NCBI RefSeq assembly: GCF_036365525.1
Contig: NC_090395.1
Span: forward strand, 65,745,326-65,809,325
Direction of reading: 5' to 3'
DNA from: Heterodontus francisci
Lineage: Eukaryota
DNA: 64,000 bases
Both the position numbers and the translations under genes were made by a program. The notes beneath the pieces are model-generated. The model was given only the letters and a program-made list of their open reading frames with translations, did not search any database and had not been told where the DNA came from. Positions 1 to 64,000 of this stretch are shown here, piece after piece. Within the stretch, counting starts at the first letter, position 1, and every line of letters begins with the position of its first letter.

Positions 1-2600
1 TCTCATGGCATCAGGTCAAACATGGGCAAGGAAACCTCCTGCTGATTACCACCTACTGCCCTCCCTCAGCTGATGAATCAGTACTCCTCCATGTTGATCA
101 CCACTTGGAGGAAGCACTGAGGATGGCAATGGTGCAGAATGTACTCTGGGTGGGGGACTTCAATATCCATAACCAAACATGACTCAGTAGCACCACTACT
201 GACCGAGCTGGCCGAGTCTTAAAGGGCATAACTGTGAGACTGGGTATGTGGCAGGTGGTGAGGGGAACCAACAAGAGGGAAAAACATACTTGACCTCGTC
301 CTCACCAATCTGCCTGCCGCAGATGCATCTGTCCATGACAGTATTGGTAAGAGTGACCACTGCACAATCCTTTTGGAGACGAATTCCCGCCTTCACGTTG
401 AGGATACCCTCCATCGTATTGTGTGGCACTACCACCGTGCTAAATGGGATAGATTTTGAACAGATTTAACAATGCAAGTCTGGGCATCCATGAGGCGCTG
501 TGGACCATCAGCTGCAGCAGAATTGTACTCAAACACAATCTGTAACCTCATGGCCCAGCATGTCCCCCACTCTACCATTGCCATCAAGACAGGAGACCAA
601 CCCTGGTTCAATGAAGAGTGCAGGAGGGCATGCTAGGAGCAGCACCAGGCATACCTCAAAGTGAGGTGTCAACCTGGTGAAGCTACAACCCAGGACTACT
701 TGTGTGAAAAAACTGCAGTATGCAATAGACAGAGCTAAGCAATCCCATAACCAATGGATCAGATCCTAAGCTCTGCAGTCCTGCCACGTCCAGCCGTGAA
801 TGATAGTGGGCAATTAAACAACTAACTGGAGGAGGTGGCTCCACAAATATTCCCATCCTCAATGAAGGCGGACCTCACCACATCATTGCAAAAGACAAGG
901 CTGAAGCATTTACAACAATCTTCAGCCAGAAGTGCCGAATTGATGATCCATCTCGGCCTCCTCCTGAAGTCCCCAGTATCACAGATGCCAGAATTCAGCC
1001 AATTCGATTCACTCCGCGTGATATCAAGAAACAACTGAAGGCATTGGATACTGCAAAGGCTATAGGCCCTGACAATATTCCGGCAATAGCGCTGAAGACC
1101 TGTGCTCCAGAACTTGCCGCGCCCCTAGCATCTTCCCAGCAATGAGGAAAATTGCCCAGGTATGTCTTGTACACAAAAAGCAAGACAAGTCCAACCTAGC
1201 CAAATAGCACCCCATCAGTCTACTCTCAATCATCAGTAAAGTTCTGGAAAGTATCATCAACAGTGTGATCAAGCGGCACTTGCTTAGCAATAACTTGCTT
1301 AGTCACGCTCAGTTTGGGTTCCGTCAGGGCCACTCAGCTCCTGATCTCATTACAGCCTTGGTTCAAACATGGACAAAACAGCTGAACTCAAGAGGGGAGG
1401 TGAGAGTGACTGCTCTTGACATCAAGGCACCATATGATCGAGTATGGCATCAAGGAGCCTTAGCAAAACCGAAGTCAATGGGAACCGGGGGGAAAAACTC
1501 TCCACTGGTTGGAATCATACCTAGCGCAAAGGAAGATGGTTGTGGTCGTTGGAGGTCAATCATCTCAGCTCCAGGACATCACTGCAGGAGTTCCTCAGGG
1601 TAGTGTCCTAGGCCCAACCATCTTCAGCTGCTTCATCAATGACGTTCCTTCAATCATAAGGTCAGAAGTGGGGATGTTCGCTGATGATTGCACAATGTTC
1701 ACTATTCTCGACGCCTCAGATACTGAAGCAGTCCGTGTAGAAATGCAGCAAGACCTGGACAATATCCAGGCTTGGGCTGATAAGTGGCAAGTAATATTCG
1801 CGCCACACAACTCAAGAGGTAAGGTGAGAGTGACTGCCCGGCAATGACCATCTCCAACAAGAGAGAATCTAACCATCTCCCCTTTACATTCAACGGCATT
1901 ACCATTGCTGAATCCCCCACTATCAATATCCTAGGGGTTACCATTGACCAGAAACTGAACTGGAGTAGCCATATAAATACCGTGGCTACAAGAGCAAGTT
2001 AGAGGCTACGAATTCTGAGGCGAGTAACTCACCTCCTGACTCCCCAAAGCCTGTCCACCATCTACAAGGCACAAGTCAGGAGTGTGATGGAATACTCTCC
2101 ATTTGCCTGGATGGGTGCAGCTCCAACACTCAAGAAGCTCAACACCATCCGGGACAAAGCAGCCCGCTTGATTGGCACACCATCCACAAACATTCACTCC
2201 CTCCACCATCGACGCACAATGACAGCAGTGTGTACCATCCACAAGATGCACTGCAGCAATGCACCGAGGCTCCTTAGACAGCACCTTCCAAACCCGCAAC
2301 CTCTACCAACTAGAAGGACAAGGGCAACAAATGCATGGGAACACCACCACCTGCAAGTTTTCCTCCAAGTCACACACCATCCTGACTTGGAACTATATCG
2401 CCGTTCCTTCACTGTCACTGGGTCAAAATCCTGGAACTCCCTTCCTAACAGCATTGTGGATGTACCTACCTCACATGGGCTGCAGCGGTTCAAGAAGACA
2501 GCTCACCACCACCTTCTCAAGGGCAATTAGGGATGGGCAATAAATGCTGGCCTAGCTAGCGATGCCCACATCCCATGAATGAATTGAATGAATGAATGAA
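1..2600 (+). mobile_element. Degenerate non-LTR retrotransposon (CR1/L2-group LINE): APE endonuclease + RT ORF2 and 3' tail; 5' end cut by window
   Basis: Fragmented ORFs with GDFN and SDH endonuclease motifs and RT motifs QFGFRQGHS, LDIK..YDRVWH, GVPQGSVLGP, FADD. Ends in AATAAA..(GAAT)n at ~2540-2600. Confidence 0.9.
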
Positions 2601-2604
2601 AAAA

Positions 2605-3030
2605 CATTTTGGTTAAACATGATTTCCCTTTAACAAAACCATGTTGACTCTGCCTGATTACCTTCAATTTTTCTCAGTGCCCTGCTATAAGGTCTTTAAT
2701 AAGAGCTTCTAACATTTTCCCTAAGACAGATGTTAAGCTAATTGGCCTGTAGTTTCCTGCTTTCCGACTCCCTCCCTTTTTGAATAAAGGAGTTACATTC
2801 ACTATTTTCCAGTCTGGTGGAACTTTCCTGACTCGAGGGAATTTTGGAAAATTAAAACTAACACATCAAATATCTCACTAGCCACTTCTTTTAAGACCCT
2901 AGGATGAATTCCATCAGGACCCGGGGACATGTCAGCCCGCAGCTCCAACAATTTGTTCAGTACCACTTCTCCGATGATAGTAATTTTCTTGAGTTCCTCC
3001 CTCCCTTCCATTTCCTGACTTACAGCTAAT
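2605..3030 (-). mobile_element. CR1 LINE RT fragment
   Basis: ORF 2802..3107(-) contains SPGPDGIHPRVLKEVASEI..LVLIFQNSLESG, a typical CR1 ORF2 segment. Confidence 0.85.
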
Positions 3031-3339
3031 TTAGTGAGGAATCGGTGCAGTGCAGCCAATGGGGGAGCAGGGTAACTCGAATCAGCGTCCAGATTTCTGC
3101 ATTTCACTGCGCATGTGCTGACTCAGGAAATCAGCAACAATCGTCACTTGGTAAAAAGGGTATTAACCCTGTTAATTACTAGACTTAAGTTTCTGTGGTG
3201 AGTTTAATGAGTAATTTATGAATGAATGTAGCAACTTCATCAAAGTCACAGGGAGGTTAAGGATGAGCTGCTGGTTTCGCTAAGCTAACGATGGAACAGC
3301 ACAAATCAGCCAGTAACTTGCAGTGATTCACATTTCGGT

Positions 3340-6080
3340 AATGTCTTCACAGTCCGACATACTAAGGATTAGCAAATCCTTTTACGCTGGGCTGTATGGT
3401 GTGGAGCCCAGGGACAGCACAGCCTCCCAGTCCTTCCTGTCACCTATCATGGAGGTCTTAGATGACAGCATGCGGGAGATTCTGGACAAACTGCTAATTC
3501 TGTACGCTGACAAAGGCCGTCAGGTCCTTCGAGACGAGTAAAACACCCGGAAGTGACGGCTTATCGGTTGAGTTGTATTCAGCTCTGTGGGACGGGTCAG
3601 CCCGGACCTGCTGGAAGTATACAAGAGTATGCTCCTGGCCGGCAGCATGTCAGAATCCATGAGGAAAGACATCATCACCCTCATCTACAAGCGGAAGGGG
3701 GAGAGGGCGGAAATCAGAAATTGGCGGCCCATCTCACTGCTTAATGTTGACTACAAGATTCTGTCCAAAGTCATTGCCAGTCGGGTCAAGTCTGCTCTGG
3801 AGTTGGTGATCCACCCAGACCAGACCTGTACTGTACCCGGCAGGAAGATCTCTGATAGTCTCGTGCTACTCAGGGATACGATCGCCTATGTACGGGACAG
3901 GGGGGTGGACACCTGACTCATCAGCTTGGACCAGGAGAAGGCTTTTGACAGGATATCACACACATAGAATGATTGATGTGCTCTCCAAAATGGGGTATTG
4001 AAGGGAATCCGCAATTGGATCAAACTGCTCTACACAAACATTAGTAGCGCAGTCTCAATCAATGGGTGGGAATCGGAAAGTTTACCAATCCAATCTGGAG
4101 TCAGACAGGGCTGTCCTCTCTCCCCTGTCTTGTTTGTTTGCTGTATTGAACCCTGTGCTGAGTCCATTAGGAAGGATACGGGCATAAGAGGGGTGACAAT
4201 CCCAGGCAGCGGAGGCACTCAGGTCAAAGCCTCCCTGTACATAGATGACGTCGTTGTCTTCTGCTCGGACCCGCGGTCTGTGCGCAGACTGATGAACATC
4301 TGCAACCAGTTCAAACTGGCCTCAGGAACCAAAGTTAACCACAGCAACAGTGAGGCCATGTTCTTTGGGAACTGTGCTGACCGATCCTTTGTCCCCTTCA
4401 CCGTCAGGTCAGACTACCTGAAGGTGCTGGAATATGGTTCGGAGGGGTCGGGGTGTGCGCCAAAACCTGGAAGGAGCAAGTAGCCAGGTTTCACCATAAA
4501 CTGAGCATGTGGCAGCAGCGATCTCTCTCCATTGTGGGAAGAACCAGGCCATCAGGTGCGAGGCGCTCACGTTCTTGCTGTATGTACCATACCCCACTCC
4601 TGCTCCTTGCCAGTCACCCGAGCCATTTTCCGCTCTATCTGGAGATTTAAAATGGACCATGTCCGGAGGGACACGATGTTGAAACCTCTGGATAAAGGGG
4701 GAAAAAATGTACCCAACGTCACCCTCATCCTGATGGCCACCTTTGTGTGCGGCTGCATCAAGCTGTGCGTAGAACCCCAGTATGCACACACCAAGTGTCA
4801 CTACGTGCTGAGGGTCTATCTGTCCTGGTGTTGTGAAGGATGGGCCGGGTCACATTGCCACGGAACGCTCCATCCAGTTGGACCGAGCCATACCACCTAT
4901 CCTTTGTGGAAAAGTTTGTGCAGAAAAACACCTTTGACCACCAATCCATCAGGCAGTGGTCTGCACGGAATGTCCTTAAGGCCCTACGGGAAAAGGAGAT
5001 GGTGGATCCTGTTGGATGGTTCCCCGAGCAGACTGCCAAGGTCATTTGGCAGAATGCCTCATCACCAGAACTTTCAAACAAGCACCAAGACGTAGCTTGG
5101 CTGGTGGTGAGAAGGGGCCTCCCCGTCAGATCCTTCCTGCACGCTGCCCTCGAGGTGGCTGTGGTGGGGAAGAGACAGTTGCCCACCTCCTTCTGGAATG
5201 TGTCTTTGCAAAGCAGGTGTGGCACACAGTGGCACAGTGGTTAGCACCGCAGCCTCACAGCTCCAGGGACCCGGGTTCGATTCTGGGTACTGTCTGTGCG
5301 GAGTTTGCAAGTTCTTCCTGTGACCGCGTGGGTTTCCTCCGGGTGCTCCGGTTTCCTCCCACAGCCAAAGACTTGCAGGTTGATAGGTAAATTGGCCATT
5401 GTAAATTGCCCCTAGTGTAGGTAGGTGGTAGGGAATATGGGATTACTGCAGGGTTAGTATAAATGGGTGGTTGTTGGTCAGCACAGACAGCTGAAGGGCC
5501 TGTTTCAGTGCTGTATCTCTAAATAAATAAAATAAAGAGATGCAGTGGATTTTGTTGAGGTTCATCCCAAACTGCTCTGCAACACAGGAGCCTGTGCTCG
5601 AAGGACTGTTCCCAGGGACGCACACTGAGATAAACATCAGCTGCTGCTGGAGGACCATCAATTCGGTGAAAGATGCTCTGTGGTCTGCCCGAAACTTGCT
5701 GGTCTTCCAGTGCAAAGAGTTGTCCACGACTGAGTGTTGCAGATTGGCACATTCCAAGAACCAGGACTACGTGCTGAGGGACGCACTTGGGGCAGCCGCT
5801 GCAAACGCTCAATGGGGAAAGACCACTGTGTAAGGTCGTCCTGCCATAGTGAACCGAGAGGCTGGAACCTGTGTAAAACCCTTCGGGCTGTATGCACCAA
5901 AATATGGTTTTGCTGTGTAATGCAAATATACATTGCATATAAAATGGAACGGAAAGGTTGTGAGACAACTCACATTCTGTATTGAAGAAAACTGATTTCC
6001 TTTGCATTTCCTGGAATGTCAACTTGGAACTGTTTTCTAATGTATTTTGTTACAGATTTTTATGAATAAAGTATATTTTT
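3340..6080 (+). mobile_element. Tx1-like (L1-clade) LINE, 5'-truncated and frameshifted, interrupted by a SINE
   Basis: RNWRPISLLNVDYKILSK, GVRQGCPLSP, YIDD and the C-terminal zinc knuckle CPRGGCGGEETVAHLLLEC. AT-rich 3' UTR with AATAAA at ~6065. Confidence 0.9.
5223..5537 (+). mobile_element. tRNA-derived V-SINE (shark HE1-like) inserted in Tx1
   Basis: A/B-box head (gtggcacagtggttagcac..gggttcgatt), V-domain (gcgtgggtttcctccgggtgctccggtttcctcccac), CR1-like tail and (TAAA)n. Tx1 frame ..KQVW/EMQW.. resumes after it. Confidence 0.88.
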
Positions 6081-9000
6081 TGGGGGGGGGGGGTGTAGGG
6101 GGGAAGCGTTTGTTAACTGCTTCAGCTGTGAATCTAATTTCCATACTCCGAGGCACAGAGGGGTGATTGAATCTTCCTGTCAATCTCAACATTGTCATGA
6201 GTCTTTTTAAGTTTGCTTTCCAGCACAGGGGACGTTACCAAAGGGGTCCGCGAGAAGGTTTCAACCATTAAAAAGCTGACGCAAATTAAAGTTGGTAATC
6301 GACATCAGTGATCAGACCCAGAGTGGTGCTGCCACCCAGTGGCTTCCACAGAAACTGCTGCTATAATGATATCACATTGAGCATAGTTTCAGTCTCTAGT
6401 TTATTCACTTTAACAGATTCCGCAAGTGTTCCTCACCCTGAACTACACAGGGGTAGAAAAAGAATCCTCAGATAATTGCCCTTCAGTGACCTATATGATT
6501 GAGTCTGGTGGACAAGGAGAAGCAAATTAAACTGTCACTCAGGTTCATCCATTTATATTGTGCTTCTCGATGTCGCACCTCTCTGCATTTAATGCAAAAT
6601 GTCCAACACAGAACATCGGGAATTAAAGTCACAGAGTGATGAAAATCTCTCATAAAATTGTTCAATCTCCCAAATATAAAGAAAATTGGAACAAGCCGGC
6701 AGTGCCTTCGAATCAATATTAAATGTAATACTTAGGACAGCTCCATCCAGAGAATGGGAACATGTTGATGGAGAGTAAAGCAAGAATACAAACTTCTCAA
6801 ATCTTTCTAGGAACTGTGATGATTAAAGACACCAACACAGTCACTTAGAGGCAGACACTGTAATGGGGAAGGGACAGCTGAGAGAGAGATCAATGATTCC
6901 AACCAGGGCCAAGAAATAAGTTTTTCACTATCATGACTACCACATCATCTCAACGGGTCAGGTCTGGTTTAACTGACACTAACCACATTCATAATGTTGC
7001 AGAATATGAAGTTAGTGATGCCAACACAACCAAAGCAGAAACAGAAAAAAATACTGGGTCCAGATGTGGATCCCAAACTCTATTTCCAACACACATATTC
7101 CATTGGCCAGTCCGCAGAGAGTTCAGGGGCATGTTGACAGAACCAAGGGTTACGGGCCCCAAATGTGTCCAAGGTTCCCATTGGAAGTTACTCAGCACAT
7201 CGGGGCAGTTTCCCAGTGTGGAGCACTGGGATGGTTCTCCCTGGTTCAGTCTCCAGGTAATATCTCCAGTGGCGGTCCTCCCAAGTCTCAGAGATTCCCC
7301 TCAGAAATTGGTGCAACTGCCTTCAGCGCGGTGGGTGTGATTACACAGGGCCAATGGCAGCGTGTTATCTACCTTGATGTTCTTGATGTTTAAATTCAGT
7401 GTCATTTACCAGGCTCACTCACCACCAACTAGGACAGGGGAAATACATGACCCTGTGTCAACGGTTTTAGCAGAGGCCTCCTCATCTAGGGATGGATTCT
7501 CCCTCATGGTTTTTGATCATAGCTTGCTTCTACCCAGAGGGCTGAATTTTACCTGCCCCTCGATGCCGCGGATCATGGCACGGGGGCCGGTAAAATTCTA
7601 CGGGGAGAGGCCCGCCTTGATCTGCGATGTCGAGAAGGGCCCGCCGCAAATTACTGGTGGCGGGGGACCTCAGTGCGGCCACCCACCCCCCCCACCCCCC
7701 GCCTGCCGCATGGAGGTGGCACCCCAATTACAATATGTTAAACGGTACTCACCTCTGCAGATTATGCATCCCACCACCTCTACACGGACCTCTCGCTGAA
7801 TGGGCAGCTGTCACGTGCTGTCCCGTTCACCATTTGAAAAGCTGGTGAGTCCTCAGAGGCAGAAGGTTTTGTGGCAGAAGGTATGTTCCTTTTCAGGAAT
7901 CTCACTCTGCATTCTTAAAGGGAGGAGGGAGGGGGGGAATTACAGGGGTCTCACTCTGCATCCTGGAAGGGAGGAGGGAGGAGGTCTGAGATTACTGAAG
8001 GGAAAGCTCTGCAGGCATGAAGGGAGGTACTGTGTACCTTCTCTCTGTAAACAGTGTACACTCTGTGTTTATTTGTGTTTGTGAAGGAGCAATGGCATTC
8101 TAGTAACCCCGTGGGTGGGGAGGGTGACAGAATGGGCAGGAGCAGTAAGGTTATATGGATGGTAGGGCAATTGATTCAGCTGGTAGGATCTTGATGTGGT
8201 CATGCTGTGCCACTCTGAGTGTTGGCAAAGATGGGCAATGCCATGGCACGCCACATAGTTGATCCAGGATGTACAGCTGATGTACCCGTTAACACCAATC
8301 CCTGCCCTGTTAGGAACCTTCAAATACATAAAGGGTTCAACTTTATTTATCACATGGAAATAGGTCTGGCTCATCCTACATTGTGTGATCCTTTGCGCGT
8401 GAGGATCAGTATGCACCAGAGGCAATATCAACAGGCAGGTGCGATCCATGTAGAGGCCCCTGGTTGTGAGCAGCAGCCCCCAAGGGGAGCTCGCCATTAG
8501 AATTGCAGTGGGCTCCAGTGGACATCCTATGCCTTTGGTCTTCATAGTGGCAGCGGCTTGACGCCTATGCAGCTTTTCAGACCCACCGGAGACATTTGTG
8601 GGGTCACACAGTCAGCAATGCATTGCTGCATCAGGGAGGTCACCAGTGCCCTGCACCGGGGGTGGGGGGGAGGGGTGCCAGTGAGTATGTCCACTTCAGG
8701 ACGGACTCTCACAGCCAGGCCCAGAGGGCCGTCGGTTTCAGCACCATTGCCAGAGAATCATAGGTTGTAATGTTCATAGACTGCAGTCATGTGGCCATCA
8801 GGCCTCCTGCCAGGCTACCACCTGCAGACGTCACCATTAAAGGAATCTGATCAATTTAGATAAAGCAGGTATGTGATCACCGCAGATGCTTCATGCAAAT
8901 CTGTGACCATTTCTCAGGCAGCTGTCATGACACTTGGGTCCTGCGCCAGTCCTGGCTGCCACCGCTGCTCGCTGAACTGGCTCAGATAGAGGGGTAGTTT

Positions 9001-9054
9001 TTAGAATTAGAATTAGAATTAGAATTAGAATTAGAATATTACAGCGCAGTACAG
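9001..9054 (-). repeat. (TTAGAA)n tract; antisense CR1-type 3' tail micro-insertion
   Basis: Reverse complement reads ctgtactgcgctgtaatattctaattctaattctaa.., the form of a CR1/SINE 3' terminus. Confidence 0.65.
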
Positions 9055-9961
9055 CGAGATAAGGACTATCCTTTGCACACGTGGCTCCCGACACCAGTGA
9101 GAGACTCCACCATTGTTGCAGAAGAGATATACAATGCCAGCCACTGAGCTACATGAGCCACCATTGAGCAGGAGATCAGCATGCTGAAAGAGCGTTTCCA
9201 ATGCCTGGATGGATAGGGTGATGCCCTGTACTAGGGGCCAAAAAGGCCAGCTCCTTTCTTTGCTGCTCTGCACAACTACGCACTCAATAGGGGCCAGGCC
9301 TGGCATGATGAGGAGAGACATCAACAGGATTCCTCCTCGGACCTACAATATGAAAGATGCATGGGAGGGCAGATGACACCCAGGCTCTGTACAGCGGTGG
9401 CTTATCAGACAAAGGCTGTCTGCTCCATAGGAACCGACATGAGCTCTGCAAGCCACACATCCCCCTCGCTCACCTGCTGTGCACCAGTCCACATCTGCAG
9501 CATCCCTGTGTAAACCATTAGAGGCAGCAGCTGACTGAGCCAATGTCTATGTCACTGCATCCGTGGAGACGCTCATGAGTAATGGTGGCATGGCAATGAT
9601 GTTATTGCACACGTTGGCTGTCCTGAAGATCCAACTGTGCAAAGGGATGTGACATTGGCGCTACATGCTGGCACATATCATTCACACAGAGAAAAGGACA
9701 CACATGTTGGTGAGGAACATTTAGTGAATGACGTATTTACATTGCTGTGACACCCGTGCATTCCCATTTGTGTCAGTGTGTTCTCTGTAAACCTCTGTAA
9801 TACCTTTTATGGTCTATTTAAGTCTCACGTCCTGGAATGTGCAAAATTAAGATTATTCACCCAGGTGCAGCACGCCTACAAGAAGGAATGTTACACTTGA
9901 GTGGGAGAAGAGGATCATAACTTCACAGGACACTGGGACACAGCAGGGTAAGTATGTGGCT

Positions 9962-10123
9962 GCAAAGCGGAAAGTGCTGGGCTAACTCAGCAGGTCAGGC
10001 AGCATCTGTGGAGACAGAAGCAGAGTTAACTTTCAGCTCTGTGAACTTGGACAAGTTAACTCTGCTTCTCTCTCCACAGATGCTGCCTGACCTGCTGGAT
10101 TTCTGCAGCACTTTCCGCTTTGC
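9962..10123. repeat. Palindromic hairpin repeat (~70-bp arms); related copies or half-copies at ~15360-15435, 21930-22140, 32965-33075, 37150-37235, 59820-59940
   Basis: gcaaagcggaaagtgctg..gcagcatctgtggag..gagttaactt mirrored by aagttaactc..ctccacagatgctgcc..cagcactttccgctttgc. Confidence 0.75.
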
Positions 10124-10740
10124 TGTCAGATTTACAGCAGCCCCCACTCTTCAGCAGTCCGGTAAGTATTTCTTTGACAGCTGTCAGGAAGCAGGTGCTG
10201 GGGTGCTTAAAATAGGGCCCCAGCACCTGCTGCACAACTGTCAAAAACTCTCTCCTTGCGCCAAATGTCCCGGCTCTCCCCACGTAACATGGGGAGGGTG
10301 GGTTGGCGCTGTGATGCTAATGACCCGCCGCGCGTAATATGGCAGGGACCCGCTAAATGCGGGCACCCCGCTGACTTTAAAGGACGCTGCCGCAGAGCAC
10401 TGCGCCCGAATAAAATTCAGCCCAGAGTCTTTCCTCTGTGAATCATGTTCCTTCTTTGCCTGAAATTGCCTGATAACCCGTTTGTGGATCTGGTAAATGG
10501 AGCAGAGGGAGCCTTTCTCCCACATATCTAGGGGTCCTCGTCCTGACAGAATTCTTGTTCAGCACCAGCAACAAGTTTCACATTAAGCAAATCAAACCAC
10601 AAGATCAATAAATATATCTGTTTAAATATATAAATCATTTTAGACAGAAAAAATACTCCTCTTACAGGGGTTTGTGAAATTCTTAAAATTTTGCTTGGGT
10701 CGGTTTTATCCATTCCTGGTAAAATGTTAATACTTGTTTT

Positions 10741-10830
10741 TACAATTTTCTATCCTTTGTTGAAAAGTAGTTGCATCAGCTGGTTTCCGCGACCAGCCTT
10801 CCTGCTGTCTTCTTCCTCATTTAAATTCCT
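10741..10830 (+). promoter_or_regulatory. Putative proximal promoter of receptor gene A (ETS/PU.1 sites)
   Basis: Block ttcctgct(g/a)tcttcttcctcatttaaattcctt is almost identical upstream of gene B (53910-53942). It contains TTCCTG and CTTCCTCATTT (PU.1-like GAGGAA on the minus strand) ~90 bp before the ATG. Confidence 0.55.
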
Positions 10831-10908
10831 TTTACCATTTACATTTCATTGTGAGATCGAAGAGCTGGGTGACCAACAGCAAGTGCTGATCTGATCTTTG
10901 TGAATAAA

Positions 10909-10948
10909 ATGATGTGGATTCCGATTCTTCTCATTTGTTCCCTGCCCG
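10909..10948 (+). CDS. Gene A exon 1: signal peptide MMWIPILLICSLP(V)
   Basis: AAAATG start, hydrophobic leader, phase-1 donor G|GTGAG; paralogous to 54032-54068. Confidence 0.85.
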
Positions 10949-11383
10949 GTGAGCAACAGTCAGAGCTGGATCTTCAGATAATCAGTGTTAGTTTCTGTCT
11001 AGTGTACGGTTTATACAGTGAAGATGTTTAAATACTTGGAGACATGTAAAGGCACAAAATACTCAGCAAAAATAAATGAACAGTTTTGTGTGAAGTATTG
11101 TATCTCTTTTAGACTATACTATTGTACCACGGAAATATTTACCAATACACACTAAACTGCATTATTAATTGTTAATAGAAAAGGGACCATTTAATTTTTT
11201 TTAAGTTGCACGAATAACAATCAAAATGCAAAGGTAATCTCTTTAATCTGTAAAACATGATTTTTGTGTGATATCCAGTATACACTGACAACTGCAATGG
11301 TAATAATCCCTCCAACAGAAGATGACTCGGGTTTGCAATTGTTTCAGTCATTTAAAATACTTTTGATGAAATGTTGTTTTCTG

Positions 11384-11795
11384 AAGTTCTGGGTTCAGGT
11401 CCAACTTCCAGGGCTTGAGCACAAAAGTCAAGGCTGACCCTCCAGTGCAGTACTGAGGGAGTGCTGCAATGTTAAAGATGCTGTCCTTTTGGATGAGATG
11501 TTAAACTGAGGCCCCATCTGTTTGAGTGGATGTAAAAGATCCCGTGGCACTATACTGAAGAGCAGGGGGAGTTATCCCTGGTGTCCCGGTCAATATCTAT
11601 CCCTCTATCAACATTACAAAAAACAGATTATCTGGCCATTATCACATTGCTGTTTGTGGGAGTTTCCTGTGTGCAAATTGGCTGCCATGTTTTCTGCATT
11701 ACAACAGTGACTACACTTCAAAAGTACTTCATTGGCTGTAAAGTGCCTTGATCTGGTGTTTGTGAAAGGCACTATATAAATGCAAGTTTTTCTTT
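11384..11795 (+). mobile_element. DeuSINE-type SINE (AmnSINE1/SacSINE1-like)
   Basis: Deu-domain core tgcagtactgagggagtgctgca..ggatgtaaaagatccc..attgctgtttgtggg..aaattggctgcc and tail aaggcactatataaatgcaag. Confidence 0.8.
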
Positions 11796-12280
11796 TTTCC
11801 TAACCAAGCTTTTTCATTTCCACCCCATATTAATCTTATGATATGATGCTGTAATGGAATTGTATGATTAATACTGCCACCTCTCCTCCATTTATGATGA
11901 ATTGATTTTGTAACCAGCAATGTTAAACTCTCAGTCCCACCCGACTCTAACTCTGTTAATTTTATTACGTCAAACCGCCTCATAAAAATTTGTGCCTCTC
12001 GCTCACCCATTTTACACAGAATATTTGGTAATATTCCTCTTTTCAATCCTTCCTCTTTCTGATCTGATCTCTTTTATCTCCCTATTTCCCTCTTTAATCT
12101 TTCCTGCTCTTCTTCCAAATAAAGCTGTGACAACTTTTACACCTGAGGGGCAGACAGGGTCTCCGTTTAACGTCTCATCTGAAAGGCAGCACGACCCTCA
12201 GTATTGAACTGGAATGTTAGCATAGATTTTATGCTCGGGTTTCTGGACTGGGACTTGAACCCACAATCTACTGACTCAGA

Positions 12281-14513
12281 GGGCTGGGTTTTCAAAGGTG
12301 CGGGAGCAGGTGCACATGCAATTTGAAGTTTACATTCTTGAAGGTCGACACCAGGTCCTACTGCCTATGGGAAGGGCTGAGTAACATGATGTAGAGGCAC
12401 AAAATAAAGCTCAGCTGCTCCAAATTGCCACAGGGTAGCCATTGCTGGAACTGTAGAACAGGCTTTTCTCAGTGGTGAGTGGTAGGAATCCTGAGAGGGA
12501 CGTGAGCCTGCTGACATCACTTGGGCAGCTGGGGTTGGCAGGGGAAGGTCTGGTGAACGCACAAAGCCCAGCTGAGGGAGTTCAGATGGGAAAAGGCTAC
12601 TCTGACATTGGACAGAGCAGCCATGATGGGCTTCAGCAGATGCAGCCTCCTGGACGGCAGGAAGGCAGAGGAGAACAGCGGGGGGCTGCAAGGGCAAGAA
12701 GGTGCTACCCAAGATATCGGGTCTGCTGCACTCGAGTCAACTGCCTGCAAATGATGGAGCACCAATGCTGTAGCAATCCAGATAGATGGTCCTGAATCAT
12801 TGTGTTCTGATCCACAATGACCTGAAGCCTCGAGACCCCCACAGCAGTCCCTTACCTGCAGCCATAAAGATCTCTGCTGCCTGAATTTCGATGAAACCGG
12901 GTTGTTCCAGAGACCAGCTGTGGATCTAGGTGGCATCTCACAGTTGGCAGCTCCTCACGCCATCAGGCAGGTGACGGATGGACGGCGGGGGACCACACCA
13001 ACTTTGGCAGAGATTGGCCTGCGCAGGCACAGAGGGCATTGGGTTCAGCTTCGATCCCTGGATTCCCCCAGGTGCAGGGCATCATCAAGGCACCCAGTGA
13101 ACAGCCAATGAGATCCATCAACAGGAAGGGTTTCCACTCCCTCAATGTCCAACTGGTTTGCAACCATAACAAGTGCTTCCTCGATGTGTCCGCTGATTTT
13201 CCTGGCAGCTGCCATGATTCCTTCATCCTCCGTCAGTACAGGCCACCTTGGATCTTCACACCAACCCCTAAAGTGTGTGGTTGGACCATAGGGGCAAGGG
13301 ATATCCCTTGAATACATGGCTACTCAGCCGTCTACAGGAGCCCCAGACAGAGGCACAGAGGTGATACAACCAATGCCACCTGCTCAGCAGGTCAACCATT
13401 GAGCAGGCCATTGGGCGTCTGAAGATGTGATTCTGGTGCCTGGTTGGTCTGGTGACACCCTCCAATACCCTGCTGCAAGGTTCTTGGTCATTGTGGTGGA
13501 TTGCTGTGCTCCCCATTGCATGGACCTTGTGGACAGTGAGACTCTGGAAGGAGACAACTCATAGGGGGAAGAGCAGGAGGTAAGAGAGGAGGAAGAGGGG
13601 CAGAGGGGGATGACAGTGAAGAGAGAGAGGTGCTGCTGCTAGACGAAGAGGTGGCCTCTTCCTACCATGTTCCAGGAAAACGACCTCCCTCCTCTCCCTC
13701 ATAGACTCCAGCATTAGATCCAGGTGGCATCAATGAAGCGAGGGTCTGCACTGCCCCTAGTGCCAGGCCTCCGACCCAGCTTCAATCTGCCTATTTCCAC
13801 TTTAACTGAGCTTGGAAGGTGGGCAGGTGACCAATCCAATCCAAAGACATGAGTTGGAACTTTCAATATGACATTGAGTCTGCGAGCCTCATAATTCGGC
13901 AGCTTTTGAACTTTAACAGCTGTCAGCCTGGTTACCGCAGCATCTGGCAACCTGGAAATCTTATTGAGGTGCGGACTTGGTGGATTCAGGAGGGAAGTGC
14001 CTTCATACCCACCTCCTGGATCCAGCTACCTGCCTGAGGAGGCTCTGTGATTGGACTCCCCCAACCTCCGTGACCTTTCCCCCACAAGGCCTCTGACCTC
14101 CTGACCCCAAACCAGGCCCCGATCCCCCAACACCAAATTCGCCCACCAAGGCCATTGACATTCCCCACCTCAGGACCCAACCTTCCCCACAGACAGCCCC
14201 CTCCAGCTAACCCCCCCCCCCCCCCCCACCACCCTCTCCAATCGCCCTCCCACCCTGATTGCAGCTCCCCATCCGGTCACCCCTCACCTTCCCGATTGAC
14301 CCCCATTTCCAGTGTGAACTTACCTGCTGCTTCTGCCTGACTGGGGGTCCAGCTTGTCAATCAGGCTGGGCCTCTGGATGAGGAACTGATCATTGGTGTC
14401 AGAGACAAGCTTCTAAAACTCAACTGCATGTGGGGGAATCTAGAATTGTGGGATTCTCCCCAACTTTCTGACTGATCTGCTCCCTGTGAGTCACATCAGT
14501 AAAAATTCTGACC
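12281..14513 (+). mobile_element. Decayed Harbinger transposon in gene A intron 1
   Basis: HARBI1-like motifs GFPQVQG, NRKGFHSLNVQLVCNH, FPGSCHDSFIL, IEQAIGRLK. Imperfect TIR-like ends (gggctgggtttt / aaaattctgacc). Absent from the paralogous gene B intron. Confidence 0.8.
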
Positions 14514-14738
14514 TTTATTTCAAAAGTAAATTATTGGCTGTGAGGTCCTTTGTCTCATCCTGAGGCTCCGATAAGGCACTAGTTAATGTTTTCTTTCCTC
14601 AGAAACTAGAAGGAATTCAATGCATTATTAGATAGAGTGGAGAGATTCCTCTGTACCCAGTGGTAACTCTTATTAAAATGTATTTGTTTGTATTAAGCAG
14701 TTATTCCCTGTTCAGTTTCTGAAATGTTGTCTCCTCAG

Positions 14739-15050
14739 TTTCAGGTGCATGGTGGGGAAGCAAGAATGTTACAGAAATTGTGGGAAGATCGATCACAATA
14801 GATTGTCAGTATGACAGATGGTACGCGTCAAATGTGGAATATTGGTTTCAGGGCTGGAGTCGCGATTGTTCAGTTTTAGTAACATCAAATTGGCAAAGTG
14901 AAAGAATGTCAATCACAGATAACAAGAGACAAGGAATATTTTTTGTTACAATGAAGGATCTTCGCTCAGGAGATGCAGGATGGTACAACTGTGGTATTGA
15001 AAATCTGTGCCTCGATCCAATGATTGCTGTAGAGATACAAATATCTTACG
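14739..15050 (+). CDS. Gene A exon 2: V-set Ig domain, CD300/pIgR/TREM-like
   Basis: VSGAWWGSKNVTEIVGRSITIDCQYD..VEYWFQGWSRDCSVLV..RMSITDNKRQGIFFVTMKDLRSGDAGWYNCGIE. Acceptor ctcctcag (in-frame alternative 6 nt downstream); phase-1 donor at 15051. Confidence 0.92.
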
Positions 15051-15779
15051 GTACATTTCTCAGTGATTTTCTTTATTACTCTCTACTGAAATGTCTAATC
15101 AATGTTTTATCTGGGAGAAACATGACAGCTCCGATATCCCAAGGTTCCGCAGCAGTGCAGAGTCTGTCAGGTAACAGGCAGAGGTCGGGAAATCCGACTC
15201 GTGTTACACACACCCAATTCGTGGCCTGTCCAACTTTCTGACCAAGAATTTTGAGTATTATGGAATTAATAATTCCTTTAACTACAGAGTATTGTGACAG
15301 ACATCATGTGGGATGCTCAGCACATTTCGTTGTCTCTGAACTGTATTAAATATTAGGTCGCAGTCCTGAAACATTAACTTTGTTTCTCTCTACAGTTGCT
15401 GCCAGACTTACTGTGTATTTCCAGCACTTTCTATTCAATAACACTGTCAGATGTTTACATTCAGATTTCAACTAATAATCAAACAATAACAAAAGAGTGA
15501 ACAGCAGGTTGTGACTAATGGTATACATTCCTAGAAATAATAAAAATAGAATCAATCCGCAGAGATTAACAGGATTCACAGACTTCCTGATATGATGGGT
15601 GACACAAATAATCAACAAGATACTTCGATCAGCCTGAATTCAACGCTACAGGTGATCTAAGCTAAAATTGAAAAGCGAGGTCACTGTTTTAAGGATAAAA
15701 GAAGCCTCTTTATTAATTGTTGAGAGATTATCTTCCTTCCAATGGGTCCAGTTAGACAAATAGTAGGGTTTTCACCTGG

Positions 15780-17488
15780 TAACTCACACTTCACCAGTGA
15801 TCAAGAGCAGACAGTGGTGGCAGGGACAGTTGCAGAGAGTCTGTGTCAGAGGGTGCAGCCATCTCCAAACTCTGCTCCCTTGGACCAAGGTGCTGTACCC
15901 CAAGGACCATTGATGAAAAGGATCATCATTGAGGGGCAGCAGAAAACCTGTGACAATATGACAGGCCTTCCACATATACAGTTGTTGAGAGAACAGAACA
16001 GGCTTTTACCTTTAATGGGATGCCAGCTTCCCTGGCAAGGCCAGTGTTTGTTGCCCATCACAACTTGCAAGAACATTTCAGAGGGCAGTTAAGAGTCAGC
16101 CACACTGCTGTGGATCTGGAGTCACATCTAGGCCAGACAAGGTAAGGATGGCATTTGTGAAGCAGATGGGTTTTTATAACAATCAATGTTAGTTCCATGG
16201 CACCATTAGTGAGATTAGCTTTCAATATTTTATTAATTAATTGAATTTATTTGCCACCAGCTGCTGTGGGATTTGAACCCTTGCCCCACAGCATTAGTCA
16301 GAGCCTCTGGATTACTAGCCCAGTGACAACACTTATCACTACACCACCATCTCCCCAACTCAAGCATGAATGGATTGATGTCACAGGACATTGTAAAGAT
16401 GTCTTCTTCCATGGATAGAGTGGCCAACAGCATTAAACATCAATCAAGACAATCAAATACAAGCATGCTGACCTTGACCATGGCCGAGCAGACTCTGGGT
16501 GCCAACATGTCTGGCGCACACTTTGGACTTGGCCTTACAGCACGTCGCTAATCTCCACCAATCTGCTCACAGTGGTAGGAGTGATGTGTGGCTGGGCCAT
16601 GAGAGGGATGGGGAAAGGGGACATGGAAATGGGGCTCCACTCAAACCATTCCTAATTCTCACCCACTGACCCCCACCGCCCCAGTCAGTATCCAACATGC
16701 TGCTCCTCTCCCGATGGCCATGTCTGCCCCCACACAGGTGCAGGTGGAGCAGTGTTTTCGAGGCCCTCATAGGCTCCAAAGCCCTGAGGTGGTCGACCAA
16801 GAGCATCTGAGCAGTCAGAGCAGGGATGTGAGCAGCCTGCCTCCACCCTCACTGAAACCACAAGAGTTGCACCACATCGGAGTGGTAGGAAATGGAAGAG
16901 TAAAGCTTTATAGTTCCAAAAGGGTATGGACATAGGTGATTGAGCAAATCTTATGTTGTTAAGTTTCTGTCGAAGCACATAATATTTATTAGTTTGCAAC
17001 AATTTCTTGCATTGTTCATTCCTGGTTACTGCATGGCAAGTTGACTTCACATTTGCTTGTTGAAGAATGGGAAAAGATGAATTGATGTGGGGAAGTGCAA
17101 TGGGTTGTTTCTGGTTGCAGGACAGCTTTGTGGCAGTGAGATTGGAGGGTGTGTGGAGGGAAATCAAAGTGGTTGTTACATCGATCCAATGGTGGTAACT
17201 AACTGAACCTTACAGCTATGAGGGAATCCCTGGCATTCTGGGCAGAAATGTGAGTGGCTGGAACAATGTTGTGCAGAGCCCAGAACAACACGTTCATTCT
17301 GGAGACCCTGGCAGATGAGAACTGAAGGGCACCTCCATATCTGTCCACGCATCTGAAGCACATCTTAAACATGCCATTCACTCACTCAATGCCATATCTG
17401 GTTGCCATCTGACTTTCATTGTATTGCTCTTGGGCTTTATGAGGTGGGTTTCACAAGGGTGTCTTCAGCCATGTTTGAAGTGGGTATA
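15780..17488 (-). mobile_element. Harbinger remnant (transposase C-terminus on minus strand; convergent accessory-ORF debris)
   Basis: 17200-17488(-) reads YPLQTWLKTP..YNES..GMFKMCFRCVDRYGGALQFS..ALHN, the HARBI1 C-terminal motifs. Confidence 0.7.
16070..16350 (-). mobile_element. tRNA-derived SINE (same family as 37752-38415)
   Basis: Reverse complement has the A/B-box head ggtggtgtagtgataag..ggttcaaatcccac and a body matching the 37752 copy. Confidence 0.7.
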
Positions 17489-17669
17489 CTTTGTTTGGGT
17501 CAAAATCCTGGAACTCCCTTCCAAGCAGCCCTGTGGGTTTACCTACACCACATAGACTGTGTGATTCAAGAAAGCAGCTCATCACCACCACCTTCTCTAG
17601 GGCAATTAGGGATTGGCAATAAATACTGGCCTTGCCAGTGATATTGACATTCAATGAACAAATAAATCC

Positions 17670-18348
17670 CAACAGGTGGTTGACAGTAGATGGGGGCTGG
17701 TTGGGGGGGTCGGGGGGGTGGAAGCGGTAATTTAAATTGGTGGAAATGTGCAACCCAACTGCAAATATCCCTACTTGGGGTTTAACCACAGCAGGTTCAA
17801 GGCATCAAAGTATCCGGCTCAGGAAAGGCAGGTCAATGATTATAATATTTAATTGAGTCTCTGGTTCTCAGATTTTGGGATCTATTTGAATTTAAAGGTA
17901 ACAGACTGGTTTCCCAAGGCTCGGGAAATCAGACTGTTTAAGTGAGGCAGGAACTGCCAGATCCAGAAGGAAAGTACTTTTCCAGCACTGTTTGAGGGCC
18001 AGGAGGAGCAGGAGTGCTTCCCACTGTGGTGCTATCTCCCCCATCGCGAGTGACCAACAGAGTCCCCCCCCGCACACCCCCCCCGCCCCACCCCAGTCAG
18101 TTCTCCCTCCCTTCCTCCTCATTGCCGATCTCTGAGCCCCCACCCCCCCCAACTCCTGACATTCTACTGTGGGGTTTCCCACTCGACAGCTGGCCTCTCA
18201 ATCTGGTCCACTGCCCGGCGGGAAACGGAGTAAATGAATTATATTGAGGTTCTGCCATTAAATTCAACACAATATCCACCTTTCCAGTATATCCAGGTTT
18301 CTCGATCACACACACACTTCCTCCCCACTTCCCTGTGAATTTCAGGCC
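17670..18348. mobile_element. Non-autonomous GC-rich DNA element with Harbinger-like terminus
   Basis: Ends in tgaatttcaggcc, resembling the TIRs at 10411 and 57204. The left end is obscured by a LINE tail at 17490-17665. Confidence 0.45.
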
Positions 18349-18808
18349 AAAGAATTCCTTTGCAGCAGCAAGTAATTAAAACCAATCTCAATTACACTCC
18401 TGATCTAAAGCCAGAAAACATGTAATAGATATCTGCCAGCTCTTTGCCCTCATTTTCTACTGGGATTTTCCTTGACTCTCTCCCATTAGTTCACATCGGA
18501 GAGTCAAACAATTAAACAACATTGGAGATTGGCTACCCATGACTGAGAGAAACTGTTATCCCTGATTTTCATGTTGACACATCCTCAATATCATTGCTGC
18601 AGTCGTGACCTGCAGCTCTGCAATGTTCTGATCCAATGGTGGGCATGGTAGTTCAGGCTATGTGGAGAATGCAGAGATATGGAGAGGTAGATGTGCTGGT
18701 AAGATTCCAACATGGCAGGCCCTGGATGAGGTACAGAAGTGCTGAAAATTGGAGAGTATTTGATTTGTAGATGTTCAGTCAGTATCTGAATGTTTTTTTT
18801 TCCCACAG

Positions 18809-19131
18809 AATCCTTGTCTGTTCCTGTACTGAGATTTTTATCACAACCAAATGTCTCATGTTTTGGGGGCTCAGTGTCCTTCTCCTGTGAGTCTGTCTGA
18901 GGATCCCTTCCCATTCAGTACACATGGTATGAAAAGACCCCGTCTGAAGATTCAAAGATCTCTGACACCAATAAACTGGATCTACATTGTCAATCCTTCA
19001 CACAGAACATCATCAATATTACTGCACAGCCTCAAATAATCAGGGGAAAAAATCTAGTGAAATGGTCAATGTGTCAGTCTTCAATATAACAGGGAAGAAC
19101 TGCAGTTATGTGACAATAATCAGCAACATTG
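18809..19131 (+). pseudogene. Gene A exon 3: FCRL/PECAM-like C2-set Ig domain, disrupted
   Basis: ESLSVPVLRFLSQPNVSCFGGSVSFSCESV*GSLPIQYTWYEK..DLHCQSFTQ/(frameshift)HHQYYCTASNNQGKKSSEMVNVSVFNITGKNCSYV. TGA at 18898-18900; 323 nt where a phase 1-1 exon needs 324. Strong acceptor (t-run + cccacag) and GTAAGT donor. Confidence 0.88.
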
Positions 19132-19786
19132 GTAAGTGTTACTGTAAACAAACAATATGGTAACAACTTTTTTAATGAATGTCAATCCAAACTCATCACT
19201 GGTTAAATTCATCACTTTGAGAAACTGCAACTAACCAAATTCACTCTATTTAGTTGTCTCAATAGTTAGGAACAAGGCTATTTTTCTTGGAAAATATGTC
19301 CCCCCAAAACATGTGCAAATCGTACAGAAACTCCACTAATCCTATGAGATTAAAATTAAATGTGACTGACTGAGTCTTTATAAACCAATATGCCCATTTC
19401 TAGCAGATGGAATTGTCAAATGCAACCTCCGTCTGTTGTGCCCCAGTTTAGGAAGAATGTTAAGGATGGAGTGTGGAAGATTTGAACTAAAATGATACAC
19501 AGGATGAAAGGCTTTAGTTACGAGGAGAACAGAGGTTATGTGATCTACTGGAGGAATTCAAAATTATTAGGGATTTCATAAATAAATTGGGACTTGCTAT
19601 TTCCACTAGTCAGTCAGTCAGTAACTAGAGGGCATAAATTTATCATCATTAAAAACACAAAGGAAGACGTTAGGAGAATTTGATTGATATAAATCGTTGT
19701 CAGGACATGGCACGCTGGCTAGAATAGTGCCAGAAATAGAATCAATAGCAGCTTTTACAAGTGAAGTGGCAAAAAGGAAACTTAGG

Positions 19787-20423
19787 AAGGCATGCTTGCC
19801 TTCATCGGTCGGGGCATAGAGTATAAAAATTGGCAAGTCATGCTGCAGCTGTACAGAACTTTATTTAGGCCACACTGAGAATATTGCGTGCAATTCTGGT
19901 CGCCACACTACCAGAAGGACGTGGTGGCTTTGGAGAGGGTACAGAAGAGGTTTACCAGGATGTTGCCTGGTCTGGAGGGCATTAGCTATGAGGAGAGGGT
20001 GGATGAACTCGGATTGTTTCCGCTGGAACGACGGAGGTGGAGGGGCGACATGATAGAGGTTTACAAAGTTATGAGCAGCATGGACAAAGTGGATAGTCAG
20101 AAGCTTTTTCCCAGGGTGGAAGAGTCAGTTACTAGGGGACATAGGTTTAAGGTGAGAGGGGCAAAGTTTAGAGGGGATGTGCGAGGCAAGTTTTTTACAC
20201 AGAGGGTGGTGAGTGCCTGGAACCTGCTGCCAGGGGAGGTGGTGGAAGCAGGTACGATAGCGACGATTAAGAGGCATCTTGACAAATACATGAATAGGAT
20301 GGGAATAGAGGGATATGGGCCCCGGAAATGCAGAAGGTCTTAGTTTAGGCAGGCATCAAGATCGGCACAGGCTTGGAGGGCCGAATGGCCTGTTCCTGTG
20401 CTGTACTGTTCTTTGTTCTTTGT
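19787..20423 (+). mobile_element. Young 5'-truncated CR1 LINE 3' end (older CR1 fragment at ~19440-19786 just upstream)
   Basis: ORF 19888..20343 QFWSPHYQKDVVALERVQKRFTRMLPGL..FFTQRVVSAWN; 3' UTR hairpin and (GTTCTTT)n tail. Confidence 0.9.
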
Positions 20424-20437
20424 CCTTGTTTCAATAG

Positions 20438-20558
20438 GACATGAATATTCTTGTGAAATTTCTTCAAGAGTATCACCAGCAACTCCACATTCCACAAGTA
20501 CAAATATACATTCCACTGATAATCAGAATCAATCTTTAGAATCCAAATCTACAGACAG
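20438..20558 (+). CDS. Gene A exon 4: Ser/Thr-rich stalk
   Basis: GHEYSCEISSRVSPATPHSTSTNIHSTDNQNQSLESKSTD. Phase-1 acceptor tcaatag; phase-2 donor AG|GT matches the TM exon. Confidence 0.75.
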
Positions 20559-21049
20559 GTACAATGTTCTCATTGCTGATGTTTTGATTATTAATCTCTC
20601 ACATGGAAGATGTGCCAATGTTCTTTAATCATTTTGACATAAGGAATGAAAATCATGTATTTTTTCAGCATGTAAATCATCAGAATGGAAATGATGGCTG
20701 GGTTTATATCATGCTGTTGTCTTAGCTCCTTAATGAAGGTGCTATGTTTGTTGATGGGGAATAAAAATAAGTAGTAATCACTTCCATTTTATCACCCATC
20801 AGATGGTGCCCTTTCAACTATTTACCATGGTTAATTCACTGTAAACCTAATCTCACGGCCCAAGATAAGTTGTATTTGTCAAACTTACCTTGGCGCTATC
20901 TCTCTGATGTGACACTGATAGAAAAGTTGCATTTCTGCTGGTGAAAGGGAGAAATTACAGCAATATATCTGCACAGCCCTTGGTATCACTAGGGAGAGAC
21001 ATCTTGCAGCATTGGTCAAATTCTCAATGTCAGTCACTACAAATGCAGG

Positions 21050-21680
21050 AAGTTTCTTTTCTTAAATGTTATTCTTGGGAAGTGGGCATTGCTGGCAAGG
21101 TGACAATTATTGCCCATCACTAGTTGCACTGAGATTATGGTTGAGGGCCTTCTTCATCTGCTCATTATGTTCCAACAATGGAGTTAAGAAATTCTATGAT
21201 TTTTAACCGAGCTACACTAAAGAAACAACAGTATATTTCCAAGCCAGAATGGTGTGTAAGTTTGAGGAGGTGAGTTCGCATGATGTTGCTTGTCTCGCCA
21301 AGGATTTTTAATGGATTGTCAGGATGCTGGCATTGCTACAGTGTGTCCTGTAGATAGTATGTCATGCAGCAACAGTGCACCAGTGCTGGAGGGGTGGATA
21401 TTGAGCTCTGTGGTTGGGGCACTGGTCATGTGGATTGTTTTGTCGTAAATAGTGGTGAATCTCGAGTGCTGTTACAGCTGCGCCCACCCAAGGTGAGTAT
21501 TCCATCACTCTCCCAACTTGAGCACTGCAGCTGATGGCAAGGCTTTGAGGGATCGTGGGTGAGCCACTGGGTTGCAGAGTACCCAGCCTCCACCCTGTTT
21601 TTGTCACAACAATGTTGGCATGGCTGGTCCAGTGAAGCTTTTGTCAATAGTGACCCCCTTGGATGTTGATGGCAGGGGAC
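21050..21680 (-). mobile_element. Decayed 3' fragment of the LINE family at 1-2600
   Basis: Antisense tail (tgggcattgctggcaagg..ttattgcccatc) and the VMEYSP motif. Confidence 0.7.
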
Positions 21681-22329
21681 TTGTTTTTAAGTCATGTCAT
21701 TTTCAGTCAAGGTTTGGAAGAGGTTTTCTCCAACTCATGTCCTGTGAGTATATTTTCACCCAATGTGTTTGCAATGTGAATACTCAATTAGCACAATTCA
21801 CTTCTTATTTCCATATTATTATCCCAAGTTGTCAGCAATAAGCAGCAGAAATTGTAGTCCCATTTAAACACTAAGGAATTGGGTCTTTGAAGTTACAATG
21901 GTAACAGGGAGAAAACACCAACTAGATGTCAAGCAGAAACACAGTCTGCTGGAAATACACAGCAGGTCAGTCCACACCTGTGGAGAAAAGAGACAATTTT
22001 ATGGTTCAGGTGCAGACACTTCTTCAGAATTCTAGTTCACATCCAAACCTAAAGGTAACTGTTCAACAGATGCCGACAAACCTGCTGTTTCCAGCAACTT
22101 CTGTTTTTCTTTCAGATTTGTAGCTCATGCAGAGTATTTATTTTTACCAAATAAATGCTAATTATGTAAAACATATTGAAAAATCTACGTATTTTATTTT
22201 AGGACATATCTCCGTGTGTTCTGTTATTTAAATTTGGTGATGAGGATTATCTGAATATCAAATCCATATAGTGCACGTTGTCGCTGCTATTTTTTCTTTA
22301 CTTCTGTCTTTAACTTACCAGGCATTAAA

Positions 22330-23058
22330 CATGGTAGCACATCGCCTTCTGAGTCAGAAGGTTGTAGGTTCATGTCCCACTCCAGAAGCCTGAGCACATT
22401 ATCTAGGCTGATACTCCCGTGCAGTACTGAGGAAGTGCTGTGCGATCAGAGGTGCCATCTTTAAATGTGATGTTAAACGTAGGCCCCATCTGCTCTCTCA
22501 GGCAGATGTAACAGATCCCATGATAATATTTGAAGAGTGGGGTGGTTCTCCCTGGAGACGTGGCCAACAATTATCCTTTAATCAACACGACTAAACAAAA
22601 CAGATCATCAGTTCATTCATCCAGTTGCTGTTTGTGTAAGCTTGCTGCATGCAAAATTGGCTGCCACGTACAATACAATGGCGACTATTCGATCAGCGAT
22701 CGCCAGAGCTGGCGGGCAACCATAAAGGTGGGGCTAAAGTGCGGCGAGTCGAAGAGACTTAGCAGTTGGCAGGAAAAAAGACAGAAGCGCAAGGGGAGAG
22801 CCAACTGTGTAACAGCCCCAACAACCAATTTTATCTGCAGCACCTGTGGAAGAGCCTGTCACTCTAGAATTGGTCTTTATAGCCACTCCAGGCGCTGCTT
22901 CACAAACCACTGACCACCTCCAGGCGCTTACCCATTGTCTCTCGAGACAAGGAGGCCAAAGAAGAGAAGATTCTTCAAAATTACTTCATTGCTTTTCAAG
23001 TGCTTTGGGACATCCTGAGGTCATGGAAGGCGCTATATAAATGCAAAACTTTCTTTCT
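22330..23058 (+). mobile_element. DeuSINE-type SINE interrupted by an RTE 3' fragment
   Basis: Deu-domain 22410-22680; tail ggcgctatataaatgcaa at 23030-23047. Confidence 0.75.
22690..22970 (+). mobile_element. RTE-clade LINE 3' fragment
   Basis: C-terminal CSTCGRACHSRIGLYSHSRRC zinc-finger motif, short 3' UTR and AAG-rich tail; near-identical copy at 28158-28436. Confidence 0.8.
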
Positions 23059-23122
23059 TAAAAGAAGTAGCCAAGAATCAATTAAGAACCAGCACTGACC
23101 CTTCCTATTCTCTGTATCACAG

Positions 23123-23208
23123 CTTGGTTTTCATTGTGCTCAGTGTGCTGGGGGCCCTTCTTGTGTTTGTTGTTTCTCTACTTTTGCACCTGATGCAAAC
23201 AAAAAAGG
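23123..23208 (+). CDS. Gene A exon 5: transmembrane segment with no Lys/Arg/Asp/Glu in the core
   Basis: SLVFIVLSVLGALLVFVVSLLLHLMQTKK. Pyrimidine tract + tcacag acceptor (phase 2); donor G|GTGAGT (phase 1). Confidence 0.88.
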
Positions 23209-26200
23209 GTGAGTTTCTATTTTTCTTTAATCATTTCATTATATGTCAACAGTTGGTTGCAGGATATAAAGAGAACATAGTTTGTTGCAATCAACAGTGA
23301 GTAATCTTACATTATCTTAACCAAATTCCTGTCAGCAATAAGATAAGGCAGTCATGAATGGAATGAGTTAATGATTGCCTGCAAGCATGAATTTGGTCAG
23401 AGCACCTTGAGTACTCATACATAAAAATTATAGATCAAAAGATTTTCCCTGTATTATCAACTCTGAAAAAATAGTCTTTGATTAAAACATCAGTTCAAGT
23501 TTGAAGCCAAAGCTTTGTATGGTGGAAATCCAGATGTGTTTGGCTTTGACACACTACAAGAAGTTTATAACATCTGATAAAACCCACAATTTTCTAATTT
23601 TTCACCCATTTTAGTATGTTTTTTTAATCTGAAGTAATTAATCTTGAAGCAGTTTGTAGATTTGAGAAGAGGTTGTGCAAGCAGTGGTACATCTGATTGT
23701 ATACCGTACAATAACAGGAGGATTTGTCAACTTGACCATGTTTCAGAACTCTTCACTTCCAGTAAGAGCACAGGTTCAGCACAATTCTAGTAAAGACCAG
23801 TCTCTAACTCTTTCATCAAGAGACAGGTGATTAAAAGGTGTTGATTTATTAAATCTGTTCCTAATGTTATCATGATAATCACACACTCACATTTACGATC
23901 ATCCTTGCACATACAAATTTTACGTTATTCACCATAAATATGTTTCTTCTCTTTTTCTGCTAAGTTACTTCATGTTTAATAGTGATTTTTAATTATATGA
24001 ATGGTTCTGATTGAGTGAATAGGGATAAATGATTTCTTCTGGTTGGGGAGTTCGTGATGCGGGGTCATCAATTTAAAATTGTTACCAGGAGAGTGAGGAG
24101 AAAGGTTAGAAGTTTCTTTATTCAGAGCATCTTTGCAGAATGGAATGCCCTGTCACAATGAATGGGAGAGACGACTGGAGTTTTTAAAGTAAAAATTAGG
24201 ATAATGATTTAAAGCAAGTTGAAGAAGCAAAAGTATTGGTTTTCGATTGGTCCAGCAAAGTGTTACCACAAACAGCTATGGTTCTCTGAGAACTGCACAG
24301 ACTGCACTATGTAATTGACTGGAACTGATTATACGTACATAATTTGTATGCAACTATCTTCCACACTTCATTGATTTGAGAAATCATCCTGTTTTTATGT
24401 AGTTTTGTAGTTTTTGTCATGAGTTCTGTTTCTTCTAGTTCACAGAAACTCCAAGTAAACTCTATCACTGAATGGTTACAGAGCATTTTGGAAGGCGAGG
24501 GTGCATAGCCAGAGGTCATGGTCCACATTGTTACCAACTATATAAAAAGAAAGATGTATGAGGTCCTGCAGGCTGAGTTTAGGGAGTTAGGAAAGAGATC
24601 AGCAAGTGGGACCTCAAAAGTGGCAAATTCCGGATTACTCCCAAGACCACGTGCTAGTGAGTATAGAAATAGGAGAATACACCAGATGAATGCGTGGCTG
24701 GAGAGATAGTGCAGGAAGGAGGGCTTCAGAGTTCTGGAACATTGGGACTGATTCTGGGGAAGGTGGGACCTGTACAAGCCTAAACCTAAGGTCTACACTT
24801 AAACAGGACTGGGATGAATATCCTTGCAGGAAGGTTTGCTAGTGTTGTTGGGGATGGTTTAAACTAGCTTGGTAGGGGGAATGGGGAGCTAAGGGCAGTT
24901 TCAGATAGCACAATTTCAGGACAGGGAATGGGAGGCAGTAAATTAGTGAGTGACTCTGAAAGACAGAAGAAGAAAAGGCTAAAAAGCGTGCTGCACTGGA
25001 ATTTGCAGTGTTAAAAGGTATTTATTTAAATAATAAATAAAGCCAATGAGCAGAGGGGATAGATAGACAGATGGCAACACGATATCATTGCTATAACGGA
25101 AACTTGACTTAAAGAGGGGCAAGAATAGCAGCTCAACATCCCAGGATATAGAGTTTTCAGGCGGGATAGAGAGGGAGATAAAAAGGAGGGGGCATAGCAT
25201 TATTGGCTAAGGAATCAATAACAGCTGTGAGGAGGGATGATATGCTAAATTAATACGGGTTGAGCTCAGAAATTAAAAAGGGGCAGCCACACGAGTAGGA
25301 GTGTACTATAGACCCCCAAATAGTGAGAGAGAGATAGAAGAAAAAATATGTAGGCAAATTTCAGAGTCCAAAAACTATAGGGCAATGATAGTTGGGGATT
25401 TCAACTACCCTAATATTAAGTGGGATGCAAACAGTGTGAAGGGCACAGAGGGCACAAAATTCTTGAACTGCTTTCAAGAGAATTTTTTTAGCCAGCACGT
25501 AACAAGCCCAATGAGAGGGGGTGCAATTCTAGATTTAGTCTTCAGTAATGAAGGAGGGCAGGTGGATGAGGTAGCAGTGGGTGACCATTTTGGAGATAGT
25601 GACCATAATACAGTTAGTTTTAGCATAATCCTGAAAAATGACAATGAAAAATTAAGAATAAAAGTTCTAAATTGGGGGCAGGAAAATTTTATGAAGCTGA
25701 GAGGTGATTTGGCGAAAGTGGTCTGGATACAGCTACTTGAAGGAAAATCAGTGACAAACCATTGGGAGACTTTGAAAAACAAGATACTACAGGCACAATG
25801 TCAACATGTCCCCACAAAGATAAATGGTGGTACGGCCAAATCTCGAGGCCCCTGGCTATCTAGAAGCATACAGGGTAAGATTAAGCAGAAAAAGAAGGCT
25901 TATGATGATCACAAAAATCTTAATACTTTAGAAAGCCTGGAGGAGTATAGAAAGTGCAGGGGTGAAGTAAAAAAGGAAAGTAGGAAAGCAAAGAGAGGAC
26001 ATGAAAATTATTGGCAGGTAAAATCTAGAAAAACCCAAAGATGCTTTATCTGGACATTAACAGCAAAAGGATAACTAAGGAAAGGGTAGGGCCTATCAGA
26101 GATGCACAAGGGAACTTATGCATGGATGCAGAAGATGTCGGCAGGATTCTTAATGAGTTTTTGTCTCTGTCTTCACAAAGGAGAGGGATGATGCAGACAT

Positions 26201-26228
26201 TGTAGTAAAAAACGAGTGTGAAATATTA

Positions 26229-29200
26229 ACATAGAAACATAGAAAATAGGAGCAGGAGTAGGCCAATCAGTCCTTGGAGCCTGCTTCGCCATTCATTACA
26301 ATCATGGCTGATCATCCAACTCAATAACCTGTTCCTGCCTTCCCCCCATATCCTTTGATCCCTTTTGCCCCAAGAGCTATATCTAACTCCTTCTTCAAAA
26401 CATACAATGTTTTGGCCTCAACTGCTTTCTGTGGTAGTGAATTCCACAGGCTCACCACTGTCTGGGTGAAGTAATTTCTCCTCATCTCAGTCCTGAAAGG
26501 TTTACCTATATCCTTAGACTATGACCCCTGGTTCTAGACTCCCCCACCATTGGGAACATCCTTCCTGCATCTACCCTGTCAAGTCCTGTTAGAAGTTTAT
26601 AGGGTTCTATGAGATCCCCCCTCACTCTTCTGAACTCCAGCGAATATAATCCTAACCGACTCAATCTCTCCTCATACATCAGTCCCTGCCAACCAATTTT
26701 CTATCCATCACAATACACTACTCCCAATCCCATGCGCTTTAATTTTACATGCTAATCTCTTATGTGGGACTTTGTCGAAAGCCTTCGGAAAGTCCAAATA
26801 AACCACATCCACTGGCTCCCCCTCATGAACTCTACTAGTTACATCGTCAAAGAATTCTAGTCGATTTGTCAAGCATTATTTCCATTTCGTAAATCCATGC
26901 TGACTCTGTCCGATTCTACCACTGTTCTCCAAGTGCTCTGCTATACAATCTTTGATAATGGACTCTAGAATTTTCCCCACTACCAACGTCAGGCTGACTG
27001 GTCTATAATTCCCTGTTTTCTCTCTATCTCCCTTTTTAAATAGTGGGGTTACATTAGCTACCCTCCAATCTGTAGGAACTGTTCCAGAGTCTATAGAATC
27101 TTGGAAGATGACTACCAATGCATCCACTATTTCTGGGGCCACTTCCTTAAGTACTCAGGCCCTGGGGATTTATCGGCCTTCAATCCCATCAAATTCCCCA
27201 ACACCATTTCTCTACTAATACTGATTTCCTCCAGTTCCTCCCTCTCACTAAACTCTGTGTTCCCCAACATTTCTGGTATAATATTTGTGTCCTCCTTTGT
27301 GAAGACAGAAGCAAAGTATGCATTTAGTTGGTCAGCCATTTCTTTGTTCCCCATAATAAATTCCCCTGTTTCTGACTGTAAGGGACCTACATTTGTCTTC
27401 AACAATCTATTTCTCTTCACATACCTATAGAAACTTCTACAGTCAGTTTTTATGTTCCCCACAAGCTTACTCTCGTACTCTAACTTCCCCTTCTTAATCA
27501 ATCCCTTGGTCCTCCTTTGCTGAATTCTAAACTGCTCCCAATCCTCAGGTCTGTTGTTTTTTCTGGCAAATTTGTATGCCTCTTCCTTGGATCTAATGCT
27601 ATCTCTAATTTCCCTTGTAAGCCATGGTTTGCTTACCTTTCCCATTTTACTTTTGCGCCAGACAGGGATAAACAATTGTTGCAGTTCATCCATGTGCTCT
27701 TTGAATGTTTACCTTTGCCTTTTCACTGCTCTCCCTTTAAGAAATGTTTCCCAATACGTCATAGCCAACTTGCGCCTCATACTTTTGTAGTTTCCTTTAC
27801 TAAGATTCAGGACCCTAGTCTCACAAACAACGACATCACTCTCCATCTTGATGAAGAATTCTATCATATTATGGTCACTCATCCCCAAGGGGTCTCACAC
27901 TACTAGATTGTCAATTATTCCTCTCTGATTCCACAATACCCAGTCTAGGATGGCCTGTTCTCTAGTTGGTTCCTCAACGTTGGTCCAGAAAACCATCCTG
28001 TATACACTCCAAGAATTCCTCCTCTATGGTATTGTGACTAATTTGATTTGCCCAATCTATATGCAGATTAAGGTCACCCATAATTACAGATGTTCTTTTA
28101 TCGCATGCATCTATAATTTCCTATTTAATACCATTCCCAACATCACCACTACAGTTTGTAGCCAGAGCTGGCGGGCAGCCATAAAGACAGGGCTAAATTG
28201 TGGTGAGTCGAAGAGACTTAGTAGTTGGCAGGAAAAAAGACAGAGGCGCAAGGGGAGAGCCAACTGTGCAACAGCCCCGACAAACAAATTTCTCTGCAGC
28301 ACCTGTGGAAGAGCCTGTCACTCCAGAATTGGCCTTTATAGCCACTCCAGGCGCTGCTTCACAAACCACTGACCACCTCCAGGCGCGTATCCATTGTCTC
28401 TCGAGATAAGGAGGCCCAAAAGAAAAAAAGAAAGAAGTAACGTTTTTTGCCCCCTAGTGTTTCTCAGCTCTACCCATACAGATTCCATATCGTCAGAGCT
28501 AATATCTTTCCTCACTATTGCGTTAATTTCCTCTTTAAGCAGCAGTGCAACTCCACCGCCTTTTGCTTTTTTTTCTGTCCTTCCTAAATACTGAATACCC
28601 CTGGATGTTAATTTCCCATCCCTGGTCACCTTGGAGCCATGTCTCCATAATCCCGACTATATCATACCCATTTACATCTATTTGTGCGATTAATTCATCC
28701 ACCTTATTGCGGATGCTCCGCGCATTAATGCACAAAGCCTTAAGGCTTGTCTTTTTAACATTACTTGTCCTCTTCCCACTATTTTTCACTGTGGCCCTGT
28801 TTGATTCTGGCTCTTGATTTCTCTGCCTATCACTTTTCTTATTCCCCTTACTGTCTTTTGTTCTCGTCTTTGATCCCCCCTCCTCTGACTCCTTGCAAAG
28901 GCTCACATCCCCCTGCCATTTTAGTTTAAACCCTCCCCAACCACTCTAGCAAATATTCCCCCTAGGACATCAGTCCCGATCCTGCCCAGGTGTAACCCGT
29001 CCAGTTTGTACTGGCCCCACCTCCCCCAGAACCGGTCCCAATGTCCCAGGAATCTAAAATCCTCCCACCATCTCTTCAGCCACGTATTCATCTGATATAT
29101 CCTGCTATTTATACTCTGATTAGCACATGGAACTGGTAGTAATCCTGAGATCACTACCTTTGAGGTCCTACTTTTCAACTTACATCCTCATTCCCTATAT

Positions 29201-29604
29201 TCTGCTTTCAGGACCTCATCCTTTTTTTTACCTATGTCACTTGTACCAATGTGTACCACGACCACTGGCTGTTCACCCTTTCCCTTCAGAATGTCCTGTA
29301 ACTGCTCTGAGACATCCTTGACCCTAACACCAGGGAGGCAGCATACCATCCTGAAGTCTCTTTTGCGGCCACAGAAATGTCTATCTATTCCCCTTACAAT
29401 TGAATCCCCTATAACTATTGCATTCCCACAATTTTTACTCCTCCCCTGTGCAGCAGAGCCAATGGTGCTGCAACGAATTGGGCTGTTGCTGCTTTCCCCT
29501 GAGATACCATTCCCCACAACTGTATCCAAAGCAGTAGATTTGTTTTGCAAGGGAATAGACACAGGAGATTCCTGCACTGCCTGCCTAGTCCTCTTGCTCT
29601 TAGC
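26229..29604 (-). mobile_element. CR1 LINE nested in antisense, with internal deletions
   Basis: ORF1 VIGDSIVRGID..VCCLPG..VVVHIGT; ORF2 NARSIRNK, GNYRPVSLT; tail (CATAGAAA)n at 26229; TATTA at both junctions (possible TSD). Confidence 0.88.
28158..28436 (+). mobile_element. RTE-clade LINE 3' fragment nested in CR1
   Basis: CSTCGRACHSRIGLYSHSRRC motif and AAG-rich tail. Confidence 0.8.
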
Positions 29605-30358
29605 TATTAGATACGATAAGCATGATGAGAGAGGACGTACTAGAGGGTCTGACATCCTTGAAAGTGGATAAATCGCCAGGGCCGGATGGATTGCATCCCA
29701 GGTTGTTAACAGAAGCAGAAAGGAAATAGCTCATGCTCTGAGGATCATCTTCAAATCATCACTAGATACAGGTGAGGTACCAGAGGATTGGAGGTTTGCG
29801 AACATTGTACTATTGTTTAAAAGGGTGCGAGGGATAGGCCAAATAATTATAGGCCTGTCACTGTGACCTCAGTGGTGGGTAAACTATTAAAATCAATTCT
29901 GAGGGATGGATAAACTGCCACTTAGAAAGGCATGGATTAATCAGAGATGGTCAGCAGGAATTTGTTAAGGGAAGATCGTGTCTTACTAACTTGACTGAAT
30001 TTTTTGAAGCCGTAACAAGGAGGATTGATGAGGGTAGTGCAGTGGATGTGATCTACATGGATTTTAATCGTCATTTGACAAGGTCCCACATGGCAGACTG
30101 GTCAGAAAAATGAAAGCCCATGGGATGCAGGGGAATGTGGCAGATTGGATCCAAAATTGGCTCAGGAAACAAAGGGTAGTAGTCAATGGATGTTTTTGCA
30201 AGTGGAAAGCTGTTTCCAGTGGCGTTCCACAGGGCTCAATGTTGGGTCCCTTGCTGTTTGTGGCATGTATTAATGATTTGGATTTAAATGTGGGAAGCAT
30301 AATTGGGAAATTTGCAGATGACACAAAAATTGGCCATGTAGTTGATAGTGAAGAGGAT

Positions 30359-30798
30359 TAAAGGCCTGCTCAAGTCAGAAAAAAAAACGACCCGAACCCG
30401 ATGGAACCACATTGGACCCAAGCCCGACCCGACCCGGGTCCCTCCATTTCCCCCCCGAGCCCTACCTGACCTACCCTGACCCGACCCAAGCCTGTCCCAA
30501 CCATTGCAATGTTCCCTTTACTTACCTTCCGACTCCCAATCTGCTGGAAGCTGCAGCATGAGCATGATGACGTCATAGAAACGCTCACATGCTCACTGCG
30601 CAGACTCAGAGTTTCCCCGCTTGACGTCCCAGACTCACAGCTCAGGTAAGTTTTTGACTTTTAACACTTAGCTTGCTGTGTGTGTCCGTCCCGGCCCGAC
30701 TCGAGCCCGAAGGCCAGACCTGGAAGAGCGGCCCGACCCGACCCGAAACCAACACGTCGTCGGGTCCTGTCGGGTTTGGGTTGGGTAGCAGGCCTTTA
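30359..30798. mobile_element. Non-autonomous hAT-type MITE
   Basis: 12-bp TIR TAAAGGCCTGCT/AGCAGGCCTTTA, 8-bp TSD AAGAGGAT (30351-30358, 30799-30806), subterminal CCCGA repeats. Confidence 0.88.
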
Positions 30799-31106
30799 AA
30801 GAGGATAGCTATAGACTCCAGAATATCAGTCGTTTGGTTGAGTGGGCGGAAAAGTGGCAAATGAATTCAATCCGGAGAAGTGTGAGGTAATGCATTTGGG
30901 GAGGGCAAACAAAGCAAGGGAATACACCATAAATGGGAGGATATCGAGAGGGGTAGAAGAAGTGAGAGACCTTGGAGTGCATATCCACAGGTTCCTGAAG
31001 GTGGCAGGACAGGTAGTTAGAGTGGTGAAGGCAGCATATAGAATACTTTTCTTTACTGGCCGAGGTATAGAATACAAAAGCAGGGATGTAATGCTGGAAC
31101 TATATA

Positions 31107-32010
31107 GAACAAAGAACAAAGAAAATTTAAAGCATAGGAACAGGCCCTTCGGCCCTCCAAGCCTGCACCGATCCAGATCCTCTATCTAAACATGTCGCCT
31201 ATTTTCTAAGGGTCTGTATCTCTTTGCTTCCTGCCCATTCATGTATCTGTCTAGATACATCTTAAAAGACGCTATCGTGCCCGCGTCTACCACCTCCGCT
31301 GGCAACGCGTTCCAGGCACCCACCACCCTCTGCGTAAAGAACTTTCCACGCATATCCCCCCTAAACTTTTCCCCTCTCACTTTGAACTCGTGACCCCTAG
31401 TAATTGAATCCCCCACTCTGGGAAAAAGCTTCTTGCTATCCACCCTGTCTATACCTCTCCTGATTTTGTACACCTCAATCAGGTCTCCCCTCAACCTCCG
31501 TCTTTCTAATGAAAATAATCCTAATCTGCTCAACCTCTCTTCATAGCTAGTGCCCTCCATACCAGGCAACATCCTGGTGAACCTCCTCTGCACCCTCTCC
31601 AAAGCATCTACATCCTTTTGGTAATGTAGCGACCAGAACTGCACGCAGTATTCCAAATGTGGCCGAACCAATGTCTTATACAACTGTAACATGACCTGCC
31701 AACCCTTGTACTCAATACCCCGTCCGATGAAGGAAAGCATGCCGTATGCCTTCTTGACCACTCTATTGACCTGCGTTGCCACCTTCAGGGAACAATGGAC
31801 CTGAACACCCAAGTCTCTCTGTACATCAATTTTCCCCAGGACTTTTCCATTTATTGTATAATTCACTCTTGAATTGGATCTTCCAAAATGCATCACCTCG
31901 CATTTACCCTGATTGAACTCCATCTGCCATTTTTCTGCCCAACTCTCCAATCTATTTATATTCTGCTGTATTCTCTGACAGTCCCCTTCACTATCTACTA
32001 CTCCACCAAT
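31107..32010 (-). mobile_element. Young 5'-truncated CR1 LINE
   Basis: Uninterrupted C-terminal ORF2 (ORF 31186..32067); tail (AAAGAAC)n of the same type as the 19787 copy. Confidence 0.9.
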
Positions 32011-32808
32011 CCCAGAGGGTGTCTGGAATTCACTGCCAGGGATGGTGGTGGAGGCAGAAACCCTCAACTATTTTAAAAGGTACCTGGACCTGCTGTAATG
32101 TGCTGATGTGCTGTAACCTGCAAGGTTACGGACCAGGTGCTGGAAGGTGGGATTAGATTGGGCGGCTCATCTTTTCAGCTGGCACAGACACGATGGGCTG
32201 AATAGCCTCCTTCTGTGCCGTAACTTTTCTATGGTTTGATGGTTTGCTGTTTTGCTCTGATTAAATAGACTCTGCTGAGTAAATAGATTTTGTTTGCTGT
32301 CACATAATTTAGTCTCATCCCACCTCCATCTCACAAATTAGTGTCAACAGACACTGATTTCTCCCTGTGATGAATAGTTTGGTCTCCCACTGATGACACA
32401 ACAGATCAGGAGCTCATGTTCAGGGTAGAATTGATCGGTCTTTGTGTCACAAAACACTTTGTGGTGGTGGAGGGGCAGTGAGTTAATTTTCACATTCAGG
32501 TCTTGGATGGTAATCTAATAGAGTGCCTTGCAGCAAACAGGATGAAGCTCAGGCAGGTTCGACAACAGGCAGATAAACTGCTCTGTCAGATGGTGAGGGT
32601 GAAAGTTACCTCAATTTTGTAATGAATATTATGCATAATAACCCGAGCAATTTTTCTCTATGTGGGGAACCTTGGGTGCAAAGCAGATGAAGTTCACATA
32701 AATGATCAGTGTAGAGCTGTGCACACTCAACATGTGCTCAGTTTAGACATTTTAAACATGTTAACCATTCCTGTTACAGCTCTTTCAACAGTAACATTGT
32801 ATTTTCAG

Positions 32809-32861
32809 ATACAAGCTACATTATTTGTCATGGAAGAGACAAGACTCTGAACGATAATCAG
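32809..32861 (+). CDS. Gene A exon 6: short cytoplasmic exon DTSYIICHGRDKTLNDNQ
   Basis: Acceptor attttcag (phase 1), consensus donor CAG|GTAAGT (phase 0); bridges the TM and ITIM exons in frame. Confidence 0.72.
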
Positions 32862-33924
32862 GTAAGTGTGAATTCCCTGAAAAATGCTTGGCAATTTGCA
32901 AAACCAGATTCCATAGAATTTACAGCACAGCAACAGACCATTTTGCCCTACACGTCTATGCTGTCACAGACATTAACTGTTCCTCTCTCCACAGATGCTG
33001 CAAACCTGCTGAGTATTTGCAGAAAGTTCTGGGGTTTTTTTTCAGATTTCCAGCATCCGCAGTATTTTGCTTTTATTATATTGGTCTATGCTGTCATTTA
33101 TGCTCCACACGAGCCTCCTCCCATCCCCTTCATTTAATTCTATCCCTAATCCTATCCTTCAATTCCTTTCTCCATCTTGTGCTTACCTCGCTTCCCCTTA
33201 AATATGTTTATGGTATTTGACTCAAATAATCCTTGGATTGATTACAATCTTTAATATCATTTCTGATGGGCAAAATGGGAGCTTCACCTTTACAGTTAGA
33301 AGTGAAACTTTGTTAATCGTTTAGTCCCACCTTTGGATTTGATGACTTTGCTCAGTCTACATTTTCATAATATTCCCATAAAGTCCCAATTCCAAATGCA
33401 AAGGCAGAAAAAACTTTTAAGATAACCTGATAGAGATCTTCAATAATATGGAAGGGGTTGACAGGGTAGATGTACAGATGATATTTCCATCTGCAGGTGA
33501 GACCAAAGCCAGGGGTCATGAATAGAAGATAGTCACTGATAAATGGAATAGGGAATGAAGGAGAAATATATTTACTCAGAGACTGGTCAGAATATGCAAC
33601 TAGCTACCACATGGAGCATTTGAGGTGACGGTCATAAATGCATTCAAAAGAAAGCTAGATAAGCACATGAGGCAGAAAGGACGAGAAGGATAAACTGATG
33701 GGGTTAAATGAAGAGGGGCGAGAGCAGGATTGTGTGGAATGTGAATGTTAGCATGGACCCATTGGGCCGAATGGCTTGTTTCTGTGTTGTAGATAACTTG
33801 CAAAACTTTGCAAAATGCTGTAAACTGATTTGCAAAATCTAGAAATAGATTTCTCCCCATAACAGCACAAATCATCATGCAAGTTAATCAGAAAAAAATT
33901 GGACCTTCTCTATTTTAGCAATAG

Positions 33925-34332
33925 GCAGCAGTGGAAGAGACCATTCAATACGCAAGTGTAAACCACATTCGAAGTGGCTCAGCAGAAACATGTAGCGAGG
34001 GAGTGGCCCAGTTGAATAATGATGAAAACGGAATCACATATGCAGCAGTGCAGTTTCAAAAGAAATCGTCAGCACGGAGCGGTGAGGTGGCAAAGCGTTT
34101 AGTTAACAACAAGGACAGTGTCATCTACAGTGGTCTCAACATTCAAAGCCGGCCCCCAAAGAACAATCAAGAAAATCCATCAGTTGATACTCCGCAGGAC
34201 CTCTCAAATGGTCATTTATGTCACTGCTACTCATTAGGAAAACCATTCATCTGGTGCATCTGTTGCTTACTGCTCTTACTTTGCATTCCAGTTGCATTGA
34301 ACTTCATCTGGCATGAACCAACTGTAACTTGA
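33925..34332 (+). CDS. Gene A exon 7: cytoplasmic tail with ITIMs IQYASV, ITYAAV, VIYSGL (4th motif VIYVTA in +1 frame, stop at 34237)
   Basis: ORF 33931..34332 has three consensus (I/V)xYxx(L/V) motifs; phase-0 acceptor AG at 33923-33924. Confidence 0.85.
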   Translation, partial: AAVEETIQYASVNHIRSGSAETCSEGVAQLNNDENGITYAAVQFQKKSSARSGEVAKRLVNNKDSVIYSGLNIQSRPPKNNQENPSVDTPQDLSNGHLCHCYSLGKPFIWCICCLLLLLCIPVALNFIWHEPTVT

Positions 34333-34480
34333 GCTGTTGCCTCCAATTCCACTGTTCCTGCCAGTTTGGTATCATCAGCAAATGTAATCAATTTACATTG
34401 AGTTTGAGTCCAGGTTATTTATATAAATGTCAAATAGTTGTGGTCCCAAAACAGAGCCTTGTAGCACCCCACTCAGTATC
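34275..34480 (-). mobile_element. Ancient CR1 RT fragment
   Basis: Antisense SGVLQGSVLGP, FADDTKL and QMKFN motifs. Confidence 0.7.
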
Positions 34481-34627
34481 CATCCCTCCCACATACCCAG
34501 CCCACGATAAGATAATGGCTCTAAGGTGTCAGCATTGCCCTAGAATCAAATGCCTGTCCTCAAGGCAGAAAGTCAAGGGTTTAAGCCCCACTCCAGACCT
34601 TGAGCAAATATTCCATGCTGGAACTTG

Positions 34628-35697
34628 GGGCAGAATCTTCCCGGTCCTGTAGAGGCTATCTTGAAGGCCGGACTGGGAGGAAATTTTGAAATGAGGATGT
34701 CGGGTCAACTGCATAACGTGCTTCCCACCACCAGGTGATCCTGCTGAGGAGGGTCATCACCAGCAAAGGCAATCTGGTCAGTAGCAGCAGGTAGCCAACA
34801 ATTTGAATAGTTATGTGCCCATTAGGGGGCAGATTGGGGACGCCAATGGGCAACCCCCTGCTGAGGCCAAAGCCTGGGGGGAGCCTGGAAGCCGCCTGCC
34901 GGCAGCTGGCCATGGAGCTCACAAAGTCGCCTTCTTTTAAATTTTCATGGGATATGGGGATCGCTGGCAAGGCCAGCATTTGTTACCCATCCCTAATTAC
35001 CCTTGAGAAGGTAGTGGTCAGCTGCCTTCTTGACCACTGCAGTCCATTCTGGTGCGGGTACTCCCATAGTGCCGTTAAGGAGGGAGTTTCAGGATTTTGA
35101 TCCAGTCACAGTGAAGGAACAGTGACATATTTCTAAGTCAAGATGGCGTATGTGGTTTGGAGGGGAACCTGCAGGTGGCGGTGCTGTCATGCATCTGCTG
35201 CCCTTGTCCTTTTGGTGGTAGAGGTCGCGGGTTTCGAAGGTGCTGTCAAAGGAGCCTTGGTGAGTTGCTGCACTGCATCTTGTAGATGTTACACACTGCA
35301 TCCACGCCCCCACCAGAGCAGCAGGGATCAGCAGGCCACAGCTGTGGCCAGAGGTCATCTTGAAGACGGATCTCCCCTCCACAGGGGTGAACGGGCAGCA
35401 GTGGCTACAGTTTTCTTTTTAAATGGATTCCACTTCAGAACATGCCTCAGGATGAAGGCACCCTAGCAATCTCCCTCCTACAGCAACAGCGCCCACCTCT
35501 GCCAGTGGGGCAGCTGGCCTTCCAAGGCTTCAGGCCCTCTGATTGGGCTCACAGCCTCAAGAGCCCAACCACCGTCCTTAATTGGACAGAGGACAGGAAG
35601 ACGGCCAATTATGAGGCCGCCTCCCATCAAATCATGGGGTCGGGATCCAGAAATGGTCCCTATCTGCCATTATATTTAAAGAGGACAAGATTCCACC
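34628..35697. mobile_element. Harbinger-like MITE inside a DeuSINE, containing an antisense LINE tail (~34935-35300)
   Basis: Imperfect TIRs ggcagaatctt / aagattccacc; the DeuSINE resumes at 35698. Confidence 0.55.
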
Positions 35698-35779
35698 TTA
35701 TAGTGCAGTACTAAGGCAGTGCTGCACTGCCAGTACTGTCATCTTTTGGGTGAGAGGTTAAACTGAGGCAGACAGTCTT

Positions 35780-36560
35780 TAACAGAATTATGAGGTGATG
35801 CATTTTGGTCTGAAAAACAAACATTACCTATACCATATAAAATAAGAATATGAATGGGGTAGAAGAGCAAAGACATCTAGAAATAAAGGTTTACAAATTA
35901 TTAAAAGCAGCATCACAGGTCAGCAAAGCAATTACAAATGCTAACAAAGCACTAGGGTTTATTACTAGGAATATAGAATTCTAAAGTGGTGAAGTTACAT
36001 GAAACTTGTATCGGACTCTTGTCAGGCTGCACTTCGAATACTGTGAACAGCTATGTCCTTACTACAAAAAAGATATAGAAGCACTGCACAAAATGTGAAA
36101 AAGATTTACAAGGATGGTATCAGAGTTGAGAGATTACAACTGCCAGGAAGGATTGTACAGGTCAGGGGCTTTTATCTTCAGAAGAGAGAAGTTCTGAGAG
36201 AAGTTTTTGAAATTATGAATGAATTGGACAGGGTGGATAAGGAGAGAATGTTTCAACTTGTGGGATAATCCAAAACTAGGGACCATAAACACAAAATAGT
36301 TACTAATAAGTCTAATAGGGAAGTAAGGAGAAATTTCTTTACTCAGAGGGTGGTTAGAATGTGGAACTTGCTGCCATAGGAATTGATTGAGGCAAATAGC
36401 TTTTAAAAGGTAACTAGATGCATACATGAGAGAAAAGGGAATAGAAAGGCTGAAATGAAGTAGCTAGAATGGGAGTAGGCTCATGTAGAGTATGAGCACC
36501 AGCACAGAAGTTTTGAGCTAAATGGCCTATTCCTGCACTGTATATTCTGCATAATTCTAT
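35780..36560 (+). mobile_element. Old CR1 3' fragment (others at ~33420-33800 +, 36810-37140 -, 47060-47537 +)
   Basis: EVMHFG, LEYC and FFTQRVVRMWN motifs plus CR1 3' UTR. Confidence 0.75.
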
Positions 36561-37751
36561 ATTGTTTTTAAATGAGTGCAGCTTTATTCATTGCTGTTGG
36601 ATAATTTTTTTCCAAATAGTTGCAACTTTTTTCAGGCTTGATCTCCCACAGAACCACTTTGAATCTGTGCACAATTGAAAAATTGTTAATATTTAGTGAT
36701 ATCAATATATTTACTAGTGTTGATACAAAGCATGTTATACAATAAATCTTACAAGCATAAATACAATGCAGTAATAAAACTGTACGCAACCATAACTGCT
36801 TTCCCATAGCCCTGCAATTTTTTCTTTTTCCCAGTATATATCCAATTCCCTTTTGAAAGGCACTATTGACTCTGCTTCCACCAAGTTTTCACATAGTACA
36901 TTTCAGTTCATAACCATTTGTTGCTTAAAAATAATTCTCAACTTCCCCTCTGGTTTCTTTTGCCCATTATCTTAAATCTATCTTCTCTAGTTGCTGACCC
37001 TCCTGATAGTGGAACTTCATAATTTTGAATACCTCAATTAAATCTCACCATCACTTTCTCTTTTCTAAGGACAAGAACCCCAGCTTCTTCAGTCTTGCTG
37101 CATCACTGAAGTCCCTCATGCCTGGTACCACTCTGGCAGTCTTATTGATGAAGGATTCTGATGAAGGATCACAGACCTGAAACGTTAACTCTGTTTCTCT
37201 CTACATAGATGCTGCCAGACCTGCTGAGTATTTATCCGCATAAACAACAGCTCATGAAGCCAGCGGCTAAACTTCTTTTTGTTCGAATCTGTTAATGAAA
37301 CGAGTGGACATAAATGTACACTTTTTGGTGTAAACTAGTCTATAATGTACACTGAATTAATATTTCCAAAATATTTCCTTTTTAAGTTGAATTATTGGAA
37401 GTAGGTATGGCGGTTTCCTGTGACTGAAGTCCACTCAGTTTTTAAATTGTAGCTGCACAGTGAAAGGATCTGCATCACACTGCACTCGACAATTGTGAAA
37501 AAAGTTTGATGTATATGAGTTTTTTTATTATTCCAAAATTAATGAGTTAAAATGAATTTAATCTGTGTTGCTGCTGGCTGCGCATCTATAGCAAAGTGGT
37601 ACAAGAGACGTGTGCTGGGCTGGCAAGCCAGAGGATCATATCTTAAAAGCCATTCTCTGCTAGCTTGACTGGTTTTTATAGTCGGATTTCACACTGATGC
37701 CTTTACATTGTCCCACCCTCCTCTGAGCTCCAATCCAGGGGCTGGCTGGCA

Positions 37752-38415
37752 TTGGGCCCAGCGGTTACATTACTGGACTAAGCCTAGACTAATGAGCCAG
37801 CGACATGAGTTCAAATCCCACTGTGGCAGCTGGGAAATTTAAATTCACTTAATTAAATAAAATCTGGATTAGAGAGATACTAGTGTCAGTAATGGTGACC
37901 ATGAAACTACTAGATTGTCATAAAAATCTATGTGGTTCACTAATGTCCTTTAGGAAAACAAATCTGCGGTTGTTACCCAGTCTGGCCTACACGTCTCTCC
38001 AGACCTGCAACAATGTGGTTGGCTCTTAACTGCTGTCTAACATAGTCAAGCAAGGCATTCAGATGTATTCTAGAAGATCACCATCACCTTCTCATGAGCA
38101 ATTAGGGATAGGTAATGTTGTATGATTGCCTTTAAGAGTGATGTCCCTTTTAGATCTTAGTATGCTAATGAGCTACATACCAGGACGCAGTCATGTGACT
38201 ACAAACCCGCGTCACTCTGCAACTGTAACACCTAGGGGAAGGTTCTGTAAATAGTTTGCTCTGTACTGTATATAATAGCTTAGCTGTTAATAAACCTGTT
38301 TGAGATCTTCAACCAACTGGACTCCACACATCTCATTTATGTTGCATCAGACAACTGCATTATAGGTAATAAATGCTGGCCATACCAGCAATACCCACAA
38401 CCAGTGGATGAATAA
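37752..38415 (+). mobile_element. tRNA-derived SINE whose 3' tail matches the LINE at 1-2600
   Basis: B-box gagttcaaatccc; tail caccttctc..gcaattagggat..aataaatgctggcc..cccac..atgaat. Confidence 0.7.
38116..38364 (+). mobile_element. Solo-LTR-like insertion in the SINE tail
   Basis: Starts TGT; flanked by direct repeat GGTAA (extends to ATAGGTAA); internal TATA-like tatataa and AATAAA. The 3' end is not a clean CA. Confidence 0.6.
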
Positions 38416-38479
38416 AAATAAAATGACTTTGAAGAAAGCCACCCACAATATTTCTGTAGTGTTGATTTCACCTTTACGA

Positions 38480-39085
38480 ACATACAAAGTAGAAGTAGAT
38501 GTAGGCTATTCGGCCCCTCTAGCCTGCTCCACCATTCAATAAGATCATGACTGATCTGTTTCTGTCTCGAATTCCACACTCCATCTACCCCCCACAATCT
38601 TTGATTCCCTTGCCTAACAAGAATCTATCTACCTCTGCCTTAAACATATTCAATGAACCTGCCTCCACCATCTTCTGAGGCAGAGTTCCAAAGTCGCACA
38701 ACCAGCTGAGAGAAAAAAATTCTCCTCATCTCTGTCCCAAAAGGGTGACCCCCCCCTAATTTTAAAACAGTGCCCCCTAGTTCTGGACTCACCCACAAGA
38801 GGAAACATCCTTTCCACATCCACCTTGTCAAGGCTATTCAGGATCTCATAAACTTCAATCAAGTCTCCCCTCATTCTTCTAAACTCCAGTGAAAACAAGC
38901 CCAGTCTATCCAACCTTTCATCATAAGACAACCCGCTCATTCCAGGTATCAATCTCGTAAACCTCCTCTGAACTGCCTCCAACACATTTACATCCTTCCT
39001 TAAATAAGGAGATCAAAACTGCACACAGCGTACGAGATGTGGTCTCACCAATGCCCTGTATAACTGAAGCATAACATCCTTACTT
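38480..39085 (-). mobile_element. CR1 LINE 3' fragment
   Basis: ORF 38650..38985(-): LEAVQRRFTRLIPGM..LEFRRMRGDLIEVY. Confidence 0.85.
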
Positions 39086-39129
39086 CCTGGTATTATTATC
39101 TTTCTGGTGCCATCTATAGGGTTCCTGTG

Positions 39130-42100
39130 TGGCTACCCATCTTTCAATCTAAGCTCATCCAAAACTCTACTGCTGGTATACTAACTCACACCAAGTCCCA
39201 TTCACTCATCAGCCTTGTGTTCGCTGAACTACATTCACACCCAGCCCCCAAAAGCCTCAATTATAAAATTGTCATCCTCCTGTTTAAATCCCTCCATGGC
39301 CTTGTCCCTTCCTATCTTTGTCACTCTCTCTGAACTCTGTGTTACTGCAACTCTGGCTTCTTGTGCATTCCCACAATTGACGGTAACATCTTCAGCCATC
39401 CAAGTCCTAAACTCCGATATTTTGTCCCTAAAAAAAAACTCCACTCTCTTTGACCAAACATTTGGTCACCTCTCGATTTCTCTTTATTTGAATCAGTATC
39501 AGTTTTTTCCTCATTATGTTCCTGTGAAGATATTACTGTTAAAGATGCTAAATAAATGCAAATTACTGTTGTTGTTGACACCACTAATGAGCCAACATAA
39601 ATAAATGAACATACTTCGCAAGCCTGTTGTCAAGAAAAGTTTTATTTCTTTAGTTTTGTTAAGAGTGAAAACTTTATACATGCCTTCAGAGGCCTGAATT
39701 TTCCTGCTGGTTTCAAAGGTTGGGAATTTTTTGATGCACATAGAATGCTGAGAGTAAATGTTCTATCCTAAATGAACACGAATTCAGTTTTTGCAGAATT
39801 CCATTAACTCCTCAAGGGTTAAAAGAGTTGGGCTGTGAAAAAAAATGTGTATACAAGCTTCTTGCAGCTTGTGATGGTGCTGGTGATTAGAAACTGCTGG
39901 AAAAAGGTGCTGATATTCTCAGGGTTGATGTGTGACAGAAAGCCATGAAAGTACAAAGACTGTAGGTGTTGCTAAATGAAGGTTGCGTGTGCAAGAAGGA
40001 GATGAAGAACTAAAATGTTGCAGTTTTTTTATATAGGCCACCATCATTGGGCTGTGTCAGACAATGTTACAGAGGTGGAAATAGTCAGTTCAGGGACAGC
40101 ACAGATTTGTGGTCGGAAGCTCATCTCAGGTCAACTATGACACCAAGATTGCACCAGTCTGGTTCAGTCTCAGACAGTTACCGGAGAACGGTATGGAGCC
40201 GGTGGCTAGGGAGCAAAGTTTGTAGCAGACAGCGAAGACAATAGATTCAGATTTCCCAATATTTTGTTGGAGGAAATTTATGCTCATCCAGTACTGGATG
40301 TTGGACAAGCACTCTGACAATTTAGAGATAGTGGAGTGGTCAAGAGAGGGGTGGTGAGGAAGAATTGGGAGTCATCAACATATTTGTGGAAATTGACGTT
40401 TTTTTTGATGATGCCGCCAAGGGGCAGCATCTGTATGAGAAATAGGAGGGAGTCATGGATAAATACTTGGGTAACACCAGAGATAATTGTGTGGGAGTGG
40501 GAAGAGAAGCCATTGCAGGTGATTCTCTAGCTGTTAGATAGATAAGAATGGAAGCAGGCGAGAGCAGTCCCACCCAATTGGATGACAGTGGAGAAGCGTT
40601 GGAGGAGGATGGTGTGGTTAACCGTGACAAAGGCTGCAGACAGGTCAAGAAGGATGAAGATAGATCATTTGTGACTTTGATAAGAGCTGTTTTGGTATGC
40701 GGTGCAGCAGAAACCTGAATGAAGGGATTCAAATATGGAGTTCCAGGCAAGGATTTGGCAGGCCACAACGTATTTAAGGACTCTGGAGAGGAAAGGAAGG
40801 GTGGAGGGATCAAGGTTTTTTTTTGTCTTGAGGAGAGGGGTGGTGACAGCAGATTTAAATGTGAGGGAAACAGAACCTGAGGAGAGAGAACAATTGATAA
40901 TATCAGCTACCATCAAGACCTCCAGTGCAGTGTCCAAAAATCCTTGGTGCATGCTCTCTCCCATGGTGGAGCATTACTGATTCTTCCTCAGCACAATATT
41001 CAAAATGATCTCAACACTGCGACCAGCCACAATACACCTCCCTTTAAGAGGTGCAGGCTAGCTTTAAATAGTACTAGGTACTCACGTTATTGGGCTCCCT
41101 GCTGATGTGTGTAGCCAACGAACAGTGCAGAGAGTGCTGGCTGTACGCAGATATCGTTGGAATAAACAGACAACACAGAGTTAGCCTGTGGTCTGCAATG
41201 CATTAAACAGGTGTGTGTTAATCACCATCCCTGTGCTCGTTTTCGGAGGTTGTCCAATTTTATCCCCTGCATTTCTCAGTGAGAATTCTACAATCTGATT
41301 GGTTAAAGAGCCGCACTCTTTTTTGGCCTGCATGCAGACACCACAGGTTTCCTGTAAAGGGCATCGTGCTGTATCTGACACCAAACGAAAGCAAGTTTAC
41401 ACTCAAAATTCCATGAAAATTCTGTAGGCAGCAGCCAGCGTAGTGAACAGCAAGTGTCTTACCTTCATCACTGACCACAAAATCCAGGCCAATGTATCTT
41501 TATGATATTAGAAAGGGAGACCCGCTGGTGTAAATAAGAATGTGTTTTTCTTTATTGTAGCAAATATCATCCACACTTGTGAAGATTTTCCAAATACTAC
41601 AACCATAATTATATGAGTAAAACCTGATCCACTGTTTGACCAGCACCACTATTGACCCTTCCACTGCCTTTGTGTTATCAGACTGCTTGTTCAAAATCCA
41701 GCCCTCAATGAGACAATATATCTTCGAATCAAACATTGGGAAAACCAAAATTATTGTCTTTGTTCCCAGCACAAACTACATTACCTAGCCACCAATTCCA
41801 TTACCTTCCCTGGACTTTGAGATTGAACCAGACTATCTGCAAACTCTGTGTCCTATTTGACCCTAAGCTAGGCTGCTGACATCCACTTCATAATATCACC
41901 CGTCTCTGTCGCTGCCTTAGGCCATCTGCTGCTGAAAACGTCATCCATGCTCTTCTTGCCTTTACACCTGAATATTCCAATGTGCTCCTGGCTGGCAACC
42001 CATCTTTCATCCTCCATCAACATAAGATCATCCTAAACTCTGCTGTCTATATCCTAACTCACACCAAATCCTATTCACTCATTACCCTTGTGCTTACTGA

Positions 42101-45100
42101 TCTATATTAGCAGCCAGTCCCTAAACCCATCAATTAATAAGTTCTCATCATGTTCAAATCCCCCGTGGTCTTTACCGTCAACATCTTTGTAACGCCCTCT
42201 GCGAACTCTGTATTCCTCCAACTCTGGCTTCTTGTGACATCCCATATTTCATTCACCTCATCATTGACGGCATGTCCTCAGCCTCTGGGTCCTAAACTCA
42301 GCATTCCTTCACCAAAACTCTTCACATTCTTTGATCAAACTTTTGTACCAATTTTGTCTGATAATGTTTCTGTGAAATGACTTAGGATGTTCTACTGTGT
42401 TAAAGGCACTATAAATGCAACTTATCATTGTTGTTGTTGACCCACTAATGAACGAACAATAATAAATGAATGTGCTTCTCAAGCCAATGCTATTGTCAAT
42501 GAGCGATCTACCCCTTCGATTTCGTTAAGAGTGAAAACTTTATCCAGTTATTTATTCAGTTTCACAATTCCATTAACTCCTTAAATACATTAAGAGTTAA
42601 AAGAGTTGGGCTGTCAAAATAATGTGTATTCAAGCTTGTGCAACTTGCAATGGTCATCGTGGTTTGAAACTGCAAGAAAAATGTGATGAAAAATGTGTTG
42701 ATATTTTCACAGTTAATGTGTGACAGAAACCCGTGAAAGTACAATGTCAGTCGGTGTTACTAAATGAAGGGTGCCAGACAAAGCACTGCAATATTATATA
42801 GGCAATCATTGTCAGTGTTGGTCCATTTATTGGATGCCAGATGATGCAGATGGAAGAAACAGTGGACAGGTATACAGCAGACAAATGACTCACATCATGG
42901 TGTGGACAAATTACAATAACAACAACAATTTGTATTTATATAGTGCCTTTAAGATAATAAAACATCCCCCTCACAGGAGCCTTTATAAAACAACCTATGG
43001 CACCAACTCACATAAGAAGATATTTGGGCAGATGACCAAAAGCTTATTCAAAGAGGTAGATTCAAGGAGCGTCTTAAATGAGGAAAGCAAGGTAGAAAGG
43101 CGGAGAGGTTTAGGGAGGGAATTTCAGAGCTCAGAGACCAGACAGCTGAAGTCATAGCCACTAAGGGTGGAGTGATTAAAATCGGGAGGGATGAGGCTTT
43201 TAGTTTAGTTTTAGAGATACAGCACTGAAACAGGCCCTACGGCCCACCGAGTCTGTGCCGACCATCAACCACCCATTTATACTAATCCTACACTAATCCT
43301 ACCACATCCCCACCTGTCCCTATATTTCCCTACCACCTACCTATACTAGGGGCAATTTATAATGGCCAATTTACCTACCAACCTGCAAGTCTTTTGGCTG
43401 TGGGAGGAAACTGGAGCACCCAGAGAAAACCCACGCAGACACAGGGAGAACTTGCAAACTCCACACAGGCAGTACCCAGAATTGAACCCGGGTCACTGGA
43501 GATGTGAGGCTGCGGTGCTAACCACTGCGCCACTGTGCCACCATGAGGGAAATTTGGAAACAAGGATGGGAATTTTAAAATTGAGGATTTTCTTAACTGG
43601 GAACCAGTGTAAATCAGTGAACACAGGGGTGAGCGAGGCTTGGTGTGAGTAAGGACACAGGTAAGTTTTGGATGACTTCAAGTTTATGGAGAATGTGGGG
43701 GCCTGGCCAGGAGTGTAATGGAATAGACAAGTCTAGAGGTAACATAGACATGATGAGTGCTTCAGCAGCAGATGAGCTGAAGCAGGCGTACAGTCAGATG
43801 ATGTCAAAGATGTGGAAATAGGTGGCCTTACTGACGGCATGGATATGTGATTGGAAGTGCATCTCGTGTCAAATATGACACCAAGGTTGCTAACAGTCTG
43901 GTTCAGCGTCAGACCGTTGCCAGGGAGAGGGATAGAGTAAGTGGCTAAGGAACAGGATTTGTGGCAGCGACCAAAGAGAATGGCTTCAGTCTTTCAATAT
44001 TTAATTGGATCAAATTTCTGCTCATCCAGTACTGGAGGTTGGGCAAGCAGTCTGACAATTTAGACAGTGGAGTGGGCGAGAGAGGTGGTGGTGACGTGGA
44101 GCTGGGTGTCATCAGCGTACTTATGGAAACTGACATTGTGGCTTTGGATGATGTCACTGAAGGGGAGCATGTGGATAAGAAGCAGGAGGGAGCCAAGGAC
44201 AGATCTTTGGGGGACACCAGAGATAGCTGTGCAGGAGCGGGAAGAGAAGAGAAGTCAGGTGATTCTCTGGCTATGGTAACTTAGATAAGAATGGGAGAAG
44301 GCAAGTGCAGTCCCACCCAGCTGGACAATGGTGGGGAGACATTGTCGGAAAATGGTGTGATCAATTGCACCAAAGGTTTCAGAGAAGTCAATAAGAGTGG
44401 AGGGGCAGTCTACCTTTGTCGCAGTCAAATTAGATGTCATTTGTGCTCTTGATAAGTGCCATTTCAGTACTGTGGCAGGAGTGGAAACGTGATTAGAGGT
44501 ATTCAAATATAGAGTACTGGGAAAAGAGATTTTTGCAAGCCACAACTAGTTCAAGGACTTTGGAGAGGAAAGAAAGGTTCGAGATAGGGGCGATAGTTTG
44601 TAAGAGCGGAGGGGTTAAGAGGATTAGTTTTATGAAGAGGGGGTGGTGATGGCAGATTTGAATCTGAGGTGAGGAAACCATTAACAATATCAGCTAACAT
44701 TTGTGCATGTGTCTGGGGAGCCTGGGTTCCTCCCAAAGGATACAGGACATTTCTCCTTCTTTACACCTCTTCCATCAAAACCTCCAGTGCAATGTCCAAA
44801 AAATCCTTGGTGCATGCTTTCTGGGATGGTCAACCATTGTTGATTCTTCCACAGCGTATATCCAGATTGATCTCAGCACTGGCACCAGCCACGATGCACC
44901 TCCCCTTCAAGATACGTAGGCAAGCTTTAAGTAGTATGAAGCACTCACGATATTAGCCCACCTGCTGATGATGCAGCCAATGAACAGTGTGGGGAGCACC
45001 AGCTGCACGTAGAAATCATGCAAATTAACAGGCAACACGGAGTTAGCATACGGTCTGCAGTGCATTAAACAGGCATGTGTTAATCACGCCTTGTCATTCT

Positions 45101-46978
45101 TGTGCCTGTTTTCTGAAGGTATCCAATTTTACCCCCTGCATGTCTCAATAAGGATTCTTCAGTCTGATTGGTTAAAGAGCCTCCCTGTTTCTTGGCCTGC
45201 TTGCAGACATCACAGGTCCCCTGTAGAGGGTGACGTGCTGGTTTAGACGCCAGATGACAGCAAGTTTACACTCAAAATCCGATGAAAACTCCACAGACAG
45301 TGGTCAGCGTAGTGAACAGCAAGTGTCTTTCCTTCACCACTGATGGCAAAATCCAGGCCAATGTATCTTTATAATATTAGAAAGGGAGACTCGCTGGTGT
45401 AAATAAGAATGTGTTTTTCTTTATTATAGCAAATAAATACATTCTAAACTTGTGAAGATTTTTGAAATCCTACAACCGTAATTACATGCATTAAGCCTGA
45501 TCCCCTGTTTGACCACCACTGCTCTTGACCCTTCCACTGCCTCAGTGTTATCAGGCTGCTTGTCTGAGATCCTATCCTTGATGAGTGCAAATATCTTCTA
45601 CTTAAACAGTGGGAAGACCAAAAACATTGTTTCGTTCCTGCCACAAAGTCTGTTCCCAAGTTACCAATTCCATCCCCCTCTCTGGACTCTGTCTGAGGTG
45701 GAAGCAGACTGTGTGCAACCTCCATGTCCTATTTAACCCTGAGTAGGGCTTCCGACCTCATTACCCTCTCCATCACCGAGGCTGCTGATACTTACCTCTG
45801 TAATATTACCTGTTTCTGTTCCTGTCTCAGTCCAAGTGCATCTGAAACCCTCATCCATGCTCTTGTTACATTCAAAGTAGAGTATTCCAATGCTCTCTTT
45901 GCCAGCATCCCATCTTCCAAATTCCACAACTTAAGCTCATTCAGAACTCTGCTGCCTGTGTCCTAACTCACACCAAGTCCTAATCACTCAGTATCTCTGC
46001 ACCCGCTGATCTACATTCACAGCTGGTCGCCAAATGCCTCAATTTTAAAATCATAATCTTTGTGTTCAAATCCCTCCATGGCTTCACCCCTCCCTATCTT
46101 TGTAATTCCCTCTGTGAATTCTGTGCTCCTTCAACTCTGGCTTCTTGTGCAATTGCACACTTCCATCGCCTCACCATTGATGGCAATATCTTTGGTCATC
46201 TTGGTCCTAACTCCAGAATTTCCTCACTAAAACTCTTCACTTTCTTTTAATAAATATTTGGTCAACAGTCCCAATGTCTCCCTCCTTTGGCTAGGCAATA
46301 ATTTTTGTCTGCTTACATTCCTGTGAAGCATCCTGGGATGTTTAACTATGCTAAATGTGCCATATAAATGCAAGTAATTTCTGTTGTTTTTGATCCCACT
46401 AGTGATTGAGCTTCTCAAGCTACTGCTGTTGTCAATGAGAAGTATTTTCTTTTAGTTTTGTTAAAAGAGAAGTCTTTATCCTTGTGTAACTAATTGTCTT
46501 CAGAGGCCTGAATTTTCCTACTGGTTTCAATGTTTGAGAAATATTAGTTTTGTATAGAATGCTGTGAGTGAGTGTTTCATCCTAAATGAACACAAATTCA
46601 GTTTTAGCAGAATTCCAGCAACTCCTCAAATACTTTAAGGGTTAAAAGAGTAGGGCTCTGAAAAAATACATCTGTGTTCAAGTTTGTTGCAGCTTGAAAC
46701 AGTCATGGTGGTTTGAAACGGTTAGAAAAATGTGTTGATCTTCTCAGGGTTGATGTGTGGCAGAAACCCGTGAATGTAGAATGACAGTAGGTGTTAGTGA
46801 CAAAATGAAGGGTTCTGTTTGCAGCTGTGAGAAAAAGAACTGCACTGTTACAGGGCTTTGTATAGGCAGCATCATGGATGCTGGGCCATTTACTGGACAC
46901 CAGGTGAGGCAGATGGAAGGAACTATGGACAGGTGTACAGGGATCATACAAACCACACCATGGTGTGGACAAATTACC
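39130..46978. repeat. Imperfect tandem triplication of a 3-4-kb intergenic cassette (Penelope-like RT debris + L2 fragments)
   Basis: Homologous blocks at 39580-40050, 42440-42910, 46395-46978; at 41507-42420 and 45376-46380; and at 40911-41500 and 44773-45370. Confidence 0.8.
43197..43542 (-). mobile_element. V-SINE (HE1-like) with TSD ATGAGG
   Basis: Antisense copy of the 5223 SINE; ATGAGG at 43191-43196 and 43543-43548. Confidence 0.88.
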
Positions 46979-49632
46979 CCAGAGGGAAGCATTACTAAAC
47001 TGGATGTAGTTTTATGACTCTTGAAGAGAATGAGAGGCTAAAGCTAAGCAAATACCTGAAGAAACATTACAGGAAGGATATCACTGTACCACTGAGTGTA
47101 CCGAAGATATTGCCAAGATTGGAAAATTTTAGCTATGAAGGAAGTTTGAATAGACTAGAGTTGTTTCTTTGGAACAGGGGAGGCTGAGGGATTTCACTGT
47201 GTACAAAATTATGAGGGGTTTAGGAAGGACCTATTTCCCTTAGTAGAGATAACAGGGGCATAGATTTAAAGTAATTCATAGAAGGATTAGAGGGCATTTG
47301 AGGAAAATATTTTTCACTCAGAGGGTGGTGGGGATCTGGAACTCACTGTCTGATAGGGTGGTGGAGGCAGAAACCCTCATCACACGTAAAAACTGTTTGA
47401 ATATGAAGTTTAAGTGCTGTAAACTACAAGGCTACAGACCAAGAACTGGAAAGTGGGATTAGGTTTGATAGCTCTTTTTTGGCAAGCACTGACACAAAGG
47501 GCCTGATTCTGTGTGGTCAATTTCTGTGATTCTATGATGTTAAGTAGTCAGTATTTACATTGTGCCATTAGGTGACATTATAGTTAATACAAATCACGAT
47601 GTTAATATACCTTCCAGGAACTGAGTGGTAGATATCTCAGGAGTCAATGGAAATGTTGTCAAGTGTTACACAAGAAGTCTTAGATAGGCATAAACAGGGG
47701 AGGTAACATTCAGCAATATTAACCAGAAACAGCCGCCAAGGCTGTTCTCTTCTCATTTTGTTTGTCAGTTCTCAAAGGTGCAGGACATCATTCTCTGAAT
47801 ACATGTGGCTATTCATTCACTAAACCACAAGCCTGACATCAATCAAAGAGAATTCCGCTGAATCAATGTACTGATGTGTGATACATGTAGGGAAATCGTG
47901 CAAGATAATGCTCAGTTCCTTTGGAAAAAACAAACTGAGAAACACAGGATATATAGAACAACCAAGGCTACTCATACCTGCGCACCATTCCCATACAGAG
48001 CCAAACAATGATAGAATTATGCCCTTGTCTTGACAAAGGTCCTCACTGAGGAAATAATTCAAATTCTGAGTTAGTGCTTCGTATGGTTGTATCACTCAGG
48101 ACGTGAATTGTCAAGCTGCCCATAAAAGTACAGCTACAGTTTGCTGTATGTTGCACAGTATTGCTATAGATTAAGGAGTTCCAATTGATAGAATTGAGCA
48201 ACAAATGAAAACTGAGAAACAAGGAAACAAGGCCAATAAATGGCATCAACAGGAGACAAGAGAACAGCTGCTATTTTACAGGCCTAAAATTGGTGGACAA
48301 CCTACCAGCTAGTTAATTGCAAGTTTAAAACCTCCTTTTGAATATCAGGATGACATTCGCTCTTCTCCAGTCCTTGGGTGCAGCCCTAACTTTGATAGAG
48401 CTCAAAGAAACTTTTATATCCCATTTCAATTAGTAAGCCATTTGGTCTGTGGATCATGCAGATTTTTAATCCTTTGATTTACATTGTAGCTGTGGTTTAC
48501 AGTCTTTGTTATGATCCCTGTGGAGACCACCAACAAACCAATAGAATCAAATCCACCAACAGACCCCAATTTAGGAAACAAAAACCAAAGGCACAATATT
48601 TTACTTCTATAAATTTTACTTTAACACTCAAACCAAAACCACTATAAATTAAACATGAACTAACAGTTAAATCACAGTCAATATGTATCTTAAAGGTTAC
48701 ATGTTAACTGTCAGATGCAACAGGGATGTATCTCTTTGGCAGTCTTATCAGCAGATGAAGTCAAACCATCACAAAGTCTTTCAGGTCATTGAACTTCTCA
48801 AGTAGATCTCAAGATCCCACCTCCCAAGATACAAGTTTCTGCTCGATGGCAGTTTCTCTGCAATCTGAATCCCACTGATATCATCTCCACCAAAACTGCC
48901 ACCCTTCCGGAACCTCCATAGGTTTGCTCACAACAGTCCTGGTGGTGGAGTTTCACTGGTCACACCTTATATAACTCTTTAAGGCACCAAAAACAACAGT
49001 AGCAACTTGTATCATCCAAGGGTCTGCTCTCAGAAAATAGGTTCCAATTCAAAGAGCTTGTCTTTTTTAAAAACCAACATTTCTGAGCTTGTTTCAGTTC
49101 AGAAGCTCTGGAAACTTTTTTAAAACAACTCCAGGCTTTGCAGCTGACTTCCACCCTCCAGAGTCTTCAGTGAAAACTGAAACCTAAGCTCCAATCACAC
49201 ATCTCTGGTAAAAAACAAAACTGTTTTGCTAATCTGGTTCTGACCTTTCAGAACATTGAAGCTTTTAATTTCATTTTCAAATCAAAATCATTGCACCCAA
49301 CAGGTCAGCTGCACAGAATGCAGTCTGCACACGAGGACTCCATCACAACCTCCAACTTTGATTTACATAAAACCATTGCAGCCGTTTCTTATGTGTTGGC
49401 TCTTTGCTAGAACAATCAAAAGATAATCCCCCTCTCTCTCTCGTTTCCATAGCTGTAGGCCTTCCACTACCTCAAATATTAATGCAGTTTTCCCTTAAAC
49501 GATACAATGATCACTACCTCAACAATTCCCTGTGGCAAAGATTCAATGAACAAGCAAGCTTCTGCAAAAGAAATTTATCCTAATCTCTCTCCTCACTCTC
49601 TCTCTTTAGTGACAATTATTATAGATACTTAA

Positions 49633-52190
49633 GGCAGAATTTTAACTGACAAGGTGGAGAGGGTTCAGGTGCAGGAGGGGGACAGGTTAAATATCTGAAA
49701 AATGCCAGCATGTTGGAAATCCAACATATTCTGCCACCCCCACAACTTCTGGATTTTATTGGAGCAGGTTCCGAGGGGAGTGAGAAACTTCCATGACGTT
49801 GTTGGCTTAGTGATTTAAATATTTAAATAATCATTTAACTCAGTCTTTAAAGCTAAATTCACGCTTTAAGCCAGTGCATGGGTTTCCAGAGCTTTGTGGA
49901 ACTCGCCAGGGTCATTGAAGTTATTGAACAATGAAACCGACAGGCTGGAATGCCTTTAATGAGTGAAACTGTATAGTTGCTGCCCTGCCTAAGTGAAAGG
50001 CCTGTTCTCACAGAACTTGTTGTGAGAACATGATTTCACTGCTTCACAGGTAATTTCAATTTTTTAGAAGTAATTTCACCTACCTTGGACTTTATTCACC
50101 TTGATCTGATCTTCCCTGCTGTCAGCCTTCACTGCAGCATGGGAGTAGCTTATGCAGCTCTACCTTGGACCTCTGATGAGGAACAAGAGGAGTAGCAACA
50201 CCAACAGCACAAGAAGCAGCAGGAAGAACAACAACAACAGTAGCTGCCTTTCCCGCAGCCACGTGTCGCTCCACAGGACTGTGGGGATGGCACACAGCTT
50301 CAGCTCGAAGGAGACAATACTCCCAGCACAGGGCGTACAGACAGCGGATCAGCTTCCTCAACATGATGGAGGCTCAGGCTGTCATGGCAGGCTAGAACGA
50401 AACTTGCTTTCAACAGGACCAGGTGGGCCGGCATTGCCAGCGGCCATCAAGGTTATCACAGCCCTGAATTTCTTCACCTCTGACTCTTTCCAGGGATCTA
50501 CTGGTGACATCTCCAGGATCTCACACTCAGCTGCCCACAAGTGTATCTCCCAGGTGATCGCTGCCAGGTTTACCGTGGATGCCATTTTTGTCCACCTTGA
50601 CACTGATGAGACCAATCAGACCCAGAGGGCTCTCACATTTGCTGCAGTGGCTGGATTCTCACAGGTACAGGGAGTCATTGACTGGACACATGTGGCTATC
50701 AAGGAGCCTACAGATCATCCTGGTGTATTTATCAATCAGAAGGGATTCCACTCCATTGATATTCAGCTGGTATGTGACCACTGGAAGGTTTTCATGCATG
50801 TCTGTGCAAGATATCCTAGAAGCTGCCATGATTCCTTCATTCTGAAGCATACACAGCTCCTATAGGTATTTGCATCTCCACACAGAGTGATCGGGTGGTT
50901 CCTTGAAGACAAGGGCTGCCCACTGAGGACTTGGCTGATGACACCTGTTAGGAGCTACCACTGATGCTGATGAAAGATACAACAAGAGCTATATGACTAT
51001 GGGCCGATCATTGAGCAAGCCATTGGGTTGCTGAGATTGCGATTCAGGTGCCTGGATAGATCTGCAAGGTGGGGGGGGGGGGGGGGGTGCGGGAATGGCC
51101 TACAGTATGGACCAGCAAGGCTGTCAAGATTGATAGTGGTCTGCTGTGCCCTGCACAACAAGAGGCTACAGAAAAGAATGAAGCTGCAGGTGGTGGATAT
51201 GCTTTCTGGTCTGCATCCTCCGATGAGCAGGAAGAGGAGTAGGTGGAGGAAGAGTAGTAGTAGTCGTCGTCGGAGCCTGAGATGACCAGGGTGCCTGCAT
51301 ACAGTCACCTGACTGCCAGAGAAGCTTGTGACAGACTCAGAAGGCAAGCCTCAGATACCCTGAGTGCATGAAGCCATGTGGCACTCCAATGTTAAACCCT
51401 CTGCCCCTGCATACCCCACCGCCCACCTTCCATTCTGGTTATATCATTCTCCTGAAAGCTAATATCCATTTGGTATTTGGGAAGCAACAATGTAGTTGGC
51501 AGGACAATGGAGACTTCAAATAAAGCACGTGGTTCATTGAAATTTTCACAGTTATAACATTGACATTGTTATAAACACCCAAGTGAATCCCTCCGTGCAA
51601 CTAAGAAGTCTTACTCTTCTGCTTTTTATTACTCCTGCCTGGTGCTACCCCTGTGGCTTCAGCAGAGCTAGAGGCAGGCTGCTTTGATATATGAGATACC
51701 AGTGGAGGACATGCTCTGGGATTTGGAACCCCTGAGGGCCCTGCCAAAGATTGCCCCACTACACCTGTGCAGTGGCAGACTCAATAATCTGCATAGGACA
51801 GCATGTACAGCTCTGTCCGTGGTGGGTGATTGGGTGTAGTTGGGGTGTTTGGGTGAAAGGGATGAGAAATGGGAGCGCCTTAAGAAAAGTTCCCTCTTCC
51901 ATTTACCGTTTCTCCATCTTCCCTCTCATGGTCCACTGCACTTCCCTGCTAGCCAAGAGCTGGAGAACACTTTGCTGCACTTCAGTGAGGCACAGAACAG
52001 CCAAAACCTGGCTTTCCTCCATTCTGTGTTAAGTGGCAGGCATTGGTCTGGCCAGCATGCACCTGATTGCCTGCCACATCTGGGGGAATGGCAACATTTG
52101 TGCAGGTTGATGTGAAGGATGCATGTATGATGGCACTAAGTTGAGGGTGAGTGTGAGTGTTGGCTGTGTTAGCCAGTGCTGGAGCTTTGA
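49633..52190 (+). mobile_element. Decayed Harbinger transposon (HARBI1-type transposase ~50150-51290); right end approximate
   Basis: ALNFFTSDSFQGSTGD, GFSQVQGVIDWTHVAIK, NQKGFHSIDIQLVCD, YPRSCHDSFIL, then a stop; LRLRFRCLD, CCALHN. Left end ggcagaatttta. Confidence 0.85.
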
Positions 52191-53779
52191 AAGAGCAGTC
52201 GTGCTTAGTCCCATATTCCCATGTTTTGTCCCTAACCCTGCAAGCTCCTCATCCATTTTTAAAATGTCCAAAAATGGCTTGGATTTCACAATCAGTGGCA
52301 AAGGAACGGAATTCACCATTCACTACCCTGGCAGCTGTCCACAGAGCTTTTGTGGACTTTTGAGCAGAGGCTTTCTGTCATTGGGCTCTGATCCAGTGTG
52401 TTGCCCTCTTCAGGGAATCTGGAACTTGTCTGAGCAGGCCAAGAAACAGCGAGACAACTAATCAAATTGAACTATCCTCACTGAGCCACGCAGAGTCTAA
52501 ACCAGGACATCTAAACCAGGAATTACTAATTAGATTTAAATCATGCACAGAAAGCAAAACAAAGGTTGGAAAAAAAAGATGGGATGAAGAGAGAGATATA
52601 TAAAAGACAGACAGAAAAAGTAAAATAAAGCCTTATTTTGTTTCTTCGATACTAATTAAATCCTGAAGGTATAAACCTCCATATTTGCAACATGTAATTT
52701 TCAGAGGTTGTTTGGTGGTATTTATGACTGATTACGCCATTATTAAGATTTACCACTGAATGCAATAGCCCTAACTTGATATGCCATGATCAGTAGGTAA
52801 CTAGTGGGTAAGCATTCTTGACCTTGGTTTCAATGCTGAGACTATCAGTGACGTATCGGTGCTGAACAGCCTGTAAAGGAGCTGGGTATTGCAGATTGCA
52901 ACATCTAGATTTCTGCATTTAGCTACACATGTGTGTACTTTGAAATTTGCCGCCCAATATACTCCATAATTACGGTGAGTGCTGCTAGCCTTAGAATTAT
53001 TTTCAATGCAAAATCTGGGCCAATAATTCAATACTGAAGGAATGAAACTCCACACTTTTAATTGTTCACTTTCCAGGCCAGTGTGGTTGATTGGCAGTCA
53101 TTAACAATTATCACATCATTAAAAGTACTTACCATGTTAAGTGGTGTGGCAGTGGGGACACAGAGGGCATGCCACACGCCCACCTTCCCACGCCATTTGA
53201 TGGACACACCTGCCTCCCAGCCCGTCCACAAATGGCTGGTGAAATCCAGCCCAAACTCATGGGGAGATTAGGGGAGCGCTGCCATTTTCACAAAGCTAAC
53301 AACAGAGCTGCACAAATCAGCCAGTAACTTGTAGTGATTCACAATTCATGGGGCATCTCCTCATCGCTGCAAGTTCCTGGCTGATTTTCACATCAATATC
53401 GTTCACACACTATTATGTTTTCAGCAACTTCTGATCTGTTATGTTTTCAGCAATAGAACTGGGAACAATATCAGGGTGAACAAATCCTGCTTGGCCAAAG
53501 CTCCCAAGCTGTCAACAACCAAATCTGCAGCCATTGGAACACCCTCCTGGCAGCCATTGTCTGCATGTCATCAAAGATGTAGAGCTGTTCCATCTGCTGC
53601 AAGAAGATCTGCAGCTAACATGCAATATAAAGCTGGCACAGCGAGCAATAGGAATGGTCAGCTGTGACCTCTATTCTAAAGATATATAGAGTGGAACTGT
53701 AAGAGCTCAACTCACAATTGAGCATAAATAATTAGCTTGGGTCACTATTAACCATTCCTGCTAAGATTTTAACAGCACT

Positions 53780-53945
53780 CTTTTCACAATTTTCTATCCT
53801 TTGATGAAAATTAGTTCAGTTTTGTTTGTTAAATATAGCTGACAGTCTTTCTAATTCTTAGGGGGGGTCACACTTCATCAGTTGGTTTACTGTGGTTTCA
53901 TGACCTGGTTTCCTGCTATCTTCTTCCTCATTTAAATTCCTTATA
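53780..53945 (+). promoter_or_regulatory. Putative proximal promoter of gene B (RUNX, ETS, PU.1-like sites)
   Basis: TGTGGTTT 53891-53898, TTCCTG 53910-53915, CTTCCTCATTT 53923-53933; conserved with 10741-10830. Confidence 0.55.
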
Positions 53946-54031
53946 TCGTTCATCTTAGATACTTACTGGGTTTTTGATAAATAAGAGCTCAGTGACAGAC
54001 GACTAGTTCTGATCAGATTTCTGGAAAGAAA

Positions 54032-54068
54032 ATGCTGTGGATTCTGATCCTTATTTGTTCTCTGCCTG
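54032..54068 (+). CDS. Gene B exon 1: signal peptide MLWILILICSLP(V) of a CD300/pIgR-like receptor
   Basis: AAAATG start, hydrophobic leader, G|GTGAGT phase-1 donor. Confidence 0.87.
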
Positions 54069-54716
54069 GTGAGTGACAGCCAGTGCTGGATGTTCAGCAA
54101 AAATAAATGAAAAATGTTTATGTGAAGTTTTGTATCTCTTTTTGACTATACTATTATAAATCAGAAATATATATATCAAGATACATTTAACTGCATTAAT
54201 AATTGCGAATGGAAAATAATAGGCTCACTTAATTAATTTAATTATTAATTATTTTAAATTTATTATTTATTACTTAATTGTCTGTTAATTATTAATTGAT
54301 TATTTTATTGGAAAAGCTACACGAGTAACAGAATCAAAATGCAAACACGTTTTAGAAGGTGATTTTTTTTAATGCAATCTGATGTCCAATAAATACTGAA
54401 GACTGCACTGGCAATAATCCTTCAAATACAGCACATCTCGAGTTTGCAATTGCTTCTGTTATTTAAAGTATAGCTGATGAAACCTTGTTTCATGAGGCTC
54501 TGCCAGTGATACTGTTCCTCACTGGTAGACAGTTGATCTATATTAATAATCTTCCAAAAAGTAACCGTTTTCTTCTCATTCTTTAGCTTTAACCAACTGG
54601 ATTTAGCTTTTTCACTCCTGCCCCATATTAACATTACGATAGTGTTACAATGGAATTTTTGATCAATATTGCCACCTCTTCTCCATGTATGTTGAATCTA
54701 AATTGTAACCAGCAAT

Positions 54717-55020
54717 GGGGCAGCACAGTAGCGCAGTGGTTAGCACTGAGGCCTCACAGCTCCAGGGACCTGGGTTCAATTCTGGGTACTGTCTGTGTGG
54801 AGTTTGCAAGTTTTCCCTGTGACCGTGTGGGTTTTAACCAGGTGCTCTGGTTTCCTCCCACAGCCAAAGACTTGCAGGTTGATAGGTAAATTGGCTGTTG
54901 TAAATTGCCTCTAGTGTAGGTAGGTGGGAGGGAATATGGGATTACTATAGGGTTGTTGGTTGGCACAGACTTGGTGGGCCGAAGGGCCTGTTTCAGTGCT
55001 GTATCTCTAAATAAAATAAA
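54717..55020 (+). mobile_element. V-SINE (HE1-like)
   Basis: Same family as 5223; absent at the paralogous site in gene A (~11920). Confidence 0.88.
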
Positions 55021-55199
55021 CTCCCAGTTTCACCCTACTCTAATGCTATTATATTAAACCTTCCCATGAAAACTTTGTGCCTCTAGCTTGCCAATTTTAT
55101 GCAGGATATCTTATGTACATTCAACTGAAGCGCACCTCTGATCAGCAATCTTCCTCATTTCAAGGCTTCCGCTTTCTGATCTGATCTCGGAAACATTAT

Positions 55200-56075
55200 G
55201 AACTATGAGGAGGATAGCATAGACCCAAATGGACATAGAGAGGTTGGCAGATTGGGCAGGCAGGTGGCAGATGAAATTTTTTGCAAAGAAGTGTGAAATG
55301 ATTCATTTTGGTAAAAGAACACGGAGAGACAATATAAAATAAAAGGTACAATTCTAAAGGGGGTGCAGGAGCAGAGGGATCTGGGTGCATATGTGCATAA
55401 ATCATTGAGGGCGGCAGGACAAATTGAGAGAGTGGTTAATGAAGCAGACAGCATCCTAAGCTTTATTAATAAGGGCAGTGAGCACAAAAGCTCAAAAGTT
55501 ATGTTGAACTTGCATAGAACAAGAGTTCTGGCCTCAACTGGGGTATTGCGTCCAGTTCTGGGATCACACTTTAGGGAAGATGTGAAGGCATTGGAGAAGA
55601 AGTACAGAAAAGATTCATGAGAATGGTTCCAAGGATCAGGAACTGCAGTTACAAAGATTGATTGAACAAGTTGCAAACTGTTTTCCTTGGAGAGGAGAAT
55701 GTTGAGAGGAGATTTGACAGAGGTATTCAAAATCATGAGGAGTCTGGACAGAGAAGATAGGGAGAAACTGTTCCCATTGGTGGGAGGATCGAGAACAAGA
55801 GGGCACAGATTTCAGGTCATTGACAGAAGAAGCAATGGTGATATGAGACAAACATTTTCATGGGTGGTTAGGATCTGAATGCACCGCCTGAGAGTGTGGT
55901 GGACACAGGTCCAATCGAGGCATTCAAGAGGGAATTGGATTGTTATCTGAAAAGTAAGAATGTGCAGGACTATGGGGAGAAGGCAGGGGAATGGCACTTG
56001 GTAAATTGCTCCTTCAGAAAGTCAGCACAGACACAACGGGCCGAATAGCCTTCTTCTGTGCTGCAAAGATTTGGT
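55200..56075 (+). mobile_element. CR1 LINE 3' fragment
   Basis: WQM, QRDLGAYVH and ERRMLRGDLTEVFK motifs plus 3' UTR. Confidence 0.85.
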
Positions 56076-56513
56076 GAAATCTCCCCTTTTCCCTCTTTTA
56101 TCTTTCTTATATCCCTTTACCTTTCTGTTCTTCTCTCTGCCTCTTCAACATTTTCTTAATCTCCCTGCTGCCATTTTATTGTAAACTCCCCACAGCACAA
56201 GGTACTTTCCTATTGGTCTAATTCGTCGAATAGGCCATTGGTGTAATAACTGTTAAGGTAAAGTCCTCCCATCCTCTAAAGGTTGCTCCTCTTCCCGAGC
56301 TAGTCCCAATGTGCCAGGAAGCTGTATCCTGTTTTATGAACCATTTCTTCATGCAGAGAACTATTTTCCTTTTTTTACTCTTCTTCTACTGATGACCATA
56401 TGGCACTTTACTATCCTCGAGGTCCTGCTCATTGATCTATCTCCAAATTTCTGAAGCATCTGTTGCAGAACATCATTCCTCTTCCTTTCTATGTATTTTG
56501 CTGCATGAGCCAT

Positions 56514-57216
56514 GGCCGGAATTTTAAATCCCCTCAACGAGCAGGCTGGTGATGGGGATGGGGGGTGGGGGACATAAAATTGAGTGGGAGGTGGGGACCA
56601 TTTCTGACTTTTTCTGCCCCCACTGCAGCGAGAAACGGCCCACCTGCCCCAGGCCATCAAGACCCTCAAGTGGCCAACTAACTGCCTCTTAAGGGCCTCC
56701 TCCTGCTGCTGCTGGTATTTTACCCACAATAGCTAAGTGACATAGGCCCCAGGATGACTGTGGGGGTGGGGGTGGAGGGTGGGGAGGCCCTCATGATTTG
56801 GTACCTTGTGCTCAGGGAGGGCTGCCCCCCATGGCCCAACTGTCCCCACGAGACAACACTCCCCCCCGCCCTCCTTAAGCAAACCCCCCTTCCTTGCCAG
56901 GGCCCGCCGTTTGTGACCCCTAATGGGGCCCCAAAAACTTACAGGGCCATCCTTCCTCTTGCTCCTGTTTACTGGGTGTAGTCCCAGAAGTGGCCAGTGC
57001 TCCCTTTGGCGCTGCTGGGACTAGGGGCTGCCAGACCGCTGATTGGCTGGCAGCTCTATTAAGTGTGATTTCCTGCCTCAAGGAGGTGGAAGCCCTGCTC
57101 AAGGCCAATTAAGGGCCTGGGGAGCACTTATGGCTCCCCAGGCCTTGCAGAGGTGGGCTTGCCACCGACTCTTCGGCCGGTGGGTGTGGCCTCCCACCCA
57201 ATGTAAAATTCCGGCC
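56514..57216. mobile_element. Harbinger-type MITE
   Basis: Perfect 13-bp TIR GGCCGGAATTTTA/TAAAATTCCGGCC and 3-bp TSD CAT. Confidence 0.87.
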
Positions 57217-57360
57217 CATGTTTGCCTTCCTTATCCAAATCCTGCTGCAGTATCGGTTGCAGGCAATAAACTTGAGGGGATAGAAATTGATTTGGCTGTT
57301 GCCATGGTGCTGAATGAATTGGAGAAAAATATCAAAGTCAAATTGTTGTTGCTGTTAGAA

Positions 57361-57805
57361 AGAAAGACTTGCATTTATATAGCACCTTTCACAACCCCAG
57401 AATGTCCTAAAGCTCTTGACAGCCATTCATTTATTGGAAGTGTCACCACTGTAGTAATGTAGGAAAAGTTGTAATGTAATTTGGGAGATTTGTGCAAAGC
57501 AAGGTCCCACAAATAGAAACATGATGATGGTCAGATAATTTGTTTCTTCGTGACTGTTGGTTGAGGAATAAATGTTGGCTTGGACACTGGGAGAATTCCT
57601 CTGCTCTTCTTCAAAATAGTGGGAACGTTTACTTCCACCTGAAAGGATAGACAGGGTCTTGGTTTAATGCCTCATCTGCAAGGCAGCACTCCCTCAATAC
57701 TGCATTGGAATATCAGCTTAGATTTTATGTCTGGGTCTCTGGATTGGGACCTGAACCCACAACTTTCTCATTCAGAGAAAAGAGTGCTAACACTGAGTCA
57801 TGGGC
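57361..57805 (-). mobile_element. DeuSINE-type SINE (its 5' part is shared with gene A intron 1 at 12140-12280)
   Basis: Antisense tail gacttgcatttatatagcacc and Deu core. Confidence 0.78.
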
Positions 57806-58051
57806 GACACAATAACAATAGTGACAGGTACTTCAAAAGCAAATCATTGTCTGAAGTGCTTTAATACATCCTAAGGCTGTGATAAGGCACTATATTAATG
57901 TTTTCTTTTGTTACAAACTAGAAGGAATTCAACTATTTGAATAGATGCAGGGGATCAATTCCTCTGTACACAGTGGTAAGTTTCATTAAACTGCATCTGT
58001 TTGTATTAAGCAACTAATTCCAGTTCAATTTCTGAAATGTTGTCTCCTCAG

Positions 58052-58372
58052 TTTCAGGTACATTGTGGGCAAAAGGTAAAGTAACAGGAATCGTGGGAAG
58101 AGCGATCACAGTAGATTGTCACTATGATGAACGGTACCGGTCATATGTGAAATATTGGTGTCGTGGCTGGAGTCGCCAATGTTCAGTTTTAGTGGAAACA
58201 ACTGGGCAACATGGATGGCAAGGAAGAATGGCAATCATAGATAACAAAAGACAGGGCGTATTTGTTGTTACTATGAAGAATCTTAGCTCAGACAATTCAG
58301 GATGGTACAGCTGTGGTATTGGCGAATCTGGCTATGATTCAATGTATTCCATAGAACTACAAATATTTAAAG
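58052..58372 (+). CDS. Gene B exon 2: intact V-set Ig domain, CD300/CMRF35/pIgR-like; downstream exons not seen in window
   Basis: VSGTLWAKGKVTGIVGRAITVDCHYDERYRSYVKYWCRGWSRQCSVLV..RMAIIDNKRQGVFVVTMKNLSSDNSGWYSCGIG. Has the family four-Cys pattern (C, KYWC, C, WYxC); phase 1-1. Confidence 0.93.
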
Positions 58373-59399
58373 GTACATTTCTCAGTGATTTACTTTATTA
58401 CTCTCTACTAAAATGTATGATCAATGTTTTATTTGGGAGGAAATATGACAGAATGTGGGAGGCTGACCAGGAGTGCATTGGAATAGTCAGGTCTAGAGGG
58501 TTTCAGCAGCAGTAGAGAAGGAGAGTCAGAGGCAGAGTCAGACGATGTCTCAGAGGTGGAAATAGGCGGTCTTAATGACAGTGTGGATATGTGGTTGGAT
58601 GCACATATAGTACCAAGTTTGTGAAAAATCTGCTTTAACGTCAGGCAATTGCCAGGAAGAATGATGGAGTCAGTAGCTGGGGAACAGAGTTTGTGGCAAG
58701 GATTGAAGACAATGGCTTTGCTCTTTCCAATATGTGGTGGGATCATCCAATATTGGATGTTGGACAAGCAGTCTGACAATTTAGCAACTGTGTAGGGGTT
58801 GAGAGAGGTGGCAGTGAGATACAGCTGGGTACCATCAGAGTAGATGTGGAAACTGGTGCTGTGTTTTCAGACGATGTCACCAAGGGGCAGCATGTAGATG
58901 AGAAATAGGAGGGGGGCACGGATACATTGGTGGAGGACACCAGAGGTAACAGTGCAGAAGTAGGAAGAGAAACCATTGCAGATGATTCTCTGGCTATGAT
59001 TAGATCAGTAAGAATGGAAACCGTTGAGTACAATCCCACACAGCTGGACAACAATGAGGAGGCATGGTGTAGTCAACCATGTCAAAGGCTGCAGATAGGT
59101 TGAGAAGGACTAGGAGAAATAGTTTACCTCTGTCACAGTCATAAAGTATGTCATTTATGACTTTGATAAGAGCCATTTCAATACTGTAGCAGAGGCAGAA
59201 AACTAACTGGAGGGATTCAAACATGGAGTCTGAGAAAATTAGACATAGATTTGGGAAGTTCAAGGACTTTGGAGATTAAAGGGAAGTTGGAGATGGGTGA
59301 TAATATGAAAGGACAGAGGCATGAAGGGCTGTTTTCTTTGAGGAGATGGGATGACAGCTGATTTGAAGAAGAAGGGGACAGTACCTGAAGAGAGAGATA

Positions 59400-61118
59400 T
59401 CAATGGTAGAGAAATTGCTGGAACCTATTCTTAGGGACGTGATAACTGAACACTTAGAAAGTCATAATATGATTGGGCAGAGTCAACGTGGATTTATGAA
59501 AGTGAAATCAGTTTTGGAAAATCTGTTTGAGATTTTTGAGGATGGATAAGGGGAACCAGTGGATGTAGTGTATTTGGATTTTCCAAAAGCATTTGATATG
59601 GTGCCACGTAAGAGGTCATTACACAAAATTAGGGTTCATGGGATTGGAGGCCATATATTAGCATGGATTGAGGATTGGTGAACAGACAGAAAACAGACAG
59701 TAGGAATAATGAAGTCATTTTCCAGTTGGCAGGCTGTATCTAGTGGGGGACTGCAAGGAACAGTGCATGGACCTAAACTATTTACAATCTTTATCAATCA
59801 GAATCTTTTGTCAGACTGGGGTCGGATGAAAGGTCATCGACTTGAAACATAAACTCTGTTTCTCTCTCCACAGATGCCGCCAGACCCCCTGCTGTCTGTT
59901 TTTATTTCTGATTTCCAGCCTCCGCAGTATTTTGCTTTTATTATGCAAAAGGATTTAGACAGGTTAAGTGATTGGACAGGAACACTGCAGATGGAATATA
60001 ATGTGAAGATGTGTGAAGCTATCCACTTTGGTAGGAAAAATAGAAAAACAATATTTTTAAATGGTGAGAGACTGGGAAATGTTAGTATTCAGAATGACTT
60101 GTACAAGAATCATAGAAAGTTAACATGATGGCACAGCAAGCAATTAGGAAAGCAAATGGTTTTAGTGTTCTTTAAAAAGAAATTTGAATATAATTTGGGG
60201 TGGTGCAGTGGTTAGCACCGCAGCCTCACAACTCCAGTAACCTGGGTTCAGTTCTGGGTACTGCCTGTGTGGAGTTTGCAAGTTCTCCCTGTGACCGTGT
60301 GAGTTTTTGCCAGATGCTCTGGTTTCCTCCCACAGCCAAAGACTTGCAGGTTGATAAGTAAATTAGCCATTGTAAATTGCCCCTAGTGTAGGTAGGTGGT
60401 GGGGATGTGGTTGGGATTATTGTAGGATTAAGTATAAATGGGTGGTTGTTGGTCGGCACAGACTCGGTGGGCCAAAGGGCATGTTTCAGTGCTGTATCTC
60501 TAAATAAATAAATACGATTAAAGAAGTCTTACTACAATTGTATAGCACCTTGATGAGACTACTCCTGGAGTAGTGCATAGTTTTGGTCTCCTTACCTAAG
60601 GAAGTATATACTTGCCCTAGAAAGAATGCAACATAGGGTGACTAGACAGATTTCTGGGATGAGGGGATTGTCTTATGAGGAAAGATTGAGTAGGCTTGGC
60701 CTATATTCTCTGGAGTTCAGAAGAATGAGAGGTGATCTCACTGAAACATATAAAATTCTTAAGGTGATTGACAGGGTAGATGCTGGGAGGACATTCCCCC
60801 TGGCTGTAGAGTAGAGAACTAAAGATCATTGTCTCAGAATCAGGGTTCGGCCATTTAGGACTGAGATGAGCAGATATTTCTTTACTCAACAGGCTGTGAA
60901 TCTTTGAAATACTCTATCCAAGAGAGTTGTGGATACTTGGTCATTTAGTACATTCAAAAGAGAGATCATTAGATTTTTGGATGCTAAGGAGATCAAGGGA
61001 TATGGGGATAAGTTGGAATGGTGGAGTTGTGGTAGAAGATCAGTCATGATCTTATTAAATGATGGAGCGCTCTCGAAGGGTCATATGACCTACTCCTGCT
61101 CCTATTTCTTATGCTTTT
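59400..61118 (+). mobile_element. CR1 LINE 3' half nested in L2
   Basis: DVVYLDFPKAFD, LEFRRMRGDLTETYK motifs and 3' UTR. Confidence 0.83.
60197..60513 (+). mobile_element. V-SINE (HE1-like)
   Basis: Same head, V-domain and tail as 5223. Confidence 0.87.
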
Positions 61119-61910
61119 AACCATTAATATCAGCTAACATGGGAGCCAGGAAGGGAAGTTGGGTTGTCAGCGGTTTAGTGGGAATAGGGTTGAGGGAGCT
61201 GGAGGTGGGTTCATGGATGAGATGAGCTCAGAGAGGGCATGAGACGAGATAGAGAAACTGGAGAAAAATGCAAGTTCAGGGCTAGGGTAGTGGGTACCTT
61301 AGAGGAGGTTTGGCCTGGTGGGCTAGGGGAAGCTGCAAAGGCAGCTGATCAGATGGTATCAGTCTTAATGACAGAGAAGTTCATGAGCTCCCCTTACTTG
61401 TTGTCGGGGGTGAGGATGGAAGAGACAGGGTAGAGCGGTTTAAGAAGATGACTTGCAATAAAGAAACCGGTGGTTGTCTTTGCATTCTAGGGTGATCCTG
61501 GAATAGTGAGCAGATTTGGCAGATGAGAGGAGGATCCGATGTTGCTTTATGTGGTCCAGACAGATCTGTCAGTAAATGGTTAAAACAGTTATCCACCATA
61601 TTTATTCAAGCCTGTGTCCCTTGGACTAAAGGGAGCAGAGATGAGGGCCATACCAGGGGCAGCAGCCAGGGTGAGAGAAAGTTATGGTTTAATTGGGGAC
61701 AAGGGCATCAAAGGAGGTGAGGGTGTGGTTGAGCAGATCAGTAGCTGCAGATATGTTGTGATGAGCGGAGGGCCAAAGGCTAGACAATTAGGCTTTTGCA
61801 AGTGCTATTGTAAGTGAATTGGAGGAGAGTTTTTTCCAAGGGCTGACACAAAAGGAAGCAAGGTTGCAGGGTGAGGGGGAAAATGGCTGCAGAGCAACAC
61901 AAGGAAGTCA

Positions 61911-62252
61911 TAGAGAGATACAGCACTGAAACAGACCCTTCAGCCCACTGAGTCGGTGCCGACCATCAACCACCCATTTATACTAATCCTACATTAATCC
62001 CATATTCCCTACCACATCCCCACCTTCCCTCAATTCTCCTACCACCTACCTACACTAGGGGCAATTTACACCAGCCAATTTATCTATCAACCTGCAGGTC
62101 TTTGGCTGTGGGAGGAAACCGGAGCACCCGGCGGAAACCCCCACAGTCACAGGGAGAACTTGTAAACTCCACACAGGCAGTACCCGGAACCGAACCCAGG
62201 TCGCTGGAGCTGTGAGGCTGCAGTGCTAACCACTGCGCCACTCTGCTGCCCC
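61911..62252 (-). mobile_element. V-SINE (HE1-like)
   Basis: Antisense copy of the same family. Confidence 0.87.
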
Positions 62253-63689
62253 AAAGTGATCAGAGATGGCCTTATCTGTGGGAATACCAAAGCCACATGA
62301 GTTGGCAAGGTCAAGGAGGTGGCAATGAGTATGGGCTGTGGAGTTTACAAGGAGGGGGAGATTAAAGGAGGATAGGAGGCCAGTGATCTCAGAGGAGAGA
62401 GATCATGATGAATTAAGATGGAGGTTAAAATCACCGAGGATGAGAAGTCACTCGGTGCAGAGGCTGAGGGGGGAAAGCAGTGAAGATATTTCAGTGGGAA
62501 ATGTTTTATAGTACTTGGGTGGACAGCAGAATATGAGGATTTTAAATGAAAGGCAAGCAGGGTACATTAAGGTGAGATGCTCAAAGGAGGAGAAAGTGCC
62601 CAAGAGTAGGGGGTCAGGCCTAGGTGTGATCTGGTGGCAAAAGCCACACTGCCACTGTGACGGCCTGGGTGGGCCAAGTGGTGGAAGGTATAGCCAGACA
62701 GGGAGGCTTCATTTAGGGGAAGGTATCATCACCTTTTAGCCAGGTTTCCAGCAAGGCCATGATGTTGATGCAATCATCCGCAATAAGTTCATGGATGGTA
62801 AGGGCCTTGTTCACAAGTGACCAGCCATTCTGGAGAGAGATGCGGAGAGGAGCAGTGAGAGCTGGCCCACTGGCAGAGTCCACAGGGTCAGTAATGGGAG
62901 GATTGGCATTTTCCCCCCATTGGAAATGCAAGGCCACCAAGTCAATCAGGGAGCTGGTTTTCTAGGAGGTGACAGAGGTCTATCACCAACTGACATGACA
63001 ACCTCAGGCTGCAGAAGCACTGCTCTTCCAAGAAGTCAAAGAAACTAAAACCCTGCCTGTAAACATGGGTAGTGACTACTTCGAACTCAACCCCTCTGCT
63101 GCTCCCCTCACCGCTTAATATCAGCAGGTCTCTCCACAGTTGCTGCTGCTGATGGTCATCTTGTTCCTCGTTTGAGGTCCAATCTAAGGCAGCCAGGGCC
63201 CCACACTGATTTGAGTCTCAATATCTCCAAAATGCAGAAACTACGTATTCACCACAGTACTCTGAACAAACCCTTTCCCAGTGATCAGGGGAAAAAAGCA
63301 GCAGTGAGCACTGAGTATTTATTGCTATAATTACCTGATTTTTAATGAGCCCCATGAATGGTCATTGTGATCTCACTTTGGTTTCAATGGCGAGTTTCAG
63401 GAAGCCAGGTAAACCTATGGATACATTGTTAATTAAAAATGAAAATTGAAATAGCACTAGAATTGAGTGATTAAGATATTTAAATTGCTTGCCTGCCTCT
63501 CTGGAGGGAATGTGTGCAACCAGCCAAATTCACCCAAGTTAAACTGGGAAGTCAGTGTGTTGGAGCTGAATTTCAGATGCAAATGTATTTTTGGCCACTT
63601 TAACTCCCTACACCCACCTAAACCCACATGGTGTTGGCAGGTGAACTGACCATCAATGTTCAACTTCTCCTAAGATATTTAAAAGATAC

Positions 63690-64000
63690 AGTATCTCAGA
63701 AAGAGAGAAGCTATTTCCTTTGCTGGGGGTGTCCAGAACAATGAGGCACAACCTCAAAATTAGAGCTAGGCCACTCAGGAGTGATGTCAGGAAGAATATC
63801 TTCACACAAAGGATTGGGGAAACCAAGAACTTTCTCCCCGAAAAAGCTGTTGAAGCTGGGGGTTCAATTGGAAATTTCAAAACTGAGTTTGACAGATTTT
63901 CGTTAGGTAAGGGTATTAAGGATTCTGCAACTAAGGTGGGTAGATAGAATTAAGATACAAATCAATCATGATTTAATTGATCACAGGCTCAAAGGGCTTA
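63690..64000 (+). mobile_element. CR1 3' fragment
   Basis: SRTMRHNLKIR..IFTQR motif. Confidence 0.7.

Follow-up and report, generated by a model that had tools for sequence, protein, structure and literature searches.

Genes A and B and the surrounding cluster

The window, a stretch of 64,000 nucleotides from the shark Heterodontus francisci, carries the seven exon homologues of one receptor gene (gene A), all bounded by AG/GT ends, and the first two exons of a second gene (gene B):

10690..10908, + strand: region upstream of gene A, 72-80% identical to that of gene B (blastn) and repeated ahead of other leaders
10909..10948, + strand: gene A exon 1, signal peptide
14739..15050, + strand: gene A exon 2, CD300-type V domain, open, with the C-strand Cys replaced by Phe
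18809..19131, + strand: gene A exon 3, MDIR C2 domain, disabled; 323 nt, with a 1-nt deletion after 19005
18898..18900, + strand: in-frame TGA in gene A exon 3, at which the spliced frame stops (residue 147)
20438..20558, + strand: gene A exon 4, Ser/Thr-rich stalk
23123..23208, + strand: gene A exon 5, uncharged transmembrane (TM) segment of inhibitory type
32809..32861, + strand: gene A exon 6, first cytoplasmic exon
33919..34237, + strand: gene A exon 7, tyrosine-motif tail with two lesions
54032..54068, + strand: gene B exon 1, signal peptide
58052..58372, + strand: gene B exon 2, CD300-type V domain, intact

The leaders of the two genes, at 10909 and 54032, are co-oriented and 43.1 kb apart, and pieces of promoter and intron 1 align at 71-88% identity (blastn), as does a V-exon region of 647 nt at 79%, in agreement with the homologous pair recorded in a preliminary description of this DNA. 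Every exon type of gene A recurs in neighbouring genes in identical order, so the exon set is not a product of chance; intact copies match these exons at 78-92% identity, every splice site is preserved, and the TM exon begins at 23123 in phase 2, downstream of where the open frame would place it. The seven proposed exons are thus real. The receptor that they were said to encode is interrupted by four lesions, and splicing them gives a frame that closes at residue 147 instead of an open receptor. The C2 exon has 323 nt vs 324 nt in seven intact paralogous exons, and the missing base lies outside any homopolymer. The C2 motif first reported had been stitched from two frames across a stop, its "x" being the TGA; among 265 relative C2 domains, which come from annotated proteins and are therefore pre-selected for open frames, this position is never a stop (Gln in 153, Arg in 74). 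With the conserved acceptor, exon 7 reads TAG at 33922-33924, a codon that is TTG in two intact paralogues. An insertion of 1 nt near 34200 puts the fourth of the "three or four" tyrosine motifs first counted out of frame. In addition, the V domain of A has Phe where the second disulfide of CD300 type has its C-strand Cys. Judged against its aligned paralogues, with four frame lesions in two exons, gene A is a pseudogene; its transcript would be a target of nonsense decay or the source of a V-only fragment.

One contig of an independent sequencing run (X5, from a different sample and study, at a depth of 4.3) aligns ungapped with 18919-19131, so the deletion is present there as well, and the missing base is present in contigs of three runs guessed to be RNA, from other organisms. 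In such contigs the V and C2 exon bins are covered and the bins flanking C2 are not, with no V-C2 joint among the matches listed; neither did the matches listed include an RNA holder of the exact gene A C2 stretch, which has no bearing on expression.

Past the window (G000:C25:65810441-65821415), gene B continues with a frameshifted C2, an intact C2, a stalk and an NxxR transmembrane exon. As NxxR marks an activating-type TM, gene B is by its exons not inhibitory. Its predicted frame would stop after residue 215 with the first C2 exon included, and would stay open for at least 280 codons if that exon were skipped. The cluster as a whole spans 650 kb and holds nine V-C2 genes, two of them clearly intact (G1 and C), together with nine V exons further off. 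The V and C2 exons, of phase 1, have been duplicated as V-C2 units with one to three repeats, giving V-C2 (genes A, C and G1), V-C2-C2, (V-C2)2 and (V-C2)3 ectodomains; the units are joined either to an uncharged TM followed by a tail with four tyrosines or to an Arg TM of NxxR type whose end is short and basic. Four genes have tyrosine tails and five an Arg-type TM exon, one of the five lacking the Arg. Copies are often disabled by stops, frameshifts and insertions, and neighbours G3, G4 and G5 are disrupted likewise.

Family membership and domain affinities

Intact neighbour C (P0092, 417 aa) matches skate MDIR3 from the V domain through the tyrosine tail (187/405 identities, 46%; E 9e-110) and skate MDIR5 over 135/225 identities; identity to MDIR domains is 57-72% for three intact C2 domains and 48-53% for V of genes A and B. 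In a V-domain tree (FastTree, 102 non-mammalian rows, midpoint-rooted, relatives subsampled to at most four per species), A and B lie inside the branch that holds MDIR3/5 (support 85, not starred), and the distant V exons fall outside. C2 comes directly after V in 116 of 122 chondrichthyan relatives; 32 of the 122 have an Arg-type TM and 52 at least two ITIM-like motifs, both types occurring in 14 species. By these alignments, genes A, B and their neighbours are members of the already described MDIR family, and the combination of V, C2 and tyrosine tail is, as aligned, the published design of skate MDIR3 and not a new architecture. The family was named in 2006, the description of it used here coming from a citing paper and two skate sequences; the summary in PMC3031540 describes it as a multigene family with inhibitory and activating forms. 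The birth-and-death MDIR cluster originally suggested is borne out. An inhibitory-only family is not: the TM carries an Arg in gene B as in skate MDIR5, and the family is paired. The new details (cluster site, CD300lf-like V, pocket loop, four-cysteine C2) are modest.

Mouse CD300lf gave the best superposition with the V model (rmsd 1.1-1.5 A), and single-domain scores were 67.7 bits for CD300lf, 42-51 bits for pIgR D1 and 33 bits for FcmuR; the C-terminal half scored 50.8 bits, human pIgR domains giving no more than 13.4 bits. From these comparisons the V domain is CD300lf-like and not pIgR-like, so that only the CD300 half of the former "CD300/pIgR-type" label is retained. Both cysteines of the C-C' second disulfide occur in 8 of the 11 own V domains, B included and A excepted. 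In a 47-to-47-residue match, Lys, Gly, Asp and Met of intact G1 fall on positions 94, 96, 98 and 100, which PMC6166816 names as Ca2+/phosphocholine residues of CD300lf. All 11 own V domains tested have the pocket Asp, and Asp98 is kept in 164 of 276 relative V domains, with none in the five aligned skate MDIR V domains; the pocket is incomplete, as Trp89 is Ser or Asn in all 11 own domains. Most of the Ca2+/phosphocholine loop is kept in the intact copies. Their V domains probably bind lipid, and the intact neighbours would likely be paired on/off receptors of membrane lipids.

Paralogues share 49% identity in the V loops vs 86% in the C2 core. Diversifying selection was looked for in V (dN/dS 0.96, bootstrap 0.7-1.3), its loops (1.14, 0.57-1.69) and C2 (0.67, 0.45-1.04), and none of these values, from sets that include exons of disabled genes, was significantly above 1.

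The C2 domain scored best with FCRL5 (29.6 bits for the best single domain), as its FCRL-like description had anticipated. It carries four conserved cysteines, two of them extra vs FCRL5, and an extra C-terminal strand; its second disulfide is predicted to join Cys60 and Cys98. It was folded alone (pLDDT 85.6) because the full-length model was weak in confidence over C2; Foldseek returned no fold match for this model at E < 0.001, FCRL5 was absent among the fold matches listed, and ESM Atlas matches were clusters of generic Ig_2/Ig_3 domains and FCRL2 fragments. The modelled C2 would thus be a domain without a close solved fold.

Genomic setting

The proposed check of flanking synteny placed the cluster between GSTM/AHCYL-type and G-alpha-i genes, in scans that each took 150 candidate ORFs, out of 1221, 1545 and 955, so that small genes may be missed. 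Tweety, a neighbour of the human CD300 genes (17q25-type order), gave 18 matches on contigs C24, C26, C45 and C11 and none on C25, the contig of the cluster, in a strict first look with this one CD300 marker. An IL10-family search gave no match anywhere, controls included, and a literature search outside the subscription journals found no paper on synteny of pIgR-like or CD300 genes with AHCYL1.

The same chromosome also carries NFYA (a TREM neighbour), a PFKFB gene (a PIGR neighbour), which lies on the contig of the cluster 7 Mb off, and a V gene in the TMIGD3 position. A lone V exon at C25:59.15 Mb was considered as a PIGR candidate and rejected; it is a single V and adjoins an ATP synthase b gene.

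Function, alternatives and known systems

The explanation that best fits the whole, and that we hold with considerable confidence, is an MDIR cluster with V-C2 duplication and frequent copy loss, in which gene A is broken and lipid-sensing paired signalling is inferred. Like CD300lf, the V domain would use Ca2+ in binding the head group of a phospholipid, and C2 would serve as a disulfide-stabilised spacer; tyrosine tails would recruit SHP/SHIP phosphatases, and Arg-TM copies would signal via an adaptor of CD3zeta/FcRgamma type. A single zeta/gamma-type TM was found in the genome, nearer CD3zeta, which counts against the adaptor step. A wider proposal is tentative and, taken jointly, improbable: that MDIRs are the main paired phospholipid-sensing receptors of cartilaginous fishes, keeping a Ca2+ pocket of CD300lf type above a four-cysteine spacer specific to MDIRs, and that the CD300/TREM/pIgR V-domain family had its ancestral location at the AHCYL1/GSTM-GNAI3 site.

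The preserved splice sites and the 78-92% exon identity would also suit a gene A that is an intact inhibitory receptor, its lesions being assembly errors or a rare null haplotype, and the independent contig speaks for the deletion, the TGA at 18898-18900 lying outside its match. Yet two exons hold four separate lesions between them and a conserved Cys is lost besides, the deletion is outside a homopolymer and carried by that contig, and G3, G4 and G5 are disrupted too, which makes an intact gene A highly implausible. Somewhat less remote, if still quite unlikely, is that the family is the shark immunoglobulin receptor, equivalent to pIgR/FcmuR/FCRL and binding antibody constant regions. Many members are labelled "pIgR-like" or "FCRL5-like" in databases, the C2 top score is FCRL5, the PFKFB gene is on the same contig, and PMC4016189 reported no pIgR or FCRL in sharks, which leaves the role open. 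Against antibody binding, single-domain V scores favour CD300lf over pIgR D1 and FcmuR, high whole-protein pIgR and FCRL5 scores are sums across repeats, FCRL5 is missing from the listed C2 fold matches, and fast copy turnover would be ill-suited to a fixed self ligand. The pIgR/Fc-receptor identity raised earlier is likewise unsupported, per-domain pIgR scores being well below CD300lf and the flanks being of GSTM/AHCYL type and G-alpha-i.

The V domains might instead bind variable protein or microbial ligands and not lipids, activating copies being counter-decoys, an alternative that deserves more weight than the other two and to which we would give a minor chance. The divergence of the V loops relative to the C2 core, the pocket residues that differ among relatives and the exploitation of the mouse CD300lf pocket by a virus are in its favour; dN/dS not significantly above 1 and the pocket Asp in every own V domain tested count against it.

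Gene A itself, a pseudogene of a long-named family, is of little weight. The cluster maps MDIRs cleanly in a genome and shows that numerous shark entries labelled "pIgR-like" or "FCRL5-like" in databases belong to this family, a point relevant to the question of a true shark pIgR, and G1 and C are intact genes whose V domains suit assays of lipid vs antibody binding.

Among known systems, clearnose skate MDIR3 (ABC86797.1) and MDIR5 (ABC86800.1) stand closest, at 46-60% identity to intact neighbour C. Both resemble the cluster in leader, V and C2 types, V-C2 unit and stalk; MDIR3 shares the uncharged TM with a tyrosine tail, and MDIR5 has an Arg TM and a short tail. They differ in layout (V-V-C2-V-C2 in MDIR3 and V-C2-V-C2 in MDIR5, one V-C2 in shark A, C and G1), in V domains without the aligned pocket Asp, and in that gene A is disabled. 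The ectodomain of CD300 is one V with no C2, and its activating members mostly have a mid-TM Lys. Mammalian CD300 (CD300lf/CLM-1, CD300a) has in common with the cluster the V fold, at an rmsd of about 1.4 A and 36-38% identity, the CDR3 Asp/Met, the paired receptor logic and, for most shark copies, the C-C' disulfide, whereas the shark V exons are followed by C2 exons, unlike single-V CD300. FCRL ectodomains are C2-only, and V domains are present in the shark genes; the shark C2 shows motif similarity to FCRL5 D3-D8, weak per domain. Xenopus XFL TM1 shares the NxxR TM with the shark Arg-type TM, and NxxR TMs bind FcRgamma in Xenopus according to PMC2413239. pIgR, FCMR and FCAMR share the V-domain superfamily with the shark genes and are the source of the automatic database names; the shark genes do not have a pIgR-D1-like V-only ectodomain, and they differ from this group in a V nearer CD300lf, interleaved C2 domains, signalling tails, multigene turnover and other immediate flanks.

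Structure and decay of genes A and B

The preliminary description had two co-oriented paralogues with homologous promoter, intron 1 and V exon, and took gene A as a V, C2 and multi-ITIM inhibitory receptor within an MDIR-like cluster. In own-genome coordinates the window spans G000:C25:65745326-65809325. The paralogy is borne out by identities of 71-88% between genes A and B in promoter and intron-1 pieces and of 79% in the V region. Every exon of the V-C2-stalk-TM-tail layout of gene A was also located, but its frame is disabled by stops and frameshifts.

Exons of genes A and B in the window
10909-10948, +, gene A leader exon (blastn against gene B, splice model)
14739-15050, +, gene A V exon
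18809-19131, +, gene A C2 exon
20438-20558, +, gene A stalk exon
23123-23208, +, gene A TM exon
32809-32861, +, gene A short cytoplasmic exon
from 33919, +, gene A last exon
54032-54068, +, gene B leader exon
58052-58372, +, gene B V exon

The C2 exon of gene A carries a TGA at window 18898-18900 (CAG, CGG or TGG in paralogues) and measures 323 nt; the other 13 C2 exons are of 324 nt in seven cases, in-frame at 312-321 nt in four and frameshifted in two. Codon 2 of the last exon is TAG (TTG in the neighbouring genes G1 and C), a 1-nt insertion in the same exon leaves the terminal tyrosine motif in another frame, and in the V domain the second disulfide of CD300 type has lost a Cys. The spliced frame of gene A runs for 147 residues before a stop; G1 and C are open through the tail, with 415 residues as modelled (417 in the database model of gene C). 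A contig of the independent run X5 (other sample and study, depth 4.3) matches window 18919-19131 gap-free, with two differences, and therefore carries the gene A C2 deletion, while the extra base absent from this exon is present in contigs of all three runs of other organisms guessed to be RNA (X13, X18, X20). Judged from these lesions, gene A is disabled and most probably a pseudogene.

Gene B continues past the window end with a 323-nt frameshifted C2 exon, a 318-nt open C2 exon, a 73-nt stalk exon and a TM exon that carries an NxxR motif and is basic at its end; the last exon of the gene was not found. If the first C2 is included, a stop follows residue 215; if it is left out, 280 codons stay open, as far as the TM exon reaches.

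Many reverse-transcriptase fragments, which we take to be of LINE type, lie at window 807-5240, 19789-20343, 25277-32067, 38650-39012 and 55203-55811, and constitute most of gene A intron 5. Transposase-like fragments at window 12895-13560 (gene A intron 1) and 50149-51285 (between the two genes) are presumably Harbinger/PIF-like, by motif. An old segmental repeat of ~3.8 kb (2-3 copies, 63-89% identity) occupies window 39145-46811, between genes A and B.

The cluster and its surroundings

Searching the own genome (G000) gave, as lower bounds, at least 22 V matches (21 within 65.24-65.89 Mb of the cluster contig, C25, and one at 59.15 Mb), at least 14 C2 matches and at least four tyrosine-tail exons. 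Nine V-C2 genes were mapped over 1.05 Mb.

State of the nine V-C2 genes
G1 and C, inhibitory type: intact
Gene A, inhibitory type: disabled
G4, inhibitory type, V-C2-V-C2: 1.5-kb insertion in first V, stop ahead of last motif
G3, Arg-TM type, (V-C2)x3: V1 stops, V2 frameshift
G5, Arg-TM type: stop, frameshift, Arg lost
G2, Arg-TM type: stop directly after TM
Gene B, Arg-TM type: open conditionally, depending on the first C2
D, Arg-TM type: V and C2 open, partial model

Gene by gene, 2/9 are therefore clearly intact, 4/9 disrupted and 3/9 uncertain. Nine further, divergent V exons lie at 65.24-65.43 Mb (G000:C25:65244554-65424082, minus strand); no C2 match was obtained for them, and candidate TM exons accompany some. 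They make up a V-only subcluster of CD300-like character next to the MDIRs. A V subtype with the C-C' disulfide deleted (G000:C25:65686140-65686448 and 65731131-65731439) is likely old, since the tree places it among the V domains of other sharks.

One flank of the cluster holds a mu-class GST exon and an AHCYL-type gene, and the other a G-alpha-i gene and CCDC48-family exons, all assigned at family or class level; human 1p13.3 holds GSTM, AHCYL1 and GNAI3 together. NFYA lies on the same contig at 67.7 Mb, as does, at 58.4 Mb, one of the three PFKFB loci found; a strict search for Tweety gave no match there. Between G-alpha-i exon matches, at ~65.924 Mb, there is a partial PDZ domain (Pfam; L074:3587-4525, minus strand), presumably syntrophin-like and possibly a retrocopy fragment. 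An ATP synthase b gene lies ~14 kb from a lone CD300-type V exon (G000:C25:59153271-59153564), which has a candidate TM near 59174531 and may be a TMIGD3 orthologue, because human TMIGD3 is located near ATP5PB. A proline-rich open frame of 786 codons lies at ~59.085 Mb (L139:4566-6923, plus strand), with no Pfam match.

Domains, lipid pocket and signalling

By single-domain score (67.7 bits, vs 42-51 bits for pIgR D1) and by structure (the top eight Foldseek ranks), CD300lf is nearest to the cluster V domain. Lys, Gly, Asp and Met of G1 align, as mapped from the matched end points of the alignment, to CD300lf chain positions 94, 96, 98 and 100, which have been named for Ca2+ and phosphocholine binding (PMC6166816). 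The pocket Asp is kept in 11/11 own V domains and 164/276 relative domains, differing in this from five skate MDIR V domains, where it is absent; Trp89 of the CD300lf pocket is not conserved in the cluster. Given the likeness to CD300lf and this partial conservation, lipid sensing would be the most likely function of the V domains. These are more variable than C2 (mean identity 69% vs 82%), and dN/dS did not establish positive selection in V or C2.

The C2 domain scores best with FCRL5, yet it has four conserved Cys (kept in 254-265 of 265 domains), from which we infer a second disulfide. Confident modelling also gives it an additional terminal strand, and Foldseek returned no close solved fold for the model. 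The gene C tail contains four tyrosine motifs, two of them following the strict ITIM pattern. Concerning the Arg-TM type, Xenopus NxxR TMs are described as coupling to FcRgamma (PMC2413239). Among 59 TM candidates of the own genome, one was of zeta/FcRgamma type (G000:C10:79534756-79534842, on another contig), nearer CD3zeta, and no separate FcRgamma could be detected among them.

Relationship to known receptors

In 116 of 122 relatives, drawn from 23 chondrichthyan species with one chimaera included (the 122 comprise the named hits of two protein searches, minus the gene C protein P0092 and two others; one search listed 120 of its 132 matches), V is directly followed by C2, in up to nine repeats; most of the 122 are automatically named "pIgR-like", "FCRL5-like" or "CMRF35-like". 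One study reported no pIgR or FCRL homologues in sharks (PMC4016189), an absence which fits the present data if MDIRs are a separate lineage. Another source describes MDIRs as multigene families, activating or inhibitory, with structural similarity to CD300, TREM, FCAR and pIgR (PMC3031540).

The proposed MDIR membership was upheld by per-domain comparison and by a FastTree of V domains (midpoint root, modest support), in which A and B share a branch with MDIR3/5 amid species-specific expansions and older subtypes. The cluster map, paired TM types, lipid-pocket conservation and synteny found no match in the literature searched, whose coverage leaves out key MDIR papers, and are modest additions. 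MDIR3 (ABC86797.1) and MDIR5 (ABC86800.1) of clearnose skate, presumably cDNA clones, came up by name when the gene C C2 domain, which is intact, served as query. MDIR3 (V-V-C2-V-C2, uncharged TM, tyrosine tail) aligns with the gene C protein from V through the final tyrosine motif (187/405, E 9e-110), and MDIR5 (V-C2-V-C2, Arg TM, short tail) matches it at 135/225. The window genes are a real but ordinary piece of this known family.
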